Virus record (IMG/VR): IMGVR_UViG_3300043467_001216
Length of the DNA: 64,000 nt
Direction: 5' to 3' (one strand)
Source of the DNA: a virus
Taxonomy: Duplodnaviria > Heunggongvirae > Uroviricota > Caudoviricetes
Positions within the stretch are counted from its first letter, which is position 1. The number at the start of each line of letters is the position of its first letter. The notes below the pieces were generated by a model that was given only the letters and a program-made list of their open reading frames with translations, was not told the origin of the DNA and did not search any database. The translations under genes and the position numbers were made by a program. Of this stretch, positions 1-64,000 are shown piece by piece.

Positions 1-1
1 G

Positions 2-3000
2 TTTGCGGGTAAATCATTAACTGATGGGGGTGGTATTGATGGTGGTTTAGTTTGGGTTTCCCCAAAATACAAATCAAACGCAGGGTTCAAAGCGACACCG
101 GGTGGTGGTTCAGGTTCTAAAGACGAACAATTCAATGAGATATCAAGTAACTTTCAAAAAGCCGAATCATCAGCGATTGATTTCAAGGAGAATTCAATAT
201 TAGACAATACTCAAAGATTAATTGATTCTGCGGATAACGTGTCAGGTGTCAACAGATTAAAACACGTTGGTAATGCGATGAATCAAGTGAGTAAAGTCTT
301 TAATGATGGTTATAAAGAAATGACAAAAGGTTCAATGGTGTTGTCATATAAAGATAACACTGATGGTTCTCAACAAGGTATGGAGTATTGTCGCGTATTT
401 ACAAAAGACACTCCATATTACACTTACGCGGATTTACAAAAAACTGATGGTATAACAACATCGGGAAGACGTTTCACATATTCAGTATTAGATAATACAT
501 ATAATCTTAATATTGCACCATTAAAAGGTGTTGATTCAACAAACATCATACCTGATGATGCTAGTGGTAAGGGAGGTCACGTTAAAAAATATATGTTCTC
601 GATTGAGAACTTAGCTTGGAGAACATCAAGTAAACCTGGTTTAACTTATGATGATTTACCTGTTTGTGAAAGAGGGCCAAATGGGGGTAGAGTTATGTGG
701 TTCCCACCGTATAGTTTACAATTTAATGACACTAGTCAGGCGGATTGGGGACAAGCGGTTTTCTTAGGTAGACCTGAACCAATTTATACGTATAAAAGTA
801 CAAGTAGAACGGGTTCGTTAAGTTGGAAAATAATTGTAGACCACCCGTCTGTTATGAATACAGTTGTTGAAAAACAATTAAAAGGTGCGTCTAAAGAACG
901 AATTGAATCTATTATTGATTCATTTTTTGCTGGATGTGTTAAATACGATATCTATGAACTAGCTATTAAATTTAATACTTTAAGTGTTAGTGATTTGTAT
1001 ACCTATCAAGAAATTTTAAGTAATCCTCGATTAACAGATGTTGAAACAGTATCTCAAATAAATAAAGAAATACCAAAATTACCGTCTGATAACTCAGGAA
1101 CTGCGGGGGCTGATGTTAGTACTAATAATCAACAATCTCAAACTGAACCCGATAGTTCAATTAAAGATTTTGAAAATAATTATTTGGATTTTGCGTTTTA
1201 TTTTGAAAACGACATACCTGGTAAAAATCCGGATACGACAACATCTGAAGAATACGAGTCAATTTATAATACGTATGTTAGTTCGACAAATATTGAAAAA
1301 TATAAAAAAAATGCTGAGAGTGTATTTAAATCAGATGATGTAAACATTCACGTTGGTGGGTTTTTTGATAGTGTAGTTAAAGGTAACTTTAATAAAATTG
1401 CTGGTGGTGATAAAAACTTTATTACTGATGCTTATGATATTTTATCAAAAGGATTGGGTACTATAAGTATTACGATGGAAGGTTCTGCGTCAGCTAAGGC
1501 ATCACCTAGTTATAATAAAAAACTATCCGATAGACGTATTGATACAGTTAAAAAGTTTTTAAAAAGTAAAATTATTGGGACAAAAAGTTTAGGTGAATTT
1601 TTTGATAAGAACTTGATTACGATAGTTAATGAAACGGGTAAAGGTGAAGAAATTGTTATCCCTAAAACAAATGTTGAAACAGGTGCTAATGGTACTACAG
1701 GAACTACAACTGATTCGGGTACAGGAACTGATGTTAAGTGTACAGAGAATCAAGAACCAAGTAAGGCTGGTGTACCTAAGACTACTCAAAATAAAAATAT
1801 AGCTGAAATAAACTCGACAACGGCAATGGCTTGTCGTAGGGTTAAAATTAAATCAATAACGGTAAAACCTAACGAAACAACAACCACAACAACAACTGCA
1901 AGACCGGTTGATGTTACTTCAACGGCAGGTAATACTCAAACAATTCCGGTGAAAAAACCTGAACAACAAGTTAATATTGTTAAAAAAATAAAAGAAGGTA
2001 TATCTAAAAAAATATTAAGAAACTTATTAACTGAGTGTGATTACTTCCAAGTAATTAAAGAAAGTTCACCAATGATATATGATTCATTTAAAGAGAAGAT
2101 TAAATACTTTAACCCAACATTTCACTCGATGACACCTGAAGGGTTAAATGCTCGTTTAACATTCTTAAATCAATGTGTTAGACCTGGTGAAACAATACCT
2201 GTTATTAGTGATAATACTGTTAAAAGTTTGGATGCGGTTAATACATCATTTGGGGCTCCTCCTGTATTAGTACTTAGAATTGGTGACTTCTATAATACGA
2301 AGATTATTCCTGATAGTGTCGCGTTCACGTATGACCCATTAGTGTTAGATATGAATCCCGAAGGTATTGGACTTCAACCAATGATTGCTAATGTTACACT
2401 TAGTTTTAAGATAATTGGGGGTATGGGTTTAAAAGAACCTGTTGACCAATTACAAAACGCGTTATCGTTTAATTATTATGCTAATACTGAAATATATGAC
2501 GAAAGAGCTACTTGGACTGAAGATACCTCAGCGTTAGATAAAATGGTAGTTGATGCTATAGTTGCTAAACAACCACCTGTGAGTGTTAGTAATGATGCCG
2601 CACAACAACAAACAAATGATGCTGGACAAACTATTGGTGAAATCAAAACAACAACACCATTAACACCTAGTGGTGAGACAGGTGAAATGAGTTATATGAA
2701 AATTATGGATGTTTTATACGATAATAGTAAAACGTATTTTACAAACACTTATAATTCTATGGATGAGATTAGAGCTAAAACTAATTATGGTATGTTAAGT
2801 GTTGTGTGTAGTAAAAGAGATTTTATGAAAGGAACATTAAACTTAGGTGGGGTTGAATCAGGTAATGATGTGAAAATATTAGGTAAACCGGTTTATCAAG
2901 ATAATATTGATAAATTATTTAGTAAAGTTATTGATGATATTAATAATGGTAGTAATCCAATATTAGTTGGGTTGGTAGATAAAGGGTTTACTGTTGGTAG

Positions 3001-3796
3001 TAGTGATACAACATTAAATATAATTAAAACAAATTTAGTAAAATACGTTAAAAGTCTAAAAGGACCAATGTCGAGTGATATAGGGACTATCGTTAATAAT
3101 AAAATTGGATTACCACAACAAGATTTTGTTCAAACAATTAGAAAAGTGAGTTTTGTCAATTCAAAAACTGACGGTAAAATATTGGATAGTGGTGGTTTAA
3201 AAATCTACAACTTACTAAGTAGTCCTGGTTTTGATGAATTAGTTGCTGATTATACTATATTCAAAAAACAATTAAATGATTTCTATTCATTATTAACAAG
3301 TACGGATTATGATTATAAGATAATCCCTGATAAAGTTAAAGATGATTTCGCATACGTTAGTAAAGAAGATTTTAAAACAATTGAAAACAAACGATTCTAT
3401 ATCATAATGGGTCGAACATTTGAAGACAAAAATAAAGTAAAAGATTTTATTGACAAAATAATCACCCCAAATATTAAGGATGTGAAAAAACCTAAAAACT
3501 TATCTAGGGTATTTGAAAATATTGTTGATGATTTAGTTGATACATATAAAGATGAACTTAAAAATGAATTAAAAGCGTTTGAAAAGTTCAAGAAAAAAAG
3601 TACTTATGATAAATACATTAATGGTTTAGATGAGGTATTGTATAAAAAAGGTAAAGCAAGAATTGTAAAGTTTACAACTGAACCTAATCCAACTGAACAA
3701 GCAACTAAAGAAACAAATTTAACTTATTTGTATAAAGGTGACCCATCAAAAATAAATAATTTTGAAATTTTTGATGGTAAAATAAAATTTAATTGA
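2..3796 (+). CDS. Large tail tube-initiator/baseplate hub-type structural protein with internal OmpA-like peptidoglycan-binding domain (5'-truncated by window edge)
   Basis: The frame is open from nt 2 (FAGKSLTDGGG...), so the listed GTG start at 239 is internal. Two tube-initiator-like segments (WFPPY...GRPEPIYTY...RTGSLSWKI; PPVLVLRIGDFYNTKII...QPMIANVTLSF) and an OmpA-like motif (EGSASAKASPSYNKKLSDRRIDTV). Lies directly upstream of LysM and hub genes. Confidence 0.65.
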   Translation, partial: FAGKSLTDGGGIDGGLVWVSPKYKSNAGFKATPGGGSGSKDEQFNEISSNFQKAESSAIDFKENSILDNTQRLIDSADNVSGVNRLKHVGNAMNQVSKVFNDGYKEMTKGSMVLSYKDNTDGSQQGMEYCRVFTKDTPYYTYADLQKTDGITTSGRRFTYSVLDNTYNLNIAPLKGVDSTNIIPDDASGKGGHVKKYMFSIENLAWRTSSKPGLTYDDLPVCERGPNGGRVMWFPPYSLQFNDTSQADWGQAVFLGRPEPIYTYKSTSRTGSLSWKIIVDHPSVMNTVVEKQLKGASKERIESIIDSFFAGCVKYDIYELAIKFNTLSVSDLYTYQEILSNPRLTDVETVSQINKEIPKLPSDNSGTAGADVSTNNQQSQTEPDSSIKDFENNYLDFAFYFENDIPGKNPDTTTSEEYESIYNTYVSSTNIEKYKKNAESVFKSDDVNIHVGGFFDSVVKGNFNKIAGGDKNFITDAYDILSKGLGTISITMEGSASAKASPSYNKKLSDRRIDTVKKFLKSKIIGTKSLGEFFDKNLITIVNETGKGEEIVIPKTNVETGANGTTGTTTDSGTGTDVKCTENQEPSKAGVPKTTQNKNIAEINSTTAMACRRVKIKSITVKPNETTTTTTTARPVDVTSTAGNTQTIPVKKPEQQVNIVKKIKEGISKKILRNLLTECDYFQVIKESSPMIYDSFKEKIKYFNPTFHSMTPEGLNARLTFLNQCVRPGETIPVISDNTVKSLDAVNTSFGAPPVLVLRIGDFYNTKIIPDSVAFTYDPLVLDMNPEGIGLQPMIANVTLSFKIIGGMGLKEPVDQLQNALSFNYYANTEIYDERATWTEDTSALDKMVVDAIVAKQPPVSVSNDAAQQQTNDAGQTIGEIKTTTPLTPSGETGEMSYMKIMDVLYDNSKTYFTNTYNSMDEIRAKTNYGMLSVVCSKRDFMKGTLNLGGVESGNDVKILGKPVYQDNIDKLFSKVIDDINNGSNPILVGLVDKGFTVGSSDTTLNIIKTNLVKYVKSLKGPMSSDIGTIVNNKIGLPQQDFVQTIRKVSFVNSKTDGKILDSGGLKIYNLLSSPGFDELVADYTIFKKQLNDFYSLLTSTDYDYKIIPDKVKDDFAYVSKEDFKTIENKRFYIIMGRTFEDKNKVKDFIDKIITPNIKDVKKPKNLSRVFENIVDDLVDTYKDELKNELKAFEKFKKKSTYDKYINGLDEVLYKKGKARIVKFTTEPNPTEQATKETNLTYLYKGDPSKINNFEIFDGKIKFN

Positions 3797-3797
3797 A

Positions 3798-4121
3798 ATG
3801 GGTGGTAAGTACTATAACAGATATAATAATTTTGTGATTAATGGACAACAAACGGTTGTCCCTTATGTTAATTTACCAAGTAAGAGTTCTGATAAAAGAT
3901 ATATATATCGAGTAGGTCAGTCAAGATTAGATAAAATATCACAACAATATTATGGTACTCCTTATTTTGGTTGGTTGATTTTAATTGCTAACCCTAAATA
4001 TGGGGGACAAGAATGGTATATAAATGATGGTGCAATCTTGACAATTCCATTTCCTTTAATAGCTTCATTACAAGATTATAACAATCAATTAGAAAATCAT
4101 TTCTTTTATTATGGTAGGTAA
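3798..4121 (+). CDS. LysM-type baseplate wedge protein (T4 gp53/tail protein X-like)
   Basis: RLDKISQQYYGTPYFGWLILIANP...GAILTIP matches the LysM/gp53 pattern; located between two hub-type genes. Confidence 0.75.
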   Translation: MGGKYYNRYNNFVINGQQTVVPYVNLPSKSSDKRYIYRVGQSRLDKISQQYYGTPYFGWLILIANPKYGGQEWYINDGAILTIPFPLIASLQDYNNQLENHFFYYGR

Positions 4122-7100
4122 AACAGAAAATATATTAGTAGACTTCGACAGTAATAACATAGTAATTGTTGACCCGAATAGGGTTATTGATGATAATGGT
4201 GTTGTTAGAGATAGATATGTTAAACAAGAAGATTTAGTTATGTATGCTAATCTTACTTGTCAAGTATTCCCAAGAACTAAATTAGCATTAGGTGTTGCGA
4301 TTAATGACGCGATACAAACAATTTCGATAGCGTCAATCAACTTTTTAAGTCCTGGTGGTGAAACATATCTTAATAATAGATATGTGGATGAAATTACAGG
4401 TAAAGGTAGTTTACAGGGTCAGGCTTTAAATCAGCCTAATAAAACTAAGGTAACTAACCCTAAAAACCCTGATGATGTTTATTACAGACAAAATGTCCGT
4501 TCAAATGGTGAAGATAAAGCGACTGACAATGGTTTGTTAGGTATTACCAAAATTGACATTAGACAAGGGTTAGATTTTATGCCGACATTTAATATTAGTC
4601 TTGAAGACGTTAAAGGACGTGCATTGTTTGAAGCTGGTAATAGTTCACCATATGCCGCCTTTTTTAATATGCCATACCCAATGTTTGAATTAACATTAAA
4701 AGGGTTTTATGGTAAAGGTGTTAGGTATAAATTAATGCTTAGGTCATTCAATGCTAGATATGATTATTCAAGTGGTAATTTTATAGTTGATTTAATTTTC
4801 CATACTTATCAATATGGTGTCATTTCTGAGGTATCTATGGGTTATTTATTGGCGACACCATATATGTATCAATCTAAATTTTCGGTTAATCCTAAAACAG
4901 GGACTCAAAGTAATTTGGTTCAAGTTACTAATCAAAATGCTTATAAGGGTTATGAAAAAATAAAAGAAATGTATGCGGAATATAAGACTAAAGGACTTAT
5001 ACCTGAAAATTTCCCTGAAATAACAATTGCTCAATTACGTTATAGTCTTGAGAATTTTGTTAAAAATGTTTTGGATAACTTTACTAAACAAAATTTAACC
5101 CCCTTAAATGATATTACAGAATACGAAAATATTTTAATAAATTTACGTAAAGAAATTTATATAACACAATCAGTTTCGTGGTTTGAAAAATATATGGATA
5201 CTAAAAATTACTTAGTATTAAAAGAATCCAATTTTGGTAATGTAAAATCGTTATTTCCGGCATCGGCACAAAACGCTTTAAATCAGATACCTTTCGGTAG
5301 AGGTAAACAATACGACCCTAAAAAAATATATACATTTAAACCTGAAATTAAAACATTTGGTGAAAGGGAAAATGCCAAAACCGAATTAGATAAAATTGTA
5401 AAAACTGCGGTTAAAAAATTAAATGAAAATAGAACATTAGGTTCAAATGGGAAATACACCGTAAATAACAAAACAAAAGAATCTGCGATTAATATTAAAG
5501 ATACGGATTTTAAGTTTAACGCTGAATTTACTAGTGATGATGTTGATTTGGAACAAACTTATTTTGTTACAAAAAATACTAAGATAGAACCAACTAATGA
5601 AGAATTAGTAAAGTTTAAGGCTGATTTAATAAATAAAGGTATTTTAAAAAATGAATTAACGACAACGTACACTTTAAAGGATGGTGAACGTGTTCCTGTT
5701 AATGAATATTATTATTATGAAGGAAAACTTAGTTTTACTGATAAGTTAGATGATATTGAAAATCAACTTAAAAAGAAAAAAAGAGAAATTGAAGAAGACC
5801 TAACAAATGCGTTGTACGACCAATTAAAAAGTACTAATAATGGTATTGGGTTTATTCCAACAATTAGAAATGTGTTAGCGGTTATTTTTGCAAGTGGTGA
5901 GGGGTTTATTAGGTTATTAGATGAAGTTCATAAGAAATCTTGGGATGTTAGAGATGAAAAAGTCAGGAAAAATGCTATTTTTAATAGTTCAGTTGCCAAT
6001 GCCAATCCTGACGCGATAACATCAGGTGTTAATGAAAAAGTTCCTGTTTATCCTTGGCCAACATTTTTACAAGCAACTATGGGTGAAGATGGTCACGAAA
6101 AGTTCGAACCCAAATATCCTGGCGATAGTAAGATTATTCAATTAACTAAAGGTTATGATTATACAATGTGGCCTGAAGTTGAATTTGTTGAAGAGTTTAT
6201 TAAAGGATTTACCGATAGAGGTAAAAGTGATGGTGTTAATAAATCGGTATCTAATGAGATTTTGGATGTTAAAAGAATAAGTTTAAACCCGATTGAATTC
6301 CCAATATCAAATCAAGTCTTTCAAAGTAAAGAAGAGGTAAAATATTTTTATGAAATATTCGAAAGATTGTTGTTCATCTCAACAACATCTCGACTTAATA
6401 GGATTTCATCAACGTCTGAAGTGATTGATATTGTAGCAAGTATTGTGGCTCAAAGTGAGGTTATTAACATTAAAGAAAGTTTATCAAATGATAATCCATT
6501 TTTAATTAAGACATTAAGTGATTATGCGTTTTCATCTAACAATTTTGTGAATGTGTTACGACACGTTTCAAATCAAGGTGTTGGTGTTAATTGGCAGAAT
6601 TATATTAGAGGGATTTATAACACCCCATATATCAAAGAATTAAATAGTACTAATAAATTTTTATTTTTGGATGAATTAGTGATTCAAAATCCATTTGTTA
6701 GACCAACAGTTAGTTTAGATAATGAAGATGGGTTTATTGAGACTTTAACCGGAGATTCAAAAACTAACAATTTTGATTTGTTAGATGTTTATCCGTTTAT
6801 GGATATTTCTTGGATTAAAAATCAATTACCTGGTGGGAAAAATGTTAGTAAAGCTATTGAGGTGTATAATACGACAAAAACAGTATCGTTTGATAAACAA
6901 TTAAAAACATTAACTAATTTTAGTTTAAATAATAATATCATTCCAATTACTAACTTTGTTTATAAAGGTGATTTAACAATCCCAACACCTGAAGATTACT
7001 TAACTCAGTTAAAGATGTTCTATAATATGAGAACACCTGATAAACAATTAATAACTGAAGGTAATTTAAATTATGTTAATTATAGTGGTGGGGTATCAAA

Positions 7101-10100
7101 TAACCAAACAATATCAATGTTAAACACCCCTTATTTTGTTAATGCAATTCAAGAAGGTATTGTTAAATTTAGAAACTTTGATAAAACTCCATTTGTTAGT
7201 GCCGCTTATTTGTTTTTGAATAGTTTACCAATCTCAACATTACGTGAAAAATACAAAATATATGATTCAGGTATTAATACAGAATTAGATTATATATTTG
7301 CAACACTTAAAAAATTTGGGGCTACACATAAATTACCATACCCACTTATTGTTAAGTTAGGTTCGATATGGCATCGTTATAAAAGATTTGTAAATAATGG
7401 TGTAGATATCTTACAGGACGCTTGGAAAAACTTTGATTATTTAACCAATTATGACCCGGTAACAAGTAATGCAGCTAAAAACTATACACTTACTGTTGAT
7501 GGTGGTGTGATTGATATTATATTACAAAAAAACTCAACATTTGGGACTGACACGTCAACACTTATTAATACAGGTTTTTACCCTAAATTAATAAATGATA
7601 TGAATGTGTTTTATCAAGGGTTTGAAGTTTTTTCGGCTTATACAAATACTGGAATACAAAGTGGTATTGATGATTTTAAAGTATCGTTAAAATATGTTCC
7701 TGAAACATTAATTAGAGGTGATAAAGGTTTTGATAAGGCAAATCCGAAAAGGGATTTAAAAGTTATCCCTTGGAGTGTGTATGTTGAAACTACCGATAGT
7801 CAATTTGTATACCCGCTTCCATCAATGGGAAGTATTATGAATCAGGCGTACAATGAATGTTTTAGTGGTAAAACTATGAATATTGAGTTAATGAGTAACA
7901 CCTCATTATATAACGGTACTGTGAGAAATTTTTGGGCATTACCGACTTATGGTTATTTTGATAATAGTAAAGTTTTCAAAAATAACCCAAAAGAATATCT
8001 TAAAGAAATGAAAGTCGGAAAACCCGATACTTCAAATGAAAAAACGGTACAAGAAAATTTTGGTATTAAAGGAGATAGTTCCAAATACGCTGACATTAGT
8101 GAATTGTTTTCTGTTTTTGAAAAAGACATTTTGGATTTATTTGAAGAGAAATTTTTAAATTTTAGTAAATCAATGTATGACATTAATACCGAAGTTGATT
8201 ATGGTTTAAATTTTCAAAAATTAATGGTTGAGATGATGAAGATACCAAAACCTACAGGTACAACATCAAATGATATTGTTAATGATGTTCAAACAAAACA
8301 ATTAAATAATATTAATCAAAATTTAACTAAGTTTATTGAAACATCAATGTATGTTAAATATGGTAACCCTGGTAACTATGACAGAAAATTATTTTTAAGT
8401 TTTTCTAATTACCAAATAACTGACCCATATGAATGGACTAAATATCAATCAATAACGCCAAATGCTTTACCAACTAATAACGGTGGTGTTACATTATCAA
8501 CTTCAAAAACTAATTACCCAAATGAGTGGAAAGCGTTAGAAACTTATATTGGGTTTTCAGAGATTAATAAATTAAAATATTCAAACAACGGTTCTTATAT
8601 AACGGATTTCTTTGTTGATATGAATGTTGCGTTTACTGTGGACAATATTAAAACATATTCCCCGATTATAAAAATATATGCTACTCAGAAATTACAAGAT
8701 TATGTTGATAGTGCTATTATACCGTCAAATGAACCAAATGTTAATTCATACGCTATATTAACTGACGGTAATAAAATAGAATTATTACCTACGACTAATA
8801 ATAGATTAACGCCTGTATTGTATGACCCAAATAAACAACTACTATATGCTGGACCTTCAAGAGTTATGTTTTTGTATAGTGAGGAAGAATTATTTGAAGA
8901 TACAATTACTGATTATTATGGTCCATTTGGGTTACAAGACAACCCTATAGTGACAAAATATATAAGACCTAAAGGTTTAAAATTGGATGTACCATTTAAA
9001 TCAAATTTTAACATGCAAAATTTTAAAGGGTTGGTTGATGAGTATATAGATACTTTAAGTAATTTTCAAGATAAAGCAATGAATAATTTAATGTTACGTT
9101 TACAAACTGCTTTACCGTCAATTACTCAGACACCCGAACAAATAACTAATTCTAAGATAACTGATACTATTGGTAAATTAGAACATTGGGAGTGTTTTAA
9201 ATCGTTAAATGATAAATGGATTGCTGGTTATGAATTTAATAATAAAACATTGTTTGAAGATGTGTTATTATTAGACAGGGCATCAAGAAATATTGGTGAT
9301 AAAATTTTAGTTGATATCTATAAGTTAAAAACTCGACTTGATAATCTATTTTCGAGTGAACCTACTATTGATATGTTATCATTTGTTGAATCAATTTTAA
9401 TAGAAAACAATTTTGTTGTGATGAACTTACCGTCATACGTTAATTTTTATAACGTACAAGAAGTAGTTAAAAAACCAACACCAAAATTGGAGGGGACTTT
9501 AGAATTTGCTAATAATTTGTTTGGTACATTTTTAAATGTTGATGTTAGACAATCGTCAGCTAAAATGGTTTGTACTTATGCCGGTAAACCTAGTGAGTAC
9601 TTAGCAATTAAAAATGTTGATTTTAAATTTAGGGACGATGCTTTTGATATTACTAAAGCGTCTGACAATCCGTTATTGGAAGACCAAAAAAATAAAGAAG
9701 ATTGGGCAACATCAAATAGAGTTGTCGGGTTTAATGTTGATATCGGTCCTGAAAATCAATCAATATTTTTTAATTTTAGTGTTGGCCAAGAATCAGGAAC
9801 TGCAACTGCGGAATCTCTTGAAGTTGAAAATATGATGGCGAATATGAGTTCAGGTAAAAATTCTGCAACACAAAGTATTTCATTATATAATATCTACAAA
9901 AACAGAAGTTATACTTGTACTGTGTCTATGATGGGTAACGCATTAATACAACCTACAATGTATTTTAATTTAAGATACGTCCCAATGTTTTACGGTCCTT
10001 ATATGATAACCCAAGTAAATCACGTTATAAGTCCAGGTGTTTTTGAAACAACTATTGAAGGTATTAGACAACCAACAGCATCTGTGTTAAAGATTGATGA

Positions 10101-11211
10101 TTTCATCCAAACATTAAAAACAAGTTTATTAAAGTCAGTTATTGAAACTCAAAAAGAATCAAGTCCATCGACAAACCTTGAGAATAGTACAGGTACTAAT
10201 CAAAACATACAAACACAAACACAATCAACGTTATCTACTCAAAATAAAATTGAAGAATCGGATGCTTGTAAAGAAACATTGTATGAAGATTATAAAAAAT
10301 ACACACCTGTGGATAGTCCTACGGAAACATCAATAACTGTTAAAGATGTTCAAACTAAAGTGGTTTCAAGAATTCTTAATAAGAATATTACTGATGATAA
10401 TAAATTAAAGTATGTGATATTTGCGTCTTTATATTTGTCATCATATTATGGGTCATCATTTAAAGCGTATGAAAATAATTTCACTAATCTTACATTAATT
10501 AGTAAATGGTCTAGTACACCAAGTACGAAATTTTTCTGTAAAACAATGAATTCTGTTTCACAACCATTTATGGTTTTTAAAAGTATTGATGAAAATATTG
10601 ATTTTTTAATTGAAAGATATAAGGGTAGAATGGTGACGGTTAAAGACAATTCAAAGGAAGAAATTACTAAATTTATTATATTGAATGACTCTAATGACAA
10701 ACCTGAAACGGTATATAGTCAGATGGATAAAACACAATTATTAAATATTCAAACTAAAGTTGAAGAGTCAATTAAATTGTTTAATCCGACATCAGGTAAT
10801 GTTAGTTCACCACCACCAAAACTAAATCCGTTAGTTGATGTGTATAAGTATGCTCAAACAACACCACCATTATTTGAAAGTTTAACGATTACAGTCGACC
10901 CAAAAATTGATGGTCCAAGAGAAATTTTTAGTATTAACTTTGATTATGAAACTGACGCTAATTGTGCCGCGGGAAGAGGAACGGGACAACAGTTTAATAC
11001 TAACTTAATCTCAAATAATAAACAACAGGTTATAATTGAGCTTCAAGACTTATTAGATGATTTGGATTGTTCTAACGTACCGTCAAAGGATTCAAAAGGA
11101 ACTTATAAATTCAAAGTGTCGATTTATACAACCCCTCTTAAACCTGATGGGACAAAAGATAATGCAAGAGCTGATTTTTATAAAAGTTACCCAATAACTT
11201 TTACCTTATAA
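4111..11211 (+). CDS. Giant baseplate hub protein (gp27/late-control-D-like), 2366 aa
   Basis: N-terminal LLGITKIDI...FNISLEDVKGRALF...ELTLKGFYG and late YTCTVSMMGNALIQP...YMITQVNHVISPGVFETTIEGIR resemble contractile-tail hub proteins; follows the LysM gene. Confidence 0.6.
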   Translation: MVGKTENILVDFDSNNIVIVDPNRVIDDNGVVRDRYVKQEDLVMYANLTCQVFPRTKLALGVAINDAIQTISIASINFLSPGGETYLNNRYVDEITGKGSLQGQALNQPNKTKVTNPKNPDDVYYRQNVRSNGEDKATDNGLLGITKIDIRQGLDFMPTFNISLEDVKGRALFEAGNSSPYAAFFNMPYPMFELTLKGFYGKGVRYKLMLRSFNARYDYSSGNFIVDLIFHTYQYGVISEVSMGYLLATPYMYQSKFSVNPKTGTQSNLVQVTNQNAYKGYEKIKEMYAEYKTKGLIPENFPEITIAQLRYSLENFVKNVLDNFTKQNLTPLNDITEYENILINLRKEIYITQSVSWFEKYMDTKNYLVLKESNFGNVKSLFPASAQNALNQIPFGRGKQYDPKKIYTFKPEIKTFGERENAKTELDKIVKTAVKKLNENRTLGSNGKYTVNNKTKESAINIKDTDFKFNAEFTSDDVDLEQTYFVTKNTKIEPTNEELVKFKADLINKGILKNELTTTYTLKDGERVPVNEYYYYEGKLSFTDKLDDIENQLKKKKREIEEDLTNALYDQLKSTNNGIGFIPTIRNVLAVIFASGEGFIRLLDEVHKKSWDVRDEKVRKNAIFNSSVANANPDAITSGVNEKVPVYPWPTFLQATMGEDGHEKFEPKYPGDSKIIQLTKGYDYTMWPEVEFVEEFIKGFTDRGKSDGVNKSVSNEILDVKRISLNPIEFPISNQVFQSKEEVKYFYEIFERLLFISTTSRLNRISSTSEVIDIVASIVAQSEVINIKESLSNDNPFLIKTLSDYAFSSNNFVNVLRHVSNQGVGVNWQNYIRGIYNTPYIKELNSTNKFLFLDELVIQNPFVRPTVSLDNEDGFIETLTGDSKTNNFDLLDVYPFMDISWIKNQLPGGKNVSKAIEVYNTTKTVSFDKQLKTLTNFSLNNNIIPITNFVYKGDLTIPTPEDYLTQLKMFYNMRTPDKQLITEGNLNYVNYSGGVSNNQTISMLNTPYFVNAIQEGIVKFRNFDKTPFVSAAYLFLNSLPISTLREKYKIYDSGINTELDYIFATLKKFGATHKLPYPLIVKLGSIWHRYKRFVNNGVDILQDAWKNFDYLTNYDPVTSNAAKNYTLTVDGGVIDIILQKNSTFGTDTSTLINTGFYPKLINDMNVFYQGFEVFSAYTNTGIQSGIDDFKVSLKYVPETLIRGDKGFDKANPKRDLKVIPWSVYVETTDSQFVYPLPSMGSIMNQAYNECFSGKTMNIELMSNTSLYNGTVRNFWALPTYGYFDNSKVFKNNPKEYLKEMKVGKPDTSNEKTVQENFGIKGDSSKYADISELFSVFEKDILDLFEEKFLNFSKSMYDINTEVDYGLNFQKLMVEMMKIPKPTGTTSNDIVNDVQTKQLNNINQNLTKFIETSMYVKYGNPGNYDRKLFLSFSNYQITDPYEWTKYQSITPNALPTNNGGVTLSTSKTNYPNEWKALETYIGFSEINKLKYSNNGSYITDFFVDMNVAFTVDNIKTYSPIIKIYATQKLQDYVDSAIIPSNEPNVNSYAILTDGNKIELLPTTNNRLTPVLYDPNKQLLYAGPSRVMFLYSEEELFEDTITDYYGPFGLQDNPIVTKYIRPKGLKLDVPFKSNFNMQNFKGLVDEYIDTLSNFQDKAMNNLMLRLQTALPSITQTPEQITNSKITDTIGKLEHWECFKSLNDKWIAGYEFNNKTLFEDVLLLDRASRNIGDKILVDIYKLKTRLDNLFSSEPTIDMLSFVESILIENNFVVMNLPSYVNFYNVQEVVKKPTPKLEGTLEFANNLFGTFLNVDVRQSSAKMVCTYAGKPSEYLAIKNVDFKFRDDAFDITKASDNPLLEDQKNKEDWATSNRVVGFNVDIGPENQSIFFNFSVGQESGTATAESLEVENMMANMSSGKNSATQSISLYNIYKNRSYTCTVSMMGNALIQPTMYFNLRYVPMFYGPYMITQVNHVISPGVFETTIEGIRQPTASVLKIDDFIQTLKTSLLKSVIETQKESSPSTNLENSTGTNQNIQTQTQSTLSTQNKIEESDACKETLYEDYKKYTPVDSPTETSITVKDVQTKVVSRILNKNITDDNKLKYVIFASLYLSSYYGSSFKAYENNFTNLTLISKWSSTPSTKFFCKTMNSVSQPFMVFKSIDENIDFLIERYKGRMVTVKDNSKEEITKFIILNDSNDKPETVYSQMDKTQLLNIQTKVEESIKLFNPTSGNVSSPPPKLNPLVDVYKYAQTTPPLFESLTITVDPKIDGPREIFSINFDYETDANCAAGRGTGQQFNTNLISNNKQQVIIELQDLLDDLDCSNVPSKDSKGTYKFKVSIYTTPLKPDGTKDNARADFYKSYPITFTL

Positions 11212-11229
11212 TTTTTTCACAGTAAAAGA

Positions 11230-11236
11230 TATTTAT
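11230..11236 (+). promoter_or_regulatory. TATTTAT putative phage promoter
   Basis: 16 nt upstream of ATG 11253; same motif at other operon starts. Confidence 0.55.
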
Positions 11237-11252
11237 TAATAAACTAAAAGTT

Positions 11253-11477
11253 ATGAATACAAAATTAATATTAGATAATTATTTGGGTAAGAATACCAAA
11301 TATTCTGAAAAGGATGCCGGAAACGGATTTAAACAAGTATGTGATTTAGAAACAGGTGATTGTTATACAATTAGAATGAAAGACGGGCTTATTGAAAGAG
11401 TTGACAATACTATGGCAACTAACAGAAGAGTTCAAGTGGAAACACATAATGGAGTTAAACAATTATTAAACGGGTAA
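11253..11477 (+). CDS. Hypothetical protein (74 aa)
   Basis: ORF preceded by TATTTAT motif and A-rich leader; translationally coupled to the next gene. Confidence 0.7.
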   Translation: MNTKLILDNYLGKNTKYSEKDAGNGFKQVCDLETGDCYTIRMKDGLIERVDNTMATNRRVQVETHNGVKQLLNG

Positions 11478-11479
11478 AA

Positions 11480-12166
11480 ATGAGCGTAGATAAAAAAATA
11501 TTAGAAGAGATTACACGATTTAATTCGATTAATAGATATATTAACGAACAAGAATTACCTCCACCACCTGTGGAAGACCCATTAGCGGCGGCACCACCTG
11601 CGGACCCATTAGCGGCAGGAGCACCACCTGCGGACCCATTAGCGGCAGGAGCACCACCAGCACCCGCAGCACCAACAGGTGATGTACCTCAACCTGTAGA
11701 TATTGAAAATGACCCTGATGTTGAAAAAGTTGGTGACGATGAAAAAAGTGATAATAAAAAAGAATTAGACGTTACTGAATTAGTTAATAGTCAAAAGAAT
11801 GTTGAGGAAAAACAAGAAGAGTACTTCCAACAATTATTTTCTCACTTAGAAAATTTGGAAAGTAAATTAGGTGAGATGGATAATATCGTTAATCAATTAA
11901 ATAGTTTAGAGGCTAAAGTTGAAAAATATAGACAAAAATCACCTGAAGAAAAAATGGAACTTAGAACTTTAGATTCTGGACCATTTAATCAAAAATTATC
12001 TCAATATTTTGAAGATAAAGAAGAGGATTTTGAAAAATTAGGTAGAGATGAATATATCTTAACTAAAGATGATGTTGAAGATTTTTCACCTAAAGAAATA
12101 CAAAAAACATTTAGTGATTTTACCGGTGACGGTGAAGAGGATAATGTTTTTAAAACAAAATACTAA
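11480..12166 (+). CDS. Acidic, Pro/Ala-rich coiled-coil protein, possibly virion-associated
   Basis: N-terminal helix ...EEITRF...INEQ, Pro/Ala linker, central coiled coil; followed by a terminator. Confidence 0.6.
   Translation: MSVDKKILEEITRFNSINRYINEQELPPPPVEDPLAAAPPADPLAAGAPPADPLAAGAPPAPAAPTGDVPQPVDIENDPDVEKVGDDEKSDNKKELDVTELVNSQKNVEEKQEEYFQQLFSHLENLESKLGEMDNIVNQLNSLEAKVEKYRQKSPEEKMELRTLDSGPFNQKLSQYFEDKEEDFEKLGRDEYILTKDDVEDFSPKEIQKTFSDFTGDGEEDNVFKTKY
11576..11659 (+). repeat. Three tandem 27-30 nt repeats (GACCCATTAGCGGC(A/G)G...CACCACC) encoding DPLAA(G)APPA
   Basis: Near-identical units visible at 11576, 11603 and 11633. Confidence 0.9.
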
Positions 12167-12180
12167 TCTATAAGTAAGAG

Positions 12181-12213
12181 AAAAAACTTGTTATAAAAAA
12201 ACAAGTTTTTTTT
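12181..12213 (+). terminator. Intrinsic terminator (A-tract/T-tract, potentially bidirectional)
   Basis: AAAAAACTTGTT-ATAAAAA-AACAAGTTTTTTTT perfect inverted repeat just after the stop at 12166. Confidence 0.8.
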
Positions 12214-12222
12214 CCCTTACGA

Positions 12223-12254
12223 TTTGACAATACAATATGGCGGACTTATAATTA
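12223..12254 (+). promoter_or_regulatory. sigma70-type promoter upstream of SSB gene
   Basis: TTGACA (12224-12229), 17 nt, TATAAT (12247-12252); can also be read as TTTG-N20-TATAATTA. Confidence 0.75.
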
Positions 12255-12282
12255 GATAAACAAATAAAATAAATTAAAATTT

Positions 12283-13128
12283 ATGGCGACAAACAGTTTA
12301 GATGCGGTGTTAGCTCAGTACGAGAAAGCACAACAAACGGGTAACTTTACCCCAAAAATGTCTCAAGAAGAGAGAATGAAAAGATACTTTGCGGCTATCT
12401 TAGGTGATAATGAAAAACAAGGTCAAAAAAGACTTAGAATTCTCCCAACGACAGACGGTTCCTCACCTTTTAAAGAGGCAATGTTTCACGAAATGTTGAT
12501 TGATGGTAAGTATATTAAATTATACGACCCAGCGATGGATAATGAACGTTCACCGTTAAATGAGGTGTATGAAGAATTATTAATTGAAGGTGATAAAAAA
12601 TTGGCTTCAGAATATAAATCTCGTAAGTTCTACATCGTTAAAGTTATTGACCGTGATAACGAACAAGATGGTCCTAAATTCTGGCGTTTTAAACACAACT
12701 ATAAAAATGAAGGGATTTTAGATAAAATCATTCCTATTTGGAGAAATAAGGGTGATGTTACTGATTCTGAAAAAGGTCGTGATTTAATCCTTGAATTGGC
12801 TAAAGCTAAAACTCCTAAAGGTAAAGAGTACACTGTTATTCAAACAATTATGTATGATGACCCAGCTCCTTTACACGAAGATGAGGAAACTAAAAAATCT
12901 TGGGCTAACGATGAGTTAACTTGGAGAGACGTTTACTCTAAAAAACCTGTTGAGTATCTTGAAGCAATCGCTCGTGGAGAAACTCCAAAATGGAATACTG
13001 AATTGGGTAAATACACTTACGGTGACTCAACTGAAAGTGAAGAATCATTTGGTGGTTCTAAAGCTAAAACTGAAGTTTATGCTGACCCACAAGTTAATGA
13101 TGAAATCGACGAAGATTTACCATTCTAA
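12283..13128 (+). CDS. Single-stranded DNA-binding protein, T4 gp32-like
   Basis: KRLRILPTTDGSSPF..MFH, aromatic-rich OB-type core, acidic C-tail ending DEDLPF; first gene of the replication block. Confidence 0.8.
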   Translation: MATNSLDAVLAQYEKAQQTGNFTPKMSQEERMKRYFAAILGDNEKQGQKRLRILPTTDGSSPFKEAMFHEMLIDGKYIKLYDPAMDNERSPLNEVYEELLIEGDKKLASEYKSRKFYIVKVIDRDNEQDGPKFWRFKHNYKNEGILDKIIPIWRNKGDVTDSEKGRDLILELAKAKTPKGKEYTVIQTIMYDDPAPLHEDEETKKSWANDELTWRDVYSKKPVEYLEAIARGETPKWNTELGKYTYGDSTESEESFGGSKAKTEVYADPQVNDEIDEDLPF

Positions 13129-13142
13129 CCTAACCTATAGAT

Positions 13143-13175
13143 AGGTAGTGATTTACAAAGTCACTACCTTTTTTT
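13143..13175 (+). terminator. Intrinsic terminator after SSB
   Basis: AGGTAGTGA-TTTACAAAG-TCACTACCT followed by a T-run. Confidence 0.8.
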
Positions 13176-13199
13176 ATCTTTTATTTAAAAACACAATAT

Positions 13200-14201
13200 A
13201 TGGCAGTAAAGAAAAAGGATTTCTCTTTAGATTCGATTAAAGGGAAGTTTTCAACGAAAACAAAGTATAAAGCTGATAGTTTTTATGATTGTGGTGAAGA
13301 GTTTGCCGACGCTTGTGGTCTACCTGGTCCAAGTAAAGGACATATCAATATGTTCTTAGGTCACTCTAACTCATCTAAAACTACCGCAATGATTTTGGCA
13401 GCGGCAAACGCACAAAAACAAGGTGACTTACCTGTTTTCATTATCACTGAAAGGAAATGGAATTGGGAACACGCAGTTGAATTAGGTCTTCAGGCTGAAC
13501 AAAACTCAGAAGGTGAATGGGATGGTAACTTTATCTTCAACGATAGTTTTGATTACATTGAACAAGCAACAGATTTTATTAATCAAATATTGGACGCTCA
13601 AGATAAAGGTGAAATTCCTTACAACATTTTATTCTTATGGGATTCTGTTGGTTCAATACCTTGTAAAATGACATTTGACGGTAAAGGTGGTAAACAACAT
13701 AACGCCGCGACTTTTGCTGATAAAATTGGTATGGGTATTTCTGCGAGAATATCTAAAACTAAAAAAGAGGATGTTCCATATTGGGCAAGTATGGTTGTAA
13801 TTAATCAACCTTGGGTTGAATTACCTGACAACCCATTTGGTCAACCTGAGATTAAAGCAAAAGGTGGTGAGGCGATTTGGTTAGCATCTTCATTAGTGTT
13901 CTTATTTGGTAATCAAAAGAAAGCCGGTATCAATCATATTACCGCAACTAAAAACGGTAGAACAGTTGTTTATGCGACAAGAACAAAAATCTCAATATTG
14001 AAGAACCACGTAAATGGATTATCATATAAAGATGGTAAGATATTAGCGGTTCCTCAAGGTTATATCAAAGATGATAAATCTGCGATTGAGAAATACAAAA
14101 AAGAATTTTCCGATTATTGGAATAAGAAATTAGGTGGTGAGGGTGACTTTAAACTTAGTGAAGTATTTGTCCCAACAGAGGAAGAAGAATTCGAAGATTG
14201 A
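13200..14201 (+). CDS. uvsX: RecA/UvsX-like recombinase
   Basis: P-loop LGHSNSSKTT, Walker B-like LWDSVGS, VVINQ, GGEAIW motifs; lies between SSB and 5'-3' exonuclease as in T4-like phages. Confidence 0.85.
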   Translation: MAVKKKDFSLDSIKGKFSTKTKYKADSFYDCGEEFADACGLPGPSKGHINMFLGHSNSSKTTAMILAAANAQKQGDLPVFIITERKWNWEHAVELGLQAEQNSEGEWDGNFIFNDSFDYIEQATDFINQILDAQDKGEIPYNILFLWDSVGSIPCKMTFDGKGGKQHNAATFADKIGMGISARISKTKKEDVPYWASMVVINQPWVELPDNPFGQPEIKAKGGEAIWLASSLVFLFGNQKKAGINHITATKNGRTVVYATRTKISILKNHVNGLSYKDGKILAVPQGYIKDDKSAIEKYKKEFSDYWNKKLGGEGDFKLSEVFVPTEEEEFED

Positions 14202-14226
14202 TTGTAGAACCATTTAATGGTAAAAA

Positions 14227-15228
14227 ATGACTAAAACCTTATTGGTTGATGGAAACAACCTAATTAAAATTGGTGTTCACGGGGTGAAAGATTTCTTTCA
14301 CTCCGGAAAACACATAGGTGGTGTGTGGCACTTTATAAACACATTACGACGATTTATTGAAACAGAAGGTTTTGATAAAGTTGTTGTATTTTGGGATGGT
14401 GATGAGAATTCACTGTCACGAAAAATATTATACCCCCAATACAAAGCGAATCGAAAGACCCCTTTTGATTTAACCAAAGAAGATTCTATTACCGAACAAA
14501 AGGAACGTGTTAAACAATACTTGGAAGAGTTGTTTATAAGACAGGTGTTGGTTGATAATAACGAAGCTGATGATTTGATTGCTTACTATTGTCAAATCTC
14601 TCCTGATGAAGATAAAACGATATTCTCAGGTGACCGTGATTTAACCCAATTGATTTCGGATAAGGTAAGAGTTTATTTACCTGATTTAAAACAATATTAC
14701 AAACTTGGTGATACTATTAAGTTTAAGGATATTGAAATTCCTCACTATAACGTTAAGACTTACAAGATAATAGCCGGTGATAAATCGGATAATATTGATG
14801 GTATCTATTACCTTGGGGATAAGACGTTAGCGAAATTATTCCCTGAGCTACTTGACCGAGAAATAAAATTCACCGATATTTTAGAAAAAGCCGAACTTTT
14901 ACACAAAGAGGATAAAGACAATAAAGTTTTACAGAATCTTTTGACGGGTAAGACTAAGAGTGGTATATTTGGTGATGAGTTTTTTGTTATAAATGAGAAA
15001 ATAGTTGATTTGTCAAACCCTTTAATAACTGAAGATGGGAAAAACGTAGTAAATGAATATTATTCAGAAACCTTAGACCCGGATGGTCGAGGTCACAGGA
15101 ACGTAATTAAAATGATGATGGAAGATGGATTCTTCAAGTTCCTACCAAAAAATGATAATTCTTGGGTGAATTTTTTAACACCCTTTTTAAAATTAACAAG
15201 AAAAGAAAAACGAAAGTTTAAAAAGTAA
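14227..15228 (+). CDS. 5'-3' exonuclease / RNase H (FEN/Pol I N-terminal family)
   Basis: LLVDGNNL, VVFWDG, YPQYKANRK, EADDLIA, SGDRDLTQL and GDKSDNIDGI motifs. Confidence 0.92.
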   Translation: MTKTLLVDGNNLIKIGVHGVKDFFHSGKHIGGVWHFINTLRRFIETEGFDKVVVFWDGDENSLSRKILYPQYKANRKTPFDLTKEDSITEQKERVKQYLEELFIRQVLVDNNEADDLIAYYCQISPDEDKTIFSGDRDLTQLISDKVRVYLPDLKQYYKLGDTIKFKDIEIPHYNVKTYKIIAGDKSDNIDGIYYLGDKTLAKLFPELLDREIKFTDILEKAELLHKEDKDNKVLQNLLTGKTKSGIFGDEFFVINEKIVDLSNPLITEDGKNVVNEYYSETLDPDGRGHRNVIKMMMEDGFFKFLPKNDNSWVNFLTPFLKLTRKEKRKFKK

Positions 15229-15232
15229 AATT

Positions 15233-15688
15233 ATGAAAGAGCAAAACGAATCAACAAAGTTAGAGTTTTTAATGATGGTTAACGATAACATCATTGTACA
15301 ACGTTTTTTTAACGTGAAAGATTTTAACCCAAAAGCTAAAAGTTCGGTTGACTTATACGACTTAATTAAAGATTTTAAGCACGATTTAGAACGTCAATTA
15401 AAAATGAAAACAGTTACATATATGTTAGATAATATGTATGAGATAGTTAATAATCCTGCGGTTATGGATACATCATATACTGAAGGTCCTGAGTATTTTA
15501 ACGTATTTATCAAACAAGGTGATGTGACAATTTGTCATAGACAAATCGACGCTAAAATCTATCCACCAAAAATAAGATATACCGTGGATGTAAGACCACA
15601 CCTAAAAAACTTACTTTTATCATTAACTGACATTTTTTCATCAAAAAATTTATCTTTTGAATATGCTGAAGTTAGTTTAGAGGCGTAA
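15233..15688 (+). CDS. Hypothetical protein (151 aa) in replication block
   Basis: Clean ORF tightly packed between the exonuclease and helicase genes. Confidence 0.7.
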   Translation: MKEQNESTKLEFLMMVNDNIIVQRFFNVKDFNPKAKSSVDLYDLIKDFKHDLERQLKMKTVTYMLDNMYEIVNNPAVMDTSYTEGPEYFNVFIKQGDVTICHRQIDAKIYPPKIRYTVDVRPHLKNLLLSLTDIFSSKNLSFEYAEVSLEA

Positions 15689-15695
15689 TATTTAT
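15689..15695 (+). promoter_or_regulatory. TATTTAT putative phage promoter
   Basis: 20 nt upstream of the helicase ATG. Confidence 0.5.
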
Positions 15696-15715
15696 CTAAA
15701 AATACAAAAAGATAT

Positions 15716-17128
15716 ATGAGTAAAAATAAAAATTTTGAGTACTTAGGAAGTGGTTTCCAAATACAGTTATTAAACCAAATTATCTTAGATAAAGACTTTT
15801 CTAGGTCAATTATCGACGTGATTGATGTGACTTATTTTGAAAACAAGTATTTCAAACTAATCATTCAGATGATTAAAGAATACTATGTAAAATACGAACA
15901 CACACCAACGTTTGATACTTTGGAACAAATAACTAAGTCGGAATTACAACAAGAGACCGCTTCAAAAATAGTTATTGACACAATTGGTAAAATTAAAGAG
16001 GCACCAATAGAAGGTGCTGAGTTCGTTCAAGAAAAAGCAATGAAGTTTTGTAAACAACAAGAACTTCAAAAAGTAATGGGTAAAGCCCAAAAAATTATTG
16101 ATGGTGGTGAGTTCGAAAACTACGACAAAGTAGAACAGTTAGTAAGAAGTGCACTACAAGTTGGGGAAAGAGAAGACGGTATGACTAACGTTTTCTCTAA
16201 CTTAGACGACGTTTTAAACGAGGATTATAGACATCCGATACCAATGGGTATTTCAGGGATTGATAGACTCTTAAAAGGTGGGTTGGCTAAAGGTGAGATT
16301 GGTGTTGTATTGGCACCAACAGGGGTTGGTAAAACAACTCTAATGACTAAGATTACAAATCACGCATTTAACTTAGGTTATAACGTCCTACAAATATTTT
16401 TTGAAGATAATCCTAAGATTATTCAACGAAAACATATAGTTTTGTGGACTAAGGTTCATCCTGACGAATTAACTTTGAAGAAAGATGAGGTATTGAAACG
16501 TGTAACTGATATCAAAACATCAATGCAAAATCAATTAATCTTGAAAAAGTTACCGTCAGATACTATGACGATGTTACAAATCAAGAATCAGGTTAGAAAG
16601 ATGATTGCTGATGGTGTTAAACTTGATATGATATCGTTAGATTACATTGACTGTGTATTACCTGATAGAAACTTAGGTGATGAATGGAAATCGGAAGGTT
16701 CTGTAATGAGAGCGTTTGAAGCAATGTGTCACGAGTTAAATTTAGTTGGATGGACAGCAACACAAGGTAATAGACAATCTATTTCTTCTGAAGTTGTAAC
16801 AACTGACCAAATGGGGGGTTCTATTAAGAAAGCTCAAGTAGGTCACGTTATCATATCGGTGGCTAAGTCATTACAACAAAAAGAAATGAAATTAGCAACT
16901 ATCGCAATTACTAAGTCACGTATTGGTGATGATGGTGTTGTGTTTGAAAACTGTAAGTTCGACAATGGTATGTTAGAAATTGATACTGAATCTTCAGTAA
17001 CATTCTTAGGTCTTGAAGAACAAAACGACCAAAAACAACGTGATAAAGTTCGTGAGTTATTGGAAAGACGTAAAGAACGTGACGCACAGAAGAAAAAAGA
17101 TGATGAAAATAAAAAAGATGAACAATAA
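15716..17128 (+). CDS. dnaB: Replicative DnaB-like helicase (T4 gp41-like)
   Basis: [20 protein letters not shown] Walker A, LDYID, ATQGNR motifs. Confidence 0.9.
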
Positions 17129-17129
17129 T

Positions 17130-18089
17130 ATGGAAAATAAAGTAGAACCAATTTTAGAAACAAATCCTGATAGATTTGTAGTATTCCCTATCCAATATCA
17201 CGATATTTGGGAATTTTATGCACAACACAAGGCGGCGTTTTGGACGGCAGAAGAATTTGATTTAAGTGATGATATCAGAGATTGGAGTAATTTATCAGAT
17301 AATGAAAAATATTTCATTAAAAATATTTTAGCATTTTTTGCAGCATCTGATGGTATTGTTAATGAAAACATTGCTGAGAACTTCGCAAGGGAGGTACAGT
17401 TTCCGGAAGCTAAGTTTTTCTATGGATTCCAAGTTGCTATGGAGAATGAACATTCTTTAACTTATTCTTTATTAATTGATACTTATATCACAGACTCAAA
17501 AGAAAAGGATGATTGTTTCCACGCGATTGACAGACTACCGGCAGTTCAGAAAAAAGCTAAATGGGCTTTAGATTGGATTGAAAACGCATCGTTTCAAGAA
17601 CGATTGATAGCGTTTGTTGCTGTTGAAGGAATCTTTTTTTCAGGTTCGTTCTGTTCAATATTTTGGTTAAAATCGAGAGGAATTATGCAAGGATTATGTG
17701 ACGCTAACTCATTAATTTTTAAAGATGAGAATCTTCATTGTGATTTCGCAATTCACTTGTTAAATAACCATATTGTTAACAAACCAAGTGAGAAAAGAAT
17801 TAAAGAAATATTACTTTCAGCTTTAGAGATTGAAAAGGAGTTTATAACTGAATCACTACCAGTATCATTAATTGGGATGAATTCTAATTTAATGAAACAA
17901 TATTTAGAGTTCGTTGTTGATGGTTTATTATATAAGTTAGGTTGTAGTAAAGAATTTAATGTAGAACAACCTTTCAAGTTTATGGAACAGATTGCGGTTG
18001 AAACTAAAGGTAATTTCTTTGAAAATAGAACACTTGAATATCAAAAGGCGAAATTGAATGAAACAATTTCTTTTACTGATGAGTTTTAA
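17130..18089 (+). CDS. nrdB: Ribonucleotide reductase class Ia small subunit (eukaryote-like type)
   Basis: [48 protein letters not shown] di-iron and radical motifs. Start placed at the ATG (17130) just after the helicase stop. Confidence 0.95.
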
Positions 18090-18107
18090 TAAAATATTAT
18101 AATCATT

Positions 18108-20522
18108 ATGATGTCATTAAAAATTAAAAAAAGAAACGGGGAGAAACAATCATTTAATCCTCAAAAAATTTACAACAGAGTTAAAAGAGCAGCTAAAGGT
18201 CTTAATGTTAACTTTGATGAGATTTTTATTAAAGTGACAACTTCTCTACCAACTGAGGGTTACATCACAACAAAAGAATTAGATAAATTGGTGTATGAGA
18301 TTGCGTCCTCATACACTGGTAGTCATCACGATTATTCACGATTGGCGTCTTCAGTTGCTATCTCATCATATCACAAAGATACGGTTGATAGTTTTAGTGA
18401 AACTATGCACACATTACACACTGAAGGTGTTGTTCACGATAATCTAATGAGTATTATCGAGAAATATGGACCAAGTAAGATTGATTCAATTATTAATCAC
18501 GAGAATGATTATAACTTTGACTTTTTTGCGTGGAAAGCATTACAAGAAATGTATTTGTTGAAATTACCGAATGGTAAGGTTGTTGAAAGACCACAACATA
18601 TGTATATGAGAATTGCGTTGTGGGTAACTGATAGTTACGAAGAGGCGGTTGATTATTATAAGTCATTGTCAGAACAAAGAATTTCTAAGGCAACCCCAAT
18701 TATGATTAACTCAGGGACATTAATCCCTCAGTTAGCGTCTTGTGTATTACATTATAATAATTCAGATTCAAGACAAGGTTTGTTGGGTACATTGAATGAT
18801 ATTTCTACTTACTCATCGGACGCTGCGGGTATTGGATTATGTATGTCAAACCAAAGAAGTAAAGAAAGTCGTATTACTACATCAGGTGGTTTTGCGGGTG
18901 GATTATTAAAGTATCTTAAAATTGTTAACGAATCATTAAGATTCTTTAATCAACAAGGTAGAAGACCTGGTAGTGCAGCTATCTACATCGAACCTTGGCA
19001 TAAAGATATCTTTGATTTATTGGATATTAAAAAGAATACAGGTAAAGATGAATTGAGAGCTAGAGACTTGTTTACGGCATTGTGGATTCCTGATAACTTT
19101 ATGAAAGCGGTTAGAAATAATTCTGATTGGTATTTGTTCTGTCCTAATGATATTAAGAAGGCGGGATTAAAACCTTTACAAGAGTCTTACGGTTCTGAGT
19201 ATGAAGAAACTTATGTGAAAGCGGTTGAGTTAGGTCTTGGTAAAAAAGTAAGTGCAACTGAAATTTGGACTAAGATTATTGAGTCTCAAATTGAAACAGG
19301 TGTTCCTTACTTATGTTCTAAAGATAATGCTAATAGAAAAACTAACCACCAAAACATTGGGGTTATACATCAATCTAACTTATGTGCGGAGATTTTCCAA
19401 TATACTGATGAAGAAACTACGGCTATTTGTACGTTATCATCAATGGTATTGAAAAACTTTATCGTTGAAGGTAAATTTGATTTTAAACTATTGTTTGATG
19501 AGGTAAGAAAGGTTACAAGAACTTTAAACAAAGTAATTAACATTAATAGTTACTCAACTGAGAAGGGTAGAAAAGGTGGTTTAGAACAAAGAGCTATTGC
19601 TATTGGAGTTCAAGGATTGGCTGACGTATTTTATTTATTAGATTACGTATTCACATCTGAGGAGGCGAGAAAATTAAACAAACAAATTTTCGAAACTATC
19701 TACTTTGCCGCAATCACTGAGAGTAATCAATTATGTATTGAAGAAAAATACTCACCTTATGAATACTTCAAAGGTTCGCCAATGTCAAAAGGAGAATTCC
19801 AATTTGATATGTGGGGAATGACTGAGGATGATTTATCAGGAATGTGGGATTGGACTTCATTAAAAGAAAGGGTAATGAAATATGGTGTATGTAATTCATT
19901 ATTCACGGCTCAAATGCCTGTTGCGTCTTCAGCAAAAATTACAGGTTCATTTGAAATGACAGAACCCGCTCATTCGGCGTTGTTTAACAGACGAGTTGTA
20001 GGTGGTGAGATTTTGATAGTAAATAAATACTTAATACAAGATTTTGAAAAATTAGGGATTTGGTCTGAGGATTTGAAAAATGATATCATACTAAATGAAG
20101 GTTCAATTCAGAACGTTAATTTCAATCATTATCTTGATGTTGAGGACAAAAATTACAACAAGAAAGTTAAACGAATAGAACACTTAATGTCTAAATATAA
20201 AACGATTTGGGAGATTTCACAAAGAGAATTGATTGATATGGCAGCTGACAGAGCTCCTTATATTGACCAATCTCAATCAATGAACATCTATATGAGTAAC
20301 CCAACGTTGTCAAAAATTACCTCATCTCACTTTCACGGTTGGGAGAGAGGATTAAAAACATTAAGTTACTATATCCGAACTAAAGCGATTTCGACGGGGG
20401 CTAAACACTTAGCGGTGGATATCTCGAAAAGAGAAAAACCTGTAAAAGAAAAACCAACAGTTGATGTGATACCACAAAAACCTCAAGATTCAGAATTTGA
20501 ATGTTTTGGGTGTTCATCTTAA
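18108..20522 (+). CDS. nrdA: Ribonucleotide reductase class Ia large subunit with ATP cone
   Basis: N-terminal IKKRNG ATP cone, QLASC, SNLCAE active site, YYIR, C-terminal CFGC redox pair. Confidence 0.96.
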   Translation: MMSLKIKKRNGEKQSFNPQKIYNRVKRAAKGLNVNFDEIFIKVTTSLPTEGYITTKELDKLVYEIASSYTGSHHDYSRLASSVAISSYHKDTVDSFSETMHTLHTEGVVHDNLMSIIEKYGPSKIDSIINHENDYNFDFFAWKALQEMYLLKLPNGKVVERPQHMYMRIALWVTDSYEEAVDYYKSLSEQRISKATPIMINSGTLIPQLASCVLHYNNSDSRQGLLGTLNDISTYSSDAAGIGLCMSNQRSKESRITTSGGFAGGLLKYLKIVNESLRFFNQQGRRPGSAAIYIEPWHKDIFDLLDIKKNTGKDELRARDLFTALWIPDNFMKAVRNNSDWYLFCPNDIKKAGLKPLQESYGSEYEETYVKAVELGLGKKVSATEIWTKIIESQIETGVPYLCSKDNANRKTNHQNIGVIHQSNLCAEIFQYTDEETTAICTLSSMVLKNFIVEGKFDFKLLFDEVRKVTRTLNKVININSYSTEKGRKGGLEQRAIAIGVQGLADVFYLLDYVFTSEEARKLNKQIFETIYFAAITESNQLCIEEKYSPYEYFKGSPMSKGEFQFDMWGMTEDDLSGMWDWTSLKERVMKYGVCNSLFTAQMPVASSAKITGSFEMTEPAHSALFNRRVVGGEILIVNKYLIQDFEKLGIWSEDLKNDIILNEGSIQNVNFNHYLDVEDKNYNKKVKRIEHLMSKYKTIWEISQRELIDMAADRAPYIDQSQSMNIYMSNPTLSKITSSHFHGWERGLKTLSYYIRTKAISTGAKHLAVDISKREKPVKEKPTVDVIPQKPQDSEFECFGCSS

Positions 20523-20538
20523 AAAAACCGTAAATCAT

Positions 20539-20568
20539 AAAAACTCTCGGCAATGTCGAGAGTTTTTT
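20539..20568 (+). terminator. Intrinsic terminator after nrdA
   Basis: AAAAACTCTCG-GCAATGT-CGAGAGTTTTTT. Confidence 0.85.
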
Positions 20569-20606
20569 ATTTTAGAACGTTATACAAAAAATTCATAACG
20601 ACATTA

Positions 20607-20613
20607 TATTTAT
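20607..20613 (+). promoter_or_regulatory. TATTTAT putative phage late promoter
   Basis: After the nrdA terminator, 5 nt upstream of the gp25 ATG. Confidence 0.55.
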
Positions 20614-20618
20614 GTTAT

Positions 20619-21077
20619 ATGGCAGAAGGATTAACATATGGTATTAATTTTCCCTTTAGGGATTCGTATGATGGTAAATATCTTGATTTATCAAACACGA
20701 ATAGGGAAGAAATACGTTCAAATCTAATTCATTTATTACTAACGAGAAAAGGTACTAGATATTATTTACCTGATTTTGGGACAAGATTATATGAGTATTT
20801 ATTTGAACCATTAGATGGACCAACTTTTTCACAAATAGAATCTGAAATTAGGGATTCTGTTAAAGAATATATTCCCGGTATTACAATTACTAAATTAGAG
20901 GTAACACCAGCGTCAGAGGGTGAGGAAGATAAAGGAACGTTTGTTAATGGTAATGATGAACGAGTTTTTAGAGTGCCAGGTATCGGGACAAAAGAACACA
21001 CTGCAAAAATTAAAATTGATTACTTGTTAAACGATGACGCGTTCAACTCAAGTGATTTTGTTATTATAAATTTATAA
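20619..21077 (+). CDS. Baseplate wedge protein, T4 gp25-like
   Basis: IRSNLIHLLLTRKGTRYYLPDFGTRLYEYLFEP. Start moved to the ATG at 20619 because the ORF-track start lies inside the terminator. Confidence 0.9.
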   Translation: MAEGLTYGINFPFRDSYDGKYLDLSNTNREEIRSNLIHLLLTRKGTRYYLPDFGTRLYEYLFEPLDGPTFSQIESEIRDSVKEYIPGITITKLEVTPASEGEEDKGTFVNGNDERVFRVPGIGTKEHTAKIKIDYLLNDDAFNSSDFVIINL

Positions 21078-21078
21078 T

Positions 21079-22917
21079 ATGGCTAATAAAAAGATTTCGT
21101 ATACTACAAGAGATTTTCAGTCAATAAGAACTGAGTTAATTAATTTTACAAGAACGTATTATCCTGATTTAATTGAGAACGTTAATGACGCGGCGATTTT
21201 CTCGGTGTTCTTAGATTTGAACGCGGCAGTTACTGATAACTTACACTTCAATATTGATAGAAGTATTCAAGAAACGGTTTTACAATTTGCACAACAAAGG
21301 TCTTCAATATATAATATCGCAAGAACTTATGGTTTAAAAATACCGGGTCAAAGACCCTCAGTTGCGTTGGTGGATTTATCAATTACAGTGCCGGCTTACG
21401 GAGATAAAGAAGATTTAAGATACTGTGGTATATTAAGACGAGGTTCTCAGGTGAATGGTGCTGGACAAGCTTTTGAAACTGTGTATGATATTGATTTTGC
21501 ATCACCAATTAGTGGTGATGGTTTTCCTAATCGTTTAAAAATACCTAATTTCGACTCTAATAATAAGTTAATAAATTATACGATTGTTAAAAGAGAGACG
21601 GTAGTTAATGGAGTTACAAAAGTATATAAAAAAGTTATAACACCTAATGATGTTAAACCTTTCTATGAAGTGTTTTTACCTGACAAAAATGTTTTGGGGG
21701 TCACAAGTGTTTTATTAAAAGACGGAACACAATATGGTAATGTCCCTTCAAACCAAGAGTTTTTGGGGCTTGATAATAGATGGTATGAGGTTAAAGCGTT
21801 GGCGGAAGACAGAGTATTCGTTGAAGACCCAACTAAAGTGTCTGATAGTCCTGGTATTAAAGTTGGTAAATATTTGTCGGTAAATGATAAATTTATAACT
21901 GAATTCACACCTGAAGGTTATTTTAAAATGACATTTGGAGGTGGTAATCAATCTGCTGATGAACAATTAAGAGAGTTTGCTAGAAACGGATATAATCTAA
22001 ATTTATACAAATATTCAAATAACTTTGCGTTAGGTAGTACATTAAAATCAAATACAACACTATTCGTTCAGTATAGAGTTGGTGGAGGTCAAGTTAGTAA
22101 TTTGGGTGTTAATGTTATTACACAAATTGGGACTGTATCATTTTTCGTTAACGGACCATCTGAGTCAGTAAACACGAATGTTGTTAACTCATTGTCTTGT
22201 AATAACGTAACTGCGGCTATTGGTGGAGCTGATTATCCAACAATTGAAGAGGTTAGAAACTTAGTGGCGTTTAACTTCTCAGCTCAAAACAGGGCAGTTA
22301 CGGTTAACGATTATGATTCTTTAATTAGAACAATGCCATCACAATTTGGTGCTCCTGCTAAAGTTGCGATTACGGAAGAAAACAACAAAGTTGTTATTAA
22401 AATGTTATCATATGATGAGAATGGTAAGTTAACTGAAATTGTTTCTGACACATTAAAAAATAATGTGGCTAATTACTTATCTAACTATCGAATGATGAAT
22501 GATTATATTTCGGTTCAGGTGGCTAATGTTATTGATTTGTCTTTTACTATTGATGTTGTTTTGGAGAGTAGTCAAAACCAAGGTTCATTAATTACTCAAG
22601 TAATTAATATAGTATCTGATTATTTTGAACCAGGTAATAGACAAATGGGTGAAAATGTTAATGTCTCTGAAATTAGACGATTAATTCAAGCAACTAACGG
22701 TGTTGTTAGTGTTGCTGGTATATCAGTATTTAATAAAGTTGGTGGTCAATACTCATCATCTCAAACATCACAAAGATATCTTGATAAAGACACTAGAGAA
22801 ATTGAATTAATTGATGAAACTATATTTGCAGAACCAAGTCAAACGTACCAAATTAGATATCCAAATAACGATATTAATATTCGAGTTAAGAATCTATCAG
22901 TAACTAATTTTAGTTGA
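21079..22917 (+). CDS. Baseplate wedge protein, T4 gp6/P2 gpJ-like
   Basis: YTTRDFQSIRTELINF N-terminus; AAIGGAD..TIEEVR...AQNRAVTVNDY; follows gp25. Confidence 0.88.
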   Translation: MANKKISYTTRDFQSIRTELINFTRTYYPDLIENVNDAAIFSVFLDLNAAVTDNLHFNIDRSIQETVLQFAQQRSSIYNIARTYGLKIPGQRPSVALVDLSITVPAYGDKEDLRYCGILRRGSQVNGAGQAFETVYDIDFASPISGDGFPNRLKIPNFDSNNKLINYTIVKRETVVNGVTKVYKKVITPNDVKPFYEVFLPDKNVLGVTSVLLKDGTQYGNVPSNQEFLGLDNRWYEVKALAEDRVFVEDPTKVSDSPGIKVGKYLSVNDKFITEFTPEGYFKMTFGGGNQSADEQLREFARNGYNLNLYKYSNNFALGSTLKSNTTLFVQYRVGGGQVSNLGVNVITQIGTVSFFVNGPSESVNTNVVNSLSCNNVTAAIGGADYPTIEEVRNLVAFNFSAQNRAVTVNDYDSLIRTMPSQFGAPAKVAITEENNKVVIKMLSYDENGKLTEIVSDTLKNNVANYLSNYRMMNDYISVQVANVIDLSFTIDVVLESSQNQGSLITQVINIVSDYFEPGNRQMGENVNVSEIRRLIQATNGVVSVAGISVFNKVGGQYSSSQTSQRYLDKDTREIELIDETIFAEPSQTYQIRYPNNDINIRVKNLSVTNFS

Positions 22918-22967
22918 TGATTTATTTTGAAAATTTATCAATTATCTTTTAAAAATAGTATATAAAC

Positions 22968-22974
22968 TATTTAT
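22968..22974 (+). promoter_or_regulatory. TATTTAT putative phage late promoter
   Basis: 14 nt upstream of ATG 22989. Confidence 0.55.
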
Positions 22975-22988
22975 TTTAAAAGAAAATA

Positions 22989-25900
22989 ATGTCAAATTCA
23001 TACAGAATAAGAACAACGGTTGGTGTCGATAAATCAATTAGAGTTAAGTTAGACCAAGATTTCGAATCACTTGAAGTATTATCTATAAAGGTCCTTCAAA
23101 GTGATGTGTATAACAGGAGATGCTCAGATTATGGTGTCATAATTGGTAGAGTAAGTATTAATAATGGGTTTGGTGTTCCAAACGCTAAAGTTTCAGTGTT
23201 CGTCCCATTATCAGATGATGACGAAATTAATAATCCGATAATTGCGGATTTGTATCCTTATAAAAATTTAACAAAGTTAAATGGTGATGGATTCCTTTAT
23301 AATTTATTACCAACAGAACCATCATACAGTAATCACGTACCAACAGGGTCTTTTTTTACACGACAAGATGTTCTAACTAATCCAACTAAAATAGAAATTT
23401 ACGACAAATATTATAAGTATAATTCAGTTACAAATGAAAGTGGTGATTATATGATATTGGGAGTACCTCTTGGGGTCCAAACAGTTGTTGTTAATATTGA
23501 CTTATCAGATATTGGTGAGTTTTCATTGTCACCTCAAGATATGATACGAATGGGTGTTGCAACACCACAACAAGTTGATGGTACTAAATTTAAATCATCG
23601 AGCAATTTAAATGAATTACCTCAAATTATTACTATTAATAGGAATATTGCGGTTGAACCATTTTGGGGTGATGAAAATGTTTGTGAGGTGGGTATTACAA
23701 GAACCGATTTTGATTTGTCAGCTGAAAAAAATATAACAATACGACCAACGGCTATTTTTATGGGGTCGTTAATATCAACAGACGAAGACCTTGCATTAAA
23801 AAGAAATTGTAAACCAACGTTAAAATCCGGTAGTTTATGTAGTTTAATTACAGGGCCTGGTCAAATACAGGCGATTAGACAAACTATAAAAATGGATTCG
23901 AAAGGAAGACCTTCGTTAGAGGTAGCTGAATTGGAAGAGGGTGGTCAAGTAATTGATGATAATGGTACTTGGATGTTTGACGTACCAATGAATTTGGATT
24001 ATGTCGTAACTAATGAGTTTGGTGAACAAGTTATTTCTAATGACCCTAAAAAAGGTATACCGACTAAAGGTAAATATAGATTTAAGGTGATGTGGAATCA
24101 ATCAACAGATTTAGGTGCAAGAGTTAAACGAGCAAATTATTTAGTTCCAAATATTAAAGAGTATGGATGGACAACATCATCCGGTATTGACCCGTTAACG
24201 GGTAAAATGACGGGTAGTAGGGCTAATTTTGGTAGGTTTGACAACCCTTGTGATTATGGTAGTACAGTTCCAACAACAGATAATGGTCGTGCAGCTAAAG
24301 CATCATATGCGTTTAGTTTAGATTGGGATGATTATGGTGAAAAATCTAATAATGGTACTGTAACTACATTAGGTGATGAAATGATATTAGAAGCTATCAA
24401 TTGTCAAGATAGATTCTATGAAATGAGATATAATAAAGTATATACAATATCTCAATTAATTAGTGAATATCGTAAAGGTGATTCGAATAACAGAATTATT
24501 GCGATTAAAAACATTCTTGACGATACTTGTGAATCGACAAATAATAAGTTTCCGTCAAATGATGCGATGTTTAGGATTGATATTATTTACATTCTATTCC
24601 AAATATTAATGATTATTGCTTATGTTATTTTATTTCTTGTTATTTTTGTATATCATTTATATCTTTGGGTTTTATGTAATATTATTCTACCAATTGTAAG
24701 TGCATTAAAGTCTTTTTGGTGTTGGTTAAAAGATAGGGGGTTTTCTATTACTGCGATAAGTTGGTATCCATTTAAACGTTTTGCGGGAGATAAGTGTAAT
24801 AATTTTACGGATAGAGAGAAATCAATTGAAGGGAAATGTAAAGATACCTATTTACCATTACCTAATATGACTTTTCCTGATTGTGAATTATGTGTTTGTG
24901 ACCCAGCGGCACCTAAAACAGTACCACCTGACCCTAATGACCCTGTTGAAGAAGGTAACTCACCTAATGCTGACCTTGTAATAGACGGGGCGTTTTCAAA
25001 AAGACCTTATCCTATCCCTGATACTCCAGGTGCCTTTACACCATATGCAAGTAATGATGTTTATTTTATAACAGGTTTACCGACTAATGGTAAAGACAAT
25101 GACAAAGGTGTAGCACCAAGTATGGGTATTTTTAATTATGGTAATGACCAAAAAATATTACAATCAACAGATTTACCTTGGCATGAACGATTCAATTTGT
25201 TTAATGTTAAAGCTAAATATTTTAATCAAACTTCGGATAATCCTGGTGGTGGTGTGAATCAAATTGGTGTTAGATTTAATGCTGATATGAATGGTGGTCC
25301 TTTAACTGTTAGTAATAATCAATTTAATGGGTCATACCATTTAGATAATGTCATTGCGGTATTAGTTGATTCTACTGAAAGTTCAAATTTCCCAATTGGG
25401 GGTATGTTAACAACTGTTGACCCATCAAAAACTAAAGATGTTAATTTATCAAATGTCTTACCATCTAATGATTTAGGAACTAATAGTATTACAGGTAAAA
25501 CTATTGGTGTCCCATATAATGGTAGTAAAAAAATTAATGTTGCACAGGTTACTGTAACATACGCTGACCCGAATCAAGGTGAAGTTTCTAATGGTCAAGG
25601 TGTGAATTTACAAACTGTATATACTATTACCGGTGGTTCAGAAGACAGTTATCATAAATTTGCGATGGACTTGGAGTATCTTCAAGTAATTGAGAATGTC
25701 TCAGTAAAAGATTATGTTGATGCGGTAACTGCATTAGGTTCTAATTTACCGGATTCGTTTTATGAAAGAGTTATTAACGCTAATTACTCAATTGTTTCAA
25801 CTCAAAGAGTACAAGTAACTCCTAGTCTGTTGAGTATAAATATGCCGCATGGTCTTAGTGATATACAACATTATCATGCAACTTATAGTGCTCCGCCACC

Positions 25901-28748
25901 AAAACCATATATTAGGGGTTATATTGATAAATCAGATAGTTTAAGGGTTGTGTTTTTTGTTAGAGGTGTTGACCCTAATTCACCAAAAACGACAATTTCG
26001 TATGATTTGAGTAAATTATATAGTCAAAAGGATTGGGGTAAGAAAATTGTTACATTGGATAAAATGAGAATGAACATTCCGGTTCAAGGTGGTATTAGAT
26101 GTGTTAAACATACAATCACTGACAATAATCTTATAGATACGTACAGTAATCAATATTTGTTTCACTCAACTTTTATGTGGAAACCAGCGTTAACTAGTTT
26201 GGCAATTGGTCCTCAAGATGACCCGACAACTTGTACTTATGATGCTAATGGTGACCCAATAAATTGTCAACCATATAATCCACCGGGAAGAGACCCATTT
26301 TATCGACCGGCTGATTATGCGTGTTTTAGACCATTCTCAACGACGGCACACACCTATTATTCAATGTTGGATGAAAGTATGGCTGATAATTGTTTTAATA
26401 ATTATGGTAAAGGTACTCAAAATTCAGCAACCTCAACAGGTAAAGGTCTTAGAATTAACTATAATGGTAATGTGAATTGGGGTGGTCCTGAAGGTAATGC
26501 TTTAGGTGGTTATATTGATGTACAACCTGATTATAACAATCAAGATAATGGTTTAGCACCTTGGTTTAGAGGTTGGGGTAATAAAATGATTTGGTTGTAC
26601 CCTAATGTTCCTGGAACTAATAATAATAGGGGTTATTACCCAAATGAGATTATTGAAGGGGGTAATTTAGCATCACTTAATATAAGTCAACGAGACAACA
26701 ATTTTTTCTATATAACTTATGAGAATGGTGATTGTATTCCGGCGTGTACTATTGCTGGATTTCCGGTTTGTTGTTATCCAAATTGGTTTCCAGGACAAAA
26801 CGTACAACTAACATATTATCGACGATTAATTTCATTATTAGAAACAGGTCGTGGTTGGACACAAGCTAGTTGGTTCATTAGTATGACATATAATAGTGTT
26901 GCTATTAAGAATCAAGTACCATTACCTGAAGTTAATATTAATTTAAGTAATGGTGATGCTCGAATGGTTATGAGGTCAGATAGATTACCATCATCATCGG
27001 TAGAGGAACTTAATGAAAATCCGGCACTTAGAGAACTAAGTTATACTTTAATGTCTAACAATAACTTCACATATTTTACAATAACTGATGACGGGGGTGT
27101 TATTCAAAATGGGGGTGTTAACTCAGTTTCAGGTGTTGGTGGTGCGGGTGATTCAAAAGCGGCTAACGCTGAAACAGGAGCTTGTGCGGATATCTTAGGT
27201 ACGTTTAATTGTGAAGGTATGATACCTTTAGATTGTTATTATGTTAATCAAAATAATAATTTCACATATTACCCTCGTGATAAAACACAACCAATACCAC
27301 AATCAGGACCTGGTTCTTGTTGGGGTAATAGAATTCCTAAAGGAACTAACGCTAGATTTGGTGTACCACAACCTGAAGAGATATTTAATCAAGGTTGTTA
27401 TATAACGTGTACAGTACCATTTGAAACGTTAATTTTTGATTATAAGTTATTAACTGAATGGAGGGCAAGAATGGTGATTACATTTGGGGCTTGTCGAAAT
27501 GTTTTCTCACATTATTTTACAAATAATTGGATAAATGGTACATTGTACTCGTTTTCATTCGTTAATTCACGACGATTCACAAGTCCGACTGAACCTAATC
27601 CTAAGTTGAGGAATAAACCATATAATTGTTTTTGTAAAAATATGGTTTATTTTAACACTGAATCTAATAATTTCTATTATAGAAGTAGTCCGTATAATTC
27701 AACCGATAAAACATTTATTGGTCGTCAAAGTCCAAAAAATTGGTTTACAAATAAAAGTTTTGGGGGTAATCAGAAAAATTTAATGTTTCCGACTACTATC
27801 ACGGATTTAGGTCCTAGAGACATTTACACTCAAGAGATTGTTTTTTCAAATGATTATGACGGGTACGTTATGAAAAACTTAGATACGACAACATTTAAAG
27901 ATGTGAGTGATTTGTTAAATACTTTCATAATTTCGAGATTGATAAATAAGAGTTCGTTAGATAAGATATTGGGTATTTTGGGTGTTGGTCAAATTCTAAC
28001 CTACTTTAGTCGTGAAAATTTGAAAATTGATGGTGATTATGCTCAAATGAACAGTATTAACTCTGAGTTAGGAACTATTGGTTTTAGTGATGAGAATTAT
28101 AATAGTTGTACCGATGTCTTTTATAATGGTGCTAATTCTAATGATGCGATTATTGGTGTGTATTTCTCATCTAACACACAAATTAGGGATTATATTACAC
28201 CTAAACGAACTATTATTACTGATGAAAGTACAATTAATAATGCAAATTGTGCATTTGAATATTTTAATGTTAAAACACAAGTTGTTCCATATTATCAGTG
28301 GTATATTAAGAAAAATTTTAACCCTAATTCAGATGGTGAAGACCCAAACCCATCAGCATTATTTGGTCCTTATAAACCTGATAGTATTTTTGGTAATCAA
28401 TTAAATGAATGGCATACTGAACCTTTTTCGGCAACAACATTCTTTAGTTACGGTTATCAGAACCTTGATAGGTTATTAAGAAGTTCAAGATACTTTAGAA
28501 CTAAAGGTAGTACGATTACAAAATACTATAGAGGTAATATTTATTCTGTAGATGGTTCGACGCCACCTGTCCAAAATGCTGACACATTATATTGGGATAC
28601 AAACTCACCAGGTGATAATGTGCCATATTCTGAGAGAGTAATTAACACAGGAGCACCGTTCTATTTTTATTTTGGATTAACACAAGGTAAATCTGCGTTT
28701 GATAGATTTACTAGAAAATGGATAGATAGTGACATATTTACAGATTAA
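22989..28748 (+). CDS. Large putative virion protein (1919 aa) with N-terminal beta-sandwich (carboxypeptidase-regulatory-like) region and internal hydrophobic segment
   Basis: GVIIGRVSINNGFGVPNAKVSVFVP pattern; long hydrophobic stretch at about aa 530-580; Cys-rich; lies in the baseplate operon after a TATTTAT motif. Confidence 0.55.
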   Translation: MSNSYRIRTTVGVDKSIRVKLDQDFESLEVLSIKVLQSDVYNRRCSDYGVIIGRVSINNGFGVPNAKVSVFVPLSDDDEINNPIIADLYPYKNLTKLNGDGFLYNLLPTEPSYSNHVPTGSFFTRQDVLTNPTKIEIYDKYYKYNSVTNESGDYMILGVPLGVQTVVVNIDLSDIGEFSLSPQDMIRMGVATPQQVDGTKFKSSSNLNELPQIITINRNIAVEPFWGDENVCEVGITRTDFDLSAEKNITIRPTAIFMGSLISTDEDLALKRNCKPTLKSGSLCSLITGPGQIQAIRQTIKMDSKGRPSLEVAELEEGGQVIDDNGTWMFDVPMNLDYVVTNEFGEQVISNDPKKGIPTKGKYRFKVMWNQSTDLGARVKRANYLVPNIKEYGWTTSSGIDPLTGKMTGSRANFGRFDNPCDYGSTVPTTDNGRAAKASYAFSLDWDDYGEKSNNGTVTTLGDEMILEAINCQDRFYEMRYNKVYTISQLISEYRKGDSNNRIIAIKNILDDTCESTNNKFPSNDAMFRIDIIYILFQILMIIAYVILFLVIFVYHLYLWVLCNIILPIVSALKSFWCWLKDRGFSITAISWYPFKRFAGDKCNNFTDREKSIEGKCKDTYLPLPNMTFPDCELCVCDPAAPKTVPPDPNDPVEEGNSPNADLVIDGAFSKRPYPIPDTPGAFTPYASNDVYFITGLPTNGKDNDKGVAPSMGIFNYGNDQKILQSTDLPWHERFNLFNVKAKYFNQTSDNPGGGVNQIGVRFNADMNGGPLTVSNNQFNGSYHLDNVIAVLVDSTESSNFPIGGMLTTVDPSKTKDVNLSNVLPSNDLGTNSITGKTIGVPYNGSKKINVAQVTVTYADPNQGEVSNGQGVNLQTVYTITGGSEDSYHKFAMDLEYLQVIENVSVKDYVDAVTALGSNLPDSFYERVINANYSIVSTQRVQVTPSLLSINMPHGLSDIQHYHATYSAPPPKPYIRGYIDKSDSLRVVFFVRGVDPNSPKTTISYDLSKLYSQKDWGKKIVTLDKMRMNIPVQGGIRCVKHTITDNNLIDTYSNQYLFHSTFMWKPALTSLAIGPQDDPTTCTYDANGDPINCQPYNPPGRDPFYRPADYACFRPFSTTAHTYYSMLDESMADNCFNNYGKGTQNSATSTGKGLRINYNGNVNWGGPEGNALGGYIDVQPDYNNQDNGLAPWFRGWGNKMIWLYPNVPGTNNNRGYYPNEIIEGGNLASLNISQRDNNFFYITYENGDCIPACTIAGFPVCCYPNWFPGQNVQLTYYRRLISLLETGRGWTQASWFISMTYNSVAIKNQVPLPEVNINLSNGDARMVMRSDRLPSSSVEELNENPALRELSYTLMSNNNFTYFTITDDGGVIQNGGVNSVSGVGGAGDSKAANAETGACADILGTFNCEGMIPLDCYYVNQNNNFTYYPRDKTQPIPQSGPGSCWGNRIPKGTNARFGVPQPEEIFNQGCYITCTVPFETLIFDYKLLTEWRARMVITFGACRNVFSHYFTNNWINGTLYSFSFVNSRRFTSPTEPNPKLRNKPYNCFCKNMVYFNTESNNFYYRSSPYNSTDKTFIGRQSPKNWFTNKSFGGNQKNLMFPTTITDLGPRDIYTQEIVFSNDYDGYVMKNLDTTTFKDVSDLLNTFIISRLINKSSLDKILGILGVGQILTYFSRENLKIDGDYAQMNSINSELGTIGFSDENYNSCTDVFYNGANSNDAIIGVYFSSNTQIRDYITPKRTIITDESTINNANCAFEYFNVKTQVVPYYQWYIKKNFNPNSDGEDPNPSALFGPYKPDSIFGNQLNEWHTEPFSATTFFSYGYQNLDRLLRSSRYFRTKGSTITKYYRGNIYSVDGSTPPVQNADTLYWDTNSPGDNVPYSERVINTGAPFYFYFGLTQGKSAFDRFTRKWIDSDIFTD

Positions 28749-28750
28749 AA

Positions 28751-30514
28751 ATGGGGAATAATAAAGACATAAGAATAGTTTTAAGTACTTTAAGGTACAA
28801 ATCAGCACCTGAGTTATCATCTGCGATACAGATACCTTTAGTACAAAGTGTAAAAGAAATTGTTGAATATGATAGAAGTGCTAATGTAAGTTTAGAACAA
28901 GTTTTTGATAATGAAAGACAGAAATCAAGTACATTTAGACCAACAAGTAAGTTTTCTATTTTATTTAAAAATGCTTACACAGGTAAAACTAATTATGAAC
29001 CATTTGAAAATAATTTGTACTATGTGGATGTTAAAGAATTGGCGAAACAACAATGTTTAAGTGACCCACAATCAATATGGTGGAAAGGTTTTCCCCAATA
29101 TAATGAGTTTGATTTTATTAGAACTGATTATAATACTTCTGGATATACAATACCACCAAATAATCATATAGATTTTGTCACTAAAAGTGCTAGTACGTAC
29201 AATTGGAATCATTTTTTAACTTATCCGTTTAATAATAATTACAGTAAAAATTTAGTGTGTACGAATTCTAATGGTGTGTTTAATTGGGTGTCAGGTGATG
29301 GTATTCCATTTGTTATTACAAATATTGTGGATAGTGGTAATAATTTGGTTAGTTTTAAATGTTTTGTTAAACACGGATTGAATGAAGGTGAATATGTAAA
29401 ACTTAGTTTTAGTTATTTAGGTAATGATTACTTTGAAATCTATTCATTTGGTGATGGTACTGTAGGAAGTAATGAATACATATTCAACATATTTAATTAT
29501 GGATTTACCGGTAATGTTTTTTTTAACGGACAAAAAGGGACATTTAAAAGAGTTATTGATATTAATAACCCTGTTGATACAATATCAAAATACTATGTTA
29601 AAGAATTAAAAATATTATCAAATCCTGAAGATGCGGTTTTGGTTAAATCGGGTTTTGAACAAAATGTGTTTGGTAAAACAAAAAAATTTGAAAGTAGTGG
29701 TTTCACACCAAATAAAATTGAGAGAGTTTCAGTTAAGGAAGGTTCTCAGTCATACTCATTAACATTTAATTGTGATTTTGATATAAAACCATTAAGAGAT
29801 AATCAAAAAAGACCAATAACTGAATTATTTTTTACTGTTATTTGGAAAGGTTATTTTGGTTGGATGTTTAATACAGGTTATAAATTAAAGCAAGGGTATG
29901 AATTTAACTTACCTTTGGTTAATGGTAATCCTGATTCTTGGTGGGATAAAACAAATGTGGACTCGTCAATGCCTGTTACTATGGGATTTTATTCTAGAAC
30001 AACTAATGTTGGAAATAATCCTGTGACAGACATTTTTAATTATGTGAATTCTTTAAAAAAAGGGGATGTGATTGATGGTGATTTATGCGAGTGGAATGAT
30101 TTTGACCAAATGGAAAGAACAGTGTCAACATTATATCATAAGTTTGTTTATAACAATAATGTTTTTGATATTAAAGAAAGACCTAACCAAAATTATAATA
30201 ATATGATGGGTTATTATTATCAACCACATCATAAATTAACAATTAGAGTATATTCAGATTACGTTGAGGAAGGAGGTCTTAATACGGGTAATTTACCGGA
30301 TTACTCATATTATTCAATATATAGTGATTCGTTTGTTTGGAGGGACATATATACTTATGGGTTTTTAGACCAAGATGGTAGAGGTGTTGATTACCCATTT
30401 TTAAATGGTAAACATTATCCTTATAAAAACTATGTATTTAGGATAATACCTGAAGGAACTAATTTTGTTAGTGATAATTTAATTGATGACCCAACAATTG
30501 ATGCCTGTGAATAG
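28751..30514 (+). CDS. Putative baseplate/structural protein (587 aa)
   Basis: Long clean ORF, aromatic and beta-rich, inside the structural operon. Confidence 0.6.
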   Translation: MGNNKDIRIVLSTLRYKSAPELSSAIQIPLVQSVKEIVEYDRSANVSLEQVFDNERQKSSTFRPTSKFSILFKNAYTGKTNYEPFENNLYYVDVKELAKQQCLSDPQSIWWKGFPQYNEFDFIRTDYNTSGYTIPPNNHIDFVTKSASTYNWNHFLTYPFNNNYSKNLVCTNSNGVFNWVSGDGIPFVITNIVDSGNNLVSFKCFVKHGLNEGEYVKLSFSYLGNDYFEIYSFGDGTVGSNEYIFNIFNYGFTGNVFFNGQKGTFKRVIDINNPVDTISKYYVKELKILSNPEDAVLVKSGFEQNVFGKTKKFESSGFTPNKIERVSVKEGSQSYSLTFNCDFDIKPLRDNQKRPITELFFTVIWKGYFGWMFNTGYKLKQGYEFNLPLVNGNPDSWWDKTNVDSSMPVTMGFYSRTTNVGNNPVTDIFNYVNSLKKGDVIDGDLCEWNDFDQMERTVSTLYHKFVYNNNVFDIKERPNQNYNNMMGYYYQPHHKLTIRVYSDYVEEGGLNTGNLPDYSYYSIYSDSFVWRDIYTYGFLDQDGRGVDYPFLNGKHYPYKNYVFRIIPEGTNFVSDNLIDDPTIDACE

Positions 30515-31313
30515 TTATAGATTTACCATACCTGAAAATGATGGGTATATTAATATACCAATAGAAATTAAATGGGATTTCTTAGGTAGAGATGAGAGTA
30601 TTGAATTATATGAAGAAGATGTTATTGAACAGATAATCGGTGGTCCAAGAGATTATGAAATTATAAGATTTTCGCACGATTTTCATACCAATAATACCAA
30701 AACTGAACTTAATTACGAGTTTAATTTTTTTGATAATAATCCGGGAACAGGAAGTGATATTTTAGTGGCAACATCGACTGATTGGGCACCTACTTATCTT
30801 AATGAAGGGTTTACGTCCTCTCAGATTTATTATTACGAAAATCCATTTACCAAATCATTTTTTAAATTGGATTTTTATGATACTAATCAATCTGCGAATC
30901 AAACACTGTATTTTACTATAATAATACCAACACAACAAGGGGCGACGGAATCCGCAAGTATATCACCAATTATTCCTAATGTTAATATAAAAACTCCGAT
31001 TTTCAAACTTGATTTTGTTGGTGATAAAGAAGGGTTTTTTATTTATTGGATTAGAGACAAAAAAACAATTGACATTTCAACATTTTATATGAGTGCTAAG
31101 TTTTTTAACGGTAGACTTGGTGGGTTTATGAGAATGATGACAACACCCCAATCTAATTTACCAAATAAGTTTTTATTTGATGAATCTAAATACTTCTATC
31201 AAAAAGTGGTATTAGATTATGATAAATACACGTATTCAATATACAATCTGACTAATAATAGAGTTGGAACAACTAGTTCCATAAAATGGTATGAGTACGT
31301 TAACCAACCTTAA
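30501..31313 (+). CDS. Putative structural protein (~270 aa)
   Basis: ORF overlapping the upstream stop; start probably ATG 30501 or GTG 30507 rather than 30483. Confidence 0.6.
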   Translation: MPVNSYRFTIPENDGYINIPIEIKWDFLGRDESIELYEEDVIEQIIGGPRDYEIIRFSHDFHTNNTKTELNYEFNFFDNNPGTGSDILVATSTDWAPTYLNEGFTSSQIYYYENPFTKSFFKLDFYDTNQSANQTLYFTIIIPTQQGATESASISPIIPNVNIKTPIFKLDFVGDKEGFFIYWIRDKKTIDISTFYMSAKFFNGRLGGFMRMMTTPQSNLPNKFLFDESKYFYQKVVLDYDKYTYSIYNLTNNRVGTTSSIKWYEYVNQP

Positions 31314-31315
31314 AA

Positions 31316-32560
31316 ATGGAAGAAAGAATATTTCATTATAAAATATCCCCTGAAGTCATTAAGAATGATTTATTCTTAGTGAATTATACGGGTAATAGTG
31401 ATACAACAAATGCCGAATACGTTTATTGTTGTGACATTTACACAAGTGCGGTGACTAAATATTTTAGTGGTCAAACGTATGCTTATTCATCAATGACTCA
31501 AATTTTGTCAGGAGGTAGTTTCAATACAAATACAAAACAGTACAATTCAATTTTAACGGGTCTAACAATACCTATTTTCATCACTGAAAATACAACTGAT
31601 ATTGGTATTTATACCGTTTTTGATGGGATGGTGTTGCAACAAGAAACGATGACTAATTTTATCTTTTCTTCAACAACCACAAACCCCAACACGTATTATT
31701 TCTATAACACCTCAGACACTGAATTTAAAAAATATTTATCATTTTCTGAATATAAAATAGATTGGGGGGATGGTTCACCTCAAATGACTGTTAATAATGT
31801 TCTACCTAATAACTATTCACATACATATACCCAACAAGGTGAATTCACTATTACTATGTCAGGTATGAGTCCTTGGGGTGTAAATTTAGTTAAGAAAGAT
31901 GTAACAGTACCATACAGTGTGGTGACAATAACAAATCCTAAAGGTGTTGCTCATTTTATACCCGCAGGTGGTAGTTGGTCGGCAACATCGTTGAGTTATG
32001 ATTATATATTCAGTGGTGATTCGGTGTGTGATGTCGAATTACAGACTAGCGGAAATTTTACAAACGTACCATTTTTAGTAACAGGGTATACTAATTCGAC
32101 AATAAATGATTTGGAAGTCTATGGTAGTAAATTTAATCCATCGTTATATGACGGTAGATTCAAAATGGGTATTCAAATAACTGCTGACACAAATACCATT
32201 GGTACTTTTTGGGGTCCATCAGACAATCCATCATATGTTGGTCCTTTGGGTGTAGTAAATGGTGGTGTGTACACTGCATACACAATTAATGATATTGATT
32301 ATTATGACTTCTTTGATGGGACAACGATTTTTGTTGTTGAATCTTCAGGTGTAACGTCAGATATGATAGTTTGTTCAGGAATAACAAAAAATGAGTTATT
32401 ACTTAACGTTATTGATGAACCCGTAACACAGTCGGATATATTTATCGAAAGAGGTAAACAATCAGGTCTTGAAGCTTTAATGAGAATTGGCGAGGTGGAT
32501 AATGTGGGTGACCTTGAAAAATACGGTTATGGGTTTTTTAAAGTTAATGAAATCCAATAA
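31316..32560 (+). CDS. Putative structural protein with PKD-like domain
   Basis: YKIDWGDGS...SHTYTQQGEFTITMSG matches the PKD WGDG...HTY...G.Y motif. Confidence 0.65.
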   Translation: MEERIFHYKISPEVIKNDLFLVNYTGNSDTTNAEYVYCCDIYTSAVTKYFSGQTYAYSSMTQILSGGSFNTNTKQYNSILTGLTIPIFITENTTDIGIYTVFDGMVLQQETMTNFIFSSTTTNPNTYYFYNTSDTEFKKYLSFSEYKIDWGDGSPQMTVNNVLPNNYSHTYTQQGEFTITMSGMSPWGVNLVKKDVTVPYSVVTITNPKGVAHFIPAGGSWSATSLSYDYIFSGDSVCDVELQTSGNFTNVPFLVTGYTNSTINDLEVYGSKFNPSLYDGRFKMGIQITADTNTIGTFWGPSDNPSYVGPLGVVNGGVYTAYTINDIDYYDFFDGTTIFVVESSGVTSDMIVCSGITKNELLLNVIDEPVTQSDIFIERGKQSGLEALMRIGEVDNVGDLEKYGYGFFKVNEIQ

Positions 32561-32575
32561 AAAACATAAAATTGA

Positions 32576-32582
32576 TATTTAT
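32576..32582 (+). promoter_or_regulatory. TATTTAT putative phage late promoter
   Basis: 17 nt upstream of ATG 32600. Confidence 0.55.
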
Positions 32583-32599
32583 TTAAAAGAGATTAAATA

Positions 32600-33508
32600 A
32601 TGGCTACAGGAACGTATGGAACAATAAGACCGGCTGATGTATCACCTGAAGATGTTGATATAATTTTAAATTATACACCATCTAGAGATGAAACGGATAA
32701 TTTTTTATTAACCAAGTTAGATTCAACTGCGGTTTTAAGACCTTATTTTCATAATAATGAAACGGGAGGTAATAATAATGTTGAAATTTTAGGTGGTTTA
32801 TATAATTTAAGATTACCAGCAGAACAATTTAATAAAATAGGTATCTATACTTTATTTATTAGACCGGCAGAAATAAGAACACAAATTTTAGATTGTGGGG
32901 TGTTATCAGCATTACCAAATGTTAGAGGTATTATATTTGATTTAAATCAAGTTCCTTCAGCGTATAGAAACAAATTTGTAACTCAAGGATTGGTTGGATT
33001 TAGAGTTGAATACTTAAATTCTGACGGTACTAAAATACCAAATTTCTTTAGGTTAATAACCTCATCATTTTATTGTGAGCCGGTGATTGAGAATTTAACT
33101 AATACATCACAAAAATCAATTCGATATAGATATACCGATACTGTTACTAACATTATGTTCTGTACTTTATCACCATCAACATCACCAACTAATAAACCAA
33201 CATCTATACCATATATAGGACAACCAAACCAAAACGTAATTATTTCAAATACGTTTTTTAATCCTTTGACATTAGATATTGAAATTGCGGAACACGACTT
33301 TTCTACATTGGCAATTGCTCTATTTGGTAACCAAACTAAGTCTATGGATGATGGTATTTACACGATGTACGATAATGACAACAACATTTACAGACAATAT
33401 AACTTATACGAAATTAGAGACCAATTTAATAAATTATTATATGAAGTTAGACAAGATAGAAATGATAATATTGATTTCAGTAAAAACTTCACAAATATAA
33501 CACAATAA
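32600..33508 (+). CDS. Putative structural protein (302 aa)
   Basis: Preceded by TATTTAT motif; TAATG-coupled to the wedge-like gene. Confidence 0.6.
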   Translation: MATGTYGTIRPADVSPEDVDIILNYTPSRDETDNFLLTKLDSTAVLRPYFHNNETGGNNNVEILGGLYNLRLPAEQFNKIGIYTLFIRPAEIRTQILDCGVLSALPNVRGIIFDLNQVPSAYRNKFVTQGLVGFRVEYLNSDGTKIPNFFRLITSSFYCEPVIENLTNTSQKSIRYRYTDTVTNIMFCTLSPSTSPTNKPTSIPYIGQPNQNVIISNTFFNPLTLDIEIAEHDFSTLAIALFGNQTKSMDDGIYTMYDNDNNIYRQYNLYEIRDQFNKLLYEVRQDRNDNIDFSKNFTNITQ

Positions 33509-36500
33509 TGGCGATTAAAAAATATACTTGTCCCCCAACACCAGCTTCAGGAGCTGGTACATTCTCTGACGATTTAGTTGGATTCCAATTAGTTCAGGGT
33601 GGTGGATTAACACAGGGGAATTTTAATTTTGTAACATCAATTACAGAAAAGAGAAACCGTAATTTTATTACGGGAACATTTTCTGAACCAATAAATCTAA
33701 CTAATTTAGGTTTAAGTGATATTGCACAATCAAAACAAGTATTTGAAGCCAACTTCAAGGTATATCCAAATTTTGATTTAAGTCAAGTTACTAACTTTAC
33801 GATGTATGGTTCTTTAACTAAAAGAATTTCGGTATCAGTTCAAAAAATAATAAGTTATTTCCCAGCAGCAATTGAGTCAACATTTGTGGGGGTTAATTAT
33901 GTTACAGGTAAAACGGCTAGTAACATAGTTTATAATAAGTTAAACAATACTACCACATTTGATTTAGATATTACAAGAATACGAAATCAGTTTGATATTG
34001 ATTTTACAAATGAGTCGACTAGAAACTTAGAGTTAAGAGAAATACCTGTATCACCATTAAGGAATTTAACTGTTGAATATAGTAAATATTTGATGTATTA
34101 CCAAAATGAAGTTTGTGATATTATCTTTATCCAACCAACAAACTCATTAACAACCGGAACGTTAACTGTTTCGGTAAGTGGTAAACCATTTGGTGATAAT
34201 ACTGAGGTATTTCAGAATATAGTTATTAGACCTAACGATTATGAGGTTAGTAAAGTTTTTAATGAAAATTTTGATGAGGTTGAGAAATTTTTATTGAATA
34301 GACAGAGTACTCCAATATACACTAGTAATTTTACTGTTCCTGTTGAAAATGACGATGGTACTTATATCTCAACAAAACAAAAATTGACTTGGCCTTTAAA
34401 TGGAACTTGGAATATTGATATTATGACAGGTTCTTTTAATTTATATTTGACACAACTAAATGATGTTGTTGAAAATATTGACGGGTATAAAACAAATTTA
34501 ATATCAAGGTTTTTAACTACGGGTTCATTTAAAGAGTTTGATACCATAGGGCAAAAAACTGAAAAGACTTTACAGATATACGGTAGAAGTTTTGATGAAA
34601 CTAAAAAATTCATAGACGCTTTGGCGTATATGAATTCAGTTAATTATAATGTGGGTAATGATATACCTTCACAATTACTTAAAAATTTAGCCCAAACATT
34701 AGGTTGGAATACTAATATATCCCCAATTACTAAAGAGGATTTTTTAAAGTCAGTATTTGGTGAAAAAAATCAAGATAAATCTCAATTTTCGGGAGTTAAA
34801 ACCGCGTTAACACCTGATGAGTTAAATTATCAATATTTCAGAAATTTAATATTAAATTCTGCTTATTTGTTTAAATCAAAAGGTACTCGTAAATCCGTTG
34901 AGACTTTAATGAGATTGATTGGTGCTCCTGATGCTTTAGTTGAATTTAACGAACATGTTTATTTAGTTGATAGACCAATTAATTTACGTCAATTTAATTC
35001 ACAATTTGCTCAAATTTCAGGTGGTACTTATGTTGAACAAAAAATTGTGTTAGATGCTAATGACGTGTTCACATTTCAAGGTGTTACATATACAGGTGTT
35101 ACCACAGAATTTTCGATAAAAGACGTGTCATTAACGAGAAATGAATTTCCGATGGATGACTATGGTTATCCGATAGCTCCTGATGATAGTGAAAGTTATT
35201 ATTTCCAAATTGGTAGTGGATGGTTTGAACAAACACCGGCTCATAGAGCTCCGGAAGATATTAAGAGAACAAGTAATACTTTTGTTGGGTCAAATCCTGA
35301 CTATCAAACTTCATTAATTCCTTATACTTACGGTCAAGTTTATCTTGATAGATTTAGAAGATTTCCTTTTATGTCATTAGGGTATAATTTAACTAAAACT
35401 ATTGATAATAATAAAAGTTGGGTAATCAACGAAGTTGGTACTAGAGCTAATTTAGATGGGGGTTACAACTCAAAATATATTGTTGACGATGAAAAATTAG
35501 TTTTAAATGTTAAGAATATTGATTTACATATGAATCCGGCTCAAGGTTTGGTTTATGACGTGTGGTATATGTCAAGAGAGGTGAATTATCCTATACCGAA
35601 TGAGGGGTTATTCTACATTGCTCCGACACATTGTAATCCAACGCCATACTCAACCAATAATATGAAAATGAGTAATACTCAATTTCAATCGTCATTTCCT
35701 AATGTTCAATATCCAATGAAGGGTGGTGTTGATTGGACTGAAATCGACCCAAAACCAAAAAGACAAACGTTTTTTGAATTTGCTCAATCATTTTGGAAAA
35801 ATATGATTAACGTTAGAAATAGACAATATATGACTAACGGTAAATCAATGGGTTATCCAACTTTAGAGTCGATTTATTGGAAATATTTACTATCTGAGAA
35901 GGCAATTGGGGTAACCAATAATAATTTTACATATGATACAATGATACAATATGTAAATGGTTTAGGTGATTATTGGATTAGGTTAGTTGAACAAATGATA
36001 CCGGCAACAACAATATGGACAACAGGTGTTAAATACGAAAATTCAGTTTTTCATAGACAAAAACATGCTTGGAGAAGACAAAGAGGTTGTATAATAGTGC
36101 CAGTACCTTGTAAACCTTGTGCTACCGTTAGTAACTTTTTACCGATAGATTGTCCTATCCAAAGTGTTGAGTGTTCTATATATCCATCAGGAACAAGTAA
36201 TACTATTACGACGTTTTCAGGTGTTTTAGGTAAAGTGATTAATGATTATTTAACCTCAATTGATAAAACGGCTGATAATTGTAATTTAAACGCACTTCAA
36301 ACTGAATGGTATGTTGACTTACGATTAAATGACTCTATTATAATACAAAATAAGTTTTTTAATGGTTCTGGTTATAACGTATTGGCGTTTAGTTCACCAA
36401 CTAATACTCAATGGTATAACGCTTTAGTTGTTGCCTTAGATGATTTAGAGAGTGATGGATATAGTTATACATTAACTAATGATGGTAAGGTAATTATATA

Positions 36501-36582
36501 TAATTCAATATGTTCTGAAAACAGTCAGGGGTTGAATTTTAAAATTAATGTTGGAATAAATTTAAATTTATGTTGTAATTAA
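33508..36582 (+). CDS. Baseplate wedge protein (T4 gp7/P2 gpI-like), 1024 aa
   Basis: IPSQLLKNLAQTLGW...LILNSAYLFKSKGTRKSVETLMRLIG resembles the gpI/gp7 KGT motif. Confidence 0.65.
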   Translation: MAIKKYTCPPTPASGAGTFSDDLVGFQLVQGGGLTQGNFNFVTSITEKRNRNFITGTFSEPINLTNLGLSDIAQSKQVFEANFKVYPNFDLSQVTNFTMYGSLTKRISVSVQKIISYFPAAIESTFVGVNYVTGKTASNIVYNKLNNTTTFDLDITRIRNQFDIDFTNESTRNLELREIPVSPLRNLTVEYSKYLMYYQNEVCDIIFIQPTNSLTTGTLTVSVSGKPFGDNTEVFQNIVIRPNDYEVSKVFNENFDEVEKFLLNRQSTPIYTSNFTVPVENDDGTYISTKQKLTWPLNGTWNIDIMTGSFNLYLTQLNDVVENIDGYKTNLISRFLTTGSFKEFDTIGQKTEKTLQIYGRSFDETKKFIDALAYMNSVNYNVGNDIPSQLLKNLAQTLGWNTNISPITKEDFLKSVFGEKNQDKSQFSGVKTALTPDELNYQYFRNLILNSAYLFKSKGTRKSVETLMRLIGAPDALVEFNEHVYLVDRPINLRQFNSQFAQISGGTYVEQKIVLDANDVFTFQGVTYTGVTTEFSIKDVSLTRNEFPMDDYGYPIAPDDSESYYFQIGSGWFEQTPAHRAPEDIKRTSNTFVGSNPDYQTSLIPYTYGQVYLDRFRRFPFMSLGYNLTKTIDNNKSWVINEVGTRANLDGGYNSKYIVDDEKLVLNVKNIDLHMNPAQGLVYDVWYMSREVNYPIPNEGLFYIAPTHCNPTPYSTNNMKMSNTQFQSSFPNVQYPMKGGVDWTEIDPKPKRQTFFEFAQSFWKNMINVRNRQYMTNGKSMGYPTLESIYWKYLLSEKAIGVTNNNFTYDTMIQYVNGLGDYWIRLVEQMIPATTIWTTGVKYENSVFHRQKHAWRRQRGCIIVPVPCKPCATVSNFLPIDCPIQSVECSIYPSGTSNTITTFSGVLGKVINDYLTSIDKTADNCNLNALQTEWYVDLRLNDSIIIQNKFFNGSGYNVLAFSSPTNTQWYNALVVALDDLESDGYSYTLTNDGKVIIYNSICSENSQGLNFKINVGINLNLCCN

Positions 36583-38726
36583 TGAGTTGTAGTTTAAATT
36601 ATAGTCTTGTTGGTGTAACAGGTGACTGTAGTAATATTAGTGGTGGTTCGTTCAGTATTACAATTACAGGAAGTGCTCCTGATTATAGAATTGAGTGGGT
36701 AAATCCACCTTTAAGTACTGTTTTTTTAGGACCGGGAGTTACAGCGTACACTGCAACATCTTTAACCGCTGGAACGTACTCATTTTTAATTAAAGATAGT
36801 TGTATTGACCCTGAAAATCAAAGTCAGATAGCGTCAATTTATGTGTCAAGTGGGTTATGTACAACAATAACAGGTGTGACTAACACTGTTTGTGATTTAA
36901 ACAATGGTTCACTAAGTGCTTACACGCAATATGATTATGGTAGTAATTTATATTATCTATATCACACAACTTTAGGTTATATTACATCGGGAACAACGAA
37001 TTTAGTGTCAGGACGTTCATTTCAAGGGTTAAGTGCCGGAACGTATTATATGAAAGTTGTTGATAATGGTGGTTGTACTGCAACAACAAATAGTGTTATT
37101 ATCCAAGATTCGACAAATTTAGATTATGATTTGTATGTTGTTAATGATGCCGGTTGTAACGTTAATTCGGGTAAAATTTTTATTAATAATATTAATGGTT
37201 CACCACCTTACACTTATTTATGGTCGAATGGTAAAACAACATCGTCAATAAGTGGTTTAACTCAGGGGTCTTATAGTGTAACTGTTAGTGACAATTCAGG
37301 TTGTGTTGTTGTTAAAACTGCGGATGTGTTAAAAGTTCCGTTAGTTGGACAAGCGGGTCTTTTTGTGACTCAACCATCTTGTTTTGGTAATAATGGGTCA
37401 ATTGAAATAATACTTTCAGGTGGAACTCCACCATTTTTCTATTCGGGTTCAAACGGTACTACCTCAGTAACTTTTGATAGGACAATTAGTTTTAATGGAT
37501 TGGGTGCTGGTAACTTTAATTATTTTGTTCAGGATGCTGGATTATGTTCGTTTATTAGTAGTGTTGCGTTAATCACACCATCATCATTTAATATTGTGTC
37601 AATAACTACAACTAATTCATCGTGTGGTAATAATCAAGGGACATTAAATGTTAATATTTCATCAGGAACACCACCATATGTGTACAAGTTAGTTAACACA
37701 ACGGGTGTTGAGAATTCAATTAGTACGACACTACCAACATACACTTTTACACAATTGGCTTCCGATACATACACTTTTTCAATTACGGACGGTAGTGGAT
37801 GTCAATATGTTAATCAATATGAAATATTAAATGAAGAAGTATTCACATTTACTTTTGTAGTAACGGGTACAACTTGTTCTAAAAATGATGGTATTGTAAA
37901 AATTAATGTTGTTGGTGGTTCAGGCCCATATGTGTATGAATTGAATGGTGAGAGTATAGAGACAAATTTAACTACCGCAACATTTAGTTCATTACCTTCA
38001 GGTAGTTACACCGTTAATGTTACAGATACAGGTGAAAATTGTATTCAGTCTTCAACAGTGTTAGTTAATAGTTCAGAGGGTGTTGATTTCATTTATAATT
38101 CTGGTAATGCGAATTCATCAAATAATGGTTATATTCAATTGTTTATAACAAAAGGTAAAGCTCCTTACACTATAGAATGGAGTGATAATGTTAACGGTCA
38201 GACGGGTTTACTTGTAACAAGTTTGTCAGCGGGAACATATACGGCTAAAGTAACTGATAATAATGGTTGTATTAAAATTAGGACTATAGTGTTAGTTGGT
38301 GTAAATTGTGCAATTACTTATGGTATTTATAATTTATGTGATAGTGAATTTATGAATAATGGTGAATTACTTGAAAAAACACCGATATTAATGTTAAATG
38401 AAGGTTATGTGGATTTAACTGTTGATGAAAATAATTGTATTTTAAATGAAGCTACTTTTGAAGCAATTACAATTGTTAATGAGGTAACTGAAAGTTTAAT
38501 ATTTTATACGACTACATCATTAACGGACGCACCAAGTGAGACATTATTTGCAACTACTGTTAGAAATTTATTGTTGGGTTATGATGGTATTGGTAATGTT
38601 ACAATTAATACAAACACCAATAAAATTACTATCACATCTGATTGTGGTTCAGATGTTAATTTATTAGATTCTAATATCTTAGTTAAATTAAAAATCAATT
38701 ACGAAATATCTTGTGAGACAAGTTAA
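36582..38726 (+). CDS. SprB-repeat fibre/adhesin-like protein
   Basis: About seven G..PY.Y.W....GL..G.Y.V.V.D..GC units, e.g. GSPPYTYLWSNGKTTSSISGLTQGSYSVTVSDNSGC. Confidence 0.75.
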   Translation: MSCSLNYSLVGVTGDCSNISGGSFSITITGSAPDYRIEWVNPPLSTVFLGPGVTAYTATSLTAGTYSFLIKDSCIDPENQSQIASIYVSSGLCTTITGVTNTVCDLNNGSLSAYTQYDYGSNLYYLYHTTLGYITSGTTNLVSGRSFQGLSAGTYYMKVVDNGGCTATTNSVIIQDSTNLDYDLYVVNDAGCNVNSGKIFINNINGSPPYTYLWSNGKTTSSISGLTQGSYSVTVSDNSGCVVVKTADVLKVPLVGQAGLFVTQPSCFGNNGSIEIILSGGTPPFFYSGSNGTTSVTFDRTISFNGLGAGNFNYFVQDAGLCSFISSVALITPSSFNIVSITTTNSSCGNNQGTLNVNISSGTPPYVYKLVNTTGVENSISTTLPTYTFTQLASDTYTFSITDGSGCQYVNQYEILNEEVFTFTFVVTGTTCSKNDGIVKINVVGGSGPYVYELNGESIETNLTTATFSSLPSGSYTVNVTDTGENCIQSSTVLVNSSEGVDFIYNSGNANSSNNGYIQLFITKGKAPYTIEWSDNVNGQTGLLVTSLSAGTYTAKVTDNNGCIKIRTIVLVGVNCAITYGIYNLCDSEFMNNGELLEKTPILMLNEGYVDLTVDENNCILNEATFEAITIVNEVTESLIFYTTTSLTDAPSETLFATTVRNLLLGYDGIGNVTINTNTNKITITSDCGSDVNLLDSNILVKLKINYEISCETS

Positions 38727-38749
38727 TAAAATTTTAAATAAACTAAAAT

Positions 38750-39769
38750 ATGTATTTTTTTGATTTAGAAGATTGGTGTATTAAACAGGCAATTGGGTCT
38801 GATTCTATAGATTTATTTGGAGAACCTCTTGGTTGGCAGGATTTTGGTATTTCATTTATGACGTTTAAAGATGCGTTATTAGATGCTGTTACGGATTGGT
38901 ATGAAAATTCCAATACTACATCATTTACGTATCAATATGACTCAAGTCTAAATTTAGTTTGGCCCTCAAATTATGATAATTATGATACATATTATGGTGG
39001 GTTTACAAATGGAACTGTTTCGACGTTTGACAATGGTTGGACTGACACACCAATAGGATTATCAACAACATATAAAATGGCGGGTGTAGCATCCAATGCT
39101 CTTTATGTAAGTACTAATGGTTATATTATGTTAGGTAGTGGTCGTGGAAATGTGGTTACTACACCAACTAATTCACCTTTACCGGCAATTTTGTGTGGAA
39201 ATCCTGGCGATAATTGGTTAGAACCTGGACTAACTAATACTGACGGTAGTACACAAAATCTTTACGTTAAATCAGACAATGACACTATAGGTGGTGCAAA
39301 ACGTTATACTAAAATTTTAGTTGAAGGTGGTATTGCTGGTTCAACAACAACCTCATCGTCTTGGTTAGCTAACTTTTATAGAGATAGTCAATATCAATGG
39401 TTTGAAACTAGAGCAAAATCAAACCTAAGAGGTAGTGCAGGACCATATAATGTAACTAATGTTGCTCAATCGTCATCAACAACTAGTAAAGTATGGAGAG
39501 GTGATTTAAACGGTCAAAATTGGCAATTTATGGGTACTGGTAGTGTAACATCACCAAAAGCTTGTCCTCAATGTGATACGTATTATAATCAATTTATAAC
39601 AACAACTCAAAGTGTGTCGAATTTTTGGGTTGATGCTGGAAATAATTTTGCAAATACTACACAAGCTAATTTTAATACTTTTGTGCAAAATATGTATCAC
39701 CAACAATGTTTATTAAAACAGTTAATAAAATGTGTTGATGGAGATACGTTTCCAACGTTTGATATTTAA
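38750..39769 (+). CDS. Putative fibre/receptor-binding protein with nidogen(NIDO)-like segment
   Basis: IGLSTTYKMAG..SNALYVSTNGYIMLG resembles the NIDO-like YVSTNG motif; Ser/Thr/Gly-rich core. Confidence 0.45.
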   Translation: MYFFDLEDWCIKQAIGSDSIDLFGEPLGWQDFGISFMTFKDALLDAVTDWYENSNTTSFTYQYDSSLNLVWPSNYDNYDTYYGGFTNGTVSTFDNGWTDTPIGLSTTYKMAGVASNALYVSTNGYIMLGSGRGNVVTTPTNSPLPAILCGNPGDNWLEPGLTNTDGSTQNLYVKSDNDTIGGAKRYTKILVEGGIAGSTTTSSSWLANFYRDSQYQWFETRAKSNLRGSAGPYNVTNVAQSSSTTSKVWRGDLNGQNWQFMGTGSVTSPKACPQCDTYYNQFITTTQSVSNFWVDAGNNFANTTQANFNTFVQNMYHQQCLLKQLIKCVDGDTFPTFDI

Positions 39770-39808
39770 TTATCAAATATATTTAATATTTTTTAAATAA
39801 AAAATATT

Positions 39809-40798
39809 ATGATTGATGAATTAGTTTTTGTATCTGCACAACCTGACATTTCGTATTTTCATTGGCAAACTAAAATTTACATATATAATTTTATTAGTAA
39901 TGGGGTTAAACCTCATCAAATTCATGTTTTGTTTGTTATTTTAAATGGTTCTCAACCTAGTGAAGAATCTTTAATGTTAAAACAATTAGGGGTTAATGTT
40001 CATCATTATGAAGATACTCGAATTGATAAACGATATATCCCGACTTTAAGACCTTTAATTTTATCTAAATGGTTAAAAGAATACCCTGAATTAGGTAAAT
40101 GTTATTTTTATCACGATTCTGATATTATTTTTAGGGAGTTACCGGATTTTGAGAGTCTATTAAATGACGATTTTAGTTATTTGTCGGACACTATCTCATA
40201 CATTGGGTATGATTACATTAAAGAATGTTCAAAACGTTATGAGGATAACCATATTCAATTATATGAAGGTGAATTATTAGACAGGATGTGTAACGTTATT
40301 GGAATATCACCTGAGATTGTTAAAGAAAATCAACTTAATTCTGGAGGTGCTCAATATCTAATTAAAAATACTGATTATTTGTATTGGGAGAAAGTTTTTG
40401 AAGATAGTGAAAATTTGTACAAAATGTTATTTAACTTTCATAAAACTCATCCCATTCAGCACGAGATTCAAATGTGGACTTCAGATATGTGGGCGGTATT
40501 ATGGAATCTTTGGTTAAGAGGTAATGAAACACGTGTCACTAAAAAATTATCGTTTTCTTGGGCTACGGACACCATAGAACAATATGAAAATAAACCGATA
40601 TTACATATGGCTGGAGTTACTTACGATTTAAGTAAAACCAAATTTTATAAAGGTGAATTTATAAATGTTAACCCACTTAAACTTTTAAGTGAGGATGATA
40701 ATTATTTTGACTACATAGAAGATAATAGTTCAACAAAAAAGTATGTGGATGTTATGAAATCATTGATAAAAAACCAAAAAACTGATTATTTATTATAA
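39809..40798 (+). CDS. GT-A-fold glycosyltransferase resembling plant HPAT (GT95) / SGT1 (GT96) peptide O-glycosyltransferases
   Basis: Collinear motifs SYFHWQT, YIPTLRP...KWL, YHDSDIIFR (DxD), GGAQYL, WTSDMWA, PILHMAG. Confidence 0.7.
   Translation: MIDELVFVSAQPDISYFHWQTKIYIYNFISNGVKPHQIHVLFVILNGSQPSEESLMLKQLGVNVHHYEDTRIDKRYIPTLRPLILSKWLKEYPELGKCYFYHDSDIIFRELPDFESLLNDDFSYLSDTISYIGYDYIKECSKRYEDNHIQLYEGELLDRMCNVIGISPEIVKENQLNSGGAQYLIKNTDYLYWEKVFEDSENLYKMLFNFHKTHPIQHEIQMWTSDMWAVLWNLWLRGNETRVTKKLSFSWATDTIEQYENKPILHMAGVTYDLSKTKFYKGEFINVNPLKLLSEDDNYFDYIEDNSSTKKYVDVMKSLIKNQKTDYLL
40787..40793 (+). promoter_or_regulatory. TATTTAT putative phage late promoter
   Basis: 17 nt upstream of ATG 40811, overlapping the end of the glycosyltransferase gene. 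Confidence 0.5.
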
Positions 40799-40810
40799 AT
40801 AATATAATTT

Positions 40811-41179
40811 ATGCCAGAATCAACAAATAGGAATCAATGTGGGGTATTAACAATATTCCCAATGTCTGTTACTTGTAATTCGACAAATCCGTCGACAATA
40901 ACTGCGTCAGATGGTATTGCTAGTTTAGTTATCAATGGTGGTACGCCGCCATATTCAATAACTTGGGCTAATGGTAGTCTAACACAAACAATTACTAATT
41001 TAAGTGTTGGGTCATATACCGCAACTGTTACAGATTCAAATGGTGATTATGTCATTAAAAGTACTTGTGTGTTAAGTGTAACCACGACAACAACATCAAC
41101 CACAACAACAACAACATTACCACCTTGTGTTGATTTCTGTTTGGATTTTACACCCATTGATACGGGTGGATATTATTGA
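40811..41179 (+). CDS. Single SprB-repeat protein with poly-Thr tail (probable N-terminal half of a split fibre gene)
   Basis: GGTPPYSITWANG...NLSVGSYTATVTDSNG; TTTTTSTTTTTTLPP; ends at TGA-TAA-TAG. Confidence 0.65.
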   Translation: MPESTNRNQCGVLTIFPMSVTCNSTNPSTITASDGIASLVINGGTPPYSITWANGSLTQTITNLSVGSYTATVTDSNGDYVIKSTCVLSVTTTTTSTTTTTTLPPCVDFCLDFTPIDTGGYY

Positions 41180-41219
41180 TAATAGACGACGATAAATGAT
41201 AAATAAGATTTAAATATAA

Positions 41220-42302
41220 ATGTATTTTTTTGATTTAGATAAGTTCCATTTTAATTGTGATGGGTATTATAATGGTAAACAATCGTGGTTATCGGATGAT
41301 ACTCAAATTAAAATAATTTGGGATACAACATTAACACCAAATTGTTGGAGATTTTCTAGTACAACATATAATTTGTTTGATACTGTAATAAATATTAATC
41401 CCGCTAGTCCACCAATTAATGGGAATTGGACTTGGGTTGGTAGGGAATATGAAATAACTGCAACACAGGGTGAATGTTCAGATAATGAAGAATTAACAAT
41501 GATTGTTGTTAAAAATAACCCGTCTTGTGAATGTGATGCTAATATCACTCTTTATGGTGAAGGGGGTCAACCACCGTATCAGTATTCATTCGATAATGGT
41601 GTTACATATGGTAATTCACCATTTAAAGATGGTTTGTGTGGTGATTTAAGTTTAACAGTTAAGATTAAGGATAGTGAAGGTACAATTTTTAGTAAATTAG
41701 TTGAAATTCCGGCTCTAATAGAATCAGTTAATTACGTTATTAAGTTAACAGAAATAAGTTCAACAGTGATAACTGTAAATAATCCACGAGTTGAAGAATT
41801 TAAATATAGTGTTACTGTGACACCACCATTACCTAATGGTGTTAGTATTAATTTTAACTTAAATCTTGGAGGTACATTTGTTAAATCACCGTATTCGAAT
41901 TCGGCAACATCGTCATTTAATCCTCAAGTTAAAAAGAATGGTGTTGTAATAACAAACTATACGGATAATACTGCAACAACAACAACAACAAATACCTCAC
42001 CATCGTGTCAAGAATTTCAATTATATACTACTGAATATGAGTATAATTATACTAATTTATCGTATACTAATTCAGATACCTATGAAATTACGGTAATACC
42101 AACATATCAATTAACCTGTAGTAATCCTGCACCATCGACATTATCGTTAGGTCCTTTAAGTTTTCAACAGTCGAATACTGCTTTAAATTGTTGTAATGCT
42201 TATTTCTCAACAACAAATAAATATAGTCTTACAGGTCTAAATATTGAAGGTTGTATTTGTTGTTCGGTATCAAATTGGGAATACTTCTATACTAGAAGTT
42301 AA
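41220..42302 (+). CDS. Cys-rich fibre-like protein with one SprB-like repeat (probable C-terminal half of a split gene)
   Basis: YYNGKQSW module, GGQPPYQYSFDNG...KIKDSEG repeat; starts MYFFDL like the 38750 gene. Confidence 0.6.
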   Translation: MYFFDLDKFHFNCDGYYNGKQSWLSDDTQIKIIWDTTLTPNCWRFSSTTYNLFDTVININPASPPINGNWTWVGREYEITATQGECSDNEELTMIVVKNNPSCECDANITLYGEGGQPPYQYSFDNGVTYGNSPFKDGLCGDLSLTVKIKDSEGTIFSKLVEIPALIESVNYVIKLTEISSTVITVNNPRVEEFKYSVTVTPPLPNGVSINFNLNLGGTFVKSPYSNSATSSFNPQVKKNGVVITNYTDNTATTTTTNTSPSCQEFQLYTTEYEYNYTNLSYTNSDTYEITVIPTYQLTCSNPAPSTLSLGPLSFQQSNTALNCCNAYFSTTNKYSLTGLNIEGCICCSVSNWEYFYTRS

Positions 42303-42320
42303 AAATAAAAAAAATAAAAA

Positions 42321-44753
42321 ATGGGATATATTTTAAAAAATACAACAGGATTAATAAATAGTAAATTAACAGATACCGCAAGACAAATGTTGTCACAAGG
42401 TAAGTTTAATATTAGTTTTTTCCAAGTAGGGGATAGTGAAATGTTGTATAACACATTACCCTCGAATTATTTAATCAGTAATACTATGATATTAGAATCA
42501 GGTTTTAACGCTCAGAATTCTAGTGGTGTTCCTGAATCGAATAAACAAAACGTTAAATATCCGTATTATGTTGATGGTAATAATGGAAACACTTATGGTA
42601 TACCATATATGGATTCTGTTATAAGTCCAATTTATAATACTGCGGCTATGAGAGGTTTTTTCACAGGTGATACAAGTGTTTTACCAACTAGTTGGAGTGC
42701 ATCAACTGGTAATGATTATGTTAAAACATCAAATTATGTTGTTAATATGTCTAGTTTTACAGGTGGGACGACACTACAATTATTAAATGACTCTTGTAAT
42801 CCCGTTCAGTATACTCAATTTGAAAGGGGTGATTTTATTACGTTATACATAGATAATTTAGGTGCGTCAAATTGTGGGTGTGAAAATTTACCAACACCAA
42901 CACCAACACCGAGTATGTACTCAACACCAACACCAACCCCATCGGCACCACCATCACCAGGTAGTCCTTGTGCGTCACCTACACCTACACCATCACCTTC
43001 GGCATCTTATTGTCCCGACCCAACACCGGCACCATTAAAAACTGAATGTGTGATGTCAATGGCGTCTTGTTATTCAATATTAACGTATAGGATAGTTGAT
43101 GTGTGTGGTAATAAAATAACGTTAGATAGAACTACTCCTGACTTTTCAAATATTACATTCGTGAGTTGTTATGCGAGGGCGTTGGTTTATCCTAAAAAAA
43201 TGACTGATTTATATGATAGTATAACTCCATTGAATCATTATAATGATGATATCATTAATTTTGAATCGGTTTGTTCTCAAGATGAGTTTGACGTTAAAGT
43301 TTGGAATATGAATATTCCTTGGTCTGAAAATTTAGCTGGATTAGATTCGGGTGTTTATAAAGATTACCCACAATTTGGTTCGGTTAATTATTTGGGAACT
43401 AAAGAATATTTGGGTTATATGTCAAATAGTGGACAAACTTTTTTCATAAGTAATCAATTTAGTGCAGAAACTACGGATACGTATTATTACAATTCATTTG
43501 CGGAAATTGTTAAAGTTGAACCTGAAGAACAAAAGGCGATTGGTATAATTCATTATACAAATCAAACAATTGATTTATTCTATGGGGAAAAATTCGCGTT
43601 ACAACCATATGACCCAACGGCTCCTTATGATACTACGGGACAAGCAAGGAATTTTAAATTACATTTGCCTTGGTTAATGTGGCATAAAAATCCTGAATGT
43701 TGTATGGGTGAAACTTTTTGGGTTGACCCTCCAGGGTTTGAAGACCCTAGTGTTGTGTTATTTCAAGAACGATATATACAATCAACTAAGAATGAGGATA
43801 TGAATTCACCGGGTATTAGATATTATCATTTATGGGATACAAATATAAATCCTGATGGTTATCCTAACAGAGTTGGAAAAGTCTTCCCTGATGATAGGAT
43901 TATCATTATAGATGACGAAGAATTATTGGCTGCAATGTCTTATAAATCAAATCGAAATTGGACTTTACCGGCACCTAAATTATTTTTATCAACACCTAAC
44001 ACTTGTAATAGTTTAGGTAGTTCATTAGGTGTTTTAACAAATTCAAATGAGACTATGTTTGTTACGTATAGGTTTACAAATACAACGGCATTTACAAATT
44101 CATTACATTGTAATTATTATACAAAAATAACCGGACCTGATGTTGTTTGTAACCCTTCAAACTCTGAGAATGTTGGTGTTAGATTTAGTACAGGTTTCCC
44201 TTGTTTGGATTATTACGAAGATACGTTTAAACAAGGATTTTTTGCTGAAAAAATTGAAATTATTTGTCAAAAAGTTACAACAGGTAATCGACCACAATCT
44301 GATAGTTGGAGGGTTATTGATATGACTGATGTTTTAAGTGCAAATACAATCAATGGTTACATTACTCAGGATGCAATTACTGGTAGTACATTTGTTATTA
44401 CTAAAGAATTGTATGATGCTGCGGTAAATGATATTTATGATTTAGGTGATTATATTGATATTACACAGGAAGGTTCTACGGGACTACAATTAAACTTTGG
44501 TGATGAATATTATTTCTATGGGTCTTTAGAAACTGATATACAAGCGACCATATATGAAATGGTCTATAAACTGAATTTATCTAACTCTGAATTTCAGACC
44601 TCATCAAATCCTACGTGGAATACGGGAACAAAACCATATATTACTGAACTTGGTCTTTACGATTCTGATAAAAATCTTATGATTGTATCAAAACTACAGT
44701 CTCCCGTTTTAAGACAAGGGATTCAACAGTTTTTAATTAAATTTGATTTTTAA
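42321..44753 (+). CDS. Tail fibre-attachment/baseplate protein (P2 gpH N-terminal-like) with Pro/Thr insert
   Basis: N-terminal SKLTDTARQMLSQG..NISFFQVGDSE and C-terminal YITELGLYDSDKNLMIVSKLQSPV resemble the gpH/DUF3751-type fold; internal PTPTPTPS stretch. Confidence 0.55.
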   Translation: MGYILKNTTGLINSKLTDTARQMLSQGKFNISFFQVGDSEMLYNTLPSNYLISNTMILESGFNAQNSSGVPESNKQNVKYPYYVDGNNGNTYGIPYMDSVISPIYNTAAMRGFFTGDTSVLPTSWSASTGNDYVKTSNYVVNMSSFTGGTTLQLLNDSCNPVQYTQFERGDFITLYIDNLGASNCGCENLPTPTPTPSMYSTPTPTPSAPPSPGSPCASPTPTPSPSASYCPDPTPAPLKTECVMSMASCYSILTYRIVDVCGNKITLDRTTPDFSNITFVSCYARALVYPKKMTDLYDSITPLNHYNDDIINFESVCSQDEFDVKVWNMNIPWSENLAGLDSGVYKDYPQFGSVNYLGTKEYLGYMSNSGQTFFISNQFSAETTDTYYYNSFAEIVKVEPEEQKAIGIIHYTNQTIDLFYGEKFALQPYDPTAPYDTTGQARNFKLHLPWLMWHKNPECCMGETFWVDPPGFEDPSVVLFQERYIQSTKNEDMNSPGIRYYHLWDTNINPDGYPNRVGKVFPDDRIIIIDDEELLAAMSYKSNRNWTLPAPKLFLSTPNTCNSLGSSLGVLTNSNETMFVTYRFTNTTAFTNSLHCNYYTKITGPDVVCNPSNSENVGVRFSTGFPCLDYYEDTFKQGFFAEKIEIICQKVTTGNRPQSDSWRVIDMTDVLSANTINGYITQDAITGSTFVITKELYDAAVNDIYDLGDYIDITQEGSTGLQLNFGDEYYFYGSLETDIQATIYEMVYKLNLSNSEFQTSSNPTWNTGTKPYITELGLYDSDKNLMIVSKLQSPVLRQGIQQFLIKFDF

Positions 44754-44754
44754 T

Positions 44755-45354
44755 ATGAGAAAAACTTTAAAAGAAAGTCCCAAAGTATTGGGACTTGATA
44801 TCTCAACAAAAACTATTGGATGGGCGTTGTTCGAAATTAAAAGTGGTGATTTGTTAGAATTGACACACATATCGCCAGTCCCAAAACCAAAAGAAGAGTG
44901 TAAAATTAAGGAATTGTTACTTAAAAGTGACATTTTTAAAACAAAGTTAGAACAATATAAAGGATTAGGAATTACTAAAATAATAATAGAAGAACCATTA
45001 TTAAATTCAAATAATATCCGAACAGTTCAAACGTTATTAAGATTTAATAGTTTTGTTTGTAAAGTAATTTACGACACATTAGGTATTATACCGGATTTCA
45101 TTTCAACATATGAGTCAAGAAAAAATGCTTTTCCTGAATTAGTTCAAGAAAATGATAAAGGTAAATTTGTTCTATTTGGTGGGTTACCTAAAGATATTGA
45201 TAAGAAAATGATTGTTTGGGAAAAGGTTGCAAAACGAGAACCACAGATACAGTGGTTATATACTAAAAATAATACATTGAAAAAAGAAAATTTTGACCAA
45301 ACAGATGCTTATTGTTGTGTTTTAGGATTTATGAAACAACTTAAAATTTGGTAA
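44755..45354 (+). CDS. ruvC: RuvC-like Holliday junction resolvase
   Basis: VLGLDISTKTIGW, IIIEEP, DQTDAY acidic catalytic motifs; start placed at the ATG after the upstream stop. Confidence 0.75.
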   Translation: MRKTLKESPKVLGLDISTKTIGWALFEIKSGDLLELTHISPVPKPKEECKIKELLLKSDIFKTKLEQYKGLGITKIIIEEPLLNSNNIRTVQTLLRFNSFVCKVIYDTLGIIPDFISTYESRKNAFPELVQENDKGKFVLFGGLPKDIDKKMIVWEKVAKREPQIQWLYTKNNTLKKENFDQTDAYCCVLGFMKQLKIW

Positions 45355-45368
45355 ATTATTTTAATAAT

Positions 45369-45400
45369 AAAAAAAGGGAAGATAAAACTTCCCTTTTTTT
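45369..45400. terminator. Bidirectional intrinsic terminator between convergent operons
   Basis: AAAAAAAGGGAAG-ATAAAA-CTTCCCTTTTTTT between ruvC (+) and the mucin-like gene (-). Confidence 0.9.
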
Positions 45401-45455
45401 ATGCCCTTTTGTTTTGTAATTAGGAAATGTTTTACATAACAAATATAATAAAAAA

Positions 45456-48095
45456 TTATTGTAATTCTATAAATCCTGTACCGTCTTGTAGTATAATGTA
45501 ATCACCTGTCTGTAGTAATAATAAATTACCTGTCAATGTTGTAGGTGTTGGTGTTGGTGTACTTGAAGGTGTGTATGATGGGGTTTGACTTGGTGTGTAT
45601 GATGGGGTTTGTGTGTTAGTTGGTGTTATACTATTTGTTGGGGTTTGTGTGTTAGTTGGTGTAATACTATTTGTTGGTGTAATACTATTTGTTGGGGTAA
45701 CAGTGTTAGTTGGTGTGATGGTGTTAGTTGGTGTGATGGTGTTAGTCGGAGTTACAGTTCTTGTCGGTGTTTGAGTATTGGTTGTTGTTGGTGTTGGTGT
45801 CGGTGTTGGACAAGGGTTTGATGAAGTACAAGATAAGCAATCAAAATCACCATCAACTTGAGGGTAAACAGGTTTAGTGTTATCCCAAACAATGGTTGGT
45901 GAACCTATTGCTGGATATGTCCCAACTTTATAACAATATCCATTAGTTGCGACAACAACATAATTAGCGTCAACTCCGGCATATGTGATAGGAATACTAA
46001 TAACATCATATGTGACGTATGTCCCACAACAAGGGTATGCTTCGGCAATAACATAAATAGTTGTTGGTGTTGGTGTTATTGTATTTGTTGGCGTTTGGGT
46101 AGGTGTTTTAGTTACTGTTGATGTTATTGTATTTGTCGGTGTTATTGTATTTGTTGGCGTTTGAGTCGGAGTTTCTGTGTTTGTTGGTGTTTGGGTGATA
46201 GTATTTGTAGGTGTTTGAGTGATAGTATTAGTAGGGGTTTGGGTGATAGTATTAGTAGGGGTAATTGTGTTAGTTGGTGTAGGGGTATTTGTGGGTGTTT
46301 CGGTGTTAGTTGGTGTAATTGTGTTAGTTGGTGTTGGGGTATTTGTAGGTGTTTCAGTGTTAGTTGGTGTAATTGTGTTAGTTGGTGTTTGGGTTGGAGT
46401 TTCCGTAACAGTTGATGTTATTGTGTTAGTTGGTGTTTGGGTTGGAGTTTCTGTATTCGTTGGTGTAATTGTATTTGTTGGAGTTTGGGTTGGAGTTTCT
46501 GTATTCGTTGGTGTAATAGTATTCGTTGGTGTTTGTGTTGGGGTTTCTGTATTAGTTGGTGTAATTGTATTTGTTGGTGTTTGAGTTGGGGTTTCTGTGT
46601 TCGTAGGTGTAATTGTGTTAGTTGGTGTTTGAGTTGGGGTTTCTGTGTTCGTAGGTGTAATTGTGTTAGTTGGTGTTTGTGTTGGGGTTTCAGTATTAGT
46701 TGATGTTATCGTATTAGTTGGTGTTTGAGTTGGGGTTTCAGTGTTCGTAGGTGTAATTGTATTTGTTGGTGTTTGAGTTGGTGTTTCAGTGTTCGTGGGT
46801 GTAATAGTATTCGTTGGAGTTATAGTATTCGTTGGGGTTTGTGTTGGTGTCTCAGTATTAGTTGATGTTATCGTATTAGTCGGTGTTTGAGTTGGGGTTT
46901 CAGTGTTCGTAGGTGTAATTGTATTTGTAGGCGTTTGTGTTGGAGTTTCAGTGTTAGTCGGCGTTTGTGTTGGGGTTTCAGTGTTCGTAGGTGTAATTGT
47001 ATTTGTTGGGGTAATTGTGTTGGTCGGAGTTTGTGTTGGTGTCTCAGTATTAGTTGATGTTATTGTATTTGTTGGTGTTTGTGTTGGTGTCTCAGTATTA
47101 GTTGATGTTATTGTATTTGTTGGTGTTTGAGTTGGAGTTTCAGTAACAGTTGGGGTTATTGTGTTAGTTGGAGTTTGAGTTGGTGTTTCAGTATTAGTTG
47201 ATGTTATCGTATTTGTTGGAGTTTGAGTTGGTGTTTCAGTATTAGTTGATGTTATCGTATTTGTTGGAGTTTGAGTTGGTGTTTCAGTTACTGTTGGAGT
47301 TTGTGTTGGAGTTTCAGTGTTAGTTGATGTTATTGTGTTAGTCGGCGTTTGAGTTGGTGTTTCTGTGTTCGTAGGTGTAATTGTATTTGTTGGGGTAATT
47401 GTGTTAGTTGGAGTTTGAGTTGGTGTTTCAGTGTTCGTAGGTGTAATTGTATTTGTTGGGGTAATTGTGTTGGTCGGAGTTTGTGTTGGTGTTTCTGTGT
47501 TCGTAGGTGTAATAGTATTCGTTGGTGTTTGTGTTGGTGTCTCCGTATTAGTTGGTGTGATAGTATTAGTTGGTGTAGGGGTTTGTGTTGGAGTTTCAGT
47601 ATTAGTTGGTGTGATAGTATTAGTTTGAGTAGGAGTTTGTGTTTGAGTTTCAGTATTAGTCGGTGTAATTGTGTTAGTTGGGGTTGGTGTTTGTGTTGGT
47701 GTCTCCGTATTAGTTGGTGTAATAGTATTGGTTTGAGTTGGTGTTTGTGTATACGTAGGTGTAACTGTTGGTGTTTGTGTATACGTAGGTGTAACTGTTG
47801 GTGTTTGAGTATTTGATGGTGTAACTGTAGGAGTGATTGTTGGGGTAGGGGTTGGTGTTTTGGTTAATACTAAGTAACAATAAACTATTTCAAATCTTTC
47901 ACAATCGTGTGAAATTATTCTAACACCAACGGCAGGTGCGGTGTTAAATAATGGGGGTAAATATATTTGATTAGTCGGAGGTATGTTTGTGTCAACTGTT
48001 GCAACTAAGATACATTGATTACCGAATACGTCACATACATATATATTATATGGGAATGATAATCCTGTAATATCTGTAATCTGAATTGATGTCAT
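45456..48095 (-). CDS. Mucin/extensin-like Thr-Pro repeat protein, putative virion fibre (879 aa)
   Basis: ~75-aa Cys-containing N-domain, ~600-aa TPT repeat, ~80-aa Cys-rich domain, second TP block, C-terminal LLLQTGDYIILQDG motif; own TATTTAT motif upstream. Confidence 0.75.
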   Translation of the reverse strand: MTSIQITDITGLSFPYNIYVCDVFGNQCILVATVDTNIPPTNQIYLPPLFNTAPAVGVRIISHDCERFEIVYCYLVLTKTPTPTPTITPTVTPSNTQTPTVTPTYTQTPTVTPTYTQTPTQTNTITPTNTETPTQTPTPTNTITPTNTETQTQTPTQTNTITPTNTETPTQTPTPTNTITPTNTETPTQTPTNTITPTNTETPTQTPTNTITPTNTITPTNTETPTQTPTNTITPTNTITPTNTETPTQTPTNTITSTNTETPTQTPTVTETPTQTPTNTITSTNTETPTQTPTNTITSTNTETPTQTPTNTITPTVTETPTQTPTNTITSTNTETPTQTPTNTITSTNTETPTQTPTNTITPTNTITPTNTETPTQTPTNTETPTQTPTNTITPTNTETPTQTPTNTITSTNTETPTQTPTNTITPTNTITPTNTETPTQTPTNTITPTNTETPTQTPTNTITSTNTETPTQTPTNTITPTNTETPTQTPTNTITPTNTETPTQTPTNTITPTNTETPTQTPTNTITPTNTETPTQTPTNTITPTNTETPTQTPTNTITSTVTETPTQTPTNTITPTNTETPTNTPTPTNTITPTNTETPTNTPTPTNTITPTNTITQTPTNTITQTPTNTITQTPTNTETPTQTPTNTITPTNTITSTVTKTPTQTPTNTITPTPTTIYVIAEAYPCCGTYVTYDVISIPITYAGVDANYVVVATNGYCYKVGTYPAIGSPTIVWDNTKPVYPQVDGDFDCLSCTSSNPCPTPTPTPTTTNTQTPTRTVTPTNTITPTNTITPTNTVTPTNSITPTNSITPTNTQTPTNSITPTNTQTPSYTPSQTPSYTPSSTPTPTPTTLTGNLLLLQTGDYIILQDGTGFIELQ
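45538..45810 (-). repeat. Second Thr/Pro repeat block (TPTNSI/TPTNTQ/TPSY)
   Basis: Visible in both the sequence and the translation. Confidence 0.9.
46061..47866 (-). repeat. Coding tandem repeat of TPTNTI / TPTNTE / TPTQ modules
   Basis: Visible GT-rich repeat on the + strand; third-codon positions vary between units while the peptide is kept. Confidence 0.95.
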
Positions 48096-48108
48096 AATAT
48101 ATTTAATA

Positions 48109-48115
48109 ATAAATA
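48109..48115 (-). promoter_or_regulatory. TATTTAT putative phage late promoter (minus strand)
   Basis: ATAAATA on the + strand, 13 nt upstream of the mucin-like gene start. Confidence 0.55.
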
Positions 48116-48138
48116 TTTCAAAGTTGATTTATTTAAAA

Positions 48139-50307
48139 TTAAGGATAAACATAAGTTGAATTTATAATACCGGCAGTACTACTCCACACATCAATATAAT
48201 TACCTGTTGTGTCAAAATTTGAAATTTGTTGTGCTTGTATTTTATATTGTAATGGTGACCAACTTGTAACAACAACATTATGTGAAAATACTGTTTGTGC
48301 GTAATTATTACCTGATTGATATGTATGATTTTCCCAATCCCAAGTTCTACCTGATAACGAAGGTATTAGTGTGTTAGTAAAACCTGATGCTGGGTATGTG
48401 AGGTTAGAATAAGTATTGTAAATAACTAAACTACCTGTAAATGATGAGTTGGTTCTGGTACTTGTTTGTGATTTTAAACCATTAACGTCAGTAAATGGTG
48501 TTGTTCGTCTATAGCCTGTTACGTTACGAATGTAACCTGTTAAATTTCTAGTTGCGTTTGCGTTGATGGCTAAGTTTTGGTTATTACAATTAGAACAAGT
48601 GTTAGGACAAACGTAGTTATTAGAAATTAACGGTGTTGTAATATACATATAGTAATTAAATCCTGGGTATGGAGTTGTGTTACCTGAACTAATTACTGAA
48701 GAATAATGGAATTCCAATTCTTCATAACTTGGTGTTGAGTCACCACAAGTTGGTGTTCCGTTATAGACTGATAATCTTATGAATTTATAATAACTGTATG
48801 TTAAACTATTACTTGAGTATGCACCACAAGACGCGACTATTGATGCTTGAGCTGCCGACCAATCAGTGTAATATACGTTTAAATCCGACAAACTAGTAAA
48901 GTAAATTTCAACCTTTGTTGTTGCGGTTTTAACAACTTTTATTTGTTGACCTGGAATGTTAACACATACACCTGAACGACCCGGACCACAACTTGTTATT
49001 TCGTTAAAATTGTCATATAATGAATAACCTGTGTCTAAACCAAGTAATTTGGTGGTATTATCGGTTGCTATGTTATTAAAAATTGAACTTGTGTTGAGTT
49101 TAACTAATGTAGATTCGGTAAAACCTGTAGTTTCATTAACACTACAACCACTGACAGAATAATTGACTTTGTATTTACCACAAGTATCAGGTCCTAATAT
49201 TTGAATAGTTGATGCTTTAATTTTATAAGGTTTGTTTCGATATGAATCTAAACAAGTTTTAGTTGCGGTAGGTAACGTTGAACAACCAAAGGAGTATTTC
49301 CAAGTAGTTGAATTATTACTTGGGTTAGGTGTGACATTAATAATTATTTTATCGTTATTATTTACCGTTAATCCTGTTAATACGGTTATTTTTTTAAAAT
49401 TAGTGTAATAATATAATTTAGGCCAAGTAGTTGGGGTAAAATCGACACTTCCTGCGTCATCACCAACCCTAATTTCCTCAAGTAAAATTGGTTGAGGGTA
49501 AGAGCTACCTACAAAGGTTAATTTAAGAGTGTCATATATACTTAAACCCTCAAATTTCCAAATAAATGCTTTTGTTGTTGAGTTTATAACGAAAACTGCG
49601 GATAATGAATCAGGTGCTATACTACTATCAGTATATACGAATTCTTTATAATGAGTATATAGTGGGTCAGGACCTCCGGTTCCGTTATTACAATTATAAG
49701 GTGAAACAATAACACTACTCGAACAACCTGTTAAATTACAAGAAATTATGTTACCTGTACCTCCCGTTGAAGAAAATTTAACACCATTTAGTTCGACTTT
49801 TCTAATTCTTGAGGTGTAAGTACCGTCAATTAAGATTGGTGAGTTTACATTATTTATAGGGTGGGTATATTGGTATTCACCTGAAAATAACGTACCTTTA
49901 CCTGATGTAAATGCTAAACTAGTTGAAGGGGCTGGGCCATACCAATCAATTACGAAGTTACTTATGTCATTATCACAAGTTCCGGATAAACCATTCACGT
50001 TAATAAGTGAAGTTAAGTTATTGGTAACACCACTTAATCCTAATGTACAAGTGTAACAAACATTATTATTACTAACAGCTATATCAACATAACAAAAACT
50101 TACAGGGTCAAAAATACGAATATTTTCAGTACCATCAGGAACTAAAAAAGTGAAAGGACAATTTGCACCTGTTATTGATGTTGTTGGTATTGTTCTAACA
50201 AAGATTCCTGGATTTAGGGTTGATACAGGATTACTATAAACACTTAACGTTGGACCTAGTGGTGATGTACCCGTGTTACTTAGACAAGCCGATACGGAAA
50301 ATGACAT
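48139..50307 (-). CDS. Putative tail fibre/receptor-binding protein, paralog A (722 aa)
   Basis: Beta-rich, Cys-rich; N-terminal half clearly homologous to the adjacent 50326 gene. Confidence 0.6.
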   Translation of the reverse strand: MSFSVSACLSNTGTSPLGPTLSVYSNPVSTLNPGIFVRTIPTTSITGANCPFTFLVPDGTENIRIFDPVSFCYVDIAVSNNNVCYTCTLGLSGVTNNLTSLINVNGLSGTCDNDISNFVIDWYGPAPSTSLAFTSGKGTLFSGEYQYTHPINNVNSPILIDGTYTSRIRKVELNGVKFSSTGGTGNIISCNLTGCSSSVIVSPYNCNNGTGGPDPLYTHYKEFVYTDSSIAPDSLSAVFVINSTTKAFIWKFEGLSIYDTLKLTFVGSSYPQPILLEEIRVGDDAGSVDFTPTTWPKLYYYTNFKKITVLTGLTVNNNDKIIINVTPNPSNNSTTWKYSFGCSTLPTATKTCLDSYRNKPYKIKASTIQILGPDTCGKYKVNYSVSGCSVNETTGFTESTLVKLNTSSIFNNIATDNTTKLLGLDTGYSLYDNFNEITSCGPGRSGVCVNIPGQQIKVVKTATTKVEIYFTSLSDLNVYYTDWSAAQASIVASCGAYSSNSLTYSYYKFIRLSVYNGTPTCGDSTPSYEELEFHYSSVISSGNTTPYPGFNYYMYITTPLISNNYVCPNTCSNCNNQNLAINANATRNLTGYIRNVTGYRRTTPFTDVNGLKSQTSTRTNSSFTGSLVIYNTYSNLTYPASGFTNTLIPSLSGRTWDWENHTYQSGNNYAQTVFSHNVVVTSWSPLQYKIQAQQISNFDTTGNYIDVWSSTAGIINSTYVYP

Positions 50308-50325
50308 AATGTTATTATTTTAAAT

Positions 50326-52557
50326 TTATATTAAATAGTTTGAATTTGAGTAATTTAGAGTTCCGTTTAAGTATTCGTAAACTAGAGTAATTTCACGCGG
50401 AAAAACTAGATTTCCTGATTCATTAATTCGATGTGCGTAAATACGAAAATTATCAGCAACTGCGGTTTCGTCAAAAAATTCCCATACGTAATAATAGTTA
50501 TAATTACGTTGAATATTTTGAGAGGTTAAACTATCACCATTGTTGGTAATTAATCCAAGATTAGGGCAAGTAACTCCTGATAACGAAGGTATTAAGGTGT
50601 ATGATGTACCCGATGCTGGTATTGTATAATTTTGATAGAAACTGGTATAGAATCCACCGGATAAGGTTGCTCCTGTTTGTGTGGAAACAGATGAGGACAT
50701 ACTTCTAAAAAAATATATTCCGTTATTTCTGATAGCACCAACATTTGTTGTTCCTGTATAATTAAATGTTGAACTTGAATAAGTGTTAACGTAAAAATCA
50801 ACCAATTGATTTTGGTATCCGATACAATTTAAATCACAATCATCATATGTGATTCCTGCTGATATCATTGGTATTGTGAATTGTATAAAGTAATTACTAC
50901 CAGTTGTACCTGTTGTTACTATAGAACTTTGGTGAAAATTAATCGAATTATTAGGAATACCGTCACCACAAGGGGTTATACCTGTTGCGGTGGTATATTC
51001 TAACGTAAAATATCTATAATATCCTATGTTAGTATTGTCACCTGAAAATGGTGATATAGATGGTACGACAAAATTTTTATAATTATCGTATATCATAGTT
51101 ATTGGTGTTAAACTATTTGAAGTTACCTTAAATAGTGTTGGGGTTTTATTATATGTTATATCTATACCTTCACCCAAGTTGTTACATGAGCGGCTTTGAG
51201 TCCAAGTTGGATATTGACACGTTAATTGGTTGAAATAAATGGAATTTGTCCCCCAATCAGGAGTTGGACCATTATAATTAATATAGTTATTAGTTCTATC
51301 AATTCGTGCGTAACCGGCATTATTATAAAAACTTCCGGCGTATTGATAAATTGTTGTTCCTGTTATTTCAGACATATTACAACCACTAAGAGACATTGCA
51401 ATTATTGAAACACAACTAGTGTCGAGTACGGAAATAGTAGACTCAACGATTTTCCAAGTGTAGGAAGTGTTACCTGAATCTGTTGGGACTTCATCTGGTA
51501 TACATATATCGCAATTAACTGTGTCCAAACAACCACAATAAAATGTCCAACTTGTTTGAGTTGTTGAGGTTGACGGTGTTACTTCTATTAATATAGCGTC
51601 ACCGGCATTTACAGTTAATCCACTTAAAGTTGTGACTTTACCAAAATATTCGGCGGTGGAGGCTGATTTAGGGAACGTTGTTGAATTGAAATTATTTGAT
51701 GTTAAATCAGAACCAACTTCCCAATATTCTAAAATTAATGGTTGTGGGTATGCGGAACCACTAAATGTTAATTTGAGTTTATCTGGAACTGAAAAACCTT
51801 TAAATTTCCACGGAAAATACTTAGTACCTGCTGATAACTCAAAGGTGGTGGTTAACGGTTCGGGTGTTATACCACCTGTTGTTGCTGAATAAAAGAATTT
51901 ATGTTCATACTGTGGTAAATCAGAACTATCACCACCATTATCACAATTTAAAGCGGTGACTTCTATTGATGGTAAACAATCCATTTCGGCTAATATGTAT
52001 CCTGGTATTTCAGTTTTTGAGAAAAGAACACCGTTAAGTTCAATTTTTTCCAATCTTGGTTCAAAAGTTCCTGATGTTGATAAAGGTGATGAAGTACCAA
52101 CTAATGGGTGTGTATATAGATATGGGGCAAACATAGTTCCTTTACCTGAACTAAATTTAAATATCGGATTTAAAGGGTCTGAAACATTATACCAATTAAT
52201 AAGATAGTTGGATATACTAGCATCACAACTACCTGTAATATCACCGGCAACAATTTTACCAACAGATGGTGTTACGTAACTGTTAAAATTTAAATCACAA
52301 GTAACACATAAATCATTATTACTAACGGGTATGTCGGTATAACAAAAATTATCAATATCGTATAATCTAATTGTTGTTGTACCATCAGGAAGTACTAAAA
52401 TATAAGGACAATTACCACCTGTAATCTCTGAACTTGGGACTGTTGTTACAAACACCCCTAAGTTAGATGGTGATACTGGGTTACTGTATACGGAAAGTGT
52501 TGGTGATAATGTATATGACCCTACATAATTTAAACATGTTGATGCTGAAAATGACAT
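50326..52557 (-). CDS. Putative tail fibre/receptor-binding protein, paralog B (743 aa)
   Basis: MSFSASTCL...PTLSVYSNPVS start shared with paralog A; shared FSSGKGT.F...Y.Y.HP and K.ELNGV.FS motifs. Confidence 0.6.
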   Translation of the reverse strand: MSFSASTCLNYVGSYTLSPTLSVYSNPVSPSNLGVFVTTVPSSEITGGNCPYILVLPDGTTTIRLYDIDNFCYTDIPVSNNDLCVTCDLNFNSYVTPSVGKIVAGDITGSCDASISNYLINWYNVSDPLNPIFKFSSGKGTMFAPYLYTHPLVGTSSPLSTSGTFEPRLEKIELNGVLFSKTEIPGYILAEMDCLPSIEVTALNCDNGGDSSDLPQYEHKFFYSATTGGITPEPLTTTFELSAGTKYFPWKFKGFSVPDKLKLTFSGSAYPQPLILEYWEVGSDLTSNNFNSTTFPKSASTAEYFGKVTTLSGLTVNAGDAILIEVTPSTSTTQTSWTFYCGCLDTVNCDICIPDEVPTDSGNTSYTWKIVESTISVLDTSCVSIIAMSLSGCNMSEITGTTIYQYAGSFYNNAGYARIDRTNNYINYNGPTPDWGTNSIYFNQLTCQYPTWTQSRSCNNLGEGIDITYNKTPTLFKVTSNSLTPITMIYDNYKNFVVPSISPFSGDNTNIGYYRYFTLEYTTATGITPCGDGIPNNSINFHQSSIVTTGTTGSNYFIQFTIPMISAGITYDDCDLNCIGYQNQLVDFYVNTYSSSTFNYTGTTNVGAIRNNGIYFFRSMSSSVSTQTGATLSGGFYTSFYQNYTIPASGTSYTLIPSLSGVTCPNLGLITNNGDSLTSQNIQRNYNYYYVWEFFDETAVADNFRIYAHRINESGNLVFPREITLVYEYLNGTLNYSNSNYLI

Positions 52558-52584
52558 AATATTATTATTTTTATTTTATCTTAA

Positions 52585-53712
52585 TTAAGTTGCTGGTGAA
52601 TATATGTAAGAATAACCTGATGAGTCACAATTACCCGGTAACGGGGTTGAAGTTGGTGTTTGTGTTTGTGTAGGGGTAAAACTTGGTGTATTTGTTTGTG
52701 TAGGGGTAAAACTTGGTGTATTTGTTTGTGTAGGTGTTTGAGTTGGAGTAAAACTTGGTGTAGGTGTTTGTGTAGGTGTTTGAGTTTGTGTATTTGTTTG
52801 TGTAGGTGTTTGAGTTGGTGTTTTTGATGGGGTTATCGTTTGTGTTGGGGTTTGAGTTGGTGTTTTTGATGGGGTTATCGTTTGTGTTGGGGTTGGCATT
52901 GGTGTTGTTTGACAAAAACTACAACCACCTAGATTAGAAAAACCTAATGAGTTTGAATTTAATCTTATCGAATTACCCCCAATAATGTCGGTTGTTAATC
53001 CAATATATGATATACATTTAGTATCACCGTCAACAAGGGCGTTAAATACCATATATTTAGTTATTGGTGTTCCATTTGGAACAATTAAAACGTCGGTTGT
53101 TGAGTAAGTTGTGTTAGGGTCGTTACAATCACTAAATTGTTTACTAGTAGGACAATTAAAGTTAGTGTTGATTGTGTTAAATGTTACGTCACCGTTAAAT
53201 GTGTTATCTCTATTAACAGGTTTTGATGTTGTTGGTGTTTGTGTTGGTGTTTGTGTTGGACTTGGTGTTACATTATTTACGGTTACATCAACGTTAAGTA
53301 AACCACAAAAATCGGTACTTGTTGGTGTTGGTGTTGGTGTTTTGGTTTGTGTAGGTGTTTGTGTAGGTGTGACAAAATTAACGGGTACACAGTCAAAAAA
53401 AGAATTAAAATCTAAAACAGAACAGTTTACAGTTGGTGTTGGTGTTGGTGTAGGACAAGTACCTGATGATAAGTAACCACTAAATAAATCGGGGCAACTT
53501 GAGCTACAAGGTGATTTTCCAGATAAAAGACAAGTTCCGTTTAGCACATTTGATAAACACCATTGAGTTGTTCCTGTGTTAAAATAGATATAATATCCGT
53601 TGGATTGACCTGACCACGAATCACGACCGTTGTAAGTTCCTGAAGAATTATATATACCATTATATGTTGAAAAACTTGTATTACTTATACAATATGTAGA
53701 TGGACAACTCAT
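52585..53712 (-). CDS. Thr/Pro-rich Cys-rich fibre-like protein (375 aa)
   Basis: YNGRDSW module, CPTPTPTPT blocks and a ~90-aa C-terminal TPTQT repeat. Confidence 0.65.
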   Translation of the reverse strand: MSCPSTYCISNTSFSTYNGIYNSSGTYNGRDSWSGQSNGYYIYFNTGTTQWCLSNVLNGTCLLSGKSPCSSSCPDLFSGYLSSGTCPTPTPTPTVNCSVLDFNSFFDCVPVNFVTPTQTPTQTKTPTPTPTSTDFCGLLNVDVTVNNVTPSPTQTPTQTPTTSKPVNRDNTFNGDVTFNTINTNFNCPTSKQFSDCNDPNTTYSTTDVLIVPNGTPITKYMVFNALVDGDTKCISYIGLTTDIIGGNSIRLNSNSLGFSNLGGCSFCQTTPMPTPTQTITPSKTPTQTPTQTITPSKTPTQTPTQTNTQTQTPTQTPTPSFTPTQTPTQTNTPSFTPTQTNTPSFTPTQTQTPTSTPLPGNCDSSGYSYIYSPAT

Positions 53713-53717
53713 TTATT

Positions 53718-53930
53718 TTATGATATAATTGTTTGGTTAATACACCCATTTTCATCTTCAACTTTTAGGGTGTAATCATCTTGATTTGTTAATACGTTTG
53801 GTATGTCAAATGAATACGGTAGAGTTGAAGTTGTGCCGATATAGACACATAAAGTAACAGGGTTGTCACATAAAAATATATTATAAGGTGTTGTACCTGT
53901 TATGTTGTTTATTGTTACTACTTTGGGCAT
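53718..53930 (-). CDS. Small protein homologous to N-domain of the mucin-like protein
   Basis: ITG..PYNI..CD.....C pattern shared with the N-terminus of 45456..48095; TATTTAT motif 17 nt upstream. Confidence 0.7.
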   Translation of the reverse strand: MPKVVTINNITGTTPYNIFLCDNPVTLCVYIGTTSTLPYSFDIPNVLTNQDDYTLKVEDENGCINQTIIS

Positions 53931-53947
53931 TTTTTTGTGTTTATATA

Positions 53948-53954
53948 ATAAATA
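53948..53954 (-). promoter_or_regulatory. TATTTAT putative phage late promoter (minus strand)
   Basis: ATAAATA on the + strand, 17 nt upstream of the first gene of the minus-strand fibre operon. Confidence 0.55.
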
Positions 53955-54016
53955 TAAAGGGTTGATAAAACTTGTGAAGATTGATTGAATGATTAATTAT
54001 TATTATTTTTTGTGTT

Positions 54017-54919
54017 ATGTCAGATGATGGTGAAATATTAGTGGATTTATTACGTGATGTTCTTGGGGATGAACATCTTCATTATGAATCAAAAGGTCAA
54101 ATATCGTTTGATTGTCCTGAATGTGATGATGACAGACACAAAGGTAATCTTGAGGTGAATTATTTCTCACATGTTTATAAATGTTGGAGTTGTGGTGACG
54201 TTAATGGGACTCACGGACCTTTGGGTAAATTATTTGATAAATACGGAAATAAGAGTCAAAAGAAAGTGTATAATGTTCTCCAACCTGAAGAGTTTAAACC
54301 AAAAGAAGTTAGGAAAGAAAAACTGAGATTACCTAATGAATTTAAATTATTTAAAGACGTAAGTGAGTCTCACCCAATTAGAAGACAAGCATATACTTAC
54401 CTTACTAGTCGAGGTATTACCAAAGAAATTATTGAAAAATATAAAATAGGTTTTTGTTCTAATGGTGAATTTGGGGGGAGAGTTATTGTTCCCTCATATA
54501 CTGAATCAGGTGAGTTAAACTATTTTATAGCAAGAAGTTGGATACCAAACACTAGAGCTAAATATAAAAACCCCGAAGCTGAGAAGGATAAGATAATTTT
54601 CAATGAAAGTTTAATTAATTGGAATCAAGATATCTTCTTAGTTGAAGGGGTCTTTGATGGTTTCTTTTTACCTAATAGTATAGCTATGTTGGGTAAACAT
54701 ATGTCTGAAAAGTTATTTGATACGATATATCAAAGAGCAATGGGTAATGTGATAATTGCGTTAGATGGTGATGCTTGGTATAATGCAGTAAAATTGTATC
54801 ACGAACTTAATGGTGGTGGGTTATATGGTAAAATAAAAATATTGAAATTACCTGATGATAAAGACGTTTGTGATTTAAGAGGTGAAATTAATGATTATTA
54901 TTATAATATAAAAGATTAA
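54017..54919 (+). CDS. dnaG: DNA primase (DnaG/T4 gp61-like)
   Basis: CPEC...CWSC zinc-binding domain; VEGVFDG and ALDGDA Toprim motifs. Confidence 0.9.
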   Translation: MSDDGEILVDLLRDVLGDEHLHYESKGQISFDCPECDDDRHKGNLEVNYFSHVYKCWSCGDVNGTHGPLGKLFDKYGNKSQKKVYNVLQPEEFKPKEVRKEKLRLPNEFKLFKDVSESHPIRRQAYTYLTSRGITKEIIEKYKIGFCSNGEFGGRVIVPSYTESGELNYFIARSWIPNTRAKYKNPEAEKDKIIFNESLINWNQDIFLVEGVFDGFFLPNSIAMLGKHMSEKLFDTIYQRAMGNVIIALDGDAWYNAVKLYHELNGGGLYGKIKILKLPDDKDVCDLRGEINDYYYNIKD

Positions 54920-54930
54920 TTAAAATATGA

Positions 54931-55797
54931 ATGGATTTAAAAGAGATTGCTAAAGATATTAGAGATATCTTAGAAGTTAAGAGGAGTTCGATTGGGTTAA
55001 CATTTGAGGAAGAAACTCATAAGTACACAATGACTGATGGGTTGGGGTTTTCTCGTAGTGATTGGCCATCAGTATCAAAGGTAATGAAAATATTTTATGA
55101 TGAATTTCCTGCCGATGAAATTGCTGAGAAAAAAGCACAAGGTGACCCGGTTGAAAAGGCTCGACTATTGAAAGAATGGGCGGATGCTGGTACGTACTCA
55201 ACAAATATGGGGTCAAGAACTCACTATTTTTTGGAACAGGAAACTATTAAATTATTTGGAGATTACAAAGATGTTCGACAACCAATATTCGAATGTGACT
55301 TTGAACAGATATTGAAGAGTGATAGTATGATAACCGCAGGTAAAGACTTTTTAAATATTATGATTGAAAGGGGTGCGGTATTATTAGATACTGAGATTGT
55401 GTTGGGGGACCCTGACTTAGGTTATACCGGTCAACCCGATAAAGTGTGGATAATAATGAATAAAGAACAAACTGAGTTTGGTTTGGTTATTACCGATTGG
55501 AAGACTAACAAACCTAAGAATTTTGAGGTTAGTTATTTCACAAAACCAATGAAATATCCATTCCAAGCACAACCAAATAATGCGTTAGGACACTATTTCA
55601 CACAATTACCATTCTATGGTAAATTGATTTTGAAAATGTTAGAAGGGACAAAGTATGAGAATATTAAACTGTATGGATGTATCATTGTTTTAATTAAAGA
55701 AGATGGTGAATACGAAGAGTTTAGGATTCCGAGAGAAGTTCAATCAACAATTTTAAATATGGATATACAACCATACTTGAGTAAGTTAAGAAAATAA
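54931..55797 (+). CDS. PD-(D/E)XK exonuclease
   Basis: WPSVSKVM, GSRTH, YTGQPD, ITDWKT and QL..Y motifs of lambda-exo/Cas4-like nucleases. Confidence 0.75.
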   Translation: MDLKEIAKDIRDILEVKRSSIGLTFEEETHKYTMTDGLGFSRSDWPSVSKVMKIFYDEFPADEIAEKKAQGDPVEKARLLKEWADAGTYSTNMGSRTHYFLEQETIKLFGDYKDVRQPIFECDFEQILKSDSMITAGKDFLNIMIERGAVLLDTEIVLGDPDLGYTGQPDKVWIIMNKEQTEFGLVITDWKTNKPKNFEVSYFTKPMKYPFQAQPNNALGHYFTQLPFYGKLILKMLEGTKYENIKLYGCIIVLIKEDGEYEEFRIPREVQSTILNMDIQPYLSKLRK

Positions 55798-55807
55798 ATT
55801 ATATTTA
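55776..55807 (+). promoter_or_regulatory. Bacteroidota-type promoter candidate
   Basis: CTTG (55776-79), 20 nt, TATATTTA (55800-07). Confidence 0.5.
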
Positions 55808-55810
55808 GAT

Positions 55811-55906
55811 ATGAATAATGTAATAATTAGTCCTGTGTGGTATTATACAACAACTTGGGACACTGTTGGTTTAGGAAAAATAAACGTCAAATATATAATA
55901 AAATGA
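55811..55906 (+). CDS. Small protein, 31 aa (MNNVIISPVWYYTTTWDTVGLGKINVKYIIK)
   Basis: Fills the gap after the promoter; its TGA overlaps the next ATG (ATGA). Not in the ORF track. Confidence 0.5.
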   Translation: MNNVIISPVWYYTTTWDTVGLGKINVKYIIK

Positions 55907-56160
55907 AAATTAGAATGAGTAAAAGTTATTCGGTGTATGAAGTATACGACACCATTGAGATTAACAAAGAAGATTATCCTGAGTTAGAAGGAATGACTGA
56001 CGAGGAGGCGGTTGCTTATTTGGATGAAAATAAGTGGGATTTTTCAATTAAAGATGGGAGTGAGGATTCTTTAGCGTCTGAGTTTGAATTTAATAGAGAC
56101 ATAATTAAAGATAAATTTATGAATGAGGAGTTAACAATACACTTACTAAAAGAAGATTAA
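55903..56160 (+). CDS. Acidic hypothetical protein
   Basis: ATG at 55903 with A-rich leader; more plausible than the GTG at 55837. Confidence 0.6.
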   Translation: MKIRMSKSYSVYEVYDTIEINKEDYPELEGMTDEEAVAYLDENKWDFSIKDGSEDSLASEFEFNRDIIKDKFMNEELTIHLLKED

Positions 56161-56161
56161 T

Positions 56162-56398
56162 ATGGAATTAAATCAACCAAGAATTGACTTGAAAAAACAA
56201 CCAACTGTTGTTTGTGAAAAGTGTGGTAGTATGTACTTCAAGGAAGTCGTATTAATTAAAAAAGTTCCGGCATTAATGACGGGTAGTAAAGAAGATACGT
56301 TAGTACCATTCCCAACTTATAAATGTGATGATTGTGGACACGTAAATTCTGATTTCGCCTTATTTGATGAGGACAATAAAACAAATCTAATTCAGTAA
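56162..56398 (+). CDS. Zinc-ribbon protein
   Basis: CEKC...CDDC pair of CxxC motifs. Confidence 0.7.
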   Translation: MELNQPRIDLKKQPTVVCEKCGSMYFKEVVLIKKVPALMTGSKEDTLVPFPTYKCDDCGHVNSDFALFDEDNKTNLIQ

Positions 56399-56637
56399 TG
56401 ACACACAAAGAATTTTATATTTGGTTGGACGGATTTCTAACTAATAGAAGTTGGACGGTAGTTAAAGAGTCTGATATTGATGTGATTAAAGAAAAAATGA
56501 AAGGTGTTAAAGGTGAGTTAGACTTTGACATTGATAAATATAAAGGACATAAATCGTCAAACCCATTTAATCCTATAAACCCAATTATTGGTGGGGTTAA
56601 CGATGATTTAGGTTATCCCCCAAAAATAGTTATGTAA
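56398..56637 (+). CDS. Hypothetical protein (79 aa)
   Basis: TAATG-coupled ORF. Confidence 0.6.
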   Translation: MTHKEFYIWLDGFLTNRSWTVVKESDIDVIKEKMKGVKGELDFDIDKYKGHKSSNPFNPINPIIGGVNDDLGYPPKIVM

Positions 56638-56638
56638 T

Positions 56639-57586
56639 ATGAAATTAAAAGAATTTTTAGAAGTTGCGGTATTAAGTAAAAAGAACACCCTAAATTTAAT
56701 TAATTCATCATTTGTTGATGAAACTTGTCTTTATGGTGTAGAATTGGATAAGTATAAAAACATCATTAAAGAATGTGATGAATTTGATAAATGTGATTCG
56801 TTAGATATTTTAACTATGCCGTTAGTTAAGGGTAAAAAAGATAAGATTTATACGACTGAAACTATTAAATTATCCGATTTAATGGAATTTAAGGGTAGAT
56901 GTTATTTATTATCATTATCTTTAACTCCTGAAATGTATGACCCAAGTCAATTAATTAAACCTGTTAAGCATGGTGCGGCTATGGGTCCGACAATGTATGA
57001 CCCATTAACATTTGAACCAAGAAAACATATTTTATTAACTTGGTCACCTGAAATAACTCAAGATATTCTCGGTTTAGACACCGAGAAAGAACAAAGACAA
57101 GTTATCCATAAATTATTGGATGATGTTTTGGATAATCCTGAAGAATATAAAACTAAAGGTACGAGACATGTTTTGGTTAGAGGGTTATTTGAGGTAGTTG
57201 ATAAATATGATGGGTCTGAAGTTGTTACAAATCATTACGATGTTGATTTAACCGCTAATAAACCTGATGATGTTGGTTATACGGTTTATTATTTAGAACA
57301 AAATGTGGTTAAACCTGGTGAAATTAAATTGGAAATTAAGAAAAGAGTAATCCCACCACATTTAAAAGAAAAGTTCATTTCAGAGGTTGGTGTTGACCCG
57401 GCTAAAATTACTGAAAAGATGATTGATGAATTTTTAGAAAAAAATGATGTTCCAAAACCTTTTGATAATAATAGATTACGGGATATATTGTCAAAAAATA
57501 AAGATGTTGAGGATAGAATTTCTAAAATTGAGAAACACGATAGTAAAGTAAAAAAAATGATTAAAGAATCAAAATATGGTAAATAA
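56639..57586 (+). CDS. Hypothetical protein (315 aa)
   Basis: Clean ORF in the operon; no motif recognised. Confidence 0.65.
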   Translation: MKLKEFLEVAVLSKKNTLNLINSSFVDETCLYGVELDKYKNIIKECDEFDKCDSLDILTMPLVKGKKDKIYTTETIKLSDLMEFKGRCYLLSLSLTPEMYDPSQLIKPVKHGAAMGPTMYDPLTFEPRKHILLTWSPEITQDILGLDTEKEQRQVIHKLLDDVLDNPEEYKTKGTRHVLVRGLFEVVDKYDGSEVVTNHYDVDLTANKPDDVGYTVYYLEQNVVKPGEIKLEIKKRVIPPHLKEKFISEVGVDPAKITEKMIDEFLEKNDVPKPFDNNRLRDILSKNKDVEDRISKIEKHDSKVKKMIKESKYGK

Positions 57587-58355
57587 ACTAGTTCATTTTT
57601 CTGATTTACATATCAGATTATTTAAAGACCACGATTTATATCGTGATATTGTTACGGATATGTTATCTAAATTTAGTGAAATAAAACCTGACAGGATTGT
57701 GTTTACCGGTGACTTAGTTCATTCTAAAAATCAGATGACACCTGAACTTATTGAAATGGTGTCTTGGGTTTTAACTGAATGTTCCAAGATTGCTAAAACG
57801 GTTCTTATTATTGGTAACCACGATTTCTTGGAAAACAATATGTCAAGATTGGACGCTTTAACCCCAATTATTGATTCATTAAACAATGAGAATATTGTTT
57901 ATTACAAAGATAGAGGTGAGTATACTGATGAGAATATTGATTGGGTTGTATATTCATTAATGGACCACAATATTCCACCTGATATCAGTAAATCAGATAG
58001 GGTTAAGATTGGTTTGTTTCACGGACCTGTTCAGGGTTTAACTACTGATATTGGTTATAAGTTCGAGTCAGGATTTGAAACTGATAAGTTTGCGGGTTGT
58101 GATTTAGTATTATGTGGAGATATCCATAAACGACAAATCTTCAACATACCTGGTGGTAAGAAAGCGTATATGATTGGTTCAACAATCCAACAAAACTACG
58201 GTGAAACAATTAATAAACACGGGTTCGGAATTTATGATATTCAAAACGATAACTATGAGTTTGTTGATTTACATAATCCAAGACCTTTCTTATCGTTTAA
58301 GTTGTCATCATATGAAGATATTGAAAACGAAAAAGAATATTTAGCAAATGCTTAA
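57576..58355 (+). CDS. sbcD: Mre11/SbcD-like metallophosphoesterase nuclease (T4 gp47-like), short form
   Basis: HFSDLH, FTGDLVH, GNHD, LFHG, GDIH motifs. Confidence 0.9.
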   Translation: MVNKLVHFSDLHIRLFKDHDLYRDIVTDMLSKFSEIKPDRIVFTGDLVHSKNQMTPELIEMVSWVLTECSKIAKTVLIIGNHDFLENNMSRLDALTPIIDSLNNENIVYYKDRGEYTDENIDWVVYSLMDHNIPPDISKSDRVKIGLFHGPVQGLTTDIGYKFESGFETDKFAGCDLVLCGDIHKRQIFNIPGGKKAYMIGSTIQQNYGETINKHGFGIYDIQNDNYEFVDLHNPRPFLSFKLSSYEDIENEKEYLANA

Positions 58356-59055
58356 TGTAAATCCTAAATACGAATATGACATCATACAGTATTGTAAAAT
58401 AAACAATATTGAGGATGTCTCAATGTTTGTTACACAATGTTTCAAACAAGGTTTTGATATTAAGAAGTACGGATTTTTGGGAAATTCACTTAATGAAGGT
58501 GAAAAAGACTTAATAACTGAGGTAATTGTTGAAAAACGTGTAGAAATACCGGTTGAGGTAATTAAGGAAGTTGAAAAAATAGTTGAAATTCCCGTTGAAG
58601 TTAAAGTAATTGAATATGTGGATAGAGAAGTTATTAAGGAAGTTGTTAGAGAAGTTCCTACCGAAAAAATCGTCACAAAAATAGAGTATATTAGTGACAA
58701 AGAATCTGAAAATGAACTGTTGTTAAAAATACAACAGTTGGAAACTGAAATGTCTAAAAAAGATGAAAGTTTAGACGAACTTAGACGTAATTTAGACGAG
58801 GTTTTAGACAAACCACCTGTTGAAATTATTAAAGAAGTTGAGGTTATCAAGGAGGTTGAGGTGGTTAAAGAGGTAACTACTGACAATTCAAAACAAAAGA
58901 TGTTAGAAATGACATTACAAAATTTAAGAAAAGAATTATCTCAAAAAAATCAAACAATTGATGAGTTAATTCAAAAAAATAAACTTTTGGAATCACAATT
59001 AAATCCGACTAATGCAGTTTATTTGAGAGGTTCTAATTTAAATGAAAGAATATAA
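58348..59055 (+). CDS. Val/Glu/Ile-rich repeat coiled-coil protein
   Basis: EVIKEVEKIVEIPVEVK-type repeats plus coiled coil. Confidence 0.7.
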   Translation: MLNVNPKYEYDIIQYCKINNIEDVSMFVTQCFKQGFDIKKYGFLGNSLNEGEKDLITEVIVEKRVEIPVEVIKEVEKIVEIPVEVKVIEYVDREVIKEVVREVPTEKIVTKIEYISDKESENELLLKIQQLETEMSKKDESLDELRRNLDEVLDKPPVEIIKEVEVIKEVEVVKEVTTDNSKQKMLEMTLQNLRKELSQKNQTIDELIQKNKLLESQLNPTNAVYLRGSNLNERI

Positions 59056-59056
59056 T

Positions 59057-59401
59057 ATGGAAATTTTTATTTGGGTATTAATGGCTTACGGTATGAGTAA
59101 TATACTAGTTTATGGGTCAATTTTTGGATGGTTAAGAAATGGGTTACATAATTGGGGTGAAAATCCTTATACTCCGTTTCAGTTTGTTGGGAAGTTTTTT
59201 TCTGACTTGTTATCTTGTATGATGTGTACAAGTACTTGGGTTGGATTTTTCTTCGGATTAGTTTTATACTCACCTAATAAGATATTTTTAGGATGTGATA
59301 ATCACGTCTCTTGGTTTTTTGATGGGTTATTTGCATCAGGGTGTGTATGGGCAATTAATTCGATTGTTGAATGGTTTGAGGAAAATAGACCGGCCAAATA
59401 G
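59057..59401 (+). CDS. Membrane protein, DUF1360-like
   Basis: Hydrophobic helices and LSCMMCTSTWVG (CxxC..W) motif; start placed at MEIFIW. Confidence 0.55.
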   Translation: MEIFIWVLMAYGMSNILVYGSIFGWLRNGLHNWGENPYTPFQFVGKFFSDLLSCMMCTSTWVGFFFGLVLYSPNKIFLGCDNHVSWFFDGLFASGCVWAINSIVEWFEENRPAK

Positions 59402-59433
59402 TTTGACAATAAAATTTAAAATGTATATGTTTA
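59402..59433 (+). promoter_or_regulatory. Bacteroidota-type/sigma70 promoter
   Basis: TTTG(ACA) (59402-08) with TATGTTTA at 59426-33 (20 nt after TTTG). Confidence 0.6.
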
Positions 59434-59457
59434 ATCAAATCTTAATTATTAAATAAA

Positions 59458-59706
59458 ATGGGAAAAAAAACTAAAGAACACAGAAGAAAAGTTGAAAAAC
59501 GCAACGCACGTATTCAACACGAGAAAAATTTAATGAATAAATTATATCGTGAAGCTATGCAATTTTCAGTTGACGAATTAAAAGAGAAATTGGCTAACGC
59601 TGAGATATCTGACGAAAAAGTTACTGAATTCACAGACTCAATTGCTGAAGAAGTTGTTGATGCTATTATTGAAGAAACAACACAAACTGAAGAATCTGGT
59701 AAATAA
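59458..59706 (+). CDS. Hypothetical protein (basic N-terminus, acidic C-terminus)
   Basis: ORF after a promoter; TAATG-coupled to the Rad50-like gene. Confidence 0.6.
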   Translation: MGKKTKEHRRKVEKRNARIQHEKNLMNKLYREAMQFSVDELKEKLANAEISDEKVTEFTDSIAEEVVDAIIEETTQTEESGK

Positions 59707-62036
59707 TGAGTAATAAAGTTGATTTAACTAATGTTGAAAACCCCTACATACAAGTAGTATGGGAGGATTTTGCTGAAAACTTTACACAGGAAAAAATTAA
59801 AAGTGTTAAACATTATTTCCAAAAGAAATATAACTCAAACAATATTAATGTTATCACTAAAACAAAAGTTAGTGAAGCAACAAATCATAATGTTGATATC
59901 TCTTTTAATATCTTAGACAAAAATTATCAATTAACATTAGTTGAATCTTTCTTATCATCAAAATCTAATCAAGAGTATTCCGATAGGATTTTAGAATTGG
60001 ACAGACAGGTTGATAGTGAATTAATTCTAAATCAAACAGAGGTAACACCATTTAAAAAATGGTTTATTAAAAACATCGAGTTCTCAAACTTCTTATCTTA
60101 TGGTGAGAACCAAAGGTTAGATTTTGATAAATGTAATGGTATCTCAGTAATCGAATCTAATCCCCCTAACTTTGGAGGTAAAACGGTATTAAGTGTTGAC
60201 TTACTATTCTTTTTATTCTTTAACGAAACAACTAAAACTACTAAGGCAGAAGAAATCTTCAATAGATTTACAGATAAGAATAAGGTATCAGTTAAGGGTG
60301 AAATTGTTATTGATGGGGATGATTATATTATTGAGAGAAACATTACTCGTAAGTTATCCAAGAGTGGTGATTGGACGGTTAAGACTGAGTTAGATTTCTT
60401 TAAGAAGTTAGCTGATGGTAGTTTACAGAATTTCACGGGTGAACAACGACGTGAGACTGAAGCGTTCATTAAGAATTCTATCGGAACAAAAGAAGATTTC
60501 TTAATGACAATCTTAACTACCGCAACAAACTTAGAAGAGTTAATTGATTCTAAACCAACTGCCAGAGGTCAAGTGTTATCTCGTTTTATGGGACTTGATT
60601 TCTTAAAACGAAAAGAGGAAGCCGGTAAGGATTTGTATTCCAAGTTTTCAAAATCAATGATTTCGAACATATATAGTTCTGAAAAATTAAAAACTGACAT
60701 CGAAACTTATAAATCAACAATTGATGGGTTGAAAGAAAGTGGTATTCAGTTAAACAAACAGTTAACAGATGTTCAGGATAGAATTATCAGAGGTCAACAA
60801 TTTCGTGATGATTTAACGAGCAAGAAACATATGGATATTGACCGAGAGATTAGTCAATTATCACCTGAAAAAATTGAGAATGAAGTTAAGGGTTATGAGA
60901 AACAAATTGATGACAATCGTAAATTACTAAAGGAATTAAACGTTGTTGAACCTACTGAATTTTACCACGAAGACAAACACGATGAGGTTAAAAAAGAATA
61001 CGACATTCAATATAAAGAGTTTGTTAGAGTTGAAACTGAAATAAAATCAATTCAAAAATTACAGGCATCGGTGAGTGGTGGTATCATTTGTGAACACTGT
61101 GGAATTGATTTAATGAATGCTTCGATTACTCAGGCAAAAATCAATGAACTTGCAGGGTTAAACACGCATAAAGACGAAATTTCGGGGTTAATGCGGGATT
61201 TAACCGGCAAAGAACAAGGTTTTGTTAAACTTAAAAAAGAGTTTGATGAGTATGAGAAAAATAAGTTAATCAAAGAAAAATATGAGTTAACTATTGAATC
61301 TTTGGATATGAAGATTAAAAACTTGAAAGACAAGTTAACTAAGTATTTTGAATTACAGAGTAAGATTAATGATAATGAGAAAATTGAAACTCAACTATTA
61401 AAGGCTAACCAACGATTAACTGAATTAGACAATGAGAAGAATGGTGTGATTAGACAAATGGATAATGCCAAATATCAAATTGAAACTAATCAGGATAACA
61501 TTGAAGGTAACTTAAAAAAGATTCAACAAATTAATGAAGAGTCTGAAAAAGAAAAAGTGTATAAAATATACTTAGAGATTTTCGGTAAGAATGGTATTAG
61601 TAAGTTAATTATGAAAACTATGATACCGTTAATCAATTCGGAGTTACAAAGATTGTTGGAGGACAGTTCTCATTTCAGACTTGAAGTTCGTATTAATGAT
61701 AAAAACGAGGTTGATTTTGTTATGGTTGATAACAACACTCAGGTTGAGAAGAATATTGCGTCAGGTTCGGGGTATGAAAGAACTATTGCGTCATTAGCTT
61801 TAAGGTCTGTGTTAAGTAAGATTTGTTCTTTACCTAAACCTAACATCATTGTATTTGATGAGGTGTTTGGTAAAATATCAAATGACAATTTAGATATGGT
61901 TTCAGAGTTCTTTACTAAAATTAAAGAATATTTTGAAAAAATATTTGTAATAACACACAACCCTATGGTTACAAATTGGGCTGACAGTGTAATTAAAGTA
62001 AGAAAAGAAGAAAACATTAGTTATGTTACCCAATAA
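59706..62036 (+). CDS. sbcC: Rad50/SbcC-like ABC ATPase (T4 gp46-like) with N-terminal extension
   Basis: IKNIEFSNFLSYG, variant P-loop NPPNFGGKT, CEHC zinc hook in coiled coil, SGSGYE signature, IIVFDEVF Walker B, ITHN H-loop. Confidence 0.9.
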   Translation: MSNKVDLTNVENPYIQVVWEDFAENFTQEKIKSVKHYFQKKYNSNNINVITKTKVSEATNHNVDISFNILDKNYQLTLVESFLSSKSNQEYSDRILELDRQVDSELILNQTEVTPFKKWFIKNIEFSNFLSYGENQRLDFDKCNGISVIESNPPNFGGKTVLSVDLLFFLFFNETTKTTKAEEIFNRFTDKNKVSVKGEIVIDGDDYIIERNITRKLSKSGDWTVKTELDFFKKLADGSLQNFTGEQRRETEAFIKNSIGTKEDFLMTILTTATNLEELIDSKPTARGQVLSRFMGLDFLKRKEEAGKDLYSKFSKSMISNIYSSEKLKTDIETYKSTIDGLKESGIQLNKQLTDVQDRIIRGQQFRDDLTSKKHMDIDREISQLSPEKIENEVKGYEKQIDDNRKLLKELNVVEPTEFYHEDKHDEVKKEYDIQYKEFVRVETEIKSIQKLQASVSGGIICEHCGIDLMNASITQAKINELAGLNTHKDEISGLMRDLTGKEQGFVKLKKEFDEYEKNKLIKEKYELTIESLDMKIKNLKDKLTKYFELQSKINDNEKIETQLLKANQRLTELDNEKNGVIRQMDNAKYQIETNQDNIEGNLKKIQQINEESEKEKVYKIYLEIFGKNGISKLIMKTMIPLINSELQRLLEDSSHFRLEVRINDKNEVDFVMVDNNTQVEKNIASGSGYERTIASLALRSVLSKICSLPKPNIIVFDEVFGKISNDNLDMVSEFFTKIKEYFEKIFVITHNPMVTNWADSVIKVRKEENISYVTQ

Positions 62037-62067
62037 TTTGGTGTTTTGAATTTTAGTAGTATCTTTG
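62037..62067 (+). promoter_or_regulatory. Consensus Bacteroidota -33/-7 promoter driving the sigma factor operon
   Basis: TTTG (62037-40), 19 nt, TATCTTTG (62060-67), matching TTTG-N19-TAnnTTTG. Confidence 0.75.
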
Positions 62068-62084
62068 TTTAAACTAAAAACGTT

Positions 62085-62693
62085 ATGAAAAATAAAACTT
62101 TTAACTATATTCTTTTTGTTTTTGCAAAAAGTAAAAACCAAGATAACTTTGTAACTGAAATTGCTGAAGAAATTGCGGTGATTACTAAATCAAAGAACAT
62201 TAGGTATTACTACGGTCCTGATGCTTGTGTGTTCACTTTCGGTACTTTGGATGATTTGAAAAGTGTTGCTGAATATGTGGATATTATATTAAGTGAGGGT
62301 GAGATATCTTACTTTTTGTTACCATATCATTCTGACAATATGTCTTTTGGGTTACCTAAAGATATTTCAGACCATTTATTCTCTGACAAAATGTCAGATA
62401 TTGATAAAATGGACCAAGATTTGGATGTAAAATGGTCTAAAATAGATTCTGATTTAAAAAAGTTGGATGAAGATATGTTTGAAAAATTTATGAATGTGTT
62501 TTCTGATGAGGATGATGAGGATGACGATATATCAAAATTAATCAAACGAACAAAAACAACTAAAGTAGATGACTACGTGTCTGAGAATCAGTTCAATGTT
62601 ATTTTAGATAAAATAAATAGTGATGGTATGTCGTCATTAACAAAAAAAGAGTTAGATTTGTTAAAAAAATATTCAAACCAAGTTAAAAAATAG
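62085..62693 (+). CDS. Acidic hypothetical protein with C-terminal DUF6576-like helix pair
   Basis: FNVILDKINSDGMSSLTKKELDLLKK resembles the ILDKI..G..SLT..E motif. Confidence 0.5.
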   Translation: MKNKTFNYILFVFAKSKNQDNFVTEIAEEIAVITKSKNIRYYYGPDACVFTFGTLDDLKSVAEYVDIILSEGEISYFLLPYHSDNMSFGLPKDISDHLFSDKMSDIDKMDQDLDVKWSKIDSDLKKLDEDMFEKFMNVFSDEDDEDDDISKLIKRTKTTKVDDYVSENQFNVILDKINSDGMSSLTKKELDLLKKYSNQVKK

Positions 62694-62695
62694 AT

Positions 62696-63496
62696 ATGAA
62701 AGAAAAAGGTTCAGCAATTCCGATTAATCAAGATGAGATTCAACTTTACTTGAAAGACATTCGTAAAATTAAGGTAATGACACCTGAAAGGGAGAGACAA
62801 TTATCTGAAATGGTGTCTCAAGGTAATTTAACTGAGCGTGAGATTAATAAAATCGAGACTGAGGTTGTGTTAGGTAATTTACGTTTTGTAATTACAGTGG
62901 CGAAACAATATCAAAATCAGGGTTTATCGCTGGCTGATTTGATTAATGAAGGTAATTTAGGTTTACTTAAAGCGTTCAGAAATTTTGATTGGTCTAAAAA
63001 TTTGAGATTTATCTCATACGCAGTTTGGTGGGTTAGACAATCAATCTTACAATCATTAAACGATAACGCAAGAACAATTAGACTACCTGTTAACGTAGTT
63101 CAAGAGTTACATAAAGCGAAACGTGAAATAGAAAGTAACGGTGGTAAGTTAGATGATAAGTTTCAAAATTTACCAAGTATTATTGATTTAGATATGAATA
63201 TCAATGAAGATGGTGATACTTTGGTTGACATTCTAAAAAATGACGACGCTGAGATGCCTGATGAGGCATTCAACAGTAAAGATATGTTAAAATCTAAATT
63301 GATGTCTCTGTTAGATATTTTGGATGATAGAGAGAAAGTAATCATTGGTGATTACTTTGGTCTAACGGGAACTTGTAGAACGTTAGAAGATATCGGGGAT
63401 GACTTTAATTTAACTAAAGAAAGAGTCCGACAAATCAAAGAAAAGGCTCTTAGGAAACTAAGAAATGAAAGTTCAACCTTGTTTGATTATATGTAA
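62696..63496 (+). CDS. Phage-encoded sigma70-family RNA polymerase sigma factor
   Basis: NLRFVITVAKQYQNQGLSLADLINEGNLGL, RFISYAVWWVRQSI (region 2), TLEDIG..FNLTKERVRQIKEKALRKL (region 4.2). Confidence 0.95.
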   Translation: MKEKGSAIPINQDEIQLYLKDIRKIKVMTPERERQLSEMVSQGNLTEREINKIETEVVLGNLRFVITVAKQYQNQGLSLADLINEGNLGLLKAFRNFDWSKNLRFISYAVWWVRQSILQSLNDNARTIRLPVNVVQELHKAKREIESNGGKLDDKFQNLPSIIDLDMNINEDGDTLVDILKNDDAEMPDEAFNSKDMLKSKLMSLLDILDDREKVIIGDYFGLTGTCRTLEDIGDDFNLTKERVRQIKEKALRKLRNESSTLFDYM

Positions 63497-63501
63497 AAAA
63501 T

Positions 63502-63536
63502 AAAAACCTTCTATTTATTATGGTAGAAGGTTTTTT
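63502..63536 (+). terminator. Intrinsic terminator after the sigma gene
   Basis: AAAAACCTTCTA-TTTATTATGG-TAGAAGGTTTTTT. Confidence 0.85.
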
Positions 63537-63560
63537 ACATTTATAATTAAAACTTAGATT

Positions 63561-63851
63561 ATGAAAAAAATTAATGAATTTATTGCACAACATTACCAAA
63601 AATTGATGTTGTTTCTATTACTTGTTATTTTTGTTAACACTTGTGGTAATCCTAACAAACAACTAACAAAAAAAGTCGAAACATTATCCAATAAAATTGA
63701 CTCCTTAGAAGTGGTTACAGTAACTAAAAAAGACTTGACGATTGAAGGGTTGAAAGTTGAGAAAAGATTGATTCAATCAACGGACAGAAAAATTTTGGAT
63801 GTTAATAGACAATCTGAAATTGATAAAGAATTAGAAATATTAAATAAATAA
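63561..63851 (+). CDS. Membrane-anchored or lipoprotein-like coiled-coil protein
   Basis: Basic N-terminus, hydrophobic LMLFLLLVIFVNTC, then coiled coil. Confidence 0.55.
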   Translation: MKKINEFIAQHYQKLMLFLLLVIFVNTCGNPNKQLTKKVETLSNKIDSLEVVTVTKKDLTIEGLKVEKRLIQSTDRKILDVNRQSEIDKELEILNK

Positions 63852-64000
63852 TGAAAAATATTTGGATATGGATTAAGAACAATCCGATTAGGTTTATGTT
63901 CTTGGTCCCAATTATTCTAGTTGCGATTATCTCAATCTCTCACGTAGTTTCTTGGTATGAATTAGCTAACCCATTTACTTGGGCGGTTTATTTATCAATT
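63851..64000 (+). CDS. Membrane protein (3'-truncated by window edge)
   Basis: TAATG-coupled ATG; MKNIWIWIKNNPIRFMFLVPIILVAIISISHVVSWY... open to the end of the window. Confidence 0.6.
   Translation, partial: MKNIWIWIKNNPIRFMFLVPIILVAIISISHVVSWYELANPFTWAVYLSI

Follow-up and report, generated by a model that had tools for sequence, protein, structure and literature searches.

The plant and algal peptide O-glycosyltransferases SGT1 (peptidyl-Ser alpha-galactosyltransferase, GT96) and HPAT1-3, RDN1 and PLENTY (Hyp O-arabinosyltransferases, GT95, PF23452) modify hydroxyl groups of the peptide itself, in structural proteins that are repetitive and rich in Pro. When Gram-positive serine-rich-repeat adhesins are glycosylated, GlyE extends primed GlcNAc. 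Secreted glycoside hydrolases contain O-glycosylated Pro-Thr linkers, and giant viruses have glycosylated fibrils or capsids made by virus-encoded enzymes. SGT1 and HPAT are GT-A enzymes related to GT8, and SGT1 requires Hyp in its substrate (PMC4908140). GT60 pp-alpha-GlcNAc transferases start mucin-type O-glycosylation on Thr-rich protist mucins, including the T8KP2-type repeats of T. cruzi (PMC8724618, PMC5994713). The mycobacteriophages Che8, Corndog and Myrna modify capsid and tail-tube subunits with their own glycosyltransferases, according to the accounts of Freeman et al. 2023 given in PMC12363180 and PMC12582341. The papers searched describe nothing comparable for tailed phages of Bacteroidota, and the literature search found no paper on the pairing of PHROG 4417 enzymes with Thr tracts that is analyzed here.

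The window is a stretch of 64,000 nucleotides from a giant (jumbo) freshwater phage whose genome has a GC content of 31%. A sequence-only reading had placed a DxD glycosyltransferase among tail and fibre genes, with four Thr/Pro-repeat genes nearby. When the window was read again, all the features it named were present at their coordinates, and the tracts could be located in all four repeat genes (40811, 42321, 45456 and 52585). The relevant genes are as follows.

20553..22917, plus strand: baseplate wedge genes, gp25-like and gp6/J-like (PF04965, PF04865, baseplate PHROGs)
36582..38726, plus strand: 714-aa SprB-repeat, Ig-like surface-type protein (PF13573 SprB, 1.5e-25; Hoc-like and virion structural PHROGs)
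39809..40798, plus strand: predicted soluble GT-A glycosyltransferase of PHROG 4417, 329 aa (DSD at aa 103-105, His266)
40811..41179, plus strand: 122-aa protein with a SprB/Hoc-like Ig domain, a poly-Thr tract and a short stub (phrog_2973 Hoc-like, 1.2e-5)
41220..42302, plus strand: 360-aa protein, C-terminal part of a split fibre-like gene (by alignment to the gene of relative L013)
42321..44753, plus strand: 810-aa protein with a Pro/Thr/Ser linker, final gene of the fibre-like operon
45456..48095, minus strand: 879-aa Thr/Pro repeat protein (repeat tracts; orthologue in L013)
48139..52557, minus strand: a pair of paralogues of 722 and 743 aa, rich in Cys, Thr, Ser and Asn (context only)
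52585..53712, minus strand: 375-aa protein with three (Thr/Ser-X)n tracts (orthologue in L013)

The enzyme gene sits inside a plus-strand operon that starts with the baseplate wedge genes and runs to 44753. The 714-aa product encoded upstream of it suggests a fibre or decoration module as its setting.

The product of 39809-40798 matches PHROG 4417, a family of unknown function, at 9e-66, and sequence searches of Pfam, NCBIfam and the PDB gave no match. Its AlphaFold2 model (pLDDT 97) is a single Rossmann-like GT-A domain whose first strand begins at residue 6, and the protein lacks a hydrophobic segment at either terminus. The DSD (nt 40115-40123) follows a hydrophobic strand. Among 60 homologues with 32-68% identity, D105 is invariant and D103 is at least 90% conserved; a C-terminal histidine, His266 (nt 40604-40606), which may correspond to the metal-binding His of GT8 enzymes, is also invariant. 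The protein is thus predicted to be a soluble, metal-dependent GT-A glycosyltransferase of a phage family not previously described. In some other proteins the PHROG 4417 domain is found fused with domains of the PF11397, GT2, GT6 and O-FucT types.

The nearest predicted folds are plant and algal SGT1 (GT96) and HPAT (GT95), not GT8. The best matches in AFDB/Swiss-Prot are SGT1 (TM 0.64, E 1.5e-9) and HPAT/RDN1/PLENTY (TM 0.59-0.61), with GT8 enzymes at TM 0.40-0.51. In the Atlas, an algal HPAT scores TM 0.72 versus 0.60 for GT8, and a bacterial fusion of PqqD (a peptide-binding RRE) to HPAT scores 0.71. The likeness to SGT1 and HPAT extends over the whole length (TM 0.59-0.72), but it is not accompanied by a profile-level sequence match: PF23452 does not match the protein at E up to 1, and matches only 2 of its 60 relatives, at E 0.09 or worse. 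A search of the genome with this profile at E up to 10 was silent, as were its controls. Two related viral Atlas clusters do carry PF23452, in 10% of their members. SGT1 and HPAT are also membrane-anchored enzymes of the secretory pathway, whereas the phage enzyme appears to be soluble and cytoplasmic, without a membrane anchor, and its likely acceptor is Thr rather than Ser or Hyp. The proposal of an HPAT/SGT1-type cytoplasmic enzyme acting on hydroxy-amino-acid tracts of virion proteins is strongly supported by comparisons: by the fold, by co-variation in siphophages and by poly-Thr enrichment (both below). The gene is a candidate peptide Thr O-glycosyltransferase.

The Thr/Pro repeats are real coding features, because they occupy long open frames at 31% GC, form TRF arrays and recur as the same tracts in orthologues of relatives. 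The nearest candidate acceptor is the 122-aa Ig-domain protein, which has a 12-residue poly-Thr/Ser run at aa 91-102 (nt 41081-41116). Its gene is the N-terminal portion of one that L013 keeps as a single 430-aa ORF; the 360-aa product aligns to residues 119-429 of that ORF (E 4.5e-45). The 810-aa protein contains a 48-aa Pro/Thr/Ser linker (aa 191-238, nt 42891-43034) that is modelled as disordered within a poor overall model (pLDDT 51). Orthologues are conserved in relatives, no annotated homologue was found, and the only PDB match of its profile is of linker type, to a glycoside hydrolase. This protein and the four minus-strand gene products are putative virion proteins.

The 879-aa protein comprises a 76-aa N-terminal domain, a (Thr-X)n tract (aa 77-686, nt 46038-47867), a Cys-rich domain of 65 aa, a second Thr/Pro tract (aa 752-862, nt 45510-45842) and a short C-terminal segment. 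Its L013 orthologue has 745 aa and 137 [TS]P[TS] motifs. The main repeat (aa 77-680) is 50% Thr and 17% Pro. As the sequence-only reading had stated, this repeat lacks Asp and N-x-S/T sequons; shuffled versions contain 29 sequons on average and never fewer than 16. The D-(S/T)-(A/I/L/V/M/T) motif is absent from the entire protein. The main repeat therefore has no sequon for N-linked glycosylation, and the protein does not carry the acceptor motif of general periplasmic O-glycosylation in Bacteroidota. However, sequons are missing simply because Thr and X alternate strictly over 583 residues, so their absence is not independent evidence of selection. The 375-aa protein carries its tracts at aa 115-131, 149-161 and 274-354, and its L013 orthologue (323 aa) has 26 [TS]P[TS] motifs. 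Between these two minus-strand repeat genes lie the 722- and 743-aa paralogues, which are without Thr-Pro repeats or a family match; they match only an uncultured megaphage, and weakly.

Support for a role in glycosylation comes mainly from comparisons of gene content across the family. In five of five distant phages (Enterococcus phiFL2B, Lacticaseibacillus R3.3, Staphylococcus vB-SscS-F1, Lactobacillus Iacchus and Chryseobacterium MA9V-3), poly-Thr ORFs are found within one to three genes of the enzyme homologue. Their products include major head and major tail proteins, often with the poly-Thr as a C-terminal tail that extends past the family profile; across the whole phiFL2B genome, poly-Thr occurs solely on these two proteins. 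Among 27 siphophage loci related by their tail-tube core, the enzyme is present, abutting the major tail gene, in all 12 that have a poly-Thr tail and is absent from the 15 that do not (Fisher 5.8e-8), and the tree of these loci needs four changes, at least three of them forced and independent. Of 118 loci picked solely by a pattern of nine Thr codons, nine contain the enzyme, versus 0 of 107 poly-Asn controls (p = 0.0036), and in eight of these nine the enzyme gene is directly 3' of the poly-Thr ORF. Since gains and losses of this enzyme family coincide, across phages that are not related, with those of Thr-rich tracts on head, tail and fibre proteins, the phage probably coats its own virion with sugar.

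The jumbo phages give a less sharp picture. A Thr/Pro or poly-Thr ORF lies at most two genes from the enzyme in 72 of 80 related loci, a poly-Thr ORF is at gene offset +1 to +3 in 43, and Thr-Pro ORFs are nearby in 78. When the enzyme is profiled against the repeats across this clade, as the sequence-only reading had suggested, the link is weak (p = 0.067 for poly-Thr and 0.036 for Thr-Pro, not corrected for phylogeny). Some relatives keep Thr-Pro linkers on contigs of 60-120 kb, 17-41% complete, where neither the enzyme nor a GT2 gene was found. Since 11 of the 141 ORFs of this genome, at scattered positions, also bear Thr-Pro tracts, such tracts may be ordinary linkers that are independent of the enzyme. 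Thus, Thr-Pro repeats do accompany the enzyme in jumbo phages, but the partner conserved family-wide, judged from gene neighbourhoods, is poly-Thr.

The arrangement resembles that of mycobacteriophages in that a phage glycosyltransferase gene lies inside or beside structural genes, both in the window and in siphophages, and in that siphophage tracts are on the same two proteins, capsid and tail tube. In contrast, mycobacteriophages infect Actinomycetota, whereas the hosts here are Bacillota and Bacteroidota and the glycosylation is putative, known from genes. Tracts in this family are also often internal linkers of fibre-like proteins, and in the window they lie on Ig-domain and fibre-like proteins, whereas none is on an identified capsid or tube gene. 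The poly-Thr tails of the phage proteins, which are Thr runs interrupted by K/A/Q-P, recall protist mucins. In the serine-rich-repeat systems, GtfA/B works together with GT8 enzymes, GlyE among them; here, no GtfA/B pair or accessory Sec system is present, and in the small phages no glycosyltransferase other than the PHROG 4417 enzyme can be recognised. The extended Pro/Thr linkers between folded domains resemble those of glycoside hydrolases, although these, like giant viruses, represent secretory or eukaryotic-viral systems rather than tailed phages.

Like giant viruses, this phage carries its own glycan machinery, with at least nine glycosyltransferase-type genes in addition to methyl-, acetyl- and aminotransferases. 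A scan beyond the window, proposed in the sequence-only reading, revealed two further glycosyltransferase clusters, but no prolyl 4-hydroxylase (PF13640) in the part of the genome covered (59%), which differs from the plant systems; the only dioxygenase found there is of PhyH type. Genes for PF11397 (which we take to be CAZy GT60), GT11 and GT25 are directly 3' of four Thr-Pro proteins, one of 3795 aa. This placement, and the fusion of PF11397 to PHROG 4417 elsewhere, are further likenesses to protist mucins; however, the GT60 pathway operates in the Golgi, the window enzyme is not GT60, and PF11397 is encoded beyond the window. A separate sugar-modification island adjoins nucleotide-metabolism genes (dUTPase, exonuclease).

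We consider it likely that the soluble PHROG 4417 enzyme transfers sugar from a nucleotide sugar to Thr tracts of virion proteins. The observed basis of this proposal is the fold, the conservation of the catalytic motif, the adjacency of the genes and their co-variation in evolution, from which we infer the acceptor, donor sugar, timing and effect. Late in infection, the enzyme would take up a nucleotide sugar in the cytoplasm and pass the sugar to Thr hydroxyls of Thr-rich, low-complexity tracts, before or during assembly. The best-supported likely acceptor is the poly-Thr tract of the adjoining Ig-domain protein, followed probably by Thr/Pro linkers in the fibre-like proteins encoded nearby and possibly by the 610-residue (Thr-X)n rod of the 879-aa protein. 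Other phage glycosyltransferases (GT60-like, GT11, GT25, sugar island) may start or extend glycans on other Thr-Pro proteins. Glycans might stiffen the linkers, protect them from proteases, hydrate them or let them act as a shield. Most GT8-like enzymes extend sugars and do not start on peptide, which counts against the proposal. However, none of eight phage genomes with enzyme and poly-Thr has GT2 or GT1/GT4 genes, so the enzyme can be the initiating one.

Perhaps the enzyme acts on poly-Thr tags only, and the Thr-Pro and (Thr-X)n repeats are extended linkers that are unmodified or differently modified and serve as spacers, as Pro-Thr linkers do in bacterial glycoside hydrolases; the mucin-fibre picture would then not apply to the 879- and 375-aa proteins. 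The poly-Thr partnership across phyla, the linkers in enzyme-less relatives and on 11 ORFs of the genome, and the glycoside-hydrolase match of the 810-aa profile are consistent with such a restriction. Yet Thr-Pro ORFs accompany the enzyme in nearly all related jumbo loci, other Thr-Pro proteins of the genome directly precede a GT60-like gene, and the enzyme-less contigs are far from complete, so we regard this restriction as rather unlikely. It is improbable that a genuine glycosyltransferase instead modifies phage DNA bases, a lipid carrier or a polymer of the host envelope (for example LPS, capsule or teichoic acid), with Thr genes nearby through hitch-hiking in mosaic structural modules. 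Judging by paper titles, many phage glycosyltransferases do modify DNA or host glycans, the sugar island borders dUTPase and exonuclease genes, and the Iacchus homologue has a glycerophosphodiester phosphodiesterase gene as its neighbour and does not lie in a classic morphogenesis block. However, the association follows the poly-Thr tract and not the module, since two poly-Thr ORFs abut the enzyme in Iacchus itself; capsid and tail-tube tails, encoded by separate genes, come and go with the enzyme at least three times; loci selected by poly-Thr are enriched for it; it has no membrane segment; and its closest folds are enzymes of peptide or protein glycans.

To our knowledge, no activity is known for any PHROG 4417 member, and some records label a homologue as a major tail protein (phiFL2B gp49), as might be expected if the protein were catalytically dead, or served the virion module purely as a structural part or a chaperone, and had retained a glycosyltransferase fold. 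The invariance of the DxD Asp and the C-terminal His at identities as low as 32%, together with repeated fusions to other active-type glycosyltransferase domains, makes this very improbable. The label of phiFL2B gp49 appears to be swapped with that of gp48, which matches a major-tail PHROG.

The 329-aa candidate glycosyltransferase encoded at 39809-40798 (+) matches PHROG 4417 (9e-66), a family whose function is unassigned in PHROG. Searches of Pfam, NCBIfam and PDB sequences with either the single sequence or a 60-sequence profile returned nothing meaningful. The family comprises 1984 proteins at 90% clustering (845 representatives at 50%) and is encoded in 77 deposited genomes, mainly those of phages infecting Lactobacillus, Enterococcus, Staphylococcus and Lactococcus, along with one Chryseobacterium phage. 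The DxD motif is DSD (aa 103-105); D105, H266 and eight further residues are invariant in the 60-sequence alignment, and D103 is nearly so.

The AF2 model of the enzyme (pLDDT 97, pTM 0.93) finds its best AlphaFold/Swiss-Prot fold match in Arabidopsis SGT1 (TM 0.64, E 1.5e-9). The HPAT group reaches TM 0.59-0.61 in the same database, whereas galactinol synthases and other GT8 enzymes reach 0.40-0.51; in the ESM Atlas, algal HPAT proteins score 0.72 and GT8 proteins 0.60. HPATs are described as related to GT8 and placed in GT95, and SGT1 is placed in GT96 (PMC4908140). Judged by its predicted fold, the phage enzyme is nearest to GT95/GT96 and would work like these peptide O-glycosyltransferases, and we file it as a candidate relative, not a demonstrated member. 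The Pfam HPAT family lies out of reach of profile searches with the enzyme family, and searches of the genome with PF23452 (HPAT) and PF23741 (DUF7164) gave no match, as was also the case in control genomes. Longer homologues join the domain to PF11397 (GlcNAc transferase), GT2, GT6 or O-FucT domains, a pattern that one would expect of one step in a multi-sugar pathway. Separately, in ESM Atlas clusters of proteobacterial proteins a PqqD (RiPP recognition) domain is joined to an HPAT-like fold that resembles the phage enzyme at TM 0.69-0.71, which hints at peptide-glycosylating RiPP enzymes with a similar predicted structure.

The 173,656-base IMG/VR record (coordinates marked G000:C1), of which the window covers bases 103522-167521, has a GC content of ~31% and a CheckV completeness of 59%, so the phage genome is roughly 290 kb. 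SprB repeats suggest a Bacteroidota host. The enzyme lies in a plus-strand operon that also includes very large unannotated ORFs. The features that a sequence-only reading had listed at the enzyme and at four Thr/Pro-repeat genes are all present, and are given here with their surroundings (window positions unless marked).

20553-22917 (+), gp25-like and gp6/J-like baseplate genes, which open the operon ending at 44753
36582-38726 (+), SprB-repeat/Hoc-like Ig protein, upstream of the enzyme
40811-41179 (+), 122-aa protein with a poly-Thr/Ser run of 12 residues
42321-44753 (+), 810-aa protein with a Pro/Thr/Ser linker of 48 aa
44743-45354 (+), gene for a RuvC-like resolvase, starting at TTG and sharing its first 11 nt with the 810-aa gene; the last gene of the plus-strand block before the strand switch
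45456-53712 (-), four genes, with a primase-like gene next
45456-48095 (-), among these, 879-aa protein with Thr/Pro tracts at aa 77-686 and 752-862
52585-53712 (-), also among these, 375-aa protein with three Thr-X-type tracts
G000:C1 ~41000-53500 (5370-17322 of fetched locus L009) (-), sugar-modification island, outside the window
G000:C1 58829-82238, second cluster of Thr-Pro proteins, outside the window

The most decisive support for coupling between the enzyme and Thr tracts comes from other phages rather than from this genome. In Enterococcus phage phiFL2B, the enzyme homologue gp49 abuts gp48, which matches a major-tail PHROG and carries a 27-residue Thr/Ser tail at its C terminus. The major head protein, gp43, has a similar tail, and no such tract occurs in any frame of the 36.8-kb genome beyond gp43 and gp48. 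Four more phages show the same pattern: Lacticaseibacillus phage R3.3, on its head and tail proteins; Staphylococcus phage vB-SscS-F1; Lactobacillus phage Iacchus, where the enzyme is directly preceded by two poly-Thr ORFs; and Chryseobacterium phage MA9V-3. In the deposited phiFL2B record (GQ478085.1; 23316-24880 of fetched loci L002/L322), the label 'major tail protein' sits on gp49, the glycosyltransferase homologue, and the gp48 and gp49 labels look swapped relative to sister records.

The association was tabulated for 27 IMG/VR loci, retrieved solely through their tail-tube core (65-100% identity). The enzyme abuts in all 12 loci with a poly-Thr tail, and their capsid ORF is tailed too; all 15 loci without the tail lack the enzyme (Fisher 5.8e-8). 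The state changes four times on the tail-tube tree, with at least three changes forced by well-supported branches, and enzyme and tail have thus been gained and lost together repeatedly. In the reverse direction, 118 viral loci (1.0 Mb) were picked only for nine consecutive Thr codons, and the enzyme is present in nine of these versus none of 107 control loci picked for poly-Asn (p = 0.0036). In eight of the nine, the enzyme is the next gene downstream of the poly-Thr ORF and has the same orientation. No GT2 or GT1/GT4 gene was detected in eight complete or near-complete genomes of poly-Thr phages; therefore, PHROG 4417 is probably the only phage glycosyltransferase in these small phages, and hence probably the one that touches peptide.

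The main repeat of the 879-aa protein is 50% Thr and 17% Pro, and Thr-X alternation is strict over 583 consecutive residues (46038-47867, -); the phase never slips, and TT occurs just once. The X position is filled by P, N, I, Q, E or S, and the tract is composed of 48-nt and 144-nt DNA repeats. It is a period-2 polymer of unusual regularity. As had been reported from the sequence, the repeat is free of Asp, of N-x-S/T sequons and of the Bacteroidota D-(S/T)-x motif. The missing sequons were considered as a signature of selection, and this was rejected because Asn always occupies the X phase of the strict repeat, which alone accounts for their absence.

The 122-aa ORF and the 360-aa ORF that follows it (together 40811-42302, +) are separated by 40 nt with stops. 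A relative has a single 430-aa gene in their place, whose Ig and C-terminal domains are joined by a Thr-rich stretch. A short form of 127-131 aa occurs in other relatives as well, and the pair represents a natural division of the gene at this Thr-rich linker. An extra poly-Thr insertion is present in most orthologues of the 810-aa protein. A model of this protein built with 39 orthologues was too poor for a fold search (pLDDT 51, pTM 0.36), the sole match of its profile was to a glycoside hydrolase linker, and its Atlas neighbors are unnamed viral clusters. Comparison of the 810-aa and 722-aa proteins with annotated phages by tblastn gave nothing useful on whether Thr-Pro proteins belong to the virion. 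A paralogous pair of proteins of ~730 aa each (48139-52557, -), rich in Cys, Thr, Ser and Asn, belongs to no family, and its sole database relative is in an uncultured 735-kb megaphage.

Coupling to Thr-Pro repeats specifically is weaker. In 80 related loci with an enzyme 50-71% identical, Thr-Pro ORFs occur in 78 and poly-Thr ORFs in 43, the latter mostly at gene offsets +1 to +3 from the enzyme, and 72 loci have one or the other no more than two genes from it. Genome-wide, 11 of 141 ORFs carry Thr-Pro tracts. Co-occurrence of glycosyltransferase and repeat genes among related jumbo phages, a check proposed by the sequence-only reading, is ambiguous. When 42 loci were anchored on the upstream 1024-aa gene, 10 had no copy of the enzyme within 10 kb, and seven of these ten retain Thr-Pro ORFs. 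Of five contigs re-checked, four (20-41% complete), one of them 120 kb, lack both the enzyme and GT2, and one has the enzyme elsewhere; the 810-aa orthologue keeps its linker in the four enzyme-less contigs. In two relatives (fetched loci L385 and L386, 17265-22730), a PF11397 gene replaces the PHROG 4417 enzyme in the slot after the SprB-like gene, along with homologues of 294-aa and 571-aa genes of the second Thr-Pro cluster. No Thr-Pro or poly-Thr ORF lies within 10 kb downstream of that slot.

The second Thr-Pro cluster has its own glycosyltransferase genes. Four Thr-Pro proteins (1073, 462, 388 and 3795 aa; G000:C1 58829-76101) directly precede a run of PF11397 (1.2e-58), GT11 (8e-24) and GT25 (2e-9) genes, then the 294-aa and 571-aa genes, which by their motifs look like candidate glycosyltransferases, and another Thr-Pro protein (213 aa). 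Tail sheath-like and tube-like genes lie downstream, at ~93-98.5 kb (G000:C1). PF11397, named 'Glycosyltransferase (GlcNAc)' in Pfam, is found fused to PHROG 4417 domains in other proteins, and we take it to be the Skp1 hydroxyproline GlcNAc-transferase family, CAZy GT60. Members of GT60 start mucin-type O-glycosylation of Thr-rich mucins in protists (PMC8724618), with repeats of the T8KP2 type (PMC5994713).

The sugar-modification island contains three or four GT2 genes, one of which encodes a bifunctional protein of 504 aa, and a GT1-like gene. Alongside them are genes for two CmcI-type sugar O-methyltransferases, a PhyH 2OG dioxygenase, a hexapeptide acyltransferase and a DegT aminotransferase, the last seemingly broken into two overlapping ORFs, with PhoH interspersed. 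Prolyl hydroxylase genes, for which a genome scan had been suggested, did not emerge: no PF13640 match is present in the 173-kb record (59% complete), nor is there a PF01370 epimerase.

We propose that the enzyme acts as a soluble DxD protein in the cytoplasm during late gene expression, using a nucleotide sugar made by the host or the phage, and that its targets are Thr residues in unstructured Thr-rich stretches of virion proteins. Further enzymes of the phage may then extend or tailor the glycans. The analysis shows the fold, the conservation of the motif, the adjacency of the genes and their repeated joint gain and loss. We infer the acceptor residue, the donor and the biological effect, and a retaining anomeric outcome would be expected by analogy with the GT8 group. 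Perhaps poly-Thr is the sole acceptor and the Thr-Pro repeats are plain linkers, which we consider unlikely; Thr-Pro ORFs persist in some enzyme-less loci, and they accompany the enzyme in nearly all related loci that carry it. Action on a non-protein acceptor is less likely still, since it fits poorly with co-variation that is specific to the tract. A non-catalytic role is at odds with the invariant catalytic residues and seems very improbable.

More broadly, glycosylation of Thr-rich tracts might belong to a complete, multi-enzyme, cytoplasmic mucin-type O-glycosylation pathway that the phage encodes for its own particle, a possibility that we entertain tentatively and with more doubt than confidence. 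Two unrelated enzymes would initiate on peptide, the HPAT/SGT1-like PHROG 4417 enzyme and a GT60-like pp-GlcNAc transferase; GT11, GT25 and GT2 enzymes would elongate; and enzymes for sugar amination, acetylation and O-methylation would tailor the product. The acceptors would be about a dozen Thr-rich linker proteins, including the 3795-aa protein and the 600-residue (Thr-X)n rod. PHROG 4417 would serve phages at large as a 'poly-Thr tag writer', in genomes ranging from 36-kb Enterococcus prophages up to Bacteroidota phages of 300 kb, and would be the prokaryotic and viral sister of plant extensin glycosyltransferases.

To our knowledge, self-glycosylation of the virion has been demonstrated by experiment only in mycobacteriophages. 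In those phages, self-glycosylation blunts antibody recognition. Virion glycosylation by mycobacteriophage enzymes is noted in PMC12363180 and PMC12582341, which cite the work. We found no paper that ties phages to the PHROG 4417 family, SGT1/HPAT-like enzymes, poly-Thr tails or threonine-rich capsid tails. If our proposal is correct, these genes constitute a second enzyme-plus-tag system, unrelated to that of mycobacteriophages and much more widespread, spanning Enterococcus, Staphylococcus, Lactobacillus, Lactococcus and Chryseobacterium phages and hundreds of uncultured freshwater jumbo phages. It would change the modelling of virion surfaces and the interpretation of phage proteomics and cryo-EM densities, and would bear on assessing the immunogenicity and stability of therapeutic Enterococcus and Staphylococcus phages. 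A short, portable poly-Thr acceptor tag and a single soluble enzyme for cytoplasmic O-glycosylation could be used in glyco-engineering, and plant GT95/GT96 would for the first time have structural relatives in viruses or bacteria whose peptide substrate can be tested.

Two pairs of proteins in this genome that otherwise look unrelated share N termini. The 339-aa ORF (38750, +) and the 360-aa ORF (41220, +) both begin with MYFFDL, and the 879-aa protein and the 3795-aa giant (G000:C1 64714) have a similar short Cys-containing N-terminal domain. Each shared N terminus may represent a common attachment module.

Follow-up and report, generated by a model that had tools for sequence, protein, structure and literature searches.

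A phage glycosyltransferase family distantly related to plant SGT1/HPAT and its association with poly-threonine tracts on virion proteins

We examined a glycosyltransferase gene of a tailed phage, asking how its product is related to the plant SGT1/HPAT enzymes and which acceptor it may serve. The gene (39809..40798, plus strand) lies in a window of 64,000 nucleotides, the whole stretch of DNA that was analyzed, which belongs to a viral record of 173.7 kb that is 59% complete. The open reading frame is intact, starts with ATG, encodes 329 aa and is present as one copy in the whole record. An earlier note had proposed that this protein resembles the plant enzymes along its whole length, extends the families GT95 and GT96, and could represent their prokaryotic or viral root.

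The transferase and its family

Searches of Pfam, NCBIfam and PDB sequences with the 329-aa protein gave no match. The profile phrog_4417, annotated as function unknown, matched it over the full length (E 9e-66, residues 7-318 against profile positions 3-290 of 293). The phrog_4417-type family is large, comprising 1984 clusters at 90% identity and 845 at 50%. A membrane anchor was not found in the 329-aa protein, with a top 19-residue hydropathy of 0.83 and a domain that begins at residue 5; the transferase is a soluble, cytoplasmic enzyme that carries no secretory-pathway anchor.

The five motifs quoted in the earlier note are all present and in order, namely SYFHWQT (residues 15-21), YIPTLRP...KWL (76-89), YHDSDIIFR (101-109), WTSDMWA (223-229) and ILHMAG (264-269). 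They correspond to the most conserved columns of the phage family and are shared with plant SGT1 domains, and this part of the proposal holds. Among 145 diverse family members, conservation is 97% at W19, 99% at Y76 and D103, 100% at D105, 98% at W223, and 99% at M227, H266 and K281, and position 226 is Asp or Glu in 85% and Gly in 12%. The N-terminal Y-F-x-W-Q-T motif (39854..39871, plus strand) is common to plant SGT1, and W223-T-S-D-M-W (40475..40492, plus strand) aligns with an SGT1 counterpart, W-x-S-E-M-Y. The DxD motif D103-S-D105 (40115..40123, plus strand; 99-100% conserved) is predicted from GT-A enzymology to bind metal and diphosphate. H266 and K281 (40604..40651, plus strand) do not vary in plant and bacterial SGT-like domains either and, by analogy to GT8-type enzymes, are likely a metal ligand and a diphosphate contact.

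Relation to plant SGT1/HPAT and bacterial PF23452 proteins

The AlphaFold model of the transferase (pLDDT 95) has a GT-A fold. Its top neighbors in a PDB fold search were GT8/GT24 enzymes, with glycogenin at Z 15.1 and rmsd 3.7 over 232 aligned residues; across these structures, TM was at most 0.48, Z 13-15 and identity 6-12%. However, a model of the plant SGT1 domain retrieved these GT8 structures with equal Z, and the matches therefore describe the wider fold group rather than the family. A placement within GT8 was considered unlikely on this ground. The searches surfaced no solved structure of plant GT95/GT96 enzymes, and the structural closeness to HPAT/SGT is one between predicted models: beyond the family's own clusters, the best Atlas row was a chlorophyte cluster whose members carry PF23452 in 99% of cases (TM 0.72). 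Conversely, when the plant SGT1 domain model was used for a viral fold search, the top match was the phage transferase family (E 4e-12, TM 0.58), followed by a runner-up at 3e-9 and TM 0.47. These reciprocal matches support the view that this is a stand-alone phage glycosyltransferase with a specific HPAT/SGT1 affinity, even with GT8/GT24 enzymes heading the PDB search.

For direct comparison of sequences, we used two two-domain plant proteins retrieved from metagenome contigs with a short motif as bait and confirmed by Pfam PF23452 (E about 1e-40); these domains are all SGT1-type, with no GT95 (HPAT proper) among them. The phage-family profile scored 6.7-13 bits against the four plant SGT domains, compared with a maximum of 5.4 in 1000 shuffles, and hhalign of the phage family with plant SGT1 gave 47% and E 2e-4. 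A joint alignment of phage, bacterial and plant rows contains 13 invariant columns with the motifs in the same order. Identity of the transferase to the plant domains is 15-16%, and its middle, about residues 110-215, aligns poorly to them. At the PF23452 gathering cut-off (23.9 bits) the 329-aa protein gives no match, and 3 of 54 family members match PF23452 weakly (best E 0.046). The likeness to SGT1 exceeds chance but is weak, and the affinity to the HPAT/SGT1 superfamily is specific though remote. By Pfam cut-off or membrane anchor, the transferase is not a GT95/GT96 member; of that proposed placement, the superfamily kinship in fold and motifs remains.

Proteins that score over the PF23452 cut-off also occur in bacteria and form at least 150 clusters, many of which include fusions with PqqD, prolyl-hydroxylase, GT60-like or O-fucosyltransferase domains. 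The bacterial PF23452 profile scored 85-88 bits against the plant SGT1 domains (hhalign 99.7%, E 3.5e-25), whereas the phage-family profile scored 7-13 bits against the same domains. Because the bacterial family is much closer to plant SGT1, the idea that the phage enzyme represents the root of the plant family is unsupported. Bacterial PF23452 proteins and the phage family align collinearly over 257 columns (hhalign 82%, E 1e-5), and the phage family stands as a distant sister group. The PF23452-type bacterial family was not found in viral contigs, and among 301 genomes from a single phylum scanned for PF23452, the seed genome was the sole match. One Acidimicrobiales cluster (L008) holds both a bacterial PF23452 protein and a phrog_4417-type fusion. 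Furthermore, at bacterial PF23452 loci (L238:1006-3567, L239 and L008) the protein is fused to, or adjoins, PqqD, prolyl 4-hydroxylase, GT60-like and O-fucosyltransferase domains, an arrangement suggestive of a bacterial pathway for Hyp/Ser peptide glycosylation.

In Bacteroidota and Actinomycetota, members of the phage transferase family are also encoded on chromosomes. The Bacteroidota homologs are about 580 aa long, some with a GT7C domain, and their clusters contain small leader-type peptides, radical-SAM/ATP-grasp maturases and peptidase-type ABC exporters (L014:2179-8940, L011, L032, L037, L047). One of them adjoins a small peptide with a Thr-rich stretch at its end. These clusters are candidates for glycosylated peptide natural products, and their peptide-maturation genes fit a peptide acceptor.

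Threonine runs in the window and across phages

The transferase gene lies in a long co-directional run together with baseplate wedge and SprB/Ig-like virion-type genes, in a record that carries T4-type capsid, portal, terminase and baseplate genes. The baseplate wedge genes (20553..22917, plus strand) mark this run as a virion module, which includes upstream a 714-aa SprB-repeat virion-like protein (36582..38726, plus strand). The next gene downstream (40811..41179, plus strand) encodes a 122-aa Ig/SprB-like protein with a weak Hoc-like decoration match and Thr runs at 41081-41116, and its product is the prime candidate acceptor. Further candidate acceptors are the product of a 360-aa gene (41220..42302, plus strand) with a five-Thr run at 41976-41990, and a large protein encoded upstream of a baseplate-wedge-like gene with a seven-Thr run at 1877..1897 (plus strand). 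The known 59% of this genome holds only five runs of at least five Thr. The 122-aa and 360-aa genes form one fused protein in 51 relatives; here the split (40811-42302) consists of three consecutive stops followed by a new ATG, as it does in the two closest relatives. We also observed that the genes at 38750 and 41220 open with 20 identical bases (MYFFDL), and that the 38750 gene is a variable module, since just 1 among 80 related loci has a homolog of its full length.

Farther downstream, an 810-aa conserved gene (42321..44753, plus strand) served as the lineage anchor. It has a Thr-rich insert in most relatives with the transferase and none in relatives without it; the copy in this window has no insert. 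On the opposite strand, an 879-aa Thr-Pro repeat protein with 111 TPT (45456..48095, minus strand) carries a repeat type that does not track the transferase and is probably not its main acceptor. It is one of four minus-strand genes (45456-53712), two with long Thr-Pro repeats, which face the virion run across a strong hairpin at 45367-45402. A promoter scan gave chance levels only. Outside the window, at 64714-81534 of the genome, GT60-like (PF11397), GT11, GT25 and HtrL/YibB genes come directly after the gene for a 3795-aa protein containing 235 TPT repeats, and may constitute with it a second glycosylation system, one that serves Thr-Pro repeats. The same genome contains a cluster of GT2/GT1 and sugar-pathway-like genes at 42115-53321 in whole-record coordinates.

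Related loci retrieved by the 810-aa gene at 42321 carry the transferase in 42 of 80 cases. Runs of at least five Thr occur in 40 of 42 loci with the transferase versus 10 of 31 without (Fisher 7e-9, not corrected for kinship); among 4 independent pairs, 2.7 changed the same way and 0.1 the opposite way, which is not significant (sign test, p about 0.25). TPT repeats had a median of 29 with the transferase versus 37 without, and two complete relatives are rich in TPT repeats and have no transferase. In this lineage, the transferase tracks contiguous Thr runs, not Thr-Pro repeats. Action on Thr-Pro repeats is weakened as an explanation by these counts and relatives, and because the repeats do not track the enzyme, the contiguous Thr run is the likely acceptor. 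A GT60-like PF11397 gene was present, in place of the transferase or in addition to it, in 5 of 5 lineage records tested, and the Thr-Pro repeats may be served by that enzyme.

A tblastn search of GenBank phages yielded 77 records with a homolog, whose hosts include Lactobacillus, Enterococcus, Staphylococcus, Lactococcus, Clostridium, Chryseobacterium and Arcanobacterium. Mycobacteriophages were absent from these 77 matches. All nine cultured phages examined have poly-Thr tracts on a capsid, tail-tube, decoration or adjacent virion-module protein, and in eight the tract lies within or just past the directly upstream gene. In seven of the nine, the transferase gene comes right after the gene for the capsid or the tail tube, or after an extension of that gene; it follows a small tail protein in Iacchus and an unannotated protein in MA9V-3. 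In bIL285, the transferase follows the capsid gene, yet the Thr tag is on the tail tube. Additionally, phages nattely (L166:6725-6860) and RQ1 (L164:6620-6931) have a poly-Thr tract that lies immediately beyond the stop of the capsid or tail-tube gene and in a different frame, which suggests programmed frameshifting that tags only some subunits.

The phiFL-like phages offered a comparison of 27 loci retrieved by the tail-tube gene and not by the transferase. Thr tails were found on both capsid and tail tube in 12 of 12 loci with the transferase and 0 of 15 without, and absence of the gene was confirmed by whole-record searches, with seven records at least 90% complete. The two tailed genes lie about 2.4 kb apart, and their tails change together with the transferase. 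On the capsid tree there were 3 trait changes, all coupled, with only 1 contrast on a starred branch. Among 39 R3.3-like loci, 37 have the transferase and 36 of these a capsid Thr tail (one frameshifted). One complete Lacticaseibacillus-type phage without the transferase has an Ig domain on its capsid instead and keeps the tail-tube Thr tail. In the reverse direction, viral records selected for a poly-Thr DNA pattern contained the transferase in 9 of 31 cases, and those selected for poly-Glu in 0 of 20; many of the remaining 22 poly-Thr records are fragments or non-coding repeats. Linkage between neighboring genes accounts for part of this co-occurrence, and independent contrasts are few (4 own-lineage pairs and 3 phiFL changes).

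Proposed function, alternatives and known systems

Because its gene accompanies poly-Thr tracts, the transferase can be given a likely function, and we consider it probable that it is an initiating Thr O-glycosyltransferase for virion proteins. Catalysis, with Thr as the acceptor, is probable. The enzyme would be made late and in the cytoplasm together with the virion proteins, and would bind a metal and a host nucleotide-sugar through D103, D105, H266 and K281. It would then move the sugar directly onto the hydroxyls of contiguous Thr runs in exposed tails or linkers of capsid, tail-tube, decoration and fiber proteins, giving a mucin-like glycan coat on the particle. GT95/GT96 and GT8 enzymes are retaining, and the same stereochemistry would be expected here. 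In the jumbo phage studied here, other transferases (GT60-like, GT11, GT25, GT2) could extend the glycan. Possible benefits of such a coat include shielding, solubility, linker stiffening and adhesion. We infer the initiating role because the nearest characterized kin, SGT1 and HPAT, are initiating protein O-glycosyltransferases (PMC8012813) and because small phages carry the gene with no prolyl hydroxylase, GT2 or GT60 detected. In five near-complete small carrier phages, PF13640, PF00535 and PF11397 were not found, and annotation plus three Pfam searches detected no other transferase in phiFL1A; small carrier phages need no prolyl hydroxylase or GT2/GT60 partner.

The transferase might instead elongate, with a host or second phage enzyme adding the first sugar to Thr and the transferase the next. 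The solved structural neighbors do include elongating GT8/GT24 enzymes, family fusions to GT7C and GT60-like domains exist, and among the phage's own genes is one for a GT60-like enzyme, which might place the first sugar on Thr; Firmicutes hosts, moreover, own Ser/Thr glycosylation systems. However, the closest kin initiate, phiFL1A has no other transferase by the searches above, and hosts from Bacillota, Bacteroidota and Actinomycetota would not have an initiator in common, which makes elongation unlikely. It is quite unlikely that phage DNA or the host surface is the target of the transferase (for anti-restriction, receptor masking or serotype conversion), with the poly-Thr link as mere hitch-hiking. 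Such roles are common for phage transferases (PMC12619734), many carriers are temperate, and the genome studied here has a separate sugar-pathway cluster. Nevertheless, the gene sits inside head or tail operons, at differing positions, in unrelated phages, and the capsid and tail-tube tails of phiFL-like phages change with it across the distance between their genes; the enzyme has no membrane anchor, and the annotation of phiFL1A lists no gene for base hydroxymethylation.

A structural or non-catalytic role, with the protein binding Thr tails as a chaperone or minor virion component, would accord with a gene among structural genes and with Gly at position 226 in some members, but is very improbable given that the DxD motif, H266 and K281 are 99-100% conserved in the 145 members and invariant in plant SGT domains. 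HPAT-like action on hydroxyproline in Thr-Pro repeats, as in plant extensins, is scarcely credible: this genome is rich in TPT repeats and prolyl-hydroxylase domains are fused to bacterial PF23452 proteins, but PF13640 (prolyl hydroxylase) was found neither in the 59% complete record nor in the five near-complete carriers (a host enzyme might substitute in either), the Thr tails of Firmicutes phages are nearly Pro-free, and the TPT counts and TPT-rich relatives described above point the other way.

With initiating Thr O-glycosylation as the preferred reading, phages bearing the transferase probably sugar-coat their own particles. On a broader proposal our judgment is evenly divided: that one SGT1/HPAT-superfamily enzyme and a poly-Thr tag for any virion protein form a portable two-part module, widespread in tailed phages of several phyla, which would coat dairy, gut and freshwater phages with mucin-like glycans, and that the enzymes constitute a new glycosyltransferase family with chromosomal members glycosylating ribosomally synthesized peptides. 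From this family one can predict, down to the gene and the modified positions, that virions would be glycosylated in cultured phages of Lactococcus, Lactobacillus, Enterococcus, Staphylococcus, Clostridium and Chryseobacterium. If true, this would provide a function for phrog_4417, bear on phage encounters with antibodies and mucus, offer small soluble stand-ins for plant GT95/GT96 enzymes, and make a single enzyme with a short tag a handy tool for bacterial O-glycosylation. Our literature search, in which most subscription journals were outside coverage, found no paper on the phrog_4417-type family, poly-Thr tags or HPAT/SGT in phages, and no report of a virion glycan in transferase-carrying phages.

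Among known systems, plant and algal SGT1/SERGT1 is a peptidyl-serine alpha-galactosyltransferase (CAZy GT96) and HPAT a Hyp O-arabinosyltransferase (GT95), both under Pfam PF23452. The phage enzyme has in common with them the GT-A fold, motif order, invariant columns and reciprocal best structural matches, and likely also initiating protein O-glycosylation on low-complexity tracts. In contrast, it is single-domain, cytoplasmic and unanchored, low in identity and below the Pfam cut-off, and its predicted acceptor is Thr runs rather than Ser-Hyp4 or Hyp, with no prolyl hydroxylase partner. The uncharacterized bacterial PF23452 proteins belong to the same superfamily but lie far nearer to plant SGT1 and occur together with hydroxylases. 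GT8/GT24 enzymes (glycogenin, LgtC, UGGT) are the best solved-structure neighbors and differ by the low TM and identity given above.

As far as we found, virion glycosylation among tailed bacteriophages is shown for mycobacteriophages; ten other phages that were screened showed none (PMC12894461). In Che8 and its kin (Freeman et al. 2023), phage transferases glycosylate capsid and tail-tube C-termini, as related in PMC12619734, PMC11256854 and PMC12894461. Both systems link a phage-encoded transferase to Ser/Thr-bearing capsid or tail termini. However, mycobacteriophages reportedly have several transferases away from the structural genes, whereas here one gene lies inside the structural operon, and the dedicated poly-Thr tags come and go with the enzyme. 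The phage studied here adds a separation, within one lineage, of Thr runs from Thr-Pro repeats.
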